Of a stretch of 32,000 bases of DNA, positions 1-32,000 are shown one piece after another. Source of the DNA: Chlamydiota bacterium (GTDB lineage Bacteria; Auribacterota; JACPWU01); the NCBI GenBank assembly GCA_016196885.1, contig JACPWU010000063.1, positions 5,222 through 37,221 on the forward strand, in the 5' to 3' direction. The position numbers and the translations under genes were made by a program. Below the pieces are notes generated by a model. The model saw only the letters and a list, made by a program, of their open reading frames with translations, did not search any database and was not told the DNA's origin. Numbering within the stretch: the stretch's first letter is position 1; each line of letters opens with the position of its first letter.

Positions 1-1
1 A

Positions 2-139
2 TGGGGGACAGCGGGATGTCCTGAGGATTCTATTCTTGACCTTTGTGCGCAAACCATGGCTTTGGAGTTGGGTTGGGATTCAGCGAGAATTCGGTCAGAA
101 ATTGAAGAGGTAAAAAAATTTTATGCTTGGAGTATTTAG
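2..139 (+). CDS. 3' end of a gene entering from upstream (last 45 codons plus TAG); product unassigned
   Basis: The frame is open from the window edge to TAG 137-139. It reads WGTAGCPEDSILDLCAQTMALELGWDSARIRSEIEEVKKFYAWSI*, which is protein-like with the same codon style as neighbouring genes. It overlaps the convergent glycosyltransferase stop by 4 nt. It is absent from the ORF track because it has no start in the window. Confidence 0.4.
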   Translation, partial: WGTAGCPEDSILDLCAQTMALELGWDSARIRSEIEEVKKFYAWSI

Positions 140-1431
140 AGAAAATCAAATAAAATGTCCAAACTTTCTGCAAGCAGATACCAAGTCAGAATTTTTCTGA
201 ACTGGAATTTGCGAGAAGTTGCTGTAGAACTTAAACGTTCATCTTGAAAAATTTGAGCGTTGAGTGCTTCCTCGTAAATCCAAAAAAGGGTATGACCCTT
301 TTGCTCCCAAGAAAAATGTTCAATGGCTCTCTTTTTGAGGAGAGGACTTATTTTTTGCCGTTGGGGCTCACTCTTTAAAATTTCCACCATTTTTTTCGAA
401 AAGTCATTTGGAGTAGATGGGGAAACATAAATTCCCAGATCTCCCAAAATTTCTCGGTTGACGGGCGTATCAAAAACAACCGTTGGAAGACCTTCTGCCA
501 TGTAATTCATTAACTTTCCGTTTCCCTCGCTTTGAGAGAGCTTAGGAGAGACGGCTACGTCACAGATTCCAAGGTGGTTGGGAACGTCCTGATACTCAAT
601 TCTTCCGGTAAAGGTCACGTACGTTCCTATATTTTTTTTGTCGCAAATTTTCTGATAATGCTTTTCATGGGGGTAGCCCATGATGAGGAAGTGAACATTT
701 TTTATTTCTTGGATAACGTGGGGAATTGATTTTATCAAAAGATCAACTCCTTGATAGCTGTTAAGCAGACCCAGATAACCGATCACAAATACATGATTGG
801 GAATATTTAATTTTTGTTTGAGTTGAGAGGACTTTAGTGTACCAGGTGAAACAGATTGTGAGGAGATGCCGTCTGGTACAACACGGGTTTTATCTTTAGG
901 CACTTTGAATTGCTTCTCAAAAAGCTCAGCAAGCCGATTTGAACTAAGAATGGTAATATCCGGAATATGATTGATTTTCTTTTCAAAGAATTGAAATATT
1001 TTAAGAATCCAGAGGTTGTTACCAGCGAAACGATGACTTCGAATCTCGTCCGTTAGGCTACCTTGAAAGTCTCCAATGATAGGAATCCCAAACTTTTTTC
1101 TGAGTCGGCTTGCAATGAAAACACCTTCATGCAAATGGGCATGAATAAGATCGTAAGACTTTTTTCGAAGAATCTTTTTTGCCTTAAGGTATAACAACAC
1201 GTCTAAATAAAATTTATGCCAGGATGGACCTGCCTCCAACTTCTTGTACCAGGGAATTCTTACGATTCTTTGGATATCCAGTCCAGGAATGTTTTTGCCG
1301 AGTGAGTAGGTGCATAGGGTCACCTGATGTCCCATTTCTTGAAGGGTTCTCGCCTCTTCATAGATTCGGACGTGGCAACCCCGATCTGCAAAAAACGGAG
1401 TAGGAGCAATCATTAATATTTTGAGACTCAT
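136..1431 (-). CDS. Glycosyltransferase, GT-B fold (family 4/1-like)
   Basis: 431-aa ORF. The N-terminus MSLKILMIAPTPFFADRGCHVRIYEEARTL and the DLIHAHLHEG region match the GT4 acceptor half. The C-terminal half carries the GT1-type nucleotide-sugar motif region (SEGNGKLMNYMAEGLPTVVFDTPVNREIL). Confidence 0.85.
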   Translation of the reverse strand: MSLKILMIAPTPFFADRGCHVRIYEEARTLQEMGHQVTLCTYSLGKNIPGLDIQRIVRIPWYKKLEAGPSWHKFYLDVLLYLKAKKILRKKSYDLIHAHLHEGVFIASRLRKKFGIPIIGDFQGSLTDEIRSHRFAGNNLWILKIFQFFEKKINHIPDITILSSNRLAELFEKQFKVPKDKTRVVPDGISSQSVSPGTLKSSQLKQKLNIPNHVFVIGYLGLLNSYQGVDLLIKSIPHVIQEIKNVHFLIMGYPHEKHYQKICDKKNIGTYVTFTGRIEYQDVPNHLGICDVAVSPKLSQSEGNGKLMNYMAEGLPTVVFDTPVNREILGDLGIYVSPSTPNDFSKKMVEILKSEPQRQKISPLLKKRAIEHFSWEQKGHTLFWIYEEALNAQIFQDERLSSTATSRKFQFRKILTWYLLAESLDILFDFL

Positions 1432-1575
1432 GACCCCATTCTGATAGGCCAGGCCTGGCTTGTCAAGAAAATGATAGGAAATGGTCCTTAAAAATATTAG
1501 GGGATTCCCTGATATTTGTTTTGATATTCTTCTTGGGTGTTTTTAATGGGATTTAGCGATAGATCATACATTACA

Positions 1576-1605
1576 TTGTCAAATGCCTTAGAGATTTGAT
1601 ATATT
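1576..1605 (+). promoter_or_regulatory. Candidate sigma70-type promoter for tRNA-Leu
   Basis: TTGTCA (1576-1581), an 18-nt spacer, then TATATT (1600-1605), about 40 nt upstream of the mature tRNA 5' end. Pattern match only. Confidence 0.3.
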
Positions 1606-1644
1606 GACCGAAACTTTTTTTAATGGATTCGATAAGAATTTGAA

Positions 1645-1730
1645 GCTGGGATGGTGGAACTGGCAGACACACTAGCTTGAGGGGCTAGCGCCCGTTACAG
1701 GGTATGGGGGTTCAAATCCCCCTCCCAGCA
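1645..1730 (+). tRNA. tRNA-Leu, anticodon GAG
   Basis: 86 nt. The 7-bp acceptor stem is GCTGGGA/TCCCAGC with discriminator A. The anticodon stem is CTAGC/GCTAG with loop TTGAGGG (anticodon GAG). It has a long variable arm (class II tRNA) and a T arm GGGGG-TTCAAAT-CCCCC. CCA is not encoded. Confidence 0.93.
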
Positions 1731-1792
1731 ATTGCATGTAAAACTTTCAAAGGATGAGGAACTGAACGAGCAAAAAGTCCTTTCAAGGGCTT

Positions 1793-1933
1793 GGGGATTT
1801 GAACAGGAGGCCTGACCTAATATTAGCAAATCTGCCAGTGGCAGATTTGCAAGTCCCTAAGAGGGCCGGGTGGCCGACCGGAGGTCGAGTCCTCAAGGCC
1901 GAGACCGTAGGCGCCAAATCCCCCTCCCAGCAA
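1793..1933 (+). other. GC-rich structured segment ending in a 19-nt copy of the tRNA-Leu 3' end (candidate small RNA or att-site remnant)
   Basis: CAAATCCCCCTCCCAGCAA occurs at 1713-1731 (inside the tRNA) and again at 1915-1933. GGGGATTTG (1793-1801) can pair with CAAATCCCC (1915-1923). A perfect 11-bp hairpin GCAAATCTGCC-AGT-GGCAGATTTGC lies at 1826-1850, and a CGACC-GGA-GGTCG hairpin lies near 1875-1887. The segment is much more GC-rich than its flanks. It does not fold as a tRNA. Confidence 0.35.
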
Positions 1934-1937
1934 GACA

Positions 1938-1978
1938 TTTTAGATTTTGGATTTTAGATTTTAGAATATGGATTTTGA
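1938..1978 (+). repeat. Tandem heptamer words (T/G)(A/G)GATTT(T); stop ladder
   Basis: TAG at 1941, 1955 and 1962 and TGA at 1976, with TGG at the intervening period-7 positions 1948 and 1969. Confidence 0.8.
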
Positions 1979-2136
1979 AACATTTACCGGGACATCGGTG
2001 GTTGTTAAAACGTTTTTATTCTCATCTCACAAGTCGGTTCATTTAAGTTTTATTTTTAACATTCCGACAGCACTAAGGATAAGGAAACTCAAGACTATAA
2101 CAAGCAAGATTATCCATGTAAGAGAGATAGGCTTCC

Positions 2137-2481
2137 TTAGTGTGAAGATGAGAGATTGATCTCCTTCTTCTTTTCAAATCTTTCGCAGGTGTCTGTTGCT
2201 GTAACCTCCTTGTTCCAAAGGATGCACTTTTGGGTCCAAGGGTTAACAACATAATTCTTACAGTATTGACAAATTTTTCTTTCCTCATTCGGATTAAAAA
2301 TGTCCTGGCCTTTCCGTTGGCTATAAGGAATCTCTCCTTCTTGAAATTCAAGTTTACAAAAAGAGCAAATCTTTTTCTCTCCGATCAGGTTGAAGAAATC
2401 ATCAAATAATTTTTCAACTTTAAGAGGGGTCTCTTGCTGGCATTTTGGACAGTAGATAAGAACCGGTTTTTTTTCTTGCAT
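2137..2481 (-). CDS. Small Cys-rich zinc-ribbon protein (hypothetical)
   Basis: The 114-aa version starts at ATG (complement of 2479-2481), giving MQEKKPVLIYCPKCQQ. It has CxxC pairs (CPKC, CSFC, CQYC) plus further Cys. The track ORF extends to 2598, but that extension overlaps the nuoA start region. Confidence 0.55.
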   Translation of the reverse strand: MQEKKPVLIYCPKCQQETPLKVEKLFDDFFNLIGEKKICSFCKLEFQEGEIPYSQRKGQDIFNPNEERKICQYCKNYVVNPWTQKCILWNKEVTATDTCERFEKKKEINLSSSH

Positions 2482-2597
2482 GGGGTGTAGAATAGCATGA
2501 TTTTGACGGTCAAACCAGGGACTATGATTACTTGACAGTGCGTATGCACGATCGTAGAATGGCGGTTCTAAAAAGGCGACACGAAGGATCCCATTCA

Positions 2598-2951
2598 ATG
2601 ATGGAATACGCGAGTTTATTGATTGTTTTTGCCTTTGCGGCTTTTGTTGCGGGCCTGCTTATTTTTCTGACCAGTATTCTGGGTCCGAGGCGGAAGTCCG
2701 AAGTAAAGGAACAGCCTTTTGAATGCGGTTTTGATCCTATTACTTTACCTCGAGGCCGCTTCGGAGTGAAATTTTATTTGGTCGCGATGTTGTTTATTAT
2801 TTTTGATGTAGAATTGGTTTTCTTGTTTCCTTGGGCGGTTGTGTTTAAGAAGTTGGGAGCGATGGGTCTCTTGGAAATGATCGCTTTTTTGGGTATTGTC
2901 GTCGTGGGTTTGGTTTATGCCTGGAAAAAAGGGGCATTGGAGTGGGAGTAA
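2598..2951 (+). CDS. nuoA: NADH-quinone oxidoreductase subunit A
   Basis: 117 aa from ATG 2598 (the track uses an upstream TTG at 2532). It has three hydrophobic helices and the FECGF and DVELVFLFPW motifs typical of NuoA/ND3. It is the first gene of a nuo cluster. Confidence 0.9.
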   Translation: MMEYASLLIVFAFAAFVAGLLIFLTSILGPRRKSEVKEQPFECGFDPITLPRGRFGVKFYLVAMLFIIFDVELVFLFPWAVVFKKLGAMGLLEMIAFLGIVVVGLVYAWKKGALEWE

Positions 2952-2955
2952 AAAT

Positions 2956-3426
2956 ATGAAAATGTTGGAATCAGCAACAGGTTTTTTTACTTCTCGTCTT
3001 CAAGACGCCATCGGATGGGCGAGGAAATATTCTATTTTCCAATATCCTTTTGTAACCGCCTGTTGTGGGATGGAATACATGGCGACGGCTGCTTCTCATT
3101 ATGACATGGATCGTTTTGGGGCAGGTCTGGTGCGATTTTCGCCTCGGCAATCCGATGTGCTTTTTGTGGTGGGGACCATCAGTCAGAAAATGGCGCCGAT
3201 CTTAAAGAAAATTTATGATCAGATATGTGAGCCCAAATGGGTGGTGGCCTTTGGCGTATGCACCTGTACGGGCGGGTTCTATGATAATTACGCAACGGTG
3301 ATGGGGATTGACACGATTATTCCGGTGGATGTTTATATTCCGGGATGTCCTCCCAGACCTGAGAATGTGCTGGATGGACTGATGAAACTTCAAGAGAAGA
3401 TTCAGAGGCAGAAACAAGAAGTATAA
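2956..3426 (+). CDS. nuoB: NADH-quinone oxidoreductase subunit B
   Basis: Starts at ATG 2956 (MKMLESATG), 5 nt after the nuoA stop. It carries the cluster N2 ligand motifs CCGMEY, VCTCTGG and PGCPP. Confidence 0.93.
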   Translation: MKMLESATGFFTSRLQDAIGWARKYSIFQYPFVTACCGMEYMATAASHYDMDRFGAGLVRFSPRQSDVLFVVGTISQKMAPILKKIYDQICEPKWVVAFGVCTCTGGFYDNYATVMGIDTIIPVDVYIPGCPPRPENVLDGLMKLQEKIQRQKQEV

Positions 3427-3511
3427 AAACAGTTTTGAGTTTTAAGTTCTTAGTTTTAAGTTTTTGTAATTCAAAACTAAAAATTCAAAGTTTAAAACTG
3501 TTTTTGAAAAT
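3427..3511. repeat. AT-rich imperfect inverted repeat of AGTTTTAAG-like words between nuoB and nuoC
   Basis: AAAAACAGTTTT (3426-3437) is exactly complementary to AAAACTGTTTTT (3493-3504). The arms are built of repeated (G/A)AGTTTTAAG-type words. Stops occur at 3424, 3436, 3443, 3451, 3457, 3467 and 3478. Confidence 0.7.
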
Positions 3512-3994
3512 ATGGACATCTTAAATCAATTAAAATCCAAATTCTCAGAATATGTGATCGAGACCCACTCCCAATGTGGTGATGCGACCCTTGTGATCAA
3601 AAAAGAGGGTGTGATACCCCTTTTTTCTTATCTCAAAACATCGCCTGAATTAGATTTTAATTTTCTAATGGATTTAACGGCGGTGGATTACTTGGGGCGA
3701 GAGGGTTCACGCTTTGAGGTGGTGTATCATCTTTATTCTTTGTCAAAGAATCATTGCTTGAGAGTGAAGGTGGACGTGGGTGAAGAAGATTCTTCTCTTG
3801 ATTCTGTGAGTTCTTTATGGCCTGCTGCGAATTGGTATGAGCGAGAGGTGTGGGACATGTTTGGGATTAAGTTCAAGGGGCATCCCGATCTGAAAAGGAT
3901 TTTGATGTACGAAGAATTTCAAGGGCACCCTCTTCGTAAAGATTATCCGGTCAATCGGCGCCAACCCCTTGTAAAACCTGTTCCGATGAACTGA
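3512..3994 (+). CDS. nuoC: NADH-quinone oxidoreductase subunit C
   Basis: 160 aa, with the 30-kDa subunit signature WPAANWYEREVWDMFGIKFKGHPDLKRIL. Confidence 0.92.
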   Translation: MDILNQLKSKFSEYVIETHSQCGDATLVIKKEGVIPLFSYLKTSPELDFNFLMDLTAVDYLGREGSRFEVVYHLYSLSKNHCLRVKVDVGEEDSSLDSVSSLWPAANWYEREVWDMFGIKFKGHPDLKRILMYEEFQGHPLRKDYPVNRRQPLVKPVPMN

Positions 3995-4007
3995 CTTGTA
4001 ATTCTCT

Positions 4008-5354
4008 ATGCAAACACAAGAAAAAGAAAAACAGACAGAAACACGTCACATGCTTTTAAATGTGGGCCCGAGTCATCCGGCCATGCATGGCGTGATTCGA
4101 TTTATTTTTGAGTTGGATGGAGAGACGATTGTCAGTGCGGATACAGAAATTGGATATCTCCATCGGGGTTTCGAAAAGATGTGCGAGGTGGGCCCGTACA
4201 ATCAGGCCATTCCTTATACGGATCGCCTCAATTATGTCTCTCCTTTAATCAATAATTTTGCCTATTGCCTGGCAGTGGAAAAATTGATGGGGCTTAAAGT
4301 GACAGAGCGCTGTCAATACATTCGCGTGATCATGAGCGAGATTTCACGTGTGACGGATCATCTCACCTGCATTGGGGCCACCGCAATGGAGTTGGGGGCG
4401 TTCACGGCTTTTTTATACATGATGAAGGCCCGAGAATTTTTATACGAATTGGTGGAGCAGGTGACGGGTGCTCGCCTGACTGTTTCTTACGGACGGGTGG
4501 GAGGTGTGAAGGCGGATTTACCGGAAGGCTTTGCGGACCAGACGCGGCAGGTTTTGAAAGAAGTTCGAAAGGTTTTAAAAGAGGTAGATAAACTTCTCTC
4601 CCGAAATCGGATTTTTGTGGATCGGGTGAAAGGGGTAGGTGTGATTTCGAAAGAAGACGCAATCGCTTATGGGATCACCGGCCCTTTTTTGCGTTCGACG
4701 GGGGTGAATTACGATGTCCGTAAGGCCCAACCTTATTTGATTTATGATCGCTTGAAATTTGAAATTCCTCTGGGAACAAATGGAGACAATCTAGACCGTT
4801 ATTATGTTCGAATGGAAGAAATGGAACAGAGCATGATCATGATCGAACAAGCCTTGGATCAAATTCCACCAGGGGTTGTGAGGATCCATGAGCAAGGGGA
4901 GCCGATGGTGGCTGCCCAAATGGTGGACGAGGCTAAAATGGGGCGCATTGCGGGAATTGCCCAGCGGAATGTTTTATTGGATCCAACACTTCAGGGGAGT
5001 ACAAAGGGATTTCATGAGAAGGTGAATGTGGAGGACAAAAAAACAGTTCTTCCTCCGAAAGAGGCGACGTATGGCAATATCGAGGGGCTCATGAATCATT
5101 TTAAATGGGTGATGTTCGGACATGGGATTCGTCCTCCCAAGGGGGAGGTTTATTTTCCTGTGGAAGGGGCCAATGGCGAGCTTGGTTTTTACATTGTGAG
5201 TGATGGAACGGAGCGGCCTTATCGGGTGCGGGTGCGGCCCCCTTGCTTTCCCATTATGGCAGCCATTGGAAAAGTATTGGAAGGGGGCATGATGGCCGAC
5301 GTGGTCCCTACTTTTGGGTCTGTGAATATGATTGCAGGGGAGCTTGATCGATAA
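4008..5354 (+). CDS. nuoD: NADH-quinone oxidoreductase subunit D (with an extra internal segment of about 45 aa)
   Basis: 448 aa. It has the N-terminal LNVGPSHPAMHGV motif and the C-terminal RVRPPCF...GSVNMIAGELDR region of the 49-kDa subunit. About 58 residues lie between IPPG and LPPKE, where E. coli NuoD has about 12. Confidence 0.93.
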   Translation: MQTQEKEKQTETRHMLLNVGPSHPAMHGVIRFIFELDGETIVSADTEIGYLHRGFEKMCEVGPYNQAIPYTDRLNYVSPLINNFAYCLAVEKLMGLKVTERCQYIRVIMSEISRVTDHLTCIGATAMELGAFTAFLYMMKAREFLYELVEQVTGARLTVSYGRVGGVKADLPEGFADQTRQVLKEVRKVLKEVDKLLSRNRIFVDRVKGVGVISKEDAIAYGITGPFLRSTGVNYDVRKAQPYLIYDRLKFEIPLGTNGDNLDRYYVRMEEMEQSMIMIEQALDQIPPGVVRIHEQGEPMVAAQMVDEAKMGRIAGIAQRNVLLDPTLQGSTKGFHEKVNVEDKKTVLPPKEATYGNIEGLMNHFKWVMFGHGIRPPKGEVYFPVEGANGELGFYIVSDGTERPYRVRVRPPCFPIMAAIGKVLEGGMMADVVPTFGSVNMIAGELDR

Positions 5355-5386
5355 GTTCAAAGGTTTAAAAGTTCAAAGGTTCAAAG
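5355..5386 (+). repeat. Four tandem 8-nt words GTTCAAAG/GTTTAAAA directly upstream of nuoE
   Basis: Words start at 5355, 5363, 5371 and 5379. Three contain an AAGG Shine-Dalgarno-like core, the last of which lies 4 nt before ATG 5391. Confidence 0.8.
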
Positions 5387-5390
5387 GACT

Positions 5391-5879
5391 ATGCAAGCTA
5401 AATTTCAGATGTCTTCAGAGTTGAAAACAGAACTAGATAAGATTGTCTCCCAATACGAGACAAAACAAGCCGCACTTTTGCCTGTGTTGAATTTGGCACA
5501 AGAAAAATATGGCTCTATTTCTCCGGAGATTGAAAGCTGGGTCGCAGACTATTTGCAACTTCCGTTGATGAAAGTGAGAGAAGTGGTGAGTTTTTATACC
5601 CTTTTTCATGCCGAGCAAAAAGGAAAACATCATTTTCAGATGTGTCGCAACATGAGCTGTATGTTGAGAGGTTGTGAGGAAATGATAGAATATTTAAAAG
5701 AGCGGCTGAAACTGGAAGACGGTCAAACCTCTCAAGACCGTTGCTTCAGCCTTTCAACGGTGGAATGCCTCGCTGCTTGTGAAATGGCTCCGATGATGCA
5801 ATTGAACGATCGTTATGTGGGGCCTTTGACGAAAGAAAGTATAGACCAGATTTTGAAGGAAATTGAAATTAATAATTAG
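5391..5879 (+). CDS. nuoE: NADH-quinone oxidoreductase subunit E
   Basis: 162 aa with a thioredoxin-like 2Fe-2S pattern (MCRNMSC ... ECLAACEMAP). Confidence 0.92.
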   Translation: MQAKFQMSSELKTELDKIVSQYETKQAALLPVLNLAQEKYGSISPEIESWVADYLQLPLMKVREVVSFYTLFHAEQKGKHHFQMCRNMSCMLRGCEEMIEYLKERLKLEDGQTSQDRCFSLSTVECLAACEMAPMMQLNDRYVGPLTKESIDQILKEIEINN

Positions 5880-5880
5880 A

Positions 5881-6010
5881 GCAGGCGGGTCCTGCCCCTC
5901 CTCACCCCCACCGATGGCATCGGTGTCGGGTAAGTCGGGAATGGAATGTAATATGCTGGACTCCACCTGCTGGCAGTCGGTGGGGGACCCCCAGTCGGGT
6001 CACCCGCTTT
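5881..6010. repeat. GC-rich long imperfect inverted repeat with a central 17-bp palindrome, between nuoE and nuoF
   Basis: CCCCCACCGA (5905-5914) is complementary to TCGGTGGGGG (5977-5986). The palindrome CACCGATG-G-CATCGGTG lies at 5909-5925. GTCGG-containing words recur. GC content is visibly far above the surrounding operon. Confidence 0.7.
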
Positions 6011-6030
6011 GTGAGCTCTAAGGAGTTGTG

Positions 6031-7323
6031 ATGAAATCCTATCCCAAAATTCTTTCAAAAAATTTTGAGGTTCCTCATGCCCAACACATAGGGGTCTATC
6101 TCTCTGGCGGTGGTTACGAGGCGGCTCGGAAGGTCTATACTTCTTGGAAGCCAGAGCAGTTGATTGAGGAAGTCAAAAAATCTAATTTGCGAGGATTGGG
6201 CGGGGCTGGTTTTTCGACGGGGATGAAATGGGCTTTTATACCGAAAGATTCAACGCGGCCGCATTATGTGGTGGTGAATGCGGATGAGGGAGAGCCGGGG
6301 ACTTTTAAAGACCGCTATATTTTGTGCAAGGATCCGCACGCCCTTGTCGAAGGAATTCTCATCGCCTGCTTTGCCGTTGGGTCCCATAAAGCTTTCGTTT
6401 ACATTCGAGGGGAATATGTGGAGCCCATTCGTATTTTTAGAGAGGCCGTGCGAGAAGCCCATGAAAAGGGTTTTTTGGGAAAAAATGTTTTTGGCACAGG
6501 TTACGAGGTTGAAATTGTGATTCATCAGGGGGCGGGTGCTTATATTTGTGGAGAGGAGACGGCGCTTCTAGAATCTCTTGAGGGAAAAAAAGGATTTCCT
6601 CGTCTGAAGCCTCCCTTTCCAGCAGTTAAAGGTGTTTTCGGATGCCCCACCGTTATCAATAATGTAGAGACTTTGGCCTGTTTGCCTCCTATTGTAAATC
6701 TCGGGGCCGAGTGGTTTGCCAAATTAGGGTGCGAGAAAAATGGGGGGACGCGGCTTTACAGTGTCAGTGGCCATGTGAATCGTCCGGGCCTTTATGAATT
6801 GCCTTTGGGAACACCTTTGCGGGAAATCATTGAGGAACATGCAGGGGGTGTTTGGAAGGGACGTCAGCTCAAGGCAGTGATTCCGGGTGGAATTTCTGCT
6901 TCTATTTTGAGGTCGGATGAAGTTGACATCAAAATGGATTTTAATTCACTGGCCCGAGTTGGTTCCATGCTGGGTTCGGCGGGTGTGGTGGTGATGGACG
7001 AGACCACATGCATGGTCACAACCCTTTTGGTGGCGGCTCGTTTTTTTGCCCATGAATCTTGCGGCCAGTGCAGTCCCTGTCGAGAGGGGACAGGCTGGGT
7101 TCTGAAAATGATCGAGAGAATTTATGAGGGCCACGGGAGGTCTCAAGACTTGGATAATTTATTAGACATTGGAAAAAACATGATGGGTAACACCATCTGT
7201 GCCTTTGGGGATGCGGCGCCGACTCCGGTGATCAGTTATATCACGAAGTTTAGAGCAGAATTTGAGTATCATGTGCGGCATGGGAAGTGTGATTTAGAGG
7301 ACAGAAGTCAGAAGTCAGAATAA
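6031..7323 (+). CDS. nuoF: NADH-quinone oxidoreductase subunit F
   Basis: Starts at ATG 6031, preceded by AGGAG at 6021-6025 (the track starts at GTG 6028). It has the GGAGFSTGMKW FMN/NADH motif and the ESCGQCSPCREG 4Fe-4S motif. The last 8 codons (EDRSQKSE) are encoded by a repeat arm. Confidence 0.94.
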   Translation: MKSYPKILSKNFEVPHAQHIGVYLSGGGYEAARKVYTSWKPEQLIEEVKKSNLRGLGGAGFSTGMKWAFIPKDSTRPHYVVVNADEGEPGTFKDRYILCKDPHALVEGILIACFAVGSHKAFVYIRGEYVEPIRIFREAVREAHEKGFLGKNVFGTGYEVEIVIHQGAGAYICGEETALLESLEGKKGFPRLKPPFPAVKGVFGCPTVINNVETLACLPPIVNLGAEWFAKLGCEKNGGTRLYSVSGHVNRPGLYELPLGTPLREIIEEHAGGVWKGRQLKAVIPGGISASILRSDEVDIKMDFNSLARVGSMLGSAGVVVMDETTCMVTTLLVAARFFAHESCGQCSPCREGTGWVLKMIERIYEGHGRSQDLDNLLDIGKNMMGNTICAFGDAAPTPVISYITKFRAEFEYHVRHGKCDLEDRSQKSE

Positions 7324-7373
7324 AAAAATAAATAACATCCCTATTATTCTGAATTCTGTCTTCTGTATTCTGA
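7297..7373. repeat. Heptamer-word inverted repeat (CAGAAGT words) at the nuoF/nuoG junction
   Basis: The left arm GAGGACAGAAGTCAGAAGTCAGAAT (7297-7321) pairs with the right arm ATTCTGAATTCTGTCTTCTGTATTCTGA (7346-7373) at 21 of 25 positions. The loop is A-rich. The left arm contains the nuoF stop. Confidence 0.85.
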
Positions 7374-7392
7374 GTAACGAAAGTGATTTTGT

Positions 7393-8871
7393 ATGCCAAT
7401 ATTAAAAATTGATGGAAAAGACATAGAAGTTCCAGTCGGAACTTCTATCATTGAAGCGGCAAAAAAGGCCGGCATCGAAATCCCTCATTATTGTTATCAC
7501 CCTGGGCTTTCCGTTGCTGGAAATTGCCGTATGTGTTTGGTCGAAGTTGAGAAATTTCCCAAGCTTCAAATTTCTTGCTATACGCCTGTGACTGAGGGCA
7601 TGGTTGTTCACACGCAAAGTGAAAGGGTGAAGGACGCGCAGCAAGCCGTTCTCGAATTTCTCTTGGTCAATCATCCTCTCGATTGCCCCGTTTGCGATCA
7701 ATCAGGTGAGTGCGAGCTTCAAAATTATTATATGAAATACGGTCTCTATGACAGCCGCCTCATGGAAGATAAGGTCAAGAAACACAAGGCCGTTTCTATT
7801 GGTCCAACTGTGATGCTAGACGGTGAGCGTTGTGTTCTATGTTCTCGTTGTGTGAGATTTTGTGATGAAGTCACGCATACCCATGAAATGGGGATTGTGA
7901 ATCGTGGAGATCGTGCGGAAATTGAAGTTGCCCCGGGTAAAGAGGTAGACAATGACTATTCAGGAAATGTGGTGGATATTTGTCCTGTCGGGGCGCTTAC
8001 AGACAAAGATTTTAGATTTAAATGTCGTGTTTGGTTTTTGGCCCAAACGCCTTCTGTATGCCCAGGCTGTAGTCGAGGTTGCAACATTGAAATTCATTGG
8101 AATAAAGAGAGACCTTATCAAACTCCGGGAGAGAGGGTCATGCGTTTGAAACCGCGTTTCAACGCAGACGTCAATAAATTCTGGATTTGCGATGAAGGTC
8201 GTTACAATTACCATTGGATAGACCAGGGCCGGCTTTTGAAACCCATGCAAAAAAGGAGAGGTGTTCCCCATGAGGTTTCTTGGGAGGAGGCCTTCGGCAC
8301 TTTGTCGGGTCTTTTTTTAAGACCTCAGGAAATGGGAGTGATTGTCTCCACCGATATGACGAATGGAGATCTTGCGATGGCCCAGCAGCTTTTTGTCAGC
8401 GAGCTCAAGGTTAAAAATGTTGCTTATCAATGGATAAGAAAATCGGGTAAAGAAGACGAGCTCCTGATGAAGGCGGATAAAACGCCGAACACCCGAGGAG
8501 CTCAAGCCTTAGGATTTGAAGACCGATCAGGAGAGATTTATGAACAAATCGAAAAAGGTCAAATTAAAATCCTTTTCCTTTTTGGGCATAACTTGATGGA
8601 AATTTTGGGAAAAGATCAGGCAGAAAAAATGAGGTCTCATCTCGAGACCTTGGTGATTCTTGGCCCTCATGCCCATGAGGGTATAAATTTGGCCGATTGG
8701 GCCTTGCCTTCGGCAGTTTACGCTGAAAAAAACGGAACTTTTACAAATTTTGAGGGAAGGGTGCAAAAAATTTCTAAAGCCTTTCCTCCTATGGGAATGG
8801 CTAAGTCTGAACGAGAAATTTTGAAAGAAATGGCCCGACAGGCTGGAATTCACATAAACTTGACCGTGTAG
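7393..8871 (+). CDS. nuoG: NADH-quinone oxidoreductase subunit G (short form)
   Basis: 492 aa. It has an N-terminal 2Fe-2S ferredoxin-like region plus HPLDCPVCDQSGEC, CVLCSRCVRFC and CPVGAL cluster motifs. Only a truncated molybdopterin-like C-terminal part is present. Confidence 0.9.
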   Translation: MPILKIDGKDIEVPVGTSIIEAAKKAGIEIPHYCYHPGLSVAGNCRMCLVEVEKFPKLQISCYTPVTEGMVVHTQSERVKDAQQAVLEFLLVNHPLDCPVCDQSGECELQNYYMKYGLYDSRLMEDKVKKHKAVSIGPTVMLDGERCVLCSRCVRFCDEVTHTHEMGIVNRGDRAEIEVAPGKEVDNDYSGNVVDICPVGALTDKDFRFKCRVWFLAQTPSVCPGCSRGCNIEIHWNKERPYQTPGERVMRLKPRFNADVNKFWICDEGRYNYHWIDQGRLLKPMQKRRGVPHEVSWEEAFGTLSGLFLRPQEMGVIVSTDMTNGDLAMAQQLFVSELKVKNVAYQWIRKSGKEDELLMKADKTPNTRGAQALGFEDRSGEIYEQIEKGQIKILFLFGHNLMEILGKDQAEKMRSHLETLVILGPHAHEGINLADWALPSAVYAEKNGTFTNFEGRVQKISKAFPPMGMAKSEREILKEMARQAGIHINLTV

Positions 8872-8920
8872 TCGCCCGATTTATCGGGCAAATCCATTGC
8901 CCCATAAATGGGGCGACTAC
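8868..8920. repeat. Solo copy of the GTAGTCGCCC...GGGCGACTAC palindromic core (same core as the MITE)
   Basis: Outer 10-bp stem GTAGTCGCCC/GGGCGACTAC encloses two inner hairpins, GCCCGA-TTTA-TCGGGC and GCCCCAT-AA-ATGGGGC. The nuoG stop TAG (8869-8871) lies in the outer stem. Confidence 0.9.
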
Positions 8921-8930
8921 AAATAAAAAC

Positions 8931-10007
8931 ATGTACTTCGACATTATCATAAAAATTATTTTAACAGGGGTCGTTTTAGGCGGTGCCCTCAACCTGGCGG
9001 GTTTACTCACCTGGGTGGAGCGTAAGCAGAGTGCCGTGATGCAGGATCGGATCGGGGCCAATCGAGCCTCTCTCTTTGGGCTGCGTATTTTGGGGCTTTT
9101 TCATCCCCTGGCGGACATGCTGAAGCTCATTCTCAAAGAGGATTTCACGCCTCGCTATGCCCATAAAATCTTGCATGCCCTGGCTCCTTTTGTGTCTGTC
9201 TTTTTTGCGTTAATTGCCTTTGCCGCGATTCCCATCGGCAATGATTTTGCCTGGCGCGGCCACGCAATCCATTTGCAGGTGGCCCATATCAATGTGGGGC
9301 TTCTTTATATTCTTTCCGTGATGTCCATGGGGGTTTACGGCGTCGTGCTGGCGGGCTTTGCTTCGAATAACAATTATTCTTTTTTAGGAGGCCTGAGGGC
9401 TTCTTCTCAAATGATTTCTTACGAGATCACCATGGGAGTTTCTATCATGGGAATCGTCATGATGGATGGCTCATTAAATTTGCAAAATATTGTTCAGGCG
9501 CAGGGTCAGTATTGGCATCATCTACCGCTTTGGGGCATTTTTCTTCAGCCGGTGAGCTTTTTTCTTTTTTTGACAGCCGCCATGGCCGAAACCAAGCGAA
9601 CCCCTTTTGATCTTCCCGAGGGAGAGTCTGAGATCATTGGATATTTTGTGGAGTACAGTGGAATGAAATTCGGCATGTTCTTTCTGACAGATTTTTTGGA
9701 GACAGTTCTGGCCTCGGCGCTTTTGACAACCCTTTTTTTAGGAGGTTGGCAAATCCCCTATCTTTTTCACGATGGCTTTCATTTCCCTTGGGGGACTGTA
9801 TGGATCATGGCCCAACCCTGGGTCATTCTTTTAGGTGTGATTGCATTTAGCATCAAAGTGATTTTTTTCTGTTGGTTTTTAATGATGATTCGATGGACCT
9901 TACCCAGATTTCGTTATGACCAATTGATGAGACTGGGTTGGAAAATCATGTTGCCGATTTCATTAATCAATATTTTGGTGACAGGTTTAGTGATGGTGCT
10001 TTTATGA
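8931..10007 (+). CDS. nuoH: NADH-quinone oxidoreductase subunit H
   Basis: 358 aa and polytopic, with the NuoH/ND1 signature TKRTPFDLPEGESEIIGYFVEYSG. Confidence 0.93.
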   Translation: MYFDIIIKIILTGVVLGGALNLAGLLTWVERKQSAVMQDRIGANRASLFGLRILGLFHPLADMLKLILKEDFTPRYAHKILHALAPFVSVFFALIAFAAIPIGNDFAWRGHAIHLQVAHINVGLLYILSVMSMGVYGVVLAGFASNNNYSFLGGLRASSQMISYEITMGVSIMGIVMMDGSLNLQNIVQAQGQYWHHLPLWGIFLQPVSFFLFLTAAMAETKRTPFDLPEGESEIIGYFVEYSGMKFGMFFLTDFLETVLASALLTTLFLGGWQIPYLFHDGFHFPWGTVWIMAQPWVILLGVIAFSIKVIFFCWFLMMIRWTLPRFRYDQLMRLGWKIMLPISLINILVTGLVMVLL

Positions 10008-10516
10008 ATAGAAGTGAGTTAACTTTTATTGAACGCCTTTATATCTTCGAAGCCCTGAAGGGCATTCTCCTCACCTCTCGTCATTTTTTTTGGAATCTTT
10101 TTTTGCATACCACTCATCTTTTTGGCTTGTTAAAAAATAAAAGTGCAGCTGTGACTGTGCAATACCCTGATGAAATAAGGCCTTACGCGCCTCGTTTGAG
10201 AACACGTCATCACCTGGTTCCTCGAGCCGATGGAAGTCCTCGATGTGTAGCCTGCATGCTTTGTGAAACAGTATGCCCTGCCAAATGTATTTACATCATT
10301 GCAGGAGAGCATCCTGATCCCAACGTTGAAAAAGTGGCAAAGCGCTTTGATCTTGATTTAGGTAAATGTGTTTATTGCGGTTTTTGCGTGGAGGTGTGTC
10401 CTGAGGATGCGATTCGCATGGACACCCAAATCATGAATATAGCGGCGTACAGTCGGGAAGAAATGCTTTTGGATATCAATGAACTTTTAAGACCGGGGAG
10501 CAGAAAGCAGTCGTGA
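10004..10516 (+). CDS. nuoI: NADH-quinone oxidoreductase subunit I
   Basis: Starts at ATG 10004 in an ATGA overlap with the nuoH stop (the track starts at 9938 inside nuoH). It has two CxxCxxCxxxCP motifs (CVACMLCETVCP, CVYCGFCVEVCP). Confidence 0.92.
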   Translation: MNRSELTFIERLYIFEALKGILLTSRHFFWNLFLHTTHLFGLLKNKSAAVTVQYPDEIRPYAPRLRTRHHLVPRADGSPRCVACMLCETVCPAKCIYIIAGEHPDPNVEKVAKRFDLDLGKCVYCGFCVEVCPEDAIRMDTQIMNIAAYSREEMLLDINELLRPGSRKQS

Positions 10517-10589
10517 GTCGTGAGGGGTGAGTCGTTAGTAAAAAATAATGCCTTTAGAACTCACGACCCACGACAGACGACTCACGACT
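10509..10589. repeat. Heptamer-word inverted repeat (GTCGTGA/GGGGTGA words) between convergent nuoI and the MurC-like gene
   Basis: The left arm AGTCGTGAGTCGTGAGGGGTGAGTCGT carries TGA at 10514 (nuoI stop), 10521 and 10528. The right arm ACTCACGACCCACGACAGACGACTCACGACT ends in the stop of the minus-strand gene. Confidence 0.88.
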
Positions 10590-11943
10590 ATCTACATTTT
10601 TGAATTTTCCTAACTATCTGATGCGCCAGTTCTGTCAACGTATGATCTCTCGCTCCCATCACCACGATGTTGTCTCCCTTTTTAGCTTTTTTTCGCAGTA
10701 TTTGAAGAAGTGTTTCACGATCTTGGCAAAAAAAAGTGGGGATTTTTTTCTTTTTTAGAACTTCCACAAAACTTTCTGAACTGATGCTTCTATCTGCTGT
10801 TCCACCCGCATCATAAATGGGTAGGAGATAGAGTTGGTCTTGAGGGCGAATCATCTTTGAAAGAATCTCAATCAGTTCTTGCCATTGATGCTTTAAAGGG
10901 CCAAACCCATGTGGTTGATAGACAGCAATCACCCGATCACTTTTGTCTTGAAGGGCGTTTAACGTCGCTTCAATCTTGGCGGGGTTATGAGCAAAATCAT
11001 CATACACTCGAATGTTGTTTGTCTTTCCAATCAATTCCAGTCTTCTTTCGACGCCTTGAAAGTTTTCAAGGCCCCTTTGAATGTGATGGATGGGAATCCC
11101 TATGATTTGGGCCGTGGCGATGGAGGCCAGGGCATTCATGATGTTGTGAACGCCCGGTATTTTTAAATGGTAAGGGGCTTCATCCACTTCAAAACGAGAT
11201 CCTTCCTTCAATAAGCGAATGTGATCGGCCTTTGATTTTCCGAAATAAAAAGATTTTTCTTTGGGAAGAGATAAATTTTTTGTTTCAGGACAGTCTGAAT
11301 TAATGACAATGGCTTTTCCCGTATGGAGGACGAGATGTTGAAAAAGATCATGGAGCTCTTTTAAGTCTTTATGGTCTTTGGAAATATTTGTGATCACAGA
11401 AATTTTAGGGCGATAATGAACGAGACTCCCGTCGCTTTCGTCTGCTTCTGCCAGAAGCCAAGGCCCTTTTCCAAAATGCCAATTGGAACTTTTTCCCTCC
11501 TCTGGAAAGTTTTTCACCTGGCCTCCGCATAGAAAGGAAAAATCCCAGCCTGCGGCTTTTAAAATGTGAGCCATCATGCCTGTCACGGTTGTTTTCCCGC
11601 TGGTTCCAGAAACAGCGATTCCCTCTTTTTGGTTAAAAATTTGGGCCAGCATTTCGGCTCGGGTGACCCGAGTGAACTTTTGCTTCTGGGCATGGACAAA
11701 ATCAGGGTTGTCTGATTCAACGGCGCTTGAATAAATAACAGCCGTTAAATCTGAAGGCAAATGGGCTCCATCTTGGGGAACCACAACGATTCCAGAGTTT
11801 TTGAATTGTTCTTGAAGCGATTCAGATTTCTTCTGATCAAAGGATCGGTCTGAGCCCATGACTTTATGCCCTTGGGCTCTTAGGAAATGAGCCAAAGAAC
11901 TCATTCCTGTCCCTGCCATTCCAACGAAAAAATATTGAGACAT
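10588..11943 (-). CDS. murC: Mur ligase family protein, MurC-like (UDP-N-acetylmuramate--L-alanine ligase)
   Basis: Starts at ATG (complement of 11941-11943), giving MSQYFFVGMAGTGMSSLAHFLRAQGHKVMGSD. It has the P-loop GTSGKTTVTGM and EADESDGS...NISKDH, which resembles MurC rather than Mpl. It is not located in a dcw cluster. Confidence 0.7.
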   Translation of the reverse strand: MSQYFFVGMAGTGMSSLAHFLRAQGHKVMGSDRSFDQKKSESLQEQFKNSGIVVVPQDGAHLPSDLTAVIYSSAVESDNPDFVHAQKQKFTRVTRAEMLAQIFNQKEGIAVSGTSGKTTVTGMMAHILKAAGWDFSFLCGGQVKNFPEEGKSSNWHFGKGPWLLAEADESDGSLVHYRPKISVITNISKDHKDLKELHDLFQHLVLHTGKAIVINSDCPETKNLSLPKEKSFYFGKSKADHIRLLKEGSRFEVDEAPYHLKIPGVHNIMNALASIATAQIIGIPIHHIQRGLENFQGVERRLELIGKTNNIRVYDDFAHNPAKIEATLNALQDKSDRVIAVYQPHGFGPLKHQWQELIEILSKMIRPQDQLYLLPIYDAGGTADRSISSESFVEVLKKKKIPTFFCQDRETLLQILRKKAKKGDNIVVMGARDHTLTELAHQIVRKIQKCR

Positions 11944-12052
11944 AGGGGTGTATGGTAACAATTCAGCTTTCTTAATTCAAGTTGTCCTCTTTTTGTTGAT
12001 TTTGAAGTCGGTGATAGATGCGTTTGAAAAAATTGTCAGTCGTATGTAGGGT

Positions 12053-12544
12053 TTAATCTTTATCCTCCAGCTTTTTAAAAAATTCTTCCGGACTGATGTT
12101 CTGGAGGTCTTTCCTAAATTTTTCAACATCTTCTTCTGAAATGGGTCTTTCGATTTTGGGACATTTCTCTAGAACCTTTTCGTCAATGAAAAGAGGGGTT
12201 TGCATGCGTACAGCGATGGCAATGGCATCAGAAGGTCTGGAGTCAATTTCAAAACGTTTGCCGTTTGCCTCAACTTCGAGAATGGCAAAATAAGTATTGT
12301 CTTTTAAATCAGAGACAATGACCTTGTTTAATTTGACTTCGAAAAGTTTAAAAAGATTAACAATCAAATCATGGGTGATGGGGCGAGGCAGTTCTGCCCC
12401 CTGAAGTTGAAGGGCAATCGAACTGCCTTCGGAGGCACCAATCCAGATGGGAACCAATCGTGCATCTTCAATGGCCTCCAAAACAATCACATATTGTCCG
12501 ATTTGGGGGATGAGCATGAGTGAATTGATCTTTGCCTTTTTCAT
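12053..12544 (-). CDS. Bifunctional nuclease family protein (DUF151/BFN domain)
   Basis: 163 aa. The stretch VIVLEAIEDARLVPIWIGASEGSSIALQLQGAELPRPITHDL...DSRPSDAIAIAVR matches the BFN domain pattern. Confidence 0.8.
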   Translation of the reverse strand: MKKAKINSLMLIPQIGQYVIVLEAIEDARLVPIWIGASEGSSIALQLQGAELPRPITHDLIVNLFKLFEVKLNKVIVSDLKDNTYFAILEVEANGKRFEIDSRPSDAIAIAVRMQTPLFIDEKVLEKCPKIERPISEEDVEKFRKDLQNISPEEFFKKLEDKD

Positions 12545-12661
12545 TCTTTTTTGATGTTGCCCTCGCTTTTTAGTATGAAATAGTTTCTAACTTAAATCAA
12601 GCGAATTTGGCTTGAGGCAAAAACGAATGCGTTTGTATGGGTAAACATATGAAAAAAATAT

Positions 12662-12794
12662 TAGGCATATGCACTTGATTCCCCTAGTAGTCGCCCGATT
12701 CATCGGGCAATCCATGCAAGGGGCACAAGGCTGCCCCATAAATGGGGCGACTACAAATTCTTTCTATCTGAGGGGAATCAAGTGCATATGCCTA
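12662..12794. mobile_element. MITE copy 1 (133 bp; perfect 24-bp TIRs; 8-bp target-site duplication AAAAATAT)
   Basis: The left TIR TAGGCATATGCACTTGATTCCCCT (12662-12685) is exactly complementary to 12771-12794. The flanking direct repeats AAAAATAT at 12654-12661 and 12795-12802 are identical. The interior is the GTAGTCGCCC...GGGCGACTAC core. There is no coding capacity. Confidence 0.88.
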
Positions 12795-12941
12795 AAAAAT
12801 ATTTATCCTTTTTATTTTTATTCTTTCATTGGGTCGAGCTTTCTCGGAAGAATTTTTGGTGAATCATGTTCAAAACACCTTTATGAAGTACCAGAATATG
12901 GTTTTTCATCTTATTATCCTGCATCTTGACGGGTGATAAGA

Positions 12942-13142
12942 ATGAGCGATCAGAGGCCTGCGATGCCTGTTTATATTGAAAGTTATGTGAAGTCTCTTCG
13001 GGAGGGGGCCAAGAAATTGAAAGGCTTTCAGCATTTGCGAATGTTTCCGATAGAAATCGGCGGAAATTTGACCATGGAATATTCTTATACCTATTGGCGT
13101 GAGGCACGTGAAAGAGGTGGAGAGGTTGGTGAAGCATTTTAA
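12942..13142 (+). CDS. Small hypothetical protein (66 aa)
   Basis: The ATG at 12942 is preceded by GGGTGA. Codon usage resembles neighbouring genes. It is followed by a word hairpin and then a canonical terminator. I recognise no family. Competing minus-strand ORFs look like shadows. Confidence 0.4.
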   Translation: MSDQRPAMPVYIESYVKSLREGAKKLKGFQHLRMFPIEIGGNLTMEYSYTYWREARERGGEVGEAF

Positions 13143-13150
13143 GTTCCAGG

Positions 13151-13191
13151 GTCGTGAGGGGTGAGACATGACTCACTCCTCACTCTCACGG
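13151..13191. repeat. Short heptamer-word hairpin of the GTGAGGGGTGAG family
   Basis: GTCGTGAGGGGTGAG ... CTCACTCCTCACTCTCACG. TGA occurs at 13155, 13162 and 13169, covering all three frames. Confidence 0.8.
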
Positions 13192-13207
13192 TTGTAGTAC
13201 TTGTAGT

Positions 13208-13250
13208 AAAAAAACGGCCCCTTGATTGCTCAAAGGGCCGTTTTTATTTT
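13208..13250. terminator. Bidirectional rho-independent terminator
   Basis: The stem CGGCCC (13215-13220) / GGGCCG (13235-13240) is preceded by an A-run and followed by TTTTTATTTT. It lies between the + small ORF and the 3' end of the minus-strand porin gene. Confidence 0.8.
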
Positions 13251-13271
13251 TAAAAAACCATTCAACAGAAA

Positions 13272-14507
13272 CTAGAACCGATACAAAAGTTCCGTTGAAA
13301 GGGTGTTCTGAGTATCCGTTGCGGTGTCTCCGTCCAAGAAAGATGTGGTATCGGAATCATCATGCCGATATTCCAGACGACCCCACAAGCCTTCTACGAT
13401 CATGTAAGCACCGGTCGCTGTGATTTCCCACAAATCCTGAGCAGTGCCTGTTCTGGCGCCATCTTCATCGGAAAACCACTCACCTCTAATGGCCAGATAC
13501 AAGCGGTCCGTGAAATCATATTTCACATAGCCTGCAAATCCTTGCCATGTGGCATCGAAGGTGCTGGCAATGAATTCTTCCCCTGTTGTTGCATCTTCTG
13601 CAAAGACAGGCACATCCCCTTCCGTTCCATAATCATAGTTAAAGAGGAAGGTCAGTTGCGGCCAGGGTGTGGGCTTCACGGTGAGGACTGCATCAATGAT
13701 TCCGCGGATGTTGCCATCTTCGTCATCTTGTTCAGGTCCAACAGTTCCATTGATTCCCAGTGTCAACCATTCCCAAGGGCCAAGGGTTAAATTGCCCAAG
13801 AATGTTTTTCCATCATTGTTATCTTCGATGTTATCCCAACCGTTCACAACGCCTGCCGTTACACCTAGGTAATCTGTAAAGGTGTAAGAACCCAAAAGAC
13901 CCGTGTGTGTGAAAGGAATGGCATAACCAAATAAGAAGCCCCTTGAAAAATTCCAATTGTCCCAAGGTTCGATCACTTCAGCGCCCAAGAGGGTGACAAA
14001 TTTTCCACCTTTGAGGGTGAGGCCTTCGATCCAAGGAAAGTTATAATAGATGTAGGCTTGCTGAACGTCGAAATCATCTCTTGTGGTGCCCACAGGAGTA
14101 ATGACCTCAGCGGTTTCGAGAAAATCAAGATCTACCCGACCGCCCAAACCCAGTGCTTCAGAGTTTTTCTCAACGGCCAATTCAACCATTTCGACGTTGA
14201 ATGTGTTTGCGTTTGAGTCAAAAACCCTCAATGCATTGGTTCGATCATCTGGGGAATCAAAATTCCATACAGAACTGGAAGAGATTCCACCGCTGATTTC
14301 AATGCCATTCACTACAGAGGCCACGGCACCCCCTTCGGCAGGTGCTGGAGCTCCAGCAGATATCTGAGATTCAAGTTGTTCAACCCTTTTCTCCAAGAAC
14401 TCAACCTTTTGCATCAAGGCATCATTCGTCATTTCTGCCGAGACGGGTCGAATTTGCAAGGAGAGAAGGAAAGCCAGAACAGTCAAACACGATGCGAACT
14501 TCCTCAT
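13272..14507 (-). CDS. Outer-membrane beta-barrel porin with an N-terminal coiled-coil segment
   Basis: 411 aa. It has a signal peptide MRKFASCLTVLAFLLSLQIRPVSA, then a helical segment LMQKVEFLEKRVEQLESQ. The remainder shows alternating beta-strand-like composition rich in G, D, N, T and aromatics. The C-terminus ELLYRF is an OMP-type terminal Phe signature. Confidence 0.8.
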   Translation of the reverse strand: MRKFASCLTVLAFLLSLQIRPVSAEMTNDALMQKVEFLEKRVEQLESQISAGAPAPAEGGAVASVVNGIEISGGISSSSVWNFDSPDDRTNALRVFDSNANTFNVEMVELAVEKNSEALGLGGRVDLDFLETAEVITPVGTTRDDFDVQQAYIYYNFPWIEGLTLKGGKFVTLLGAEVIEPWDNWNFSRGFLFGYAIPFTHTGLLGSYTFTDYLGVTAGVVNGWDNIEDNNDGKTFLGNLTLGPWEWLTLGINGTVGPEQDDEDGNIRGIIDAVLTVKPTPWPQLTFLFNYDYGTEGDVPVFAEDATTGEEFIASTFDATWQGFAGYVKYDFTDRLYLAIRGEWFSDEDGARTGTAQDLWEITATGAYMIVEGLWGRLEYRHDDSDTTSFLDGDTATDTQNTLSTELLYRF

Positions 14508-14769
14508 ATTCCCCCTCCTTAATCAATGGTTAGACAAACTTATCAAAAACACCACTTTATATTAAGCAAAAATTGTACCAAGAGACGCTTCTGGGATGAT
14601 AAAACAATTTTTTATAAGAATTTTCTTTGAATCCTTGTTAAAAATTGCTCATCTTGAGAAAATTCGGCCTTGAAATTTGCTTATCGAAACCCTTTCAATG
14701 TGAAAAGGCGTGTCAAAAACACGTGACAATATAAAAAATCTTATGGTATGAATACAAGGAAATAATTTA

Positions 14770-14843
14770 TAGCCTTCAGCTTTCAGCATTCAGCTAACAG
14801 GGAAAGCAGAGTTTTTGCTGAATGCTGTTTGCTGAACGCTTTA
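14770..14843. repeat. Heptamer-word inverted repeat (CAGCNTT words) in the divergent porin/pepA promoter region
   Basis: The left arm TAGCCTTCAGCTTTCAGCATTCAGC has (T/C)AG at 14770, 14777, 14784, 14791 and 14798. The right arm GCTGAATGCTGTTTGCTGAACGCT has CTG at 14818, 14825 and 14832. It ends 16 nt before the pepA ATG. Confidence 0.85.
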
Positions 14844-14858
14844 TGAAAAGGAAAAACT

Positions 14859-16331
14859 ATGCAAATCGAATGTGTCAGTACAAAAGAGAGTGCAATCAAA
14901 GAATGTGATGCGATTATTCTGGGGGTGACGGAGGGTAAAAAAGATTTAGGTTTTCTTCGCGATTTCTTAAGTGAAAATCTTGTTAAAAGGATTGAAAAAT
15001 ATTTTACCCGAGCAGGAGCCCCCATTCGTAAAAACGACATTCTTTCTTTTGATGGGGATGGACAAATTATTTACACAGTGGTTCTTTCCAAAGAGCCCTC
15101 CATGGAAAATATTCGCCAGGCTTGTGGGCACACGGTCGACTTTGTTTGTGGCCAAGTCCATCGAAATGTTGCTGTGTTGGCTGATTCTTTTGGAACGAAG
15201 GAAGGAAATCTGACGGATCGTGTGGAGGCAATGGCAGAGGTTATTGACCTGGCCCTTTATCGTTTTGATCCCTTTAAGCCAAAGGATCAAAAGAGGAAAG
15301 ATTTAAAAACATGTCAGTTTATCTTTCGCGATGGCAAGGACGTTACGAAAGCGCTCAAGGCCGTTGAAATAGGCAGAACAGTCTCTGAAAGTGTCAATTT
15401 TACCCGTGACCTGGTCAACACCCCTTCCAATGAACTTCCGCCCCGTGTTTTAGCGGACCGGGCTTCTCAAATGGCGAAGGAGTGCAATATTTCAATCAAG
15501 ATTTACGATGAAAAAGAACTTCAGAAAATGAAAATGGGGGGGATTCTCGCCGTTTCTCAGGGAAGTGTTCAGGAGCCTCGAATGATTGTTCTGGAGTATG
15601 GAGATCCAAAGAAGCCGGTAGACTTTGCCTTTGTAGGCAAGGGCGTTACGTTTGACAGTGGCGGGATTTCGATTAAGCCCAGTGATGGAATGGAAAAGAT
15701 GAAATATGATATGGCGGGAGGCGCTGCTGTGCTAGGTATTTTGAGAACGGCAGCTAAACTAAGTTTAGATGTTCATATAGTAGGAATTGTTCCTGCGGCT
15801 GAAAATATGCCCAGTGGGGCGGCTTATCGGCCTGGAGATGTGATTTGGATGGGTTCAGGAAAGAGTGTAGAGGTTTTAAATACGGATGCCGAGGGACGTT
15901 TGCTTTTGGGAGACGGGCTTTTTCTTGCCGAGCGGTATAAGCCTAAAATGGTGGTGGATTTGGCCACATTGACTGGGGCCTGCGTGGTGGCCTTGGGAAC
16001 AGTGGTTGTAGCGGTTTTGGGCAATGATCCAAAAGTGATTTTGAAAATTAAGGAGGCCGGTGAGCTTTCGGGAGAACGCGTTTGGGAACTTCCTCTTTGG
16101 GATGATTATTTTGATCAGATTAAAAGTGATGTGGCTGAGATTAAAAATGTGGGAGGTAAAGGAGGTGGGACGATTACAGCAGCCATGTTTCTCAAGCAGT
16201 TTGTGAATTATCCTTGGGCGCATTTGGATATTGCAGGGACGGCCTGGGCGGAAGAAAAGAAGCCTTATTTCCAAAAAGGGGCAACGGGTGTGGGGGTTAG
16301 GTTGCTGACGAAAATGATGAGAAAACAATGA
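14859..16331 (+). CDS. pepA: Leucyl aminopeptidase (M17)
   Basis: 490 aa with the M17 signature NTDAEGRLLLGD, VGKGVTFDSGGISIKP and the metal-ligand context. Confidence 0.93.
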   Translation: MQIECVSTKESAIKECDAIILGVTEGKKDLGFLRDFLSENLVKRIEKYFTRAGAPIRKNDILSFDGDGQIIYTVVLSKEPSMENIRQACGHTVDFVCGQVHRNVAVLADSFGTKEGNLTDRVEAMAEVIDLALYRFDPFKPKDQKRKDLKTCQFIFRDGKDVTKALKAVEIGRTVSESVNFTRDLVNTPSNELPPRVLADRASQMAKECNISIKIYDEKELQKMKMGGILAVSQGSVQEPRMIVLEYGDPKKPVDFAFVGKGVTFDSGGISIKPSDGMEKMKYDMAGGAAVLGILRTAAKLSLDVHIVGIVPAAENMPSGAAYRPGDVIWMGSGKSVEVLNTDAEGRLLLGDGLFLAERYKPKMVVDLATLTGACVVALGTVVVAVLGNDPKVILKIKEAGELSGERVWELPLWDDYFDQIKSDVAEIKNVGGKGGGTITAAMFLKQFVNYPWAHLDIAGTAWAEEKKPYFQKGATGVGVRLLTKMMRKQ

Positions 16332-16427
16332 AGAATGAAGAATGAAGAATGAAAAGTGAAGAGTAGAAAATGAAAAACAAGGGAAGGTTGCGTTCTTCAT
16401 TTTTCACTTTTCATTCTTCATTGTTTT
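16322..16427. repeat. Heptamer-word inverted repeat (GAAGAAT words) spanning both stops of convergent genes; perfect period-7 stop ladders on both strands
   Basis: On the + strand, stops fall at 16329, 16336, 16343, 16350, 16357, 16364 (TAG) and 16371. TCA (TGA on the minus strand) falls at 16397, 16404, 16411 and 16418. AAAACAATGAAGAATGAA (16322-16339) is exactly complementary to TTCATTCTTCATTGTTTT (16410-16427). Confidence 0.92.
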
Positions 16428-17961
16428 TTTCTAGCCAGTTCTTCACATCAAAGCTTGCAGATATGTTGAGCTTGCCCTGGTCCATTCTTCCATAAGCGAG
16501 GATGTTTATCTCGTTGTCGGGATGGACGTAGAGGAGAAAATTCAGGCTTTTTGGAAAAGAGGCGGTCCTTTTTGAAAATTCAGAATCGGAGGAGACCTTG
16601 CTTTCCTTCGTTTTTTCTATGGCCTTTAGGAAATCTTCTTCTGAATTAAATTGAAGTCCTATCCAGTGCTGTTCCTCTTGATTCTGAGATTCTTTTAAAA
16701 AAGTGCTGTACAAGGATTTTTCCTTCCATTGAATTTGATCACACGAGCTGCCTTCCCTTTTTGAGATTTGCGCCTGATCGGCCTCTTGGAAAAAGCGGTT
16801 GAAATCTAGTCTTGTCTTTGTCCCGTCTTCCCTTTTTAGAGTGGCGACCACGAGGGCCTTTGCCTTTTTCTCTCCAGGGAAAAAATAGAGACTGACAAGA
16901 TTTTGAATGTGGGCCAGATAATTTCGGAAGAGGGCAGGGGGACCAGCATTTTCTTCCATGGAAAGAACCTTTTCAATTTCGACGGGTGTATTGAATGAAA
17001 TTTTCATCAGACCCAATACATTTTCAGGAGGGTTCGTTTCTAGAAGATTTTGAGTGGGAACAGAATTTTTAAATTGAGATTCTAATTTAGATCTTGTCAC
17101 GGGTTCGATTTGTGTATTCAGGTCCAATTTATTATTTTCAAAATGAAATCTTGTGACGATATGGCGGATTTGGGGGAGATTGTTTTCTAGGGATTCAAGG
17201 GCCAGACTCAGCAGTTTCGATTTGTCAGAGGAGAGAATGGGGTTCAGTTTCACTTTCAGGCTTTCGAGATCTTCATGATAGGCTTCGTAGGCCTGCTGGG
17301 TGTTGAGAACCATTTCGCAGTCCATTTTTTCTGAAGACGCTTGGCCTGTCTGGGATGAAAGGAAGATCTCAGGTTGAAATCCTTTCAAGATGTTCCGATC
17401 TCCTGAAACGATGACGAGACTCCCTCGAAAGGCCACATAATATTGAAAAAGCACTTTCTTTTGGAATTGCATCACATCTGTCTTGGGGTCTTTTTCAAGA
17501 GCTTTTAAATAGGCTTCTCTGTCAAATTGGGTCCTTTCTTCGGTGAATTCCTCAATCGGTTGATCTCGGGTCGCTTCCTTACGTGTAAAGCCACTCCCTC
17601 CAAAAAGTCCTTTTCCAAATCCCATGAGAAAAAGGGCCTTGTCCTTCAAGTGGGCAGAGTAGAGAAAGGGGTTGGGATGGGTTTTAGGGTCTAAGCGGAT
17701 GTAGAGAATGTCTTGGGATAAATCAAAACTTTCCATTTTTGTGTTTTTGAAAAAGATGGAGAAAATGAGTCCCGTGAGGGTTTGGCTCGATCGGCCGATC
17801 GGTGATAAAAGGGCGTCTATGTGAGTCAGGGTGTCCGATAGATTTTGGAACGAGATGTAACCCAGGCACGTTTCAGGAAGGCCCGAGGCGTTCTCGCTTG
17901 AAGAGATCGGCGTCCAGGAGCAAAAGAGAAAGTAGAAGATTGGAAGAACGAATTTTTTCAT
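16411..17961 (-). CDS. Secreted hypothetical protein (516 aa)
   Basis: Long ORF with the signal peptide MKKFVLPIFYFLFCSWTPISSSE. I recognise no family motif. Confidence 0.7.
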   Translation of the reverse strand: MKKFVLPIFYFLFCSWTPISSSENASGLPETCLGYISFQNLSDTLTHIDALLSPIGRSSQTLTGLIFSIFFKNTKMESFDLSQDILYIRLDPKTHPNPFLYSAHLKDKALFLMGFGKGLFGGSGFTRKEATRDQPIEEFTEERTQFDREAYLKALEKDPKTDVMQFQKKVLFQYYVAFRGSLVIVSGDRNILKGFQPEIFLSSQTGQASSEKMDCEMVLNTQQAYEAYHEDLESLKVKLNPILSSDKSKLLSLALESLENNLPQIRHIVTRFHFENNKLDLNTQIEPVTRSKLESQFKNSVPTQNLLETNPPENVLGLMKISFNTPVEIEKVLSMEENAGPPALFRNYLAHIQNLVSLYFFPGEKKAKALVVATLKREDGTKTRLDFNRFFQEADQAQISKREGSSCDQIQWKEKSLYSTFLKESQNQEEQHWIGLQFNSEEDFLKAIEKTKESKVSSDSEFSKRTASFPKSLNFLLYVHPDNEINILAYGRMDQGKLNISASFDVKNWLEKNNEE

Positions 17962-18018
17962 CCTTGTAAGCTTAATTTATATTTGCACTTCTTTCAAGAG
18001 TCTCATAAGATTTTGGTG

Positions 18019-19230
18019 ATGATAACGCCCTTTGTGTTCAGTTTTAGTCTTTTCGCATTGTTCATTGCCCTCCTGTATGTCTTTCTCGTCAAGCGCAGTC
18101 AAGTGACGCTGAAGTTGAAGCAGCTTGAGCTCCAGAGTTTCTACGAAAAAGAAAAGGAGATGTTGGATCGGATTATCAATGCAGCAAGCGATACCCTTCT
18201 GTGTCTGGACCACGATAAGAAAGTCCTTTTCATGAACAAGAAGGGTGAGGAGATGACGGGATGGAAGGTGGAAGAGGTGATTGGGAAGGCCTTCTGTCGA
18301 GAAGTCATTCGGGTGAGGGATTCGAAGGGTCATCTGATTTGTCATTCCGATTGTCCCTTGGAGAAGGCCTGTACTTTGGCCTCGAGAGAGGCTGTGTGCG
18401 AAGGAATGCTTCTGACAAAGAATGGGGCTCAGGCGTGGGCAGAACTTCGCTACAGTGCCCTGGTGGATTCAAAGGGGCATTTGAGCTTTGGCATTTTGAC
18501 GCTGAGGGATATTTCTCAGTTCAAGAAGGCTGAGCACATGCGTTTGCAATTGACTTCAAATATTGTTCATGAATTAAGAACGCCCCTTACGTATATTCGG
18601 GGATATGTAGATTTACTTTTGATGAGAAAAGTCGGGGGTCTTTCTGAGGATCAGGAGAAATCCCTTCGGGTGATTCGAGAAAGTGTTTTTAAATTGATTG
18701 CGTTGATTGATAATCTCTTGGAGGTGGCCCGCATTGAAGAAGGTAAGTTTTATTTACGATTTGGTTCTGTCCGTTTAAACCATTTGATTCAGAAGGTGGT
18801 GGATCTTGCAAAGGTCGAGGCCGATCGGAAAAATATTGTTTTGATTTGGGAAGCCCAAGATTCATTTCCTGAAATTTATGCTGATGGAAAGAGATTGGAA
18901 GAAGTTTTGATGAATTTATTGAGCAATGGGTTAAAATATACCCACCCGGGAGGGAGGATTGAAATAGCATTGGGTGAAGAAGACGAGACGGTCTCAATTT
19001 TAGTGGCAGATACGGGGATTGGGATTGCTGCGGAATATGTGAAGGGTATTTTCGAGCGATTTGCCAGGCTCGATGATGTGGATGGCAACAAGCCGGGAGA
19101 AGGTGCGGGTCTGGGCTTGAACATTGTAAAGAGAGTGGTCGAGGCACATGGAGGAAAAGTGTGGGTTGAAAGCGAAATGGGGAAGGGGTCAACTTTTTAT
19201 GTTCAGATTCCGAAAAGAAATGTAGCATAA
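18019..19230 (+). CDS. Membrane-anchored PAS sensor histidine kinase
   Basis: Starts at ATG 18019 (the track starts at TTG 17983). It has one TM helix, a PAS-like region (LFMNKKGEEMTGWKVEEVIGKAF), the H-box HELRTPLT, and an HATPase with N, G1 (DTGIGI) and G2 (GAGLGL) boxes. Confidence 0.9.
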   Translation: MITPFVFSFSLFALFIALLYVFLVKRSQVTLKLKQLELQSFYEKEKEMLDRIINAASDTLLCLDHDKKVLFMNKKGEEMTGWKVEEVIGKAFCREVIRVRDSKGHLICHSDCPLEKACTLASREAVCEGMLLTKNGAQAWAELRYSALVDSKGHLSFGILTLRDISQFKKAEHMRLQLTSNIVHELRTPLTYIRGYVDLLLMRKVGGLSEDQEKSLRVIRESVFKLIALIDNLLEVARIEEGKFYLRFGSVRLNHLIQKVVDLAKVEADRKNIVLIWEAQDSFPEIYADGKRLEEVLMNLLSNGLKYTHPGGRIEIALGEEDETVSILVADTGIGIAAEYVKGIFERFARLDDVDGNKPGEGAGLGLNIVKRVVEAHGGKVWVESEMGKGSTFYVQIPKRNVA

Positions 19231-19234
19231 CAAT

Positions 19235-19292
19235 GGTGAGAGGTGAGGGGTGAGTTTTAAAAGCATTTGTTTTTACTCACCTCTCACCCCTC
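19235..19292. repeat. Heptamer-word hairpin (GGTGAGA/GGTGAGG words)
   Basis: GGTGAGAGGTGAGGGGTGAGT ... ACTCACCTCTCACCCCTC. Stops occur at 19237, 19244, 19251 and 19258 with an exact 7-nt period. Confidence 0.88.
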
Positions 19293-19321
19293 GCGCTTGA
19301 ATTTAAAAATGGAGGAATGTA

Positions 19322-20443
19322 ATGAGAAAGTTTCTTTTGGTTTTAGCTGTGGGTATGGGGCTGGTGATGGGTTGCGGTAAAAAAAGTGATGATGTCAAAA
19401 TAGGTGTTTATGCTTCTTTGACGGGCAATACGGCGACTTTTGGAGAGTCCATGCGCAAAGGAATTGAATTGGCTTTTGAAGAGATCAATGCTCAGGGTGG
19501 ACTTCTGGGAAAAAAGGTACGATTGATTGTGGAAGATGATCAGAGTAAACCTGAAGAGGCAAAGACGGCTGTGGTGAAACTTATCAAACGCGATCGAGTG
19601 GTGGCGGTTTTGGGTGAGGTCGCGAGCTCCCGGAGTCTTGCGGGGGCTCCTGAGTGTCAACGTTCCTCAGTTCCTATGGTGACCCCGGCATCCACCAATC
19701 CAAAAGTCACAGAGATCGGAGATTATATTTTTCGCGTTTGTTTCATTGACCCCTTTCAGGGAGAGGTGATGGCCAAATTTGCTTATCAGACTTTAGGTTT
19801 GAGGAGAGTGGCTGTTTTTACGGATGTCAAAAATGATTACAGTGTGGGTCTGGCGAATTATTTTGAGAAAACTTTTCTTGAGTTGGGTGGAAAAATAATA
19901 GGGGAAGAATCCTATTCGGAAGGGGATATTGAATTTAGGGCACAGTTGACGACGATCAAGAGTCAGAAACCAGAGGCTATTTTTATTCCGGGCTATTATA
20001 CAGAAGTGGGCCTCATTGCCCGTCAGGCGAGAGAACTGGGCTTTCAAGGGCCTTTGCTGGGAGGGGACGGATGGGATTCACCGAAGACAGTAGAGATTGG
20101 AGGCAGTGCGGTGGAGGGATGTTTTTTTAGCAATCATTATGCCTCTGATGATCCTGCCTCCGTCGTTCAAGATTTTATCCGCTCTTTTAAGGAGAAGTAC
20201 GGAGAAGTTCCGGATGCCATGGCCGTTTTGGGGTATGATGCGGCTAGAGTTTTGGCGGATGCGATTCACAGAGCCTCTTCTTTCCAGGGGGCAAAGATTC
20301 GTGAAGCTTTGGCCCAAACCAAAGGCTATGAAGGGGTGTCCGGAAGAGTGACGATAGATCAAAACCGTAACGCGCGAAAAGCAGCAGTGGTTTTGAAAAT
20401 CGAAAATGGACGGGTGAAGTTTTTTAAGAGGGTTGAACCGTAA
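19322..20443 (+). CDS. Branched-chain amino-acid ABC transporter substrate-binding lipoprotein (Leu/Ile/Val-binding family)
   Basis: 373 aa with a GGAGGA ribosome-binding site and the lipobox LVMGC. It shows type I periplasmic binding protein features (YASLTGNTATFGESMRKGIELAFEEINAQGG). It is the first gene of a livHMGF-type operon. Confidence 0.88.
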   Translation: MRKFLLVLAVGMGLVMGCGKKSDDVKIGVYASLTGNTATFGESMRKGIELAFEEINAQGGLLGKKVRLIVEDDQSKPEEAKTAVVKLIKRDRVVAVLGEVASSRSLAGAPECQRSSVPMVTPASTNPKVTEIGDYIFRVCFIDPFQGEVMAKFAYQTLGLRRVAVFTDVKNDYSVGLANYFEKTFLELGGKIIGEESYSEGDIEFRAQLTTIKSQKPEAIFIPGYYTEVGLIARQARELGFQGPLLGGDGWDSPKTVEIGGSAVEGCFFSNHYASDDPASVVQDFIRSFKEKYGEVPDAMAVLGYDAARVLADAIHRASSFQGAKIREALAQTKGYEGVSGRVTIDQNRNARKAAVVLKIENGRVKFFKRVEP

Positions 20444-20449
20444 AGGCAG

Positions 20450-20527
20450 TTGTGAGGGGTGAGTCGTGAGTGGTGAGTAAAAAAAAACTCCGTTAAAACT
20501 AACCCCTCACGACTCACCCCTCACGAC
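20450..20527. repeat. Heptamer-word inverted repeat (GTGAGGG/GTGAGTC words) between the binding-protein gene and livH
   Basis: The left arm carries TGA at 20453, 20460, 20467 and 20474. The right arm CCCCTCACGACTCACCCCTCACGAC is complementary at about 23 of 25 positions. The loop is A-rich. Confidence 0.9.
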
Positions 20528-20533
20528 AAATAC

Positions 20534-21433
20534 ATGCAATTCCTACAACAACTCATCAACGGCATCAGCTGGGGAAGCATTTATGCCCTGATCGCCTTGG
20601 GATACACCATGGTGTATGGGGTTTTGCGCCTGATTAATTTTGCCCATGGCGATATTTACATGCTGGGGGCTATGTTTGGCTATTATGTGGCGGTCTTTCT
20701 CGGTGTGGCCGAACATGCCTCTGGTGTGAGAGTGCTGTCTGTTGTTCTGATCAGCATGCTTGGATGTGGATTGATCGGGGTCGGCATTGAACGATTTTGC
20801 TATCGTCCTTTGAGAAAAGCCCCCCGCCTCGCGGCCTTGATGACGGCTGTTGGAGTCTCTCTTCTTTTGGAAAATGGGGGACAGTTGATTTTTGGGGCCG
20901 ATCCTAAATTTTTTCCTCCCCTCATTCACACCCGAGAAATTTTTAGGTTTCACGAAATTGTTCTTAATAACATTCAACTGATGATCTTTGCGGTTTCTCT
21001 CCTTTTGATGTTCCTTCTTCACTGGATTGTGATGAAAACTCGCATGGGAAAGGCCATGCGGGCCGTGTCTTTTAGCCATGATGCGGCGGGTTTGGTAGGG
21101 ATTCCTGTGAATCGGGTGATCAGTTTTACTTTTTTTCTAGGCTCTCTCTTGGCTGCGGCCGCTGGTATTTTGGTGAGTCTTTCCAATCCCAAAGTGGAGC
21201 CTCTCATGGGGATTATGCCGGGGCTGAAGGCTTTTGTGGCCGCGGTATTGGGCGGGATTGGAAACATGATGGGTGCGATGATCGGGGGTTTGATCATGGG
21301 GATTTCTGAAGTGCTCGTCTCCGGCTACATTTCAAGCACGTATCGAGACGCCTTCGCCTTTTTTATTTTAATTTTTATTTTGCTTTATAAACCGTCTGGA
21401 CTTTTGGGGAAGACGGGACCGGAGAAATTATAG
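20534..21433 (+). CDS. livH: Branched-chain amino-acid ABC transporter permease
   Basis: 299 aa and polytopic. It has a LivH-like N-terminus MQFLQQLINGISWGSIYALIALGYTMVYG. Confidence 0.9.
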   Translation: MQFLQQLINGISWGSIYALIALGYTMVYGVLRLINFAHGDIYMLGAMFGYYVAVFLGVAEHASGVRVLSVVLISMLGCGLIGVGIERFCYRPLRKAPRLAALMTAVGVSLLLENGGQLIFGADPKFFPPLIHTREIFRFHEIVLNNIQLMIFAVSLLLMFLLHWIVMKTRMGKAMRAVSFSHDAAGLVGIPVNRVISFTFFLGSLLAAAAGILVSLSNPKVEPLMGIMPGLKAFVAAVLGGIGNMMGAMIGGLIMGISEVLVSGYISSTYRDAFAFFILIFILLYKPSGLLGKTGPEKL

Positions 21434-21509
21434 CGTTCAGCGTTTAGCGTGCAGCGTACAGAAAAACCAGCATCACTCCTGTCCGCTATACGCTGTCCGC
21501 TGTCCGCTA
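21431..21509. repeat. Heptamer-word inverted repeat ((T/C)AGCGTN words) between livH and livM
   Basis: TAGCGTTCAGCGTTTAGCGTGCAGCGTACAG (21431-21461) against CTGTCCGCTATACGCTGTCCGCTGTCCGCTA (21479-21509) gives 23 of 31 complementary positions, in 4-5-bp blocks at a 7-nt period. Confidence 0.85.
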
Positions 21510-21513
21510 AATT

Positions 21514-22455
21514 ATGAAATCGATTCGACAAGTTCTTTTCTGTGTTGCTATTTTATGCTTTTTTTTCTTTCTCAATCACTTCCTCACCCTTTACCTCAAT
21601 CCCTATTACCTTCAAATCCTTATTTATGCCGGGATCAATGTGATTCTGGCGATCAGTCTTAATTTGGTGAATGCCCAGACGGGCCAATTTTCAATGGGGC
21701 ATGCTGGATTCATGGCGGTGGGGGCCTATGCGAGTGCTTTTTTTACTGATCGGGTGGGACCTCTCCTTCATTCTTTTTTCACGCACGTGCTCGCGTTCCC
21801 GGATTTTTTCTCTTCCTTTTTCATTTTTGGTTTTGCCTTGGTGATTGCGGGGTGCCTCTCGGCGGGTGCGGGCTTTATCGTAGGGTTACCCGTTTTGAGA
21901 TTGCGCGGAGATTATTTGGCCATCGCGACGCTTGGGTTTGGCGAAATCATTCGGGTGATGATTTTAAACATGGATGTCGTGGGTGGGGCACGCGGCTTTA
22001 CCGACATTCCTATCTATACGAATGTCTTCTGGTTGGGACTCTGTGTTTATGGGACTTGGATGGTGATTGGAAACCTCATTCATTCAACGAAGGGCCGAGC
22101 CTTTTTAGCCATTCGGGAGGACGAGGTGGCGGCGGAATGCATGGGGATTCACACGACGAAATATAAAGTAGGGGCCTTTGTGATCGGCGCTTTTTTTGCA
22201 GGAGTGGGGGGAGCCCTCTTGGCGCATGAAGTCGGGTATTTGCACACGAATTCTTTTACATTTTTAAGGTCCATTGAAATTGTGGTGATGGTAGTGTTGG
22301 GTGGGACGAGTCTCGTGGGTTCAGCCCTTGCAGCCATTGTTTTGACTCTTTTACCGGAGGTGTTAAGGTTTTTCAGTGAATATCGGATGGTCGTTTATTC
22401 ATTGGTTTTAATTTTTTTGATGTTGGCCAGGGCTAAAAAATGGAAAAGTACTTAA
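21514..22455 (+). CDS. livM: Branched-chain amino-acid ABC transporter permease
   Basis: 313 aa and polytopic, LivM-like (LRLRGDYLAIATLGFGEIIR). The last codons (WKST*) lie in a repeat arm. Confidence 0.9.
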   Translation: MKSIRQVLFCVAILCFFFFLNHFLTLYLNPYYLQILIYAGINVILAISLNLVNAQTGQFSMGHAGFMAVGAYASAFFTDRVGPLLHSFFTHVLAFPDFFSSFFIFGFALVIAGCLSAGAGFIVGLPVLRLRGDYLAIATLGFGEIIRVMILNMDVVGGARGFTDIPIYTNVFWLGLCVYGTWMVIGNLIHSTKGRAFLAIREDEVAAECMGIHTTKYKVGAFVIGAFFAGVGGALLAHEVGYLHTNSFTFLRSIEIVVMVVLGGTSLVGSALAAIVLTLLPEVLRFFSEYRMVVYSLVLIFLMLARAKKWKST

Positions 22456-22499
22456 GTAAAAAAATCCTTCCTTGCTAACTTAAGCACTTAGACACTTAG
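22442..22499. repeat. CTTAAG-word hairpin element, copy L (inverted relative to copy R at 24029-24108)
   Basis: 22451-22499 aligns to the reverse complement of 24031-24088 with about 45 identical positions in about 50 columns. The match includes the loop core TCCTTCCTT and the arm CACTTAGACACTTA. Confidence 0.85.
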
Positions 22500-22513
22500 T
22501 TAGTAATACGCAT

Positions 22514-23287
22514 ATGAACCTCTTAGAACTCAAAAATTGTACTTTATCTTTTGGCGGCTTAACGGCCGTCTCCCATTTAAATTTGAATGTGAATGAGGGA
22601 GAGTTGGTCGGACTTATTGGTCCTAATGGGGCTGGGAAAACAACGGTTTTTAATTTAATGACGGGAATTTACGCGCCGAGCGGAGGTGATATTTTTTTCA
22701 AAGATTCCTCATTGTCCTCCTTAAGGCCTTCTCAAGTTTGCAGGCTCGGAGTGGCCAGAACATTTCAGAATATTCGTCTTTTTGGAAACATGTCAGTTTT
22801 GGACAATGTTCGGGTGGCGCAGTACATTTATTTGAATCGGGGCCTTTGGCGGACGGTCTTAAGAACACGGTCGTTTTATGAAGAAGAGGAGCAGGTTTTC
22901 AAGAAGGCCAGGGAAATATTGAATTGGGTGGGGCTTTCTCAAGATGAGGCGGATGAGGCGCATAATTTACCCTATGGAAAACAAAGGCGTTTGGAAATGG
23001 CCCGTGCCCTGGCCACTCGGCCACATCTTTTACTTCTGGATGAGCCGGCGGCCGGGATGAACCCTTTCGAAAAAGAAGAATTGATGAAATTGATCGAGCG
23101 TATTCATCGGGAATTAAAGGTGAGTATTCTTCTGATCGAGCATGATATGAAGGTTGTGATGGGGATTTGCCATCGTGTGATGGTGATGGATCATGGCGAA
23201 ATGATTGCGGAAGGAACCCCCAATGAAGTTCAGAAAAATGCGAAAGTAATAGAGGCGTATTTAGGACAACAAATTAACAATTGCTAA
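22514..23287 (+). CDS. livG: Branched-chain amino-acid ABC transporter ATP-binding protein
   Basis: 257 aa with Walker A GPNGAGKTT, the LivG-type insertion, Walker B LLLLDEP, and the C-terminal EAYLG motif. Confidence 0.92.
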   Translation: MNLLELKNCTLSFGGLTAVSHLNLNVNEGELVGLIGPNGAGKTTVFNLMTGIYAPSGGDIFFKDSSLSSLRPSQVCRLGVARTFQNIRLFGNMSVLDNVRVAQYIYLNRGLWRTVLRTRSFYEEEEQVFKKAREILNWVGLSQDEADEAHNLPYGKQRRLEMARALATRPHLLLLDEPAAGMNPFEKEELMKLIERIHRELKVSILLIEHDMKVVMGICHRVMVMDHGEMIAEGTPNEVQKNAKVIEAYLGQQINNC

Positions 23288-23305
23288 TTATCAATTATTT
23301 TTCTT

Positions 23306-24022
23306 ATGCTAAAAATCAACAACTTAATCGTCTCATACGGCAACATCAAGGCCCTTCAAGGAGTTTCCCTTGAAGTAAAAGAAGGGGAAATTGTGACTTT
23401 GATCGGAGCCAATGGGGCAGGGAAGACCACTCTTTTAAAGACGATTTCGGGATTGATTGCGCCCGTTTCGGGAACGATTTATTATTCTAAAAATGAAAAA
23501 AATAGTTCTTTAAATCATATGGCTCCCCATGAAATTGTGAGGCTGGGTGTATCTCAAGTCCCGGAAGGGAGAATGGTTTTTGCGAATTTGTCCGTGGCTG
23601 AAAATTTAGATTTAGGGGCTTTTTTGAGAAGGGATGCGCGTGAAGTTAGAGAAAGTCTTGATAAAGCCTTTCAACTTTTTCCAAGATTGAAAGAGCGAGT
23701 GACCCAAAATGCAGGTACTTTAAGCGGAGGAGAGCAGCAAATGCTTGCCATTGCCCGTGCTTTAATGGCAAAGCCCAAACTCCTTTTAATGGATGAACCT
23801 TCATTGGGTCTTGCACCCATTTTGGTAAAAGAAATTTTTGAAACCATTCGAAAAATCAATCAAGAAGGTCTAAGCATTTTACTCGTAGAGCAAAATGCGC
23901 ATCTTGCATTGCAATTGGCCCATCGGGCGTATGTATTAGAGACAGGTAAAATTGTTCTTGAAGGTCCTGCACGTGAGTTGGCTATGAATGAAGAGGTGAA
24001 GAAGGCGTATTTGGGGGCGTGA
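23306..24022 (+). CDS. livF: Branched-chain amino-acid ABC transporter ATP-binding protein
   Basis: 238 aa with Walker A GANGAGKTT, signature LSGGEQQ, Walker B LLLMDEP and KAYLG at the C-terminus. Confidence 0.92.
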   Translation: MLKINNLIVSYGNIKALQGVSLEVKEGEIVTLIGANGAGKTTLLKTISGLIAPVSGTIYYSKNEKNSSLNHMAPHEIVRLGVSQVPEGRMVFANLSVAENLDLGAFLRRDAREVRESLDKAFQLFPRLKERVTQNAGTLSGGEQQMLAIARALMAKPKLLLMDEPSLGLAPILVKEIFETIRKINQEGLSILLVEQNAHLALQLAHRAYVLETGKIVLEGPARELAMNEEVKKAYLGA

Positions 24023-24028
24023 TTAAAT

Positions 24029-24108
24029 GTCTAAGTGCTTAAGTGTCTAAGTGATTAAGTTATAAGGAAGGATTTGTTTTTACTTAAGCACTTGGTTACG
24101 CACTTATT
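24029..24108. repeat. CTTAAG-word hairpin element, copy R; period-8 TAA ladder
   Basis: TAA occurs at 24024, 24032, 24040, 24048 and 24056. AAGTGCTTAAG (24033-24043) is exactly complementary to CTTAAGCACTT (24083-24093). It lies between convergent livF and the hybrid kinase gene. Confidence 0.88.
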
Positions 24109-25198
24109 ACCTGGGAATCTCCACACAAAAAACACTTCCGCCTTCTGGATTGTCTTCAATCCAGACCTTGCCCTGATGGAGTTCAACAAGGCGTTTAACG
24201 ATGGCAAGTCCCAGGCCGGTTCCTTTAATCCCAAGTCTATCTGCCCTTTGAAAGCGTGTGAAGAGTTTAGGTTTGACATCTTTGGGGATTCCACATCCCC
24301 AGTCCTTGACATAGATTTTCAACAGGGGTCCTTCCTCCGTAAGACCCACCTCAACCTTTTTGCTCTCCGGAGAATATTTGATGGCATTGCTGACGAGATT
24401 GGAAAAAACATTTTCGATCATCGAATGGGCCATGCAGAAAATGTCTTCGACTGCCCTCAGTTCTACTGTTATTTTCTTTTCTTTAGCTTGGACTTGAAAG
24501 TTATGAACAACATTTCTGAGAATCTCCGTGAGACTTATTTTTTTTCGGGTTAATTTTTGGACATCCTCCAGTTTTGCATAAACTTGAGCACCCATGATCA
24601 TCTCTGTGATTTTGTTGATGCTTTGATCAATGGCCAAAAGCGATTGTTTGTCTTCCTCTTTCTTTGAAGTGTCTTTCAGGAGTTGAGCAGCCTGCTTGAT
24701 GACGGCCAGGGGATTCATGAGGTCATGACGCATAATGTCCATAAATAAATCTTTTAAGTGATTGGCTCCTTCTAGTTTTGTGGAATATTGTTTCAGAACT
24801 TCTTGGTGACGCTTTCGCTCGATGGCGTAGCGTAAGGTGCGTAGAAGCATGTGTGCATCAATCTTTCCCTTAATCAAATAATCTTGTGCCCCTTGACGCA
24901 AGGCTTCCGCGGCCCATTGCTCTTCTTCAAAACTTCCCGTCATGATCACAATGGGGAGAGAAGGCGCATTTTTTTGAAGCTCAAGAAAAGTATCCAGCAT
25001 GTGGCTGTCAGGAAGATTGAGATCTGATAAAACGACGTCTATGTTTCCAGTATGGAGACAAGCTAAGGCCTTTTTGAGTTCGTCTACCCAATGAAGGGAT
25101 AGATCGTGAATATCCGCTTCGGTGAGCATTTCCTGGAGGAAACGAGCGTCTCCTGGATTGTCTTCAACCAAGAGAACCTGCAAGGGTTTTTCAGGCAT
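24107..25198 (-). CDS. Hybrid response regulator-histidine kinase (REC-HisKA-HATPase)
   Basis: Starts at ATG (complement of 25196-25198), giving MPEKPLQVLLVEDNPGDARF. The REC domain has DLNLPD. It has the H-box MRHDLMNPL and an HATPase (DWGCGI, GTGLGL). The longer track start at 25267 lies inside a palindromic repeat. Confidence 0.88.
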   Translation of the reverse strand: MPEKPLQVLLVEDNPGDARFLQEMLTEADIHDLSLHWVDELKKALACLHTGNIDVVLSDLNLPDSHMLDTFLELQKNAPSLPIVIMTGSFEEEQWAAEALRQGAQDYLIKGKIDAHMLLRTLRYAIERKRHQEVLKQYSTKLEGANHLKDLFMDIMRHDLMNPLAVIKQAAQLLKDTSKKEEDKQSLLAIDQSINKITEMIMGAQVYAKLEDVQKLTRKKISLTEILRNVVHNFQVQAKEKKITVELRAVEDIFCMAHSMIENVFSNLVSNAIKYSPESKKVEVGLTEEGPLLKIYVKDWGCGIPKDVKPKLFTRFQRADRLGIKGTGLGLAIVKRLVELHQGKVWIEDNPEGGSVFCVEIPR

Positions 25199-25235
25199 AA
25201 GTACTCTCAAGTTATTCTCGAAACTACCTCCTGCC

Positions 25236-25289
25236 GTCATCCCCGAGTGCACTTGTCGGGGATCCATTTTATTTCAAAACTGGATTCCC
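25236..25289. repeat. GTCATCCCCGAG...TCGGGGATCCAT...TGGATTCCC palindromic element, copy 1
   Basis: The hairpin ATCCCCGA-GTGCACTTG-TCGGGGAT is followed by a T-rich tract and TGGATTCCC. The same modules recur at 30412-30459. It lies between the response-regulator stop and the hybrid kinase start. Confidence 0.8.
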
Positions 25290-25297
25290 ACTTTATT

Positions 25298-25750
25298 CTA
25301 ATCCGGAGGCAGTTTCACAACGGTCAGCCAAAAATTTTCAATCGATTGCACCACTTCGATAAATTTTTCAAGATCTACAGGTTTGGTGATGTAACAGTTG
25401 GCATGGAGATTGTAGCTTTTCAAAATGTCTTCTTCGGCTTTAGAGGTCGTTAGGATGACAACAGGGATGCGCTTCAAATCCGGATCTTGTTTGACTTCGG
25501 CTAACACTTCTCGGCCGTCTTTTTTAGGAAGATTGAGGTCCAGTAGGATAATATCCGGCCTGGGCATATCTTTATGTTTTCCTTCCTTTCGCAGATAGGC
25601 CATGGCCTCAACCCCGTCTTCTACAACATTCATGCGGTTATGGACCTTGGCCTCCTTAAAAGCTTCAACGGTGAGCCTGACATTGGCGGGACTGTCTTCA
25701 ACCAAAAGAATTTCAATGGGTCTTCCGACGATATTTGAGGTACCCATCAT
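25298..25750 (-). CDS. Single-domain response regulator (CheY-like REC)
   Basis: Starts at ATG (complement of 25748-25750), giving [21 protein letters not shown]. It has [21 protein letters not shown] and ANCYITKP. The track start at 25780 lies inside the MITE. Confidence 0.9.
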
Positions 25751-25767
25751 CTTCCCTTTCTCTTTGT

Positions 25768-25903
25768 TAGGCATATGCACTTGAGGATTCCCCTAGTAGT
25801 CGCCCGATTCATTGGGCAATCCATGCAAGGGGCACAAGGCTGCCCCATAAATGGGGCGACTACAAATTCTTGCTATCTGAGGGGAATCAAGTGCATATGC
25901 CTA
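25768..25903. mobile_element. MITE copy 2 (136 bp; about 97% identical to copy 1; 8-bp TSD CTCTTTGT/TTCTTTGT)
   Basis: It has the same TIRs and core as 12662-12794. It differs by a 3-nt GGA insertion in the left TIR and two substitutions. The flanking octamers 25760-25767 and 25904-25911 match at 7 of 8 positions. Confidence 0.88.
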
Positions 25904-25923
25904 TTCTTTGTTTTATTCTAACA

Positions 25924-27534
25924 TCATTTTTGAATTGTGAAATAAAAAGTCGAGCCCTGCCCTACTTGGGATTCAACCCATATTTTTCCTCCTTGGGACT
26001 CAACAATTTTTTTGCAAATGGCAAGTCCGATGCCTGTCCCCTGATATTCACTCTGACTGTGAAGTCTTTGGAAAATCACAAAGATGCGGTCATGGTATTG
26101 AGGATCAATCCCAATTCCATTGTCTTTGACAGAAAAAAGCCATGCACGATCTTCAGGTTTTGCCGAGATATGGATCTGTGGAGGTTGATCGCTGCGGTAT
26201 TTGATTGCGTTCCCAATCAAATTTTGGAGCAGTTGTTTCATTTGTAGTTTTTCTACTTGAATTTGAGGAAGGGGATCGTGAGAAACGCCTGCTTTGCTTG
26301 GGTCAAGCGTTTCCTTAAGATTTAAAAGAATTTCTTCAAGGAGTTTTTCACAATCTACAATTTCTTTTTCTTTTCCACTTCTTCCAATGCGTGAATACTC
26401 CAAAAGGTCATTGATCATCTCATGCATGCGTTGGGCGCCGTCTGTCGCAAAATGAATGAACTCATTGGCATCTTGACCCAGTTTGTCTTTATAGCGTTTG
26501 GCCAAGAGTTGAACATAGCCTGAAACCATTCTCAAAGGTTCTTGAAGGTCATGGGAGGCGACGTAGGCAAATTGTTCAAGGTCTTGATTGGAGCGCCCCA
26601 GCTCTTTGGTTTTTTCGAGAAGAGCCTGCTCTGTCTTTTGATAAACAATCAAATGGTCTTGCAAGTCCTGATTGGCCTTTTTGAGTGCCCGTGTTCTTTC
26701 CGTGACGAGGTCCTCAATGCGGCTTGTTCTACCGGTCAAGATGAGAATGAATGCGCTGAGTAGCAGGGTCAAAACAAGGCCTCCCATTAAAGAATCCCAG
26801 TCCTCCGTCTCGTGGTAAGTAAGATTTGTTTTTAGGTTGAATTCGAGCTCTCTTTTTTCATTCTCCCATTGATTCGCCTGAACAAAGGCAATGACGATGA
26901 AGATGAAGGTGACAAGGAAAGGCAGAGAAATAGAAAGACGTCTTTTTTGCCAATGGGGCTCCAAGGGGGGATGACTCCAGGCTAGGGCCAGGGGCGAGAA
27001 GATAAGGACTCCGATCGTATCTCCTGTCCACCAGGTCAGCCAATGGGAGGAAATTTGCGAGGGTGAAATTTGATTGAAAAAGAAGAGATTTTCAACACCC
27101 CAAACCGAACTGATGAGACAACTGAGGGGGCCTCCAAGGATTAGAAATTTAATCACATCTTTTTCAAATTGTAAGGAAAATGGATTTTTCACGAAGCGAC
27201 GGATGAAGAAAGCGCCTGTCATGGCTTGAATGCTGGCTCCGAGGCCGATGCCCAGAGAAAGTTCAAGGGATTTTAAGACGGTCGCTCCACTTGTGAGGTC
27301 TAGAGAAGTTCCCAGATTGGCAAGGAAGGAACCCAGCCAAATTCCTGGCCAAATTCCATACCCGCATCTGAGTACCCCCGCAAGTGCCAATCCTGCTGCG
27401 GGCCAGATCGCGGTCGCGTAGCCTGGAGGGATTGCAAGAAGAAGGGATAATTTTGCAATCGCACAATAGAGAAGGGCCACCAAAAAAATTTTGATGGGCC
27501 TTTTCATCGAATCAAGCCAAAAGCCTGAGTTCAT
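25924..27534 (-). CDS. MASE1-domain sensor histidine kinase
   Basis: 536 aa. The N-terminal polytopic MASE1-like region (AKLSLLLAIPPGYATAIWPAAGLALAGVL) is followed by a coiled linker, the H-box ASHDLQEPLR and an HATPase (DNGIGI, GTGIGL). Confidence 0.9.
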   Translation of the reverse strand: MNSGFWLDSMKRPIKIFLVALLYCAIAKLSLLLAIPPGYATAIWPAAGLALAGVLRCGYGIWPGIWLGSFLANLGTSLDLTSGATVLKSLELSLGIGLGASIQAMTGAFFIRRFVKNPFSLQFEKDVIKFLILGGPLSCLISSVWGVENLFFFNQISPSQISSHWLTWWTGDTIGVLIFSPLALAWSHPPLEPHWQKRRLSISLPFLVTFIFIVIAFVQANQWENEKRELEFNLKTNLTYHETEDWDSLMGGLVLTLLLSAFILILTGRTSRIEDLVTERTRALKKANQDLQDHLIVYQKTEQALLEKTKELGRSNQDLEQFAYVASHDLQEPLRMVSGYVQLLAKRYKDKLGQDANEFIHFATDGAQRMHEMINDLLEYSRIGRSGKEKEIVDCEKLLEEILLNLKETLDPSKAGVSHDPLPQIQVEKLQMKQLLQNLIGNAIKYRSDQPPQIHISAKPEDRAWLFSVKDNGIGIDPQYHDRIFVIFQRLHSQSEYQGTGIGLAICKKIVESQGGKIWVESQVGQGSTFYFTIQK

Positions 27535-27743
27535 CTCTCCCTATATGTTTGGAATGATCCTATGTTGATTATTATACCTTATATTTTTAGAGAAATGAAA
27601 GAATTGTATATAACTAATTGATTAAGAAATAGTTATAAATTAACTCAAATTGTTTTACTTTTTACTTTTCACTTGCCATCCGTGTCTTTATTAGAGAAAT
27701 CCAGGGTTTATTTCATTTATTTCTATAGGTACAGGGGGCAGTT

Positions 27744-29525
27744 TTGACACAGAAAATTCTTTCTCAACTTATTGCGCTGATACGTGTTAGCTTTCTTCTG
27801 CCTCTCTCGCTCTCTTTGGTTCTAGATCCTTCTCTTCTTTCTCAACCCCTTTTTGCTCAAAGCTTGGTTTCTAAGCCCCTCAACATGGAGGCTTACTCAA
27901 CTCCTTCTTTTTTAGACATGGATCTCTCTGAAGAGAGCGGGATGATTCAAAGACGATGGGTTTCACCAAACGCCTTCCAAGAAAAGAAAGTGGTGATTGT
28001 CCAGGATATTCACGTGCAGCCTGAGGCCCAGAAGAACATTGCCTGGATGATGGAGCGTTTGGTCCAGGATTATGGCGTTCATTGGATTGGGGTGGAAGGT
28101 GCTTCTGGGCCCCTCGATATTTCCCGGCTTGAGAAGGTCGAGGCCAGTTTGAAGAAGAAAGAGGAAGTGACGCATCAATATTTAAAGAGAGGAATTCTAA
28201 CAGGTCCTGAAATGCTTTCCATTATCAAGGATGGAAAATTGGGTTTGAAGTTCTGGGGAATTGAGGATGTCGAACTTTATCGGGAGAATCTAAAATATTT
28301 TAGAGAGACGGTGAGGGCTCGAGAAAAAGTGATGGAGGACTTAAAAGGATGGATCCAAGAGATTCGTCAATTGGAAAAGAAAACTTATTCAAAAGAGTTG
28401 TGGGAGTTTGAGGAAAAGGCGTGGGCGTATGAGGAGGGGAAGTTGCCCCTAGATCAGTGGGTGGAATATTTAAAAACAGTCGATAGTCGACAGTCGATAG
28501 TCGATAGTTCAAAAGGGATAAATTTATTTTTTCCGTGGACTATGGTCTATGGACTGTGGACTCAAGATTATGTAAATACATCTCTCATTCTTCAAATCAG
28601 TTCTCTTGAGAAAAATTTGGATCTTAAAAAAGTAGAAGAAGAGCGCAAAACGTTTTTGGAATCTTTAGAAAAGAAATGGGTGAAGGAAGAAATGGCCCAT
28701 GTTTTAAAGGACAGTTTGCTCTTTCGTTTGGGTCGCATGAGCGAGGCGAAATATTATGAGACTTTAAGCCCTTATCTTAAGAAGGTTTCAGGCTCCTTTC
28801 CCAATCTTGAAAAATACATCCAGGCGGTGCTGATTCAAAAAGAATTAGATTGGCCAGCTCTGTCAAAAGAAATTTTAAAACTTGAAGATGAAGTGAGAGA
28901 TAAGCTTATGCAGTCTGAAGAAGAGAAGAAATTGTATAAGGTGTCGGAACAATTTAAGGCAATTGGGAAAATATTGAATTTGGAACTTACACGGGATGGG
29001 TTTGAGGAATATCGAGATAAAGAATGGGGAAGTGTTCAGAAGGTGAGGGAGGATGTTGAATATTTGATGATTCAAAATCAAAAATCAAAAATCAAAAATC
29101 TCCTGGCTGGGCTTCAGTCTTCGGCATCCTTCTACCAAGCCGCACTCAAGCGAGATCATGTTCTATTTGCTAATTTAATGAATCAAATGGAGAAGGAAAA
29201 AATTCAAGAGGCGGCGGTGGTGGTGGGTGGATTCCATAGTTCAGCTTTAGAAGAAAATCTTAAAGAGAAAGGAATTTCTTTTATTGTTCTGGCGCCCCAG
29301 TTAAAGCATGTAGAGGAATTGACCCCTTATGTAGACCTCATGATGGATGATGAAATCCTCATTCCTGAAGAGAATAAAAATCAGCACATGGCCCCTCCGC
29401 ATGAGGTGGATTCTGGTGAAGCGATTGTTAAAAATCTTGGACTATCTGGACGGGCAGAGAAAAATATTGAAGAGATGCAGAGGGGGATGGGAGGACAGGA
29501 GACTTCTGAAGCTCTATCTTTTCAG
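27744..29525 (+). CDS. Secreted or membrane-anchored TraB/GumN (Tiki-like) family protein; the 3' boundary is not defined by a stop codon
   Basis: TTG 27744 lies 5 nt after AGGGGG. The N-terminal hydrophobic signal/anchor is ILSQLIALIRVSFLLPLSLSLVL...LFAQS. Family motifs are VVIVQDIH, HWIGVEGA and ALKRDHVLFANLM...AAVVVGGFHSSALEENLKEKGISFIVL. Protein-like Glu/Lys-rich composition continues to about 29520. The end is placed at CAG 29523-29525, one transition away from TAG. Confidence 0.6.
28479..28562. repeat. Heptamer-word inverted repeat (GTCGATA / ATGGACT words) located in frame inside the TraB-like CDS
   Basis: Left-arm words start at 28479, 28486, 28493 and 28500. Right-arm words start at 28535, 28542, 28549 and 28556. 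The arms are complementary at about 17 of 25 positions. The element encodes VDSRQSIVDSSKGINLFFPWTMVYGLWT. Confidence 0.85.
29072..29100. repeat. Tandem heptamer TCAAAAA (about 4 units) in frame inside the TraB-like CDS
   Basis: TCAAAA, then TCAAAAA three times, then TC. It encodes QNQKSKIKN. On the minus strand it reads as a period-7 TGA ladder. Confidence 0.85.
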
Positions 29526-30073
29526 GGGACAAGAGCAGCAAGTCGTTTCTCGACAACGACCACCCGATTTTCAAGAAGGCTAAATTCTTCCAGATCAACT
29601 TTAACTTTTATTTGGCTCTTAATGATGCGAATGTCGGATTCGATGCGGACATTGCTTTCTTCGATTTTAGCGACTCTGGATTCAATTCGAACGACTTTTT
29701 CATCTAGGTGCGAAACTTTCTCATCTAATTTTGAAACCTTTTCATCTAACTTCTTAAATTGGAATTGGGCTCGGATTTGGCCGTCGCTCAGTTCCAGAAG
29801 TCCAGACGAAAGAAATTTTAGGGTTTCTTCCGTTTTGGAAAATCTTTGGTCAATTTTTTCAAATTTTTCATTGCTCTCATCAAATCCCCGATCCACACGC
29901 TCTCTTAATCCGACTAAGCCTTCACCAAAAACCTTAAATTGGCTTCGCATCTCCTCAATGATGACGGAATTATACCGCTGGATTTCCTCAGGAGTGGGAA
30001 TGGGTTTCGGAGTTTTTTTCTCATTTTTCTCATTCATGGAAAGGATTCTAATTTCAGGGTTGTCACAAGTCAA
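29522..30073 (-). CDS. Coiled-coil protein with KLDEKVS-type repeats (hypothetical)
   Basis: 183 aa from TTG, or 171 aa from ATG (complement of 30035-30037, MNEKNEKK). It has heptad-like repeats KLDEKVSKLDEKVSHLDEKVVRIESRVAKIEESNVRIESDIR. Its composition is far more protein-like than the overlapping + frame. It sits directly downstream of the DUF2283 gene on the same strand. Confidence 0.55.
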   Translation of the reverse strand: MTCDNPEIRILSMNEKNEKKTPKPIPTPEEIQRYNSVIIEEMRSQFKVFGEGLVGLRERVDRGFDESNEKFEKIDQRFSKTEETLKFLSSGLLELSDGQIRAQFQFKKLDEKVSKLDEKVSHLDEKVVRIESRVAKIEESNVRIESDIRIIKSQIKVKVDLEEFSLLENRVVVVEKRLAALVP

Positions 30074-30137
30074 TCGAAATTTATTTTTCCGCCTTGCGGC
30101 TTTGGAAAATGTCAGAAGTCAAGACTTGACCCCAGAT

Positions 30138-30353
30138 TCAAGCAGCAGTGACAGGAATGTCGATCGTTACCCTACCGAGCTCCTCGATGGGCAAACGGGT
30201 GCTGGCATCCAGGATCTCGAGACCAAAGAGCCTCCCCCTTTTGTCGATGTCGCACAGAATTCCGTCTCGAATTTTAATCGTCTGACTGATTTTAGACTTT
30301 TTCTGGAACTGAATATAGAGGGCATCAGCCCGGCTGTCATAATTTATTTTCAT
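30138..30353 (-). CDS. DUF2283-family small protein
   Basis: 71 aa. MKINYDSRADALYIQFQKKSKISQTIKIRDGILCDIDKRGRLFGLEILDAS follows the DUF2283 pattern (YD..aDalYi ... D.d..G.l.GiEil.AS). Confidence 0.7.
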   Translation of the reverse strand: MKINYDSRADALYIQFQKKSKISQTIKIRDGILCDIDKRGRLFGLEILDASTRLPIEELGRVTIDIPVTAA

Positions 30354-30411
30354 CTTTTATTCTCCTTCCCAATCGGAATTTTCCATTACATGCTCAAGAT
30401 GCTTGTAAGTT

Positions 30412-30505
30412 GTCATCCCCGAGTGTTTTTATCGGGGATCCATGTTTTTTTGGATTCCCGCTTACCCCTTTCTGGGGCTACTTCGTTGAAGCTTGCGGGA
30501 ATGAC
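30412..30505. repeat. Composite palindromic element, copy 2 of the GTCATCCCCGAG family, plus an ATTCCCGC/GCGGGAAT hairpin
   Basis: The hairpin ATCCCCGA-GTGTTTTTA-TCGGGGAT (30415-30439) is followed by a T-run and TGGATTCCC. ATTCCCGC (30454-30461) pairs with GCGGGAAT (30495-30502), enclosing CCCC-TTTCT-GGGG. ATG 30501 lies in the last arm. Confidence 0.8.
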
Positions 30506-32000
30506 GGATACAGGGGGTAGATCCATTCTGGGTAAAGGAAGGCTTTTTGTCAATGCTTTAGGGGTATTAACGACTTCAGCTGCAGGCGGCAACGTGGCCT
30601 CGGGAAATTGGACGGCGGAGTACGAGGGGGATTTGCATGGGATCTTTAAATCCCTTTTTGGGACGGATGGGGATGTGAGTGCACGGTATCAGGAGCAAGT
30701 GGAACAGTATCGAGAATTTCTTGCGCGTTATGTGCCGGAGGTGTTGGCGGCTTTGGATATGGACGAGGGTGTGCTGGCGCAGGTTGGCAATGGTTCGGCT
30801 TCGAGTAAAGATGCATTAAAAGAAAGATTGATGGAAATCCTGCCGCGAATTCAGGCCTTCTTTTTTAAACCGCCCAATGGCTATGATGATTTTGCAGCTC
30901 TCATTTCACCCTCCCCTCAGTCCCCTCCCATCGAGGGAGGGGAAGTACAAGGAGGAAAAGATTTTGCGCTTCATGCAGATGCGCATTTTGGGCATCATCA
31001 AACTTTGCCAGGGCCCGACCAAGAACAAAATATTTACATCGCTTCTCCTGCCTTCGACAAGAAAACGGAAGGAGAGAAATTAGAGATTATTGCCCATGAA
31101 TTGGTGCATCTTGTTTTGGGACGTGGGGATGATGTGCATACACTCGCGAATCAGGTGGGGGCGGCGGTGAGGAGGGAGTATGATGAAGAAAAATTTGATT
31201 TAGCGAAAGTTCAGGAGGGGATGAAAAGATTTTTGGCTGCTAAAAAAGATTTATTTGATGCGGTGCAGGAAGGCGATGAAGCGTTGGCTAAAACGCAGTA
31301 TAAGATTTTGGAGGAAGTTGTTGGAGAGTTAGCCGGCAGTGGTATTCAAAAGATTTCTCAAGAGACTTTGGTTCAGTTGATGGCCGATAGACTTGAGTAT
31401 CGTAATTATATTGAAGCAGTTGTAAGTTATCTTAAATCAGGAGGTTCTTCAAAAAAAGAAATAGAAGAAATTATTAAAGCACTTGAGTTGTCTAACCTTT
31501 CTCAAGTCGTGATGGAAATGAGAGAGTTGGGAGTCGAGGAATTTCCAGCTTTGATGCAAGAGGAGATTCCTAAAATTGTTGAGGAGGTAATAAATTCTGT
31601 TTTTGGAGATGATAAAGATAAGAGGGATAAGTGGCGTCCAGAGATTTTGGAGGCAATCAAAACCCATGCATTGGCGAATCAATTTCCAGAAGGTACGTTT
31701 ACAACCTATGATTTTCAAGATAAAGAAAAAAACTTAAAACTTTTAGCTCGACTTGCCCAGTTAACAATCAATGTCGGAGCAGCTGAAGCGGATGCAGATA
31801 GAGAATTGGGTGTTGTACACTTAAGTGTGACCAAGGGCTGGGATGCTCGGCAACTGAGGGTGGCATTGAAACATGAGCTTGTTCATTGGCTGGCTTTTAA
31901 CAAAGTTTTAAAAATTGATCCGAGTTGGGAATTTACAACGTTTGCAGCCCATTCCGCAGATCGTATCATTGGCTTTGCTGAGGGTGTTTCAGAAGACGAA
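30501..32000 (+). CDS. Secreted protein with two HELVH (HExxH) metalloprotease-like motifs; partial, continues beyond the window
   Basis: MTDTGGRSILGKGRLFVNALGVLTTSAAGG looks like a signal peptide. EIIAHELVHLVLG begins at about 31086 and VALKHELVHWLAF at about 31860, roughly 255 aa apart, each preceded by a similar hydrophobic strand. The composition is protein-like. The start is uncertain because the ATG sits in a repeat. There is no stop before 32000. Confidence 0.65.
   Translation, partial: MTDTGGRSILGKGRLFVNALGVLTTSAAGGNVASGNWTAEYEGDLHGIFKSLFGTDGDVSARYQEQVEQYREFLARYVPEVLAALDMDEGVLAQVGNGSASSKDALKERLMEILPRIQAFFFKPPNGYDDFAALISPSPQSPPIEGGEVQGGKDFALHADAHFGHHQTLPGPDQEQNIYIASPAFDKKTEGEKLEIIAHELVHLVLGRGDDVHTLANQVGAAVRREYDEEKFDLAKVQEGMKRFLAAKKDLFDAVQEGDEALAKTQYKILEEVVGELAGSGIQKISQETLVQLMADRLEYRNYIEAVVSYLKSGGSSKKEIEEIIKALELSNLSQVVMEMRELGVEEFPALMQEEIPKIVEEVINSVFGDDKDKRDKWRPEILEAIKTHALANQFPEGTFTTYDFQDKEKNLKLLARLAQLTINVGAAEADADRELGVVHLSVTKGWDARQLRVALKHELVHWLAFNKVLKIDPSWEFTTFAAHSADRIIGFAEGVSEDE
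30909..30942. repeat. C-rich/G-rich palindrome CCCCTCCC-ATCGA-GGGAGGGG inside the HELVH protein gene
   Basis: The 8-bp perfect stem pairs 30922-30929 with 30935-30942. It is preceded by a CCCTCCCCTC direct repeat and encodes PSPQSPPIEGGE in frame. Confidence 0.8.

Follow-up and report, generated by a model that had tools for sequence, protein, structure and literature searches.

In the 32,000-nt stretch of a genome analyzed here, referred to below as the window, many gene junctions are filled by short words repeated every 7 nt, usually as inverted repeats, and many of these words contain a stop triplet. An earlier note on this DNA had taken the phased stop codons as the defining feature of the arrays and had proposed several possible roles, from translational stops to a mobile repeat family. 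The question is whether the arrays exist beyond chance and, if so, whether they are best read as stop signals, as hairpins kept by the host, as local slippage products or as repeats that have spread.

Period-7 arrays and hairpins

The period-7 observation is real, and both periodicity and hairpins greatly exceed what chance would give. A strict rule that allows no more than 2 mismatches per 14 self-comparisons at lag 7 finds 14 period-7 arrays in the window, whereas 50 dinucleotide shuffles yield 0.18 on average and 2 at most; at periods 9–12 the rule finds none in the window. TRF returns approximately 25 period-7 rows, besides period-8 arrays at 5355-5387 and 24019-24060. The inverted-repeat arrangement is present at 11 elements, namely at 3425-3505, 7289-7378, 10509-10589, 13155-13190, 14768-14843, 16322-16427, 19231-19299, 20449-20527, 21429-21511, 24019-24105 and 28476-28571, and the predicted RNA folds of these hairpins range from -24 to -51 kcal/mol (z of -3 to -11 versus shuffles). 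As to how many junctions are affected, a 7- or 8-nt array is found at 13 of the 19 junctions of at least 36 nt, and three of the others hold a different, REP-like repeat. The elements are listed below in window coordinates, with the strand where one is assigned.

1937-1976: tRNA-Leu>nuoA spacer (801 nt), direct array with 5.7 copies of ATTTTAG/ATTTTGG (TRF, strict rule); clear opposite arm absent, weak fold of -10.8 kcal/mol
3425-3505, plus strand: nuoB>nuoC hairpin, word AGTTTTA/AGTTCTT; fold -24.2 kcal/mol, z = -4.2
5355-5387, plus strand: nuoD>nuoE direct 8-nt array, GTTCAAAG x4 (TRF); inverted arm absent, overlaps a Shine-Dalgarno-like AAGGA ahead of nuoE
7289-7378, plus strand: nuoF>nuoG hairpin, word CAGAAGT / ATTCTGA; fold -32.4 kcal/mol, z = -7.0
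10505-10595: family A copy, convergent nuoI><murC, words AGTCGTG/AGGGGTG; fold -36.8 kcal/mol
13148-13196: short family A copy, 2 words per arm, 5-nt loop; fold -23.6 kcal/mol; followed by a conventional GC-stem/T-run terminator at 13210-13245
14765-14846: family B copy (AGCNTTC), divergent BBP2<>pepA, 16 nt ahead of where pepA starts; fold -31.9/-33.5 kcal/mol
16318-16430: convergent pepA><516-aa ORF hairpin, AATGAAG / TTCTTCA, ~7 + 4 copies; fold -38.3 kcal/mol, z = -7.0
19230-19300: family A copy in reverse orientation, PAS-HK>livK; fold -39.4 kcal/mol, z = -8.1; reverse-strand alignment including the loop
20445-20530: family A copy, livK>livH; fold -50.8 kcal/mol, z = -11.3
21428-21512: family B copy, livH>livM (TRF); fold -34.8 kcal/mol
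22445-22498: family C copy, 8-nt word, reverse orientation, livM>livG
24015-24108: family C copy, 8-nt word GTGATTAA/GTGTCTAA, convergent livF><RR-HK (TRF); fold -26.6 kcal/mol
27651-27678: direct array TTTTACT x3, divergent spacer upstream of a giant ORF (TRF, strict rule)
28472-28566, plus strand: in-gene hairpin AGTCGAT / ATGGACT, inserted in-frame; fold -36.5 kcal/mol
29074-29100, plus strand: in-gene perfect array AAAATCA x3.9 (TRF)

The host genome, that of a groundwater MAG whose nearest relative found is Candidatus Auribacterota and which is not a cyanobacterium, has the nuoA-I operon, with nuoE, F and G among its genes.

Most elements lie only a few bases away from a stop codon. Where the flanking genes run in the same direction, the left arm in most cases begins between -11 and +10 nt of the stop, and 4–23 nt separate the end of the right arm from the start; the 90-nt livK>livH junction is filled by its element, which lies 7 nt past the stop and 8 nt ahead of the start. 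Several arms supply real gene ends, as had been claimed. The final 7 codons of NuoF (DRSQKSE) come from the left arm of the nuoF>nuoG hairpin, which adjoins the NuoF stop (tail comparison), the nuoB stop is the start of the left arm at nuoB>nuoC, and the nuoI stop comes from the first word of the family A copy there. The arms at 16318-16430 provide the stops of both pepA and the 516-aa ORF, with T-runs flanking on both strands, and the last codons of livM (WKST*) are the left arm of 22445-22498.

Dispersed families

Whole units, loops included, recur at separate loci, which supports the alternative of a mobile or dispersed repeat family raised in the earlier note. The family A copies at 10505-10595 and 20445-20530 align ungapped over 83 nt at ~77% identity, including the loop and the left flank, and 19230-19300 is the same unit in reverse. 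For family C, 22445-22498 matches the reverse complement of 24015-24108 at 87% identity over 53 nt including the loop. Copies per family in the window are few (2–4, with two each for families B and C), elements measure ~50–110 nt and the loop of 5–27 nt is conserved within a family. GCA_016196915.1 has one family (AAAATCA...TGACATAT...TGTCATTTTG) at 10 or more junctions in 34 kb. These alignments show that whole units, in either orientation, have been copied to numerous short spacers in the genome of this PVC-group (Auribacterota-related) bacterium. The gene tables for ~130 kb from this clade contain no transposase, RAYT-type or other, and no target-site duplication or fixed termini can be defined from the few copies.

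The in-gene stem at 28472-28566 has a G-G mismatch every 7 nt, and the livH>livM arms have about two systematic mismatches per word; such 7-nt-spaced mismatches in some stems (28478, livH>livM) show that separate homogenization of the two arms can occur. A simple copy-a-palindrome model fails to explain them.

Two elements, 28472-28566 and 29074-29100, lie in the same coding sequence rather than at junctions, outside the range covered by the earlier note. The gene has a strong codon-usage signal and 7489 homologues. The first element encodes ~19 extra residues, which all 11 aligned homologues lack; none of its five stop triplets is in frame, and CAG stands where a frame-0 TAG would be expected. 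One hairpin element sits in-frame inside a real gene, its in-frame stop mutated away. The AAAATCA array encodes NQKSKIKN, and its word has no sense-strand stop.

Proposed explanation and alternatives

We consider it fairly probable that the elements are dispersed families of small palindromic repeats whose arms are short imperfect 7-nt (in one family 8-nt) tandem arrays, and that they are REP-like when transcribed. On this reading they are of the same kind as the cyanobacterial heptameric STRR/long-SSR repeats and the inverted GGGAATC pairs of Xanthomonas, and they behave like REP/REPIN/MITE-type non-autonomous repeats. Slipped-strand mispairing would adjust arm length in 7-nt steps, and some copying or transposition route would spread the units. 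Once transcribed, they would fold into long imperfect stem-loops acting like REP hairpins, protecting the upstream mRNA segment or attenuating read-through. At the base of the stem, the stop upstream and the start downstream would come to lie next to each other, which may be why operons tolerate the elements. The likely role when transcribed is that of a REP-like intercistronic stem-loop, and some copies, for example the one at livK>livH, probably occupy a site that benefits from a hairpin.

The comparison with other genomes bears on both the spread and the hairpins. The arrays are not confined to the window: among related MAGs the density ranges from no elements to ~1 per 3.4 kb, and Blastocatellia, Nitrospirae and other MAGs have elements built in the same way from other words. 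L170 (74% NuoF identity) has no arrays, with nuo junctions of 10–49 nt, and L004 and L085 have few. The earlier suggestion of hairpins within operons is supported by the strong folds and by livK>livH, where four related genomes (window, L004, L084 and L085) carry a heptamer hairpin and unrelated bacteria a strong conventional GC hairpin at the same position.

A possible but rather doubtful alternative is that the host selects these intercistronic RNA hairpins and keeps them at given junctions to set cistron expression ratios, through upstream mRNA stabilization, partial termination or RNase III processing; the 7-nt period would then be a mere mode of stem building and dispersal secondary. The recurrence at livK>livH, with a different word each time, fits this, as do the arrays shared by the window, L167 and L168 at nuoB>C, nuoD>E, nuoF>G and nuoI><murC (in L167 with differing words). 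At 4 of 5 co-directional junctions of the window, the better fold is that of the sense strand, and stem mismatches at these junctions are G.U rather than A.C (7 vs 1). However, this strand bias is not seen across phyla (G.U 38 vs A.C 50), L170 lacks all of these elements, and in L004 the livH>livM junction is 7 nt long and lacks it. Copies also occur at divergent junctions and within coding sequence, and the elements at the L168 nuo junctions are all members of a single recent family, which means that these positions were colonized, not inherited.

Purely local replication slippage, in which each array grew in place from a short stem or sequence with neither inter-locus copying nor function, is unlikely. 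It would suit the near-arbitrary words (91 distinct among 123 elements), the different words at orthologous junctions and the range of 2 to 7 copies per arm; polymerase slippage is also the reported source of long SSRs, whose commonest unit in many prokaryotes is reported to be the heptamer (Mrazek 2007, cited in PMC4679880 and PMC4692102). It does not account for non-repetitive loops and flanks common to copies at different loci in both orientations, or for one family at 10 or more loci in L084/L168. Near-identical assemblies show no array-length polymorphism and thus no sign of ongoing slippage: L168 and L169 differ by a single mismatch, without gaps, in 19,118 nt, and L002 and the window by 1 mismatch in 7,108 nt.

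Stop ladders

The stop ladders are a by-product of the 7-/8-nt period and not a selected feature: they are the arithmetical outcome of repeating a 7- or 8-nt word in which a stop happens to fall. Every stop position listed earlier is indeed a stop triplet, and all seven series cross at least two frames, although rotation through all three holds for five of them and the 1941 series covers only two. The stop autocorrelation proposed as a check does show a lag-7 excess in intergenic DNA (26 vs 14.9, z = 3.0; lag-14, z = 2.0), but it is not specific to stops: lag-7 self-pairs number 17 vs 4.9 expected for stops and 218 vs 65 for all 64 triplets, both ~3.4-fold. Words with a stop on one strand or the other are no commoner than letter permutations of the same words predict (for this clade 16 vs 13.5 of 19 elements, for other phyla 30 vs 30.0 of 60), and the TA dinucleotide is depleted in words (z = -5.5). 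The idea that phased stops define and explain the elements is not supported. That the arrays are three-frame translational stop pads, selected to halt ribosomes in any frame after a gene, is largely refuted and very improbable: the series do traverse frames, several arms give the actual stop of the upstream gene and 9 of 14 left arms in the window have a sense-strand stop (manual count from the sequences), but beyond the chance-level frequencies many words elsewhere are stop-free on both strands (for example, GGATTTT and GGGTGTT), and copies sit at a divergent junction and inside a coding sequence, where the in-frame stop is gone.

Relation to known repeats

The earlier note knew of no described class combining heptamer period, inverted arrangement and frame-rotating stops, but heptamer period together with inverted arrangement is already described in cyanobacteria and Xanthomonas, and the window is a further instance in an uncultured PVC-group bacterium. 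Xanthomonas genomes each have 70–75 cases of two GGGAATC arrays facing on opposite strands and capable of forming a stem-loop (Rehm et al. 2015, PMC4692102). These heptamers are ~90% intergenic, lie on average 28 nt from the upstream ORF end, mostly between co-oriented genes, and are conserved in position between species while length and sequence vary (PMC4692102). The 7-nt tandem units, intergenic location, facing arrays and closeness to the upstream ORF end are common to both. In contrast to the essentially single G-rich word of Xanthomonas, studied for G-quadruplex, the window has at least 8 unrelated words, most not G-rich, and an 8-nt family; its copies share loops, one copy is in a gene, and the phylum is different.

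The STRR heptamers of heterocystous cyanobacteria, as later papers cite them, comprise several words per genome, are intergenic near gene starts or ends and have a proposed slippage origin (Mazel 1990, Mrazek 2007, as cited in PMC4692102, PMC4679880); recent Nostoc work addresses STRR/long SSRs (bioRxiv 10.1101/2022.06.06.494920). The window likewise has 7-nt tandem units, several words and intergenic positions. Its host, however, is a PVC-group MAG, and paired inverted arms are the rule, whereas few are reported in Anabaena (PMC4692102). The STRR1-3 words (CCCCAGT, TTGGTCA, CAACAGT) are absent as tandems in the window.

Frame-rotating stops are not new either. Stops in every frame had already been noted for TAACTGA, a direct repeat of Beggiatoaceae, some cyanobacteria and Bacteroidetes (MacGregor 2015, PMC4679880); some copies overlap the upstream ORF end, and reverse copies are tolerated within ORFs (PMC4679880). 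Both systems have stop-bearing heptamers that in part overlap the upstream ORF end, but TAACTGA is one fixed word, nearly always direct and just upstream of starts (one inverted case), whereas the window elements are many-worded and usually inverted pairs right after stop codons. The window has no repeats of TAACTGA itself.

Rickettsia palindromic elements (RPE) are 100–150 nt long, without heptamer substructure and frequent in genes, where they insert in-frame in protein-coding sequence and add a peptide segment. The 28472-28566 element resembles them in being in-frame and adding peptide, but the window has only one hairpin and one array in a gene. REP elements have possible effects on mRNA stability, as at malE-malF. 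With REP/BIME and REPIN, for which a selfish origin is described (Bertels and Rainey 2011, PMC3116915), the window elements share short extragenic palindromes in families, a hairpin of inverted halves, and positions at gene 3' ends and in operons. Each REP half is itself a small palindrome whose end is a conserved GTAG/CTAC, and RAYT transposases are associated with it; the heptamer arms have neither feature. Separately, a genuinely REPIN-like repeat with GTAG...CTAC ends, distinct from the heptamer elements, is present in the window at 8867-8921, 12687-12754 and 25796-25863.

Periodic hairpins at gene junctions

Tandem Repeats Finder reports about 25 period-7 rows in the window, together with period-8 arrays at 5355-5387 and 24019-24060. 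Under a strict rule, which tolerates no more than 2 mismatches across 14 lag-7 self-comparisons and excludes low-complexity runs, period-7 arrays number 14; 50 dinucleotide-preserving shuffles gave 0.18 on average and never more than 2, and the window has no array at periods 9-12. Most arrays pair as two complementary arms in an inverted-repeat search, and the predicted folds of 11 units lie between -24 and -51 kcal/mol (z from -3 to -11 against shuffles). An earlier note, made from the sequence alone, had described 7-nt arrays arranged mostly as inverted repeats, and both parts of that description are borne out. An independent assembly rules out an assembly artefact: the window's PepA is also encoded on contig JACOUD010000078.1 of GCA_016178005.1 (labelled 'Chlamydiae bacterium' at NCBI) and on two Logan contigs with 99.99-100% identity over 7.1 and 2.6 kb.

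Genes of the window
nuoA-B-C-D-E-F-G-H-I; Mur ligase; BFN-domain protein; BBP2 porin; pepA
516-aa ORF (no Pfam match); PAS histidine kinase (HK); livK-H-M-G-F; two-component proteins

Arrays with a 7- or 8-nt word occupy 13 of the 19 junctions of at least 36 nt, a tally that takes in a copy between livM and livG spotted by eye and then confirmed by alignment. The claim that they stand at nearly every junction holds to that extent; three further junctions are occupied by a different, REP-like repeat. Only two arrays of the window lie in coding sequence, and the location is mainly non-coding at many loci. In most cases the left arm begins -12 to +10 nt relative to the stop codon, and, as had been proposed, nuoF, nuoI, pepA, livM (WKST*) and the 516-aa ORF do take their last codons or their stop from arms. 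Elements also stand at divergent junctions (BBP2<>pepA and the spacer upstream of a giant ORF), so a role limited to gene ends does not fit.

Dispersed families and a copy inside a gene

The strongly pairing, 7-periodic units fall into families and occur in both orientations.

Families of units in the window (> co-directional, >< convergent gene pair)
10505-10595, family A, nuoI><murC
20445-20530, family A, livK>livH
19230-19300, family A, reversed unit, HK>livK
13148-13196, family A, short version
14765-14846 and 21428-21512, family B, common arms and loop start
24015-24108, family C, 8-nt unit
22445-22498, family C, reversed copy, 87% identity over 53 nt, loop included

Arms and loops are common to the four copies of family A and to the two copies each of families B and C. 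The family A units at nuoI><murC and livK>livH align gap-free over 83 nt at about 77% identity, and the alignment takes in an A-rich, non-repetitive loop and the left flank. The units are copies of dispersed families, not merely local arrays.

Operons and divergent junctions tolerate units, and so, in one case, does a gene. From 27729 onwards frame 0 meets no stop before the window ends, a stretch of at least 1423 codons; codon usage favours coding at 27750-29400 and from about 30450 on. The first 560 residues of this ORF have 7489 homologues, many of them giant proteins. The residues SKGINLFFPWTMVYGLWTQ, for which the loop and right arm of the 28472-28566 hairpin code, are an insertion that is missing from 11 of 11 aligned homologues and at which several HMMER matches split exactly. 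All five stop triplets in 28472-28566 are in frames 1 and 2, and the frame-0 ladder position at 28491 reads CAG in place of TAG. An in-frame hairpin without a frame-0 stop shows that units can land in coding DNA, where stops are a liability and not a function. A perfect AAAATCA array at 29074-29100 is translated too, as NQKSKIKN. The ORF runs off the window, has no Pfam match and carries two HExxH motifs late in its sequence; at 29400-30000 codon usage prefers a minus-strand ORF of 183 aa (29522-30073), and 27729-32000 could hold a single giant gene whose centre is unusual, or a pair of genes joined by an open antisense frame. Many gene ends in such genomes are set by the repeats, which also lengthen proteins such as NuoF, LivM and PepA by tails and can sit in genes; gene callers and terminator predictors will be misled as a result.

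The account that we consider probable as a whole is one of dispersed hairpin families with incidental stops. Units would be copied from spacer to spacer, their arms would lengthen and shorten by 7-nt slippage, and as RNA they would work in the manner of REP hairpins, forming a barrier at 3' ends or an attenuator. Such a hairpin could be nearly neutral within an operon because pairing would place the stop of one gene next to the start of the following one, where the stem begins.

Orthologous junctions in related genomes

The source of the window is not a cyanobacterium. The closest species representative is a Candidatus Auribacterota MAG (PVC group) with a 67% identical PepA, and a metagenome scan with LivH gave no close relative (67% identity at best) but useful outgroups. 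Units are present in some relatives and absent from others. In GCA_016196915.1, a related MAG (loci L084 and L168; LivH 77% and NuoF 75% identical), one family fills at least 10 junctions in 34 kb, with AAAATCA-type words, inner TGACATAT and facing TGTCATTTTG. At nuoB>C, nuoD>E, nuoF>G and nuoI><murC this genome carries a family of its own (L168), and in the related locus L167 (NuoF 77%) these four junctions contain arrays of 7 or 8 nt whose words are different. No arrays were found in L170 (NuoF 74% identical), in which the nuo junctions measure 10-49 nt, and arrays are few overall in L004 and L085. The livH>livM junction is 7 nt long in L004 and 80 nt in the window, where an element fills it. 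Proteins are conserved up to the stop codon (LivK ...FFKRVEP*, LivH ...GPEKL*, NuoB ...QKQEV*), elements beginning at or just past it; in NuoF an array stands in place of a variable tail of 6-8 residues. Such a pattern is in keeping with short spacers having been colonised repeatedly.

At a few positions a hairpin seems to be favoured. Between livK and livH every one of the four genomes compared has a heptamer hairpin, built from a word of its own (GTGAGNN, TCGTAAN, AAAATNN and TGCGTGN), and unrelated bacteria have a conventional GC-rich stem-loop between the binding-protein gene and livH (about -35 kcal/mol in L106 and -49 kcal/mol in L092). A mainly host-selected hairpin role would accommodate these junctions; set beside the dispersed families, the in-gene copy and the array-free L170, we consider it possible but rather unlikely as the general explanation.

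Known repeat classes and other phyla

Like heptameric tandem repeats (STRR, long SSR), the arrays have at least three head-to-tail 7-nt copies and are non-coding at many loci. Heptamers are reported to be the commonest long SSR unit in many prokaryotes, with polymerase slippage as the proposed origin (Mrazek 2007, as quoted in PMC4679880 and PMC4692102), and three tandem heptamers have been described as STRRs in Calothrix (as quoted in PMC4692102). Identity with the cyanobacterial STRRs was rejected: the STRR1-3 words CCCCAGT, TTGGTCA and CAACAGT have no tandem copy in the window, nuoE/F/G are encoded and the nearest relative is Auribacterota, so these are not STRRs in the narrow sense.

Xanthomonas genomes hold about 190 GGGAATC arrays each, 70-75 of them convergent pairs able to form stem-loops; about 90% are intergenic, the distance to the upstream ORF averaging 28 nt, and their positions are conserved across species while length and sequence vary (PMC4692102). 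As in Xanthomonas, facing arrays of the window can form stem-loops near the 3' end of the upstream ORF (11 hairpins). However, GGGAATC, which is G-rich and has G-quadruplex potential, occurs here only singly, and most words are not G-rich. TAACTGA forward repeats are explicitly said to put stops in all three frames and hence to be confined to ORF ends (PMC4679880), and an effect on expression has recently been suggested for heptamer repeats near gene starts in Nostoc (bioRxiv 10.1101/2022.06.06.494920). REPINs, spread by RAYT transposases, are a model for hairpin-forming repeat doublets (PMC3116915). Given these precedents, the combination of heptamer period, inverted arrangement and stops, which the earlier note believed to be undescribed, is already on record (PMC4692102, PMC4679880). 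New features are the host lineage, how many unrelated word families a single genome has, the common loops, the 8-nt family and the in-gene copy.

Families A, B and C share with REPINs the inverted halves, the hairpin and the multi-copy family. REP halves, however, are short imperfect palindromes with a conserved GTAG/CTAC end, whereas the arms here are tandem arrays without such an end, and the gene tables, which cover about 130 kb from the clade, list no RAYT or other transposase. MITEs have terminal inverted repeats plus a target-site duplication; the arms here act as long inverted repeats, and the flanks of three family A copies, a small sample, revealed no such duplication. The elements do not fit intrinsic terminators, with their compact GC-rich stem of 5-12 bp, loop of 3-8 nt and U-tract: element stems span 21-40 bp and are interrupted by periodic mismatches, most loops have 12-27 nt, and a T-run comes after the element at 3425-3505 and 16318-16430 only. 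The elements are missing from the output of a consensus terminator scan, and a canonical terminator separate from them lies at 13210-13245. The sole Rfam match in the window is a tRNA-Leu, no family covering the elements.

The same architecture recurs in MAGs and metagenome contigs among the 160 outgroup loci. Carriers include Blastocatellia (L076, L077), Nitrospirae (L054) and the loci L051, L025, L157, L127, L125, L166 and L140; L157 has 12 arrays in 21 kb. The elements have arms of 3-10 heptads and a loop of 10-100 nt, begin a few bases from a stop codon and have unrelated words; in Blastocatellia, Nitrospirae and metagenome contigs without assignment they stand beside pepA or livH. One L157 word, GGATTTT, is shared with L076 and, written ATTTTGG, with the window (position 1937). 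The 123 elements from all loci have 91 different words between them, in which only GA/TC is mildly enriched (z = 3.8) and TA is depleted; an 'AG' core that looked promising in the window gave no grammar over the 123 elements. Period and pairing are what is kept, and the word is free.

With the window, an uncultured PVC-group lineage joins the carriers of heptamer-repeat hairpins, and with the side survey so do several phyla from soil and groundwater. The spread raises a further reading, in which 7-nt-period hairpins of arbitrary word are a widespread unrecognised class (in Auribacterota-related bacteria, Blastocatellia, Nitrospirae and others), made and spread by a dedicated 7-nt-step mechanism instead of ordinary slippage and co-opted as generic intercistronic stem-loops. 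A transposase, primase-polymerase or repair enzyme would be the candidate for working in a 7-nt register. We hold this reading to be speculative and quite unlikely. That the word is free but the period and hairpin are kept sharpens a question which dates back to the discovery of STRRs: why the period should be 7, and by what means such repeats spread.

Proposed slippage within arms

Several stems are mismatched at the identical place in every heptad (G-G in the hairpin at 28478; two mismatches per word at livH>livM), which means that arms can be homogenised separately and points to slippage within arms. In a test for RNA constraint on one strand, the ratio of G.U to A.C mismatches in stems at co-directional junctions is 7:1 in the window but 38:50 over all loci. 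Near-identical assemblies show no array length differences (19,118 nt with 1 mismatch and no gaps; 7,108 nt with 1 mismatch), so array length does not show hypervariability over the time that separates them; as regards contingency loci, no copy-number indels occur in the assemblies spanning many arrays, among very few genomes compared. Against purely local slippage stand the loops and flanks common to copies at different loci, and we regard it as very unlikely to be the whole explanation.

Stop codons

The earlier note had read the arrays as phased stop-codon ladders, with translational stop pads among the possible functions. Every position that it listed is indeed a stop triplet; rotation through all three frames is seen in five of its seven series, and at least two frames are reached in each. 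Stops in the window's intergenic DNA also show an excess at lag 7 (26 pairs against 14.9 expected, z = 3.0). However, identical-triplet pairs at lag 7 number 218 against 65 expected for all 64 triplets and 17 against 4.9 for the three stops, both about 3.4-fold. When the letters of each consensus word are permuted, stop-bearing words (on either strand) are 16 against 13.5 expected in the clade (n = 19 elements) and 30 against 30.0 in other phyla (n = 60 elements). TA, which TAA and TAG need, is the most depleted dinucleotide in the words (z = -5.5), and many arrays in other genomes, such as those of GGATTTT and GGGTGTT, are stop-free on both strands. On the permutation test and the equal lag-7 excess for all triplets, stop enrichment is rejected. 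The ladders are arithmetic: because the length of the repeated word is not a multiple of 3, three or more copies place its stop in all three frames. The stops are incidental to the elements, and the finding reveals no new translational device; despite the real ladders, selection of the arrays as translational stop pads is hardly credible.

A REP-like repeat and other observations

REPIN-like second family
8867-8921, REP-like repeat
12687-12754, REP-like repeat, in outer element 12652-12804
25796-25863, REP-like repeat, in outer element 25768-25903

This family consists of two small inverted palindromes with GTAG...CTAC ends (GTAGTCGCCCGATTyATyGGGCA ... TGCCCCATAAATGGGGCGACTAC), and two copies are nested in an element of about 150 nt with inverted TAGGCATATGCACTTGA boundaries. 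The family suggests a RAYT-type transposase somewhere in the genome. Its copy at 8867-8921 adjoins the end of nuoG. NuoG has 492 aa in the window (7393-8871) and 525-542 aa in L167 (11357-12934) and L168 (9786-11414), and the REP-like repeat may have truncated or replaced its C-terminus.

The pentamer AGTCG (5920-6010, 10509-10530, 28478-28508, 8867-8875) turns up in several repeats that have little else in common: REP-like GTAGTCGCC, AGTCGTG of family A and the word AGTCGAT, besides three copies of AGTCGGG in the GC-rich nuoE>nuoF spacer. L004 has AGTCGAT AGTCAAC upstream of livK. The recurrence could be chance or a common recognition site.

No recognisable Shine-Dalgarno sequence precedes livH, livM or nuoC, which begin 6-8 nt past a right arm (20527-20536, 21508-21516 and 3505-3514); pepA (AAAGGA) and livK (GGAGG) have one. 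Initiation at livH, livM and nuoC may depend on coupling across the hairpin. The tRNA-Leu (anticodon GAG) lies at 1645-1730, in the long spacer from a glycosyltransferase gene to nuoA, and a heptamer array follows about 200 nt downstream of it, at 1937-1976.

Follow-up and report, generated by a model that had tools for sequence, protein, structure and literature searches.

Cyanobacterial STRR elements are grouped into unit families STRR1-3, such as CCCCAGT, and their heptamer sequences were reportedly described by Mazel in 1990 and by Vioque in 1997. Hairpins made of 7-bp STRR units are found in cyanobacteria between hupS and hupL and also upstream of hoxW, and they have been proposed to act in transcript stabilisation, translational coupling or termination (PMC2670836). 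Each Xanthomonas genome carries 70-75 convergent GGGAATC pairs, for which stem-loops or cruciforms are possible (Rehm et al., 2015; PMC4692102). In Geobacter metallireducens, eight opposite-strand pairs with five heptanucleotides each, of the form MTYCTGA, have been listed as “class 3 global regulator sites”, e.g. at proB/proA (Aklujkar et al., 2009; PMC2700814). Direct repeats of TAACTGA occur in Beggiatoaceae, cyanobacteria and Bacteroidetes, and a post-transcriptional role has been proposed for them (MacGregor 2015; PMC4679880). Template switching is known to homogenise the arms of inverted repeats (PMC7202029; PMC8604942).

The locus described here lies in a window of 32,000 nt (the whole stretch of DNA that was analysed), in which a hairpin region of 106 nt (16322-16427) occupies the junction of two convergent genes, pepA and the gene for a 516-aa protein. 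The left (5’) arm (16322..16380, + strand) was delimited with TRF (period 7, 6.9 copies), as a lag-7 array and by unit parsing, and consists of AAAAC followed by seven heptamers: AATGAAG three times, AATGAAA, AGTGAAG, AGTAGAA and AATGAAA. The right (3’) arm (16388..16427, + strand) was delimited with TRF (period 7, 4.3 copies), by the inverted repeats I1, I4 and I6 and by alignment; its reverse complement contains 4-5 units and reads AAAAC, AATGAAG, AATGAAA, AGTGAAA, AATGAAG and AACGCAA. The two arms are separated by a strandless, non-repeat centre, GGGAAGG (16381..16387). Inverted repeats at the junction are 32-38 nt long and 79-91% complementary, and the outer 18 nt of the arms pair perfectly, as the initial annotation had stated: AAAACAATGAAGAATGAA (16322-16339) is the exact reverse complement of TTCATTCTTCATTGTTTT (16410-16427). 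A T7 run (16424..16430, + strand) lies directly 3’ of the stem and is mirrored by AAAA at 16322-16325, and TTTTCTC lies directly 3’ of the stem on the - strand. The G-C difference of the 5’ arm is +7, i.e. the polarity is convergent with the G-richer array in the 5’ position.

When the left arm is aligned with the reverse-complemented right arm, two gaps suffice, one of 14 and one of 7 nt, and in both the left arm is the longer. Indels of exactly these sizes indicate that whole units have been gained or lost by slippage; the initial annotation had suggested the same process but from a surplus of one unit, where three are found. The block AATGAAG, AATGAAA, AGTGAA is present in both arms. The arms are an inverted duplication of a block that had already diversified, and they have diverged since then by the 14- and 7-nt indels only. 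Three other contigs with the same pepA (one from NCBI and two from Logan) are all 100% identical over 231 nt and are therefore uninformative about variation in unit number.

The predicted folds of the two strands have energies of -38.9 and -33.9 kcal/mol (z = -6.4 and -6.6), and none of 200 shuffles matches them. The predicted stem is AT-rich (the unit has about 29% G+C) and 36-43 bp long. The predicted unpaired loop of about 26-42 nt is larger than the centre because the surplus units of the left arm have no partner. Only 0.7-2% of the ensemble adopts the MFE structure, and the centroid is a different one, which is what arms able to pair in several registers would be expected to show.

The left arm carries seven + strand stops with a step of exactly 7 nt in all three frames (16329..16373), comprising TGA at 16329, 16336, 16343, 16350, 16357 and 16371 and TAG at 16364, and the right arm carries four - strand TGAs with the same step (16397..16420; TCA on the + strand at 16397, 16404, 16411 and 16418). 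These positions, which the initial annotation had given, were read from the sequence and agree with a scripted check. The stops recur every 7 nt in rotating frames because the unit contains TGA and 7 equals 1 modulo 3, and the + and - ladders amount to one observation because the arms are complementary. The ladder exceeds chance: the motif TGA-N4 repeated four times has four occurrences in the window, where shuffles predict 0.02. Ladders of at least four stops number three on the + strand and one on the - strand at lag 7, compared with 0-2 at lags 5, 6, 8, 9 and 10.

Both convergent genes end within this one hairpin and in different frames (RKQ-stop against NNEE-stop), in agreement with the earlier description. 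The gene pepA (14859..16331, + strand) encodes an M17 leucyl aminopeptidase of 490 aa, identified as an ORF with a Pfam Peptidase_M17 match (E = 5e-124), and its stop codon, TGA at 16329-16331, is the first rung of the ladder, 7 nt into the left arm. The C-terminus of PepA (MMRKQ) falls within 0-3 residues of the ends of its relatives, the nearest of which comes from Candidatus Auribacterota; identity to the pepA relatives does not exceed 68%. The 516-aa protein, whose gene (16411..17961, - strand) stops on a right-arm rung at 16411-16413, has no Pfam domain, and a word-indexed search returned only the protein itself. It ends in WLEKNNEE, of which the last 4-6 codons (KNNEE and the stop) come from the right arm. 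Homologues in relatives are syntenic, 502-518 aa long and 30-37% identical, and have longer K/E-rich tails.

Period-7 hairpins are not confined to this junction. The window contains nine of them, each with its own unit and with predicted energies of -24 to -51 kcal/mol, and eight are intergenic; lag-7 arrays number 11-16, while other lags give 0-2. Several sit inside the nuo and liv operons, and most of these intra-operon hairpins have no T run. In the nuo region, a hairpin of unit AGTTTTA (H1, 3424..3506), flanked by A5 and T5, occupies the nuoB-nuoC spacer, and a hairpin of unit CAGAAGT/ATTCTGA (H2, 7288..7379) occupies the nuoF/nuoG interval, where the nuoF frame crosses the left arm and stops at TAA 7321-7323. 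The convergent junction of nuoI and a Mur-ligase gene holds a hairpin of unit AGTCGTG (H3, 10509..10589) with both gene stops at its arms (TGA at 10514-10516; CTA on the + strand at 10588-10590); in one relative (L084) these two genes overlap without a spacer. A hairpin of unit AGCTTTC (H4, 14768..14843) lies in a divergent spacer, 15 nt upstream of the pepA start codon. Downstream of the junction, unit GGTGAGR (H6, 19231..19299) is found between a histidine-kinase gene and livK, unit AGTSGTG/AGGGGTG (H7, 20449..20527) in the livK-livH spacer, and unit AGCGTTC (H8, 21431..21509), a consensus without a stop triplet, in the spacer of two liv permease genes. The remaining hairpin, of unit AGTCGAT (H9, 28475..28563), is in frame within a large + strand ORF, where it inserts about 19 aa compared with homologues and where the sole potential in-frame rung is missing (GAC|AGT in place of GAT|AGT). 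A separate multi-copy palindromic element is also present in the window at 8867-8921, 12652-12804 and 25768-25903. Rfam at gathering thresholds gave only a tRNA-Leu in the window, and at E <= 1 the matches of the junction hairpin were confined to generic miRNA precursor models of the long-hairpin type, with scores far under the threshold. In a promoter/terminator consensus scan, whose loop limit of 8 nt places the junction hairpin outside its reach, terminators were no commoner in the window than in shuffles.

The initial annotation had named two outcomes that would speak against the element, namely unrelated, non-periodic sequence at this junction in relatives and a spacing peculiar to a single locus. 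The first was in part observed, since relatives with pepA 62-68% identical have unrelated, non-periodic sequence here and none of the clade relatives has a period-7 hairpin at the pepA junction. The second is contradicted by the window-wide pattern. The livK-livH spacer, furthermore, contains a period-7 hairpin in all five clade members (the window and four relatives), with units that differ and an autocorrelation that peaks at lag 7 in each, and period-7 hairpins are otherwise rare in the relatives.

A survey background of 2.1 Mb, comprising about 160 unrelated loci of distant phyla from a metagenome scan, places these hairpins in a wider context; the window is unusually dense in them, at about ten times this background. 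Lag 7 is the commonest period in the survey: it gives 74 arrays, where lags 6, 8 and 9 give 21-25. A reverse-complement partner lies no more than 120 nt away for 32 of the 74, compared with 0 in a reverse-only control. Where the base of a hairpin faces the 3’ end of a gene, it lies within 8 nt of the stop codon in 23 of 41 cases (median 1 nt). The 5’ arm has more G than C in 39 of 46 hairpins, on both strands, compared with 74:56 for ordinary hairpins, and the units are enriched in AGT, TCA and CAG. In other phyla, two orthologous pairs have identical arms and unalignable loops between flanking genes that are about 80-85% identical. Mismatches of G.U and A.C in sense RNA, with symmetric scoring, stand at 47:48 in the class and 17-18:8-10 in the clade, but this test has little power because ordinary post-stop hairpins give only 132:102. 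The same unit positions repeatedly carry transversion mismatches, suggesting that there is no tight selection for pairing.

The reading that we favour, at a probability of roughly 60%, is that the junction is a heptanucleotide SSR hairpin, with opposed AATGAAG arrays that fill the convergent spacer, overlap both gene ends and would provide a shared 3’-end structure. In both convergent transcripts the element is predicted to form a hairpin of high stability (-34 to -39 kcal/mol) that can pair in several registers. Judging from the layout, a role as a shared 3’-end RNA hairpin is likely: the pepA strand would present a terminator-like A4-stem-T7 arrangement and the other strand a stem followed by U4, and the hairpin might also block 3’-exonucleases. 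Complementarity of the arms may be maintained by template switching between them, by selection for pairing, or by both. The right arm probably arose from A/G-rich DNA coding for a K/E-rich C-terminal tail of the 516-aa protein, an origin that is supported by the K/E-rich tails of the relatives and by the right arm itself, which when translated past the stop codon reads EKNNEE-stop-KVKNEERN. The persistence of the livK-livH hairpin, the identical arms of the orthologous pairs and the placement at stop codons may be taken as signs of selection or persistence.

Several observations weigh against the 3’-end role. Canonical intrinsic terminators do not have a long AT-rich stem and a loop of 26-42 nt, G.U is no commoner than A.C in a test that separates even ordinary hairpins poorly, transversion mismatches are recurrent, and the junction hairpin is missing from all relatives. 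Efficient termination is implausible for H1 despite its A5-stem-T5 layout, because it sits in the nuoB-nuoC spacer. Period-7 hairpins as a class are not tied to transcript ends, since some are located in divergent spacers (6 of 42) and one in a coding region.

The best surviving alternative is that the hairpins are a neutral or self-perpetuating by-product without function, in which slippage makes the arrays, fold-back or template switching makes and homogenises the inverted copy, and genes limit the spread. Such a process could account for a unit that differs at every locus, for arms that differ by whole-unit indels and for the absence of the hairpin from the relatives’ pepA junction. It would likewise fit the occupation of every spacer type and even of a gene, in frame, with only the in-frame stop removed, as well as the filling of spacers right to the stop codons, which is expected if coding sequence limits expansion. 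The lack of a sense-strand G.U bias, in the low-powered comparison above, and the periodic, uncompensated transversion mismatches point in the same direction. Heptanucleotide repeats are, moreover, the commonest long SSR class in prokaryotes according to Mrazek (2007), as that work is quoted by MacGregor (PMC4679880). We nevertheless consider a purely neutral origin unlikely. The livK-livH hairpin has been kept in five lineages whose pepA is only 62-68% identical and in which period-7 hairpins are otherwise rare, the identical arms beside diverged loops and flanks in two orthologous pairs indicate purifying selection on stems, and the polarity of the 5’ arm is not obviously predicted by a symmetric neutral process.

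The opposite view, that period-7 hairpins form a distinct cross-phylum class of intergenic element beyond a by-product of slippage, is at present a speculative one that we regard as rather improbable. The regularities that invite it are the G-rich 5’ arm, stem bases at stop codons and positions that are long held while units turn over, as at livK-livH. A fourth is a recurrent AGT/TCAG core in the units surveyed, which cyanobacterial STRR, Beggiatoa TAACTGA and Geobacter MTYCTGA also have. If a dedicated mechanism existed, it could conceivably be a hairpin sensitive to ribosomes, through which termination of one cistron is linked to read-through or re-initiation at the following one; alternatively, the hairpins might be built by a specific repair process of the fold-back or repeat-addition kind. 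Either form, if true, would account for the predominance of 7 nt among the long SSR periods of bacteria.

An element acting at the DNA level is less probable still. Opposed heptad arrays could bind a protein that coats 7-bp repeats (an omega/ParG-type ribbon-helix-helix protein or IHF/HU) or extrude a cruciform that affects replication, recombination or supercoiling, and the omega protein does bind heptad arrays. The complementarity is strand-symmetric with no G.U bias (in the same weak test), the polarity with a G-rich 5’ arm on both strands belongs to the duplex and not to one transcript, hairpins are found in divergent promoter spacers such as that of H4, and the enrichment of AGT, TCA and CAG could mean a common recognition core. 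For the paired heptanucleotide sites of Geobacter, binding of a global regulator or of IHF/HU was proposed (Aklujkar et al., 2009; PMC2700814). However, the units within this one genome (AGTTTTA, AGTCGTG, AATGAAG, AGCGTTC, AGTCGAT) are too unlike to be recognised by one sequence-specific protein, no candidate for a binding protein was found, and the tight placement at stop codons points to a constraint at the level of RNA or translation.

A further reading, built on the stop ladder of the initial annotation, makes the stops the purpose of the element: a three-frame ladder selected to end translation at both gene ends, for example so that ribosomes that have shifted frame or read through are caught before they reach the hairpin or the antisense gene. 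The seven + and four - stops do span all frames, both genes use a rung, and a like arrangement is present in H3, H6 and H7. All three frames are also closed by 15 of 48 5’ arms compared with 5 of 48 3’ arms, a surplus that follows from the G/T/A-rich composition of the 5’ arms. This reading is now given very little credence, as stop-bearing units match composition in three tests: 12 of 16 arrays in the window (11.1 expected), 42 of 74 arrays in the survey (41.9 expected) and 17 of 48 5’ arms of hairpins (20.0 expected). The + strand stop-bearing unit of H2 and H4 is in the distal arm, the unit of H8 has none, H4 lies where no ORF ends and H9 lies inside an ORF without an in-frame rung. The stop ladder is a side effect of the hairpin unit, and stops are not enriched in the class. 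Insertion of a miniature mobile element (MITE, REP or BIME type) is rejected as hardly credible, for although an intergenic palindrome is missing from the relatives’ junction and a true multi-copy palindromic element exists elsewhere in the window, the nine hairpins share a period and not a sequence, target-site duplications are not seen, the arms consist of internal repeats where unique terminal inverted repeats would be expected, and neither a plasmid match (blastn) nor an Rfam family above threshold was obtained.

For this locus, a designed three-frame stop ladder is thus replaced by a simpler heptamer-repeat hairpin with incidental stops. The locus and its neighbours offer natural experiments, namely an overlap with two gene ends, hairpins in essential operons, one in-frame hairpin and one position conserved across a deep clade, and these cases are good entry points for the study of the class.

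The described systems share some features with the junction and differ from it in others. Like intrinsic bidirectional terminators, the junction hairpin separates convergent genes and has an A run ahead of its stem and a T run (T7) directly behind it. Such terminators have, however, a G+C-rich stem of about 5-14 bp and a loop of 3-8 nt, whereas the junction has an AT-rich stem of 36-43 bp with periodic mismatches and a 26-42 nt loop, and its sister hairpins sit inside essential operons, mostly without a T run. REP/BIME elements are likewise intergenic hairpins near stop codons and often follow the gene for an ABC-transporter binding protein (cf. livK-livH). REP palindromes stabilise upstream mRNA and, within about 15 nt of a stop codon, reportedly affect translation (in work by Liang, Rudd and Deutscher from 2015). 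REP/BIME elements belong to one conserved family of about 35 nt, are mobilised by RAYT and lack an internal 7-nt periodicity; the nine hairpins are not near-identical copies of one family, as would be expected of REP/BIME or MITE elements. The TAACTGA repeats are abundant intergenic heptamer arrays by gene boundaries and have a stop triplet in the unit, but almost all are direct (one inverted in 170), they lie just upstream of start codons and they use a single unit. The Geobacter sites are paired inverted heptanucleotide arrays in operon spacers, and the right arm of H2 (ATTCTGA four times) fits MTYCTGA; they differ in having a single unit family, in having been read as IHF/HU protein-binding sites and in that no overlap with gene ends was described.

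The repeats of Xanthomonas and the cyanobacteria also resemble the junction. In Xanthomonas, convergent heptamer arrays lie on opposite strands and the G-rich array forms the 5’ arm, as at the junction, but they belong to one genome-wide family capable of forming G-quadruplexes, whereas AATGAAG is A-rich, locus-specific, without G4 potential and, in having no G run, outside the unit GGGAATC/GGGANTN. The cyanobacterial STRR arrays share tandem 7-nt units, intergenic positions including those within operons and pairing into hairpins. They comprise a few genome-wide unit families in heterocystous cyanobacteria, while here nearly every locus has its own unit, the junction arms overlap the stops of two convergent genes and the host is an uncultured bacterium labelled Chlamydiae/Auribacterota; with AATGAAG as unit and a host that is not a heterocystous cyanobacterium, the junction is not an STRR in the strict sense. 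As a heptanucleotide SSR inverted pair, on the other hand, it shows the tandem array, the complementary array nearby, the many sites (in this window) and the G-richer 5’ arm, and it matches a repeat class already noticed in other bacteria, that of the cyanobacterial STRR hairpins and the convergent GGGAATC pairs of Xanthomonas.

H5, the element at the convergent junction of pepA (M17 leucyl aminopeptidase; 14859-16331, + strand) and a 516-aa protein gene (16411-17961, - strand), is built from a 7-nt unit, AATGAAG. Its arms are inverted copies separated by whole-unit indels, and the stops it carries are incidental. The initial annotation reported two ladders of stop triplets at 16322-16427 (H5 spans 16319-16430 at its widest pairing), and the sequence agrees in positions, gene stops and complementarity. 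By inspection and scripted check, the + strand has a TGA or TAG at 16329, 16336, 16343, 16350, 16357, 16364 and 16371; the first of these rungs is the stop of pepA, whose product matches the M17 aminopeptidases in Pfam (E = 5e-124). On the - strand TGA lies at 16397, 16404, 16411 and 16418, and the rung at 16411 ends the 516-aa ORF. Runs of four TGAs spaced 7 nt apart number four in the window, where 0.02 would be expected. Over their outer 18 nt the arms match exactly as reverse complements, and because the arms complement each other the two ladders are not independent.

Tandem Repeats Finder detects period 7 in both arms, with 6.9 copies on the left and 4.3 on the right. Parsed into units, the left arm reads AAAAC, AATGAAG three times, AATGAAA, AGTGAAG, AGTAGAA and AATGAAA, and the reverse complement of the right arm reads AAAAC, AATGAAG, AATGAAA, AGTGAAA, AATGAAG and AACGCAA. 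The arms hold a common ordered block of already diversified units and are therefore copies of one another. Their gapped alignment has two gaps only, one exactly 14 nt long and the other exactly 7 nt, which supports whole-unit gain or loss after copying and so the slippage proposed earlier; the left arm had been described as one unit longer, whereas the alignment gives three. Either strand is predicted to fold as a long, very stable hairpin (z about -6.5). The minimum free energy structure holds 0.7-2% of the ensemble and the centroid differs from it, as expected of repeated arms, which can pair in several registers.

The periodicity extends well beyond this junction. The window has 11 lag-7 arrays (16 with a looser threshold) against 0-2 at each other lag from 4 to 12, and these pair into nine long hairpins, H1 to H9, of -24 to -51 kcal/mol, each with its own unit. 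Besides H5, they are H1 in the nuoB/nuoC spacer (3424-3506, AGTTTTA), H2 in the nuoF/nuoG spacer (7288-7379, CAGAAGT), H3 between the convergent nuoI and Mur ligase genes (10509-10589, AGTCGTG), H4 ahead of pepA, 15 nt from its start codon (14768-14843, AGCTTTC), H6 in the kinase/livK spacer (19231-19299, GGTGAGR), H7 in the livK/livH spacer (20449-20527, AGTSGTG), H8 between two liv permease genes (21431-21509, AGCGTTC) and H9 within a coding region (28475-28563, AGTCGAT). H3 repeats the arrangement of H5, with two convergent genes each ending at an arm; in the relative L084 the nuoI and Mur ligase genes overlap. Several hairpins sit inside operons that require transcription through them, and these almost fill their spacers, with a stop codon at one stem base and the next start 4-22 nt beyond the other.

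Some tandem-repeat structure is present in nearly every spacer of the window. Period-8 direct arrays without an inverted partner occur in the nuoD-nuoE spacer (GTTCAAAG x4, 5353-5387) and after the last liv gene (GTGATTAA x5, 24019-24060). A multi-copy palindromic element that is not a period-7 hairpin (GTAGTCGCCCGATTxATCGGGCA ... TGCCCCATAAATGGGGCGACTAC; 8867-8921, 12652-12804 and 25768-25903) resembles a repeat of MITE or REP type; its two longer copies are nested in an outer inverted repeat, TAGGCATATGCACTTGA, and one copy fills the nuoG-nuoH spacer.

As to role, we infer that H5 folds in both convergent transcripts and serves as their common 3'-end structure. The hairpin would also bar 3'-exonucleases, a transcript role proposed earlier for REP elements and STRR hairpins (PMC2670836). 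The A4-stem-T7 layout on the pepA strand is terminator-like (U4 follows the stem on the other strand), but several points argue against a simple terminator: H5 has a large loop and a very long, AT-rich stem, H1 between nuoB and nuoC has A5-stem-T5 too, and most operon-internal hairpins have no T run. Sense-strand G.U versus A.C mismatches, compared to tell an RNA-level from a DNA-level element, stand at 47:48 in the period-7 class and 132:102 in ordinary post-stop hairpins, so this comparison has little power to separate the two. Template switching, known to homogenise inverted repeats (PMC7202029, PMC8604942), selection for pairing, or the two together could keep the arms complementary. Tail-coding DNA is the probable source from which the right arm grew; homologues of the 516-aa protein in relatives have longer K/E-rich C-terminal tails, and the arm translated past the stop reads EKNNEE*KVKNEERN.

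The window corresponds to contig JACOUD010000078.1 of MAG GCA_016178005.1, which carries the NCBI label Chlamydiae bacterium. Within the GTDB species set, the nearest pepA belongs to a Candidatus Auribacterota MAG (67% identity). Seven clade loci have pepA 62-68% identical and mostly keep the synteny of a leftward porin gene, rightward pepA, a leftward gene for a protein of 5xx aa and rightward livK. None of the relatives examined has a period-7 hairpin at the pepA junction, and H5 is therefore specific to the lineage of the window; this absence bears out in part one of the two doubts raised by the initial annotation, and the other, a chance feature of a single locus, fails against nine such hairpins. 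At that junction a conserved structured element some 130 nt long (AAAACCTCTGAAAAAGGC...), with a long-range closing stem, is common to L084 (11475-11605) and L004 (2265-2400); a small RNA or a mobile element could account for it. The hairpin of L169 at this place is short and of ordinary type, and in L172 the genes overlap. The livK-livH spacer has a hairpin with top autocorrelation at lag 7 (0.40-0.62) in the window and in all four relatives that reach it (L084:14350-14431, L086:9405-9459, L004:5152-5246 and L169:5945-6050). Units differ among the five (AGTSGTG, nnTGCGT, CCGTnnT, AnTCGTA and GGnnnTT), and position and architecture are kept while sequence has turned over. Elsewhere in these relatives period-7 hairpins are rare.

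The class is also found outside the clade. In about 160 unrelated loci gathered via pepA (2.1 Mb; Nitrospirota, Acidobacteriota and others), lag 7 is the commonest array period (74 arrays vs 21-25 at lags 6, 8 and 9), in agreement with the dominance of heptanucleotide repeats among long prokaryotic SSRs, as Mrazek 2007 is summarised in PMC4679880. Lag-7 density in the window is ten times this background. A reverse-complement partner lies within 120 nt of 32/74 background arrays, against 0 in a reverse-only control. The 42 hairpins of clear context lie between co-directional (28), convergent (8) or divergent (6) gene pairs, and stem bases facing a gene 3' end are a median of 1 nt from the stop codon (23/41 within 8 nt, 30/41 within 15 nt). 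Two orthologous pairs from distant, non-clade genomes (L076:3467-3577 with L117:2828-2932; L115:7730-7875 with L051:7776-7943) have identical arms, unalignable loops of unequal length and flanking coding DNA about 80-85% identical, a pattern that speaks for stems under purifying selection. A direct array of ATTTTAG/ATTTTGG in the window (1934-1976, 5.7 copies, downstream of tRNA-Leu, inverted partner not clear) has a unit that makes hairpin arms in the Blastocatellia loci L076 and L117.

Among 48 period-7 hairpins from the window and loci L004-L168, the 5' arm has G>C in 39/46 (p = 2e-6), compared with 74:56 in 156 non-periodic perfect hairpins. Its units are enriched in AGT (20 vs 8.2), TCA (11 vs 2.8) and CAG (10 vs 4.1), which recalls the STRR units CCCCAGT and CAACAGT, TAACTGA of Beggiatoaceae and MTYCTGA of Geobacter metallireducens. 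The right arm of H2 (7344-7379), ATTCTGA x4, matches the G. metallireducens paired-site consensus MTYCTGA. Four regularities of the class stand out: the polarity of its arms, an AGT/TCAG core, stem bases placed at stop codons, and positions that are kept while the sequence turns over.

That the stop ladder is the purpose of the element is not supported by the stop counts, which match composition. Because 7 = 1 mod 3, successive copies of a tandem heptamer fall in all three frames, and any stop-bearing unit gives a three-frame ladder. With each unit's own letters permuted as the null, stops on either strand occur in 12/16 window arrays (11.1 expected) and in 42/74 arrays of unrelated bacteria (41.9 expected); sense-read stops in the 48 hairpins occur in 17 5' arms (20.0 expected) and 15 3' arms (14.1 expected). 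The + strand stop-bearing unit of H2 and H4 sits in the distal arm, and the H8 consensus unit has no stop triplet. The clearest example is H9. This hairpin is in frame with a large ORF that stays open from 27729 to the window end (32000), within the conserved N-terminal domain of this giant-protein gene, a domain with thousands of homologues; its loop and 3' arm encode about 19 residues inserted with respect to 15 homologues. TAG rungs of its ladder lie at 28484, 28498 and 28505, and the missing rung at 28491, the sole in-frame one, is CAG (GAC|AGT, not GAT|AGT). Stops are tolerated if harmless and removed if harmful.

The same ORF contains (AAAATCA)x4 at 29067-29104, encoding QNQKSKIKN, and the homologue P0127 has KIKNQKSKS, the peptide expected from an AAAATCA-type array, in another of the variable linkers, so heptamer arrays may be recurrent in this gene family. 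A candidate 183-aa ORF (29522-30073, - strand), antisense within the stop-free + frame 27729-32000, has clear coiled-coil heptads, and a DNA repeat of period 21 (29694-29749) underlies it.

The architecture of H5 has already been reported in several systems, none with an established function. Cyanobacterial intergenic regions have 7-bp STRR hairpins (PMC2670836), Xanthomonas has 70-75 convergent GGGAATC pairs per genome (PMC4692102), Geobacter metallireducens has heptanucleotide arrays paired on opposite strands, eight pairs in all, including one in the proB-proA spacer (PMC2700814), and direct TAACTGA arrays are abundant in Beggiatoaceae (PMC4679880). Rehm et al. 2015 found no detailed literature on heptameric repeats at that time (PMC4692102). 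No Rfam family matches H5 above threshold, and no similar plasmid DNA was found. The livK-livH hairpins resemble REP hairpins in their placement after the binding-protein gene of an ABC-transporter operon. H5 belongs to a kind of element that is known but little understood, and it and its companions differ from the known heptamer systems in host lineage, in units that change from nearly every site to the next and, for H5, in arms that overlap two gene ends.

Follow-up and report, generated by a model that had tools for sequence, protein, structure and literature searches.

How does a hairpin of a class that is usually intergenic and stop-bearing come to lie within an open reading frame? The question is raised by positions 28477-28562 of the window, by which we mean the whole stretch of 32 000 nucleotides analysed here. 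The initial annotation had pointed there to a stop-ladder hairpin placed in frame, and without an in-frame stop, inside a coding gene, and this description is confirmed by the sequence, the reading frame and the computed fold. The reading that we prefer, with a probability of roughly 75%, is that the segment (probably 28471-28566 if its termini are included) is one copy of a dispersed hairpin repeat, carried as a passenger in a surface loop of a protein and persisting as nucleic acid. The repeat has two arms on either side of an A/T-rich loop, each arm being a tandem array of four to five 7-nt units whose boundaries all read NAG. Elsewhere in the genome such elements fill the spacers at gene ends, where TAG or TGA units, and often a terminal TAA or TAG, close two or three frames, a placement that would keep them harmless. 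The in-gene copy, for its part, sits in the helical lid of a Tiki/ChaN-like domain, in a loop whose length varies, and would be translated as about 19-28 extra residues, predicted to be poorly ordered. What keeps its frame open is solely that the one boundary in frame reads CAG, a triplet common at boundaries in the hairpin class. The protein would merely carry the element, the persisting unit being the nucleic acid.

The hairpin lies in frame within a single domain

The features of the element and of its host gene are collected in Table 1. The unit boundaries of the left arm, at 28477 + 7k, read CAG, TAG, CAG, TAG and TAG. Relative to the coding frame, the TAGs at 28484, 28498 and 28505 have offsets of 2, 1 and 2, respectively, and the fifth boundary, the CAG at 28477, has an offset of 1; the CAG at 28491 is the sole boundary that falls in frame. 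For the three TAGs and the in-frame CAG, our recomputed offsets agree with those given initially. It had also been proposed that this CAG replaced a TAG, but no such mutation is required, intergenic boundaries being often CAG as well.

Table 1. Coordinates, in the window, of the in-gene hairpin, its parts and its host gene
Feature	Positions	Strand	Basis or remark
Host gene, secreted Tiki/ChaN-superfamily 'head' domain	27744-29521	+	translation, codon usage, invariant motif columns, PF04187 matches
Conserved block, outer limits of the embedded element	28462-28566	+	about 85% DNA identity to L059 10704-10808; sliding-window identity
Left terminus TAAAAACAG	28471-28479	+	stop-like TAA (out of frame), three purines, then CAG
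Embedded hairpin, 86 bases, arms of tandem 7-nt units	28477-28562	+	sequence, fold
Left arm CAGTCGAT AGTCGAC AGTCGAT AGTCGAT AGTTCA	28477-28511	+	five NAG boundaries, exact 7-nt spacing
In-frame unit boundary CAG (Gln250)	28491-28493	+	frame offset 0
Loop AAAGGGATAAATTTATTTTTTCCG, A/T-rich, 24 nt, small inner stem GGGA/UUCC	28512-28535	+	fold
Right arm TGGACT ATGGTCT ATGGACT GTGGACT	28536-28562	+	no stop in any + frame
Encoded peptide VDSRQSIVDSSKGINLFFPWTMVYGLWT, residues 246-273	28479-28562	+	translation

In the best register, 28485-28511 pair with 28536-28562 through 22 Watson-Crick pairs out of 27 plus one G·U (about 81%), and not through about 17 of 25 as first counted; the first left unit (28477-28484) is unpaired and the arms leave three G·G mismatches, 7 nt apart. 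The RNA fold is at -36.5 kcal/mol, to be compared with a mean of -17.8 for shuffled sequences (z -6.5; none of 200 shuffles folds as well). It had been suggested that the arms have decayed under coding constraint. However, since arm complementarity in the intergenic copies is 80-91%, the in-gene copy is not clearly worse, and its fold energy also lies inside their range (-20 to -51 kcal/mol). The sense fold is stronger than the antisense one, which is at -21.7 kcal/mol; as far as two undecomposed energies can tell, the difference may be mostly due to the G·G versus C·C mismatches and to the inner stem of the loop, with little contribution of the G·U. The periodicity is recovered by other means: the 14-mer GTCGATAGTCGATA, with up to two mismatches allowed, has three matches against 0.05 expected, and Tandem Repeats Finder calls each arm as a period-7 array. 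The element lies 735 nt inside the gene, with 840 nt or more left to the end of the domain, and within it the codon-usage score is -0.26, i.e. non-coding-like, versus about +0.3 in the flanks.

Several known kinds of structured DNA were considered. An intrinsic (Rho-independent) terminator was rejected, the arms being interrupted every 7 nt and the 3′ flank CAAGATTATG having no T-run, and so was an integron attC site, the flanking genes being nuo and liv operon genes and not cassettes. A CRISPR array was also considered and dropped. Rfam, at gathering thresholds, reported tRNA only.

The element-encoded residues are missing from 195 of 196 homologues, namely from all 47 genome-derived ones and from 148 of the 149 best representatives. 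The loop concerned has a median length of 24 residues in the homologues versus 43 in the window protein, and at query residues 245 and 273-278 the HMMER alignments with several of the homologues are interrupted. In the AlphaFold model, residues 252-271 have a pLDDT below 50 and lie between two confident helices. The invariant QDIH/GVEG motifs stand on one side of the segment, and R470 and the GGFH motif on the other. Together these observations support an insertion into a single domain, as the initial annotation had favoured; an alignment of homologues and a structure prediction were among the checks that it had proposed. Another homologue, P0147, has a different palindrome-rich insert of about 24 aa at the same loop, which is an indel hot spot. 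A stretch of the left arm, encoding SIVD, can be aligned with an S-ID/G-LN motif seen in homologues, and part of the arm could therefore derive from ancestral coding sequence. The flanks show no evident target-site duplication and no consistent direct repeat.

A second copy is conserved at the nucleotide level

One homologue from a related genome assembly (protein P0152, locus L059) has the same element in the same loop. A simple insertion private to one lineage is not an adequate description of this, the second carrier being only 26% identical outside the element. The second copy, at L059 10719-10805, is identical at 74 of 87 nt (85%), versus 47% for the rest of the gene; at third codon positions, identity is 86% in the element versus 37% elsewhere. 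Outside the element the two proteins are 25.9% identical, which places P0152 at rank 115 of 149. Frame, orientation and site are common to both copies, as are the in-frame CAG (at L059 10733, the position homologous to 28491) and the three G·G mismatches. That a very distant relative of the gene has nearly the same DNA at this place means that the in-gene element is no one-off accident. Moreover, the contrasts in identity over all positions and over third positions, together with the retention of the CAG and of the G·G mismatches, indicate that the element persists or spreads as nucleic acid and not as protein. A gene-conversion tract was considered and rejected, since identity, 86% in the element, is no more than about 61% directly upstream of it and is at background level downstream. 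The exact variant is known in these two copies only, from 32 kb and 19 kb of two genomes, and no intergenic copy with the same loop was found in the approximately 1 Mb examined.

The differences between the two copies were examined pair by pair. One change is compensatory (T-A to C-G), one turns a G-C into a G-U pair and one turns a mismatch into a pair, while three pairs are lost; the L059 copy folds at -28.6 kcal/mol (z -3.55). Substitutions show an even distribution across stems, loop and codon positions (9 are non-synonymous and 3 synonymous), the loop being as conserved as the stems. This pattern is equally compatible with neutral drift among young copies and with constraint. In a neighbour-joining tree the window gene and the P0152 gene fall in one clade of 10 leaves, the 8 other members of which are without the element; since both carriers belong to this clade, there is room for common descent of the insert.

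On how two such distant genes came to share the element, we may only offer conjectures. The one to which we lean, at somewhat less than even odds, is that there were two insertions from one active subfamily, aimed at a site which mimics a gene end ('TAA + purines') and filtered by the permissiveness of the loop. Tentatively, one may think instead of a single older insertion whose two descendants have stayed alike under constraint on the hairpin DNA or RNA. A short-patch transfer or conversion is a doubtful third.

The foremost rival of the passenger reading is that the hairpin is a functional cis-element under purifying selection on RNA or DNA (for mRNA processing or stability, to make translation pause after the first half of the domain, or as a recombination junction), which would have been present already in the ancestor shared by both genes and lost elsewhere. 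The common site, frame and orientation, the identities in DNA and at third positions quoted above, the retention of the hairpin with its three G·G mismatches, and the one compensatory and two other pair-preserving changes would all be accounted for in this way, as would the much stronger fold of the sense strand and the membership of both genes in one clade. However, selection on structure only should not have conserved the loop like the stems, nor allowed the loss of three pairs, and the difference between strands may, as said, reflect the type of mismatch and the inner loop stem. Furthermore, the element is absent not only from the 8 other clade members but from 140 further representatives, and the two proteins that have it are, once it is excluded, among the most distant pairs in the set. 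For these reasons we deem a selected cis-element rather unlikely.

The hairpin class and the host gene

The same architecture is found at ten places in the window, nine of them at gene boundaries, the in-gene copy being the exception. The window has 17 runs of period 7; of 55 other loci, almost all have 0-2. The five-boundary layout of the left arm recurs in the elements H3431, H10509, H14771, H20448 and H21431. Intergenic boundaries are a mix of TAG, CAG, GAG and AAG, and three of eight intergenic left arms close only two frames, as the in-gene copy does. At intergenic termini, the TAA or TAG is the stop codon of the upstream gene: TAAAAACAG, the terminus of the in-gene copy, is also present at 3424 (H3431), while TAAAGGCAG is found at 20441 (H20448) and in L059, and TAGAAACAG in L068. 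In the closest relative, the nuo locus (L056; NuoD 83% identical) has no elements; their lack at the nuoB-C, nuoF-G and nuoI-murC junctions amounts to a presence/absence polymorphism for the hairpin class. At the last of these junctions, nuoI and murC overlap in the relative, where the window has an 83-nt element. Many unrelated metagenome contigs, with a GC content of 0.40-0.69, have ATGGACT/AGTCSAT hairpins at their gene ends, and the TAR-RRR-CAG terminus recurs in such contigs too; related variants are numerous. Among the loci compared, heptad hairpins are present in L027, L042, L050 and L060-L070. Octamer-repeat arms were also seen to flank livG-livF, 1.5 kb apart.

Other searches with the class were less productive. 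An nhmmer profile of 8 intergenic elements did not match the in-gene copy at E≤10, but the test is low in power because the heptads are too variable: a member of the training set, H3431, is itself recovered only at E 0.5. RNAalifold, applied to a MAFFT alignment of the elements, gave no consensus structure, and no transposase or other mobilising gene was identified. A link to phages was discarded, there being only 6 exact matches in 2.9 million viral contigs. The heptad strings were in no paper found by our literature search, and two papers on Omnitrophota giant genes make no mention of the head domain or of such hairpins.

A bolder proposal would be that stop-ladder hairpins are undescribed, widespread, site-seeking elements which recognise gene ends (a stop followed by purines), the in-gene copy being either the result of homing at a mimic site or a conserved RNA or DNA signal; we consider this improbable. 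In a stronger version, the hairpins may be recombination junctions for the exchange of genes or domains, an idea prompted by the retention of the element between flanks that are saturated, by the octamer arms around livG-livF and by the loop being a hot spot for palindromic inserts.

Each element of the window has its own heptad, and the mismatches come back at one fixed position of the unit, as if every hairpin had been made locally. It could then be that there was no insertion, and that the hairpin grew in place, slippage amplifying a 7-nt unit and template switching providing the complementary arm. The first part of the peptide can indeed be aligned with residues of homologues, and perfect tandem heptads without a partner arm do exist. 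But independent growth in place would not produce a block of 100 nt, loop included, that is 85% identical in a gene otherwise 26% identical at the protein level. The in-gene loop is moreover homologous to that of another element: against the H7302 loop (7324-7343), taken as its reverse complement, it scores 24, versus a maximum of 18 among 300 shuffles. Finally, the ATGGACT/AGTCSAT words and the TAR-RRR-CAG terminus are, as mentioned, shared with unrelated contigs. Local growth is accordingly an explanation that we hold to be quite improbable, and a passenger copy of a dispersed repeat remains our preferred one.

The host gene begins with a TTG codon at 27744 and its N-terminus is signal-peptide-like. 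Its frame has no stop codon from the gene to the end of the window, and because it is still open there the ORF is missing from the program-made list. The codon-usage score in this frame is +0.28 to +0.35 up to 29521, and H90 (QDIH), E118/G119 (GVEG), R470 and G495/G496/H498 (GGFH) are invariant, and in the same order, in 29 of 29 sequences. In most relatives the same head domain is the N-terminus of giant proteins of 1,000-6,500 aa, and HMMER finds 7,485 representatives of the family. The label 'TraB/GumN-like' given initially is acceptable at the superfamily level only: the window protein has no Pfam match above threshold, and 3 of 29 homologues match PF04187 (ChaN/Tiki; best E 1.9e-6). The top Foldseek match is the erythromycin esterase EreC, but with an E of 0.6, and a PDB profile search returned spurious calmodulin-level matches only. 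No close orthologue (>36% identity) is present in any collection searched: single-protein scans of genome contigs and of metagenome contigs gave no relative, a word-indexed protein search gave 4 homologues only, and the same search with an 86-aa segment around the element gave nothing. Exact-protein look-ups of the two minus-strand genes downstream returned no record; gene callers probably took the long + ORF in their place. Neither the giant homologues nor P0001 or P0152 show detectable similarity to the ORF that lies downstream of 30501. Within the host gene, perfect tandem heptads without partner arm are also present at 29074-29100.

A frame that is stop-free over more than 4.2 kb, and runs antisense through the two minus-strand genes, a coiled-coil and a DUF2283 gene, might raise the suspicion of dead DNA, i.e. 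of a pseudogene whose open frame is meaningless, or of a misassembly at the repeat, the more so as the Logan contig of the source run stops short of the element, at 28155. Yet the domain continues in the right order on both sides, an independent MAG has the same arrangement, 552 stop-free codons show coding-like usage with all invariant residues intact, and overlapping Logan contigs match the window at 100% identity, so that an artefact is very improbable. As to the other option of the initial annotation, the loss, by mutation to CAG, of an ancestral in-frame TAG at 28491 that separated two genes, the element type is indeed usually intergenic and stop-bearing, but this fusion can be practically dismissed, since both flanks form one domain that is continuous across the site in about 196 homologues, has invariant catalytic-type motifs on either side and is modelled by AlphaFold as a single fold, and since the L059 copy likewise has CAG in frame.

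Significance and comparison with known repeats

Non-coding selfish DNA has few routes into protein sequence; in-frame palindromic repeats, so far documented mainly in Rickettsia and enterobacteria, are one of them. Because the hairpin class described here usually has stops in most frames, only rare combinations of phase and variant survive in genes. The class is undescribed within the literature searched, though similar hairpins occur across very different base compositions. The presence of the same element in the same loop of two genes that have diverged to saturation provides a test case for targeted insertion versus nucleic-acid-level selection in coding sequence. There is also a practical warning: in assemblies of this kind, gene callers will be misled by these hairpins and by a frame that stays stop-free over more than 4 kb.

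The phenomenon itself has precedents, the Rickettsia palindromic elements (RPE) and the intragenic ERIC/RU elements being palindromic, MITE-like repeats that can lie in frame within genes (PMC10969869; PMC2759123); the heptad-armed hairpin is a new variant, for which we found no published name. As with RPE and ERIC, a short dispersed palindromic repeat, also present between genes, lies in a gene with the frame kept and its peptide at a permissive place. The two are unrelated in sequence, however, and differ in construction, the arms being here tandem 7-nt units with a periodic NAG, usually stop-bearing, and most frames being closed. RPE and ERIC have a conserved ORF, whereas here the peptide changes freely, as the ratio of non-synonymous to synonymous changes given above illustrates. 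Other differences are that only two in-gene copies are known here, in one loop of one protein family, and that neither a target-site duplication nor a transposase was identified.

A period of 7 nt is a feature of other repeats. The cyanobacterial STRR heptamers of Mazel et al. (1990) are reported to be tandem heptanucleotide repeats at gene boundaries. The TAACTGA direct repeats of Beggiatoaceae and cyanobacteria are heptanucleotide tandem repeats at gene boundaries (PMC4679880). They share with our elements, besides the period, a location at gene ends and closely upstream of start codons, often in the absence of a Shine-Dalgarno sequence; in both, forward heptamer repeats overlap the end of a gene only briefly because all three frames are closed. 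But the TAACTGA repeats are direct arrays of one fixed heptamer, with only one inverted example reported in the Beggiatoa genome, while here two complementary arrays make up a long hairpin and the heptamer varies between elements.

REP, BIME and REPIN sequences, which are GTAG-tagged extragenic palindromes (PMC3733652), are likewise hairpins dispersed at gene ends. Canonical REP doublets of the GTAG type are present in the window itself (8867-8924, 12687-12758 and 25796-25867) and in L059; no RAYT gene is visible in the sequence examined. The heptad TAGTCGA resembles the REP head GTAGTCGCC, a likeness that we mention as a lead only, for REPs are single short palindromes and, unlike the heptad hairpins, have no 7-nt periodicity. 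Finally, phase-variable heptanucleotide tracts occur inside genes, e.g. neuO (PMC13001214). As in such tracts, tandem 7-nt units lie here in a coding region, where the gain or loss of one unit would shift the frame, in our case straight into a TAG. Our units differ in being imperfect, with at most two identical neighbours, and in being paired with a complementary array.

A hairpin lying in frame in a permissive protein loop

The host frame is free of stops from about 27730 to the end of the window, for which reason the ORF listing omits it, and coding-like codon usage extends across 27744-29521. The encoded protein has no Pfam match above threshold, and the PDB contains no relative by sequence. 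An exhaustive HMMER search revealed a family of 7,485 cluster representatives, with identities of up to about 35%; most of them are giant proteins of 1,000-6,500 aa with the head domain N-terminal, a picture with which 51 genome loci and their open frames agree. According to papers on the giant genes of Omnitrophota, their N-terminal regions mostly carry no identifiable domains. The columns that do not vary across 29 aligned members are H90 (QDIH), Q96, E118/G119 (GVEG), G172, R470 and G495/G496/H498 (GGFH). Since PF04187 (ChaN/Tiki family) is matched by three of these 29, the window protein has no Pfam match, and the top Foldseek match of its model, an erythromycin esterase, lies below significance, the label 'TraB/GumN-like' of the initial annotation is reasonable at the superfamily level only.

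Both arms of the in-gene element are period-7 arrays, as found with Tandem Repeats Finder, and GTCGATAGTCGATA with at most two mismatches gave three matches, all at the element, versus 0.05 expected. The sense-strand RNA folds at -36.5 kcal/mol (shuffle mean -17.8, z -6.5), and none of 200 shuffles was as stable. The words, boundaries and frames were described correctly from the start: relative to the frame of the TTG at 27744, unit boundaries fall at offsets 1, 2, 0, 1 and 2, TAG stands at 28484, 28498 and 28505, and the sole in-frame boundary, 28491, reads CAG. The hairpin as such also stands, while the pairing of its arms has to be revised. The best register leaves the first left unit without a partner and sets 28485-28511 against 28536-28562, with 22 of 27 Watson-Crick pairs and one G·U, the stem containing three G·G mismatches at 7-nt spacing.

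Parts of the in-gene element
Part	Position	Strand	Sequence
Left arm	from 28477	+	CAGTCGAT AGTCGAC AGTCGAT AGTCGAT AGTTCA
Loop	between the arms, within 28477-28562	+	24 nt, A/T-rich
Right arm	to 28562	+	TGGACT ATGGTCT ATGGACT GTGGACT

The element is absent from nearly all homologues. The segment is missing from all 47 taken from genome contigs; the majority show a gap of about 18 residues in its place and some carry other inserts of 5-11 residues, so that the site is a variable loop. Among the best 149 representatives, just one other protein carries the segment, occupancy of residues 253-272 does not exceed 3%, and the interval 240-282 has a median of 24 residues versus 43 in the window protein. 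With several homologues the HMMER alignment is interrupted at query residues 245 and 273-278, which are the limits of the 28 residues encoded by the element, and the codon-usage score is -0.26 within it versus about +0.3 on either side. Internally, the AlphaFold model of the host (mean pLDDT 69) loses confidence over a single stretch, residues 252-271, which lies between helices 236-254 and 264-275. Insertion into a single domain, as first proposed, is supported, and the other reading then offered, two ORFs fused by loss of a TAG, is rejected because the two flanks are parts of the same domain. The element, one of a structure-defined class of hairpin repeats, sits in frame in a permissive loop.

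Two further features of the host frame may be recorded. A perfect (AAAATCA)x4 tandem heptad at 29074-29100, encoding QNQKSKIKN, lies upstream of the RD...GGFH motifs with no complementary partner array nearby; as one unit gained or lost would shift the frame, it could act as a slippage switch. Moreover, 27744-32000 (+) comprises 1,418 codons without a stop, which is notable above all over 29522-30500. Two minus-strand genes lie antisense to this frame, one coiled-coil (29522-30073) and one DUF2283 (30138-30353; Pfam E 1.7e-16); the frame then crosses a terminator-like hairpin, and from about 30501 it is coding-like and has HExxH motifs. A terminator-like hairpin, CCCCGA...TCGGGG followed by a T-run (+), occurs twice, at 25236-25274 and 30412-30450, with 85% identity. 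Resampling gave probabilities of no stop of 0.0014, 0.10, 0.048, 0.27 and 0.14 for five pieces; their product, about 3e-7, is post hoc and probably overstates the surprise, so that the true figure would be less extreme. No homology supporting one long gene was found for this frame; by analogy with the giant proteins of relatives, such a gene would be plausible.

Hairpins of the same architecture between genes

The window contains ten hairpins with heptad arms, nine of them at gene boundaries, where they leave gaps of 2-31 nt or overlap a stop codon or the end of a neighbouring gene, also inside the nuo and liv operons. Six of the ten, the in-gene element included, have a left arm with five NAG spaced exactly 7 nt apart; the five bases between are repeated within each element and differ between elements. 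The left arms of eight intergenic copies close all three frames in four cases, two in three and one in the remaining case. The 'stop ladder' is thus frequent, but it is not universal, and CAG, GAG and AAG are common at unit boundaries. The in-frame CAG consequently needs no later mutation, and the replacement of TAG by CAG assumed initially is superfluous. In the hairpin after nuoF, for instance, the left arm (7301-7323) is translated as the last seven codons of NuoF; CAG stands at every unit boundary, and translation stops at a TAA with which the loop begins. The hairpins at 10508-10590 and 16326-16425 extend with both arms into the ends of convergent genes. Loops too are related: that of the in-gene element aligns with the loop at 7324-7343 in reverse complement (score 24, null maximum 18); those at 10540, 19256 and 20479 resemble one another. 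The decay under coding constraint suggested initially is not seen, since the coding copy (81% complementarity, -36.5 kcal/mol) lies within the intergenic range (80-91%, -20 to -51 kcal/mol). Possible functions of the junction hairpins include those of RNA stabilisers, insulators against stray ribosomes or protein-binding sites.

Other repeats accompany them. The starts of nuoC, livH and livM follow hairpins by 2-8 nt (3505-3512, 20529-20534, 21511-21514) with no recognisable Shine-Dalgarno. Arrays of 8-nt units at 22458-22505 and 24019-24080 (GTGATTAA and GTGTCTAA type), mutual reverse complements (78% over 41 nt) 1.5 kb apart, bracket the ABC ATPase genes livG and livF, and look as if they formed a hairpin split by, or enclosing, these genes. 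Short-period arrays at 1937-1976 (ATTTTAG x5.7), 5355-5387 (GTTCAAAG x4) and 27653-27674 (TTTTACT x3) are found where genes start or end and have no full partner arm, and a compact GTGAG-type hairpin (13148-13192) has a possible ATG of a minus-strand ORF in its loop. Canonical GTAG-headed REP doublets (GTAGTCGCCCGATTYATCGGGCA, inverted pairs), whose head resembles the heptad TAGTCGA, occur at 8867-8924, 12649-12804 and 25786-25916; some lie within a repeat of 118-150 nt whose copies at two sites share 98% identity, and Logan contigs break near one (about 25843-25878).

Outside the window, 0-2 period-7 runs were found in nearly all other loci examined, versus 17 here. The nuo locus of the closest relative (L056, NuoD 83% identical) has none, and its nuoI and murC overlap at the junction where the window has an 83-nt hairpin. 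Similar hairpins exist in a few other Omnitrophota/Elusimicrobiota contigs (L042, L050, L027). Those at L050 1045-8000 (Endomicrobia) and L042 7823-8907, heptad-armed and from other phyla, have GTGGAGA/GTGAAGA/GGTAACA units, some with long loops enclosing a second hairpin, which suggests that the architecture is widespread. A scan of metagenome contigs for the encoded peptide patterns matched more than 600 places; at the 11 confirmed loci (GC 0.40-0.69), none of them a Tiki-like gene, the match proved to be an ATGGACT array or an AGTCSAT/ATGGACT hairpin at the end of a gene. Several mix AGTCCAT and AGTCGAT units, making the G·G mismatch a family trait, and several start with a stop codon, purines and CAG (e.g. 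TAGAAACAG in L068). The in-gene element and the copy at 3424 have the terminus TAAAAACAG; TAAAGGCAG occurs both at 20441 and in L059, the locus of the second carrier. Viral contigs gave only six matches to such arrays, and none of the papers searched has the heptad strings in its text.

A second copy at the same loop

The second carrier, P0152 (MBI1871109.1, 2,039 aa), is encoded in another MAG from groundwater, which bears the label 'Chlamydiae bacterium' (GCA_016178055.1), and its loop reads VNSRQSTVDRSKGINIFFPWIMDRGLWS. Its gene junctions have GTAG-type REP sequences and heptad hairpins as in the window, the REPs being the same (L059, about 8230-8290 and 17825-17890), and a MAG of that label is also the recorded source of the window's NuoD; from this we infer a relationship between the two genomes. 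Among the closest named relatives of NuoD, most are labelled Omnitrophica/Omnitrophota. Apart from the element, P0152 and the window protein share 25.9% identity (rank 115 of 149), yet a neighbour-joining tree puts both in one ten-leaf clade whose other eight members lack the element. L059 10719-10805 and window 28477-28563 agree at 74 of 87 nt, with 86% identity at third positions, against 47% DNA, 29% protein and 37% third-position identity in the rest of the domain; the best-conserved 28-codon stretch of the whole gene alignment starts at residue 245. The hairpin is kept (-28.6 kcal/mol, z -3.55). The second copy is thus conserved as nucleic acid, while the surrounding protein is not.

How the two copies arose may be answered in three ways. 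Two targeted insertions from one active subfamily, to which we give about 45%, would fit the recent gain of the hairpin family, a terminus that mimics a gene end, a loop that is an indel hot spot and substitutions that are evenly spread and neutral-looking (nine non-synonymous, three synonymous). The same loop holds an unrelated insert of about 24 aa in another homologue (P0147, L077 918-1012), whose DNA forms three small G+C-rich palindromes or hairpins (-38.5 kcal/mol, z -3.0), and palindromic insertions in general may accumulate in this loop. Tentatively, one older insertion might instead have been held by constraint: site, frame, the CAG at the in-frame boundary and the three G·G mismatches are identical, and some stem changes preserve pairing (one compensatory T-A to C-G, one G-C to G-U); among the remaining changes one mismatch became a pair and three pairs disappeared. 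Short-patch transfer is unlikely, given the sharp drop in identity to background at the edges of the conserved block (about 28462-28566).

Comparison with known repeats

The 7-nt period of the hairpins, with their location at gene ends and their three-frame stops, recalls the STRR repeats of cyanobacteria, yet these are direct arrays of a fixed heptamer. The TAACTGA repeats of Beggiatoa share the period, the position at gene ends and the stops in three frames, and starts close after the repeat without Shine-Dalgarno, as at nuoC, livH and livM; they too differ in being direct arrays of a fixed heptamer (PMC4679880). As for Rickettsia palindromic elements and intragenic ERIC/RU, the in-gene element has no sequence relation to them, its arms are heptad arrays, it has no conserved element ORF, and no target-site duplication was found; it is a member of neither family. 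Its behaviour, however, matches that of these selfish palindromes tolerated in frame (PMC10969869, PMC2759123).
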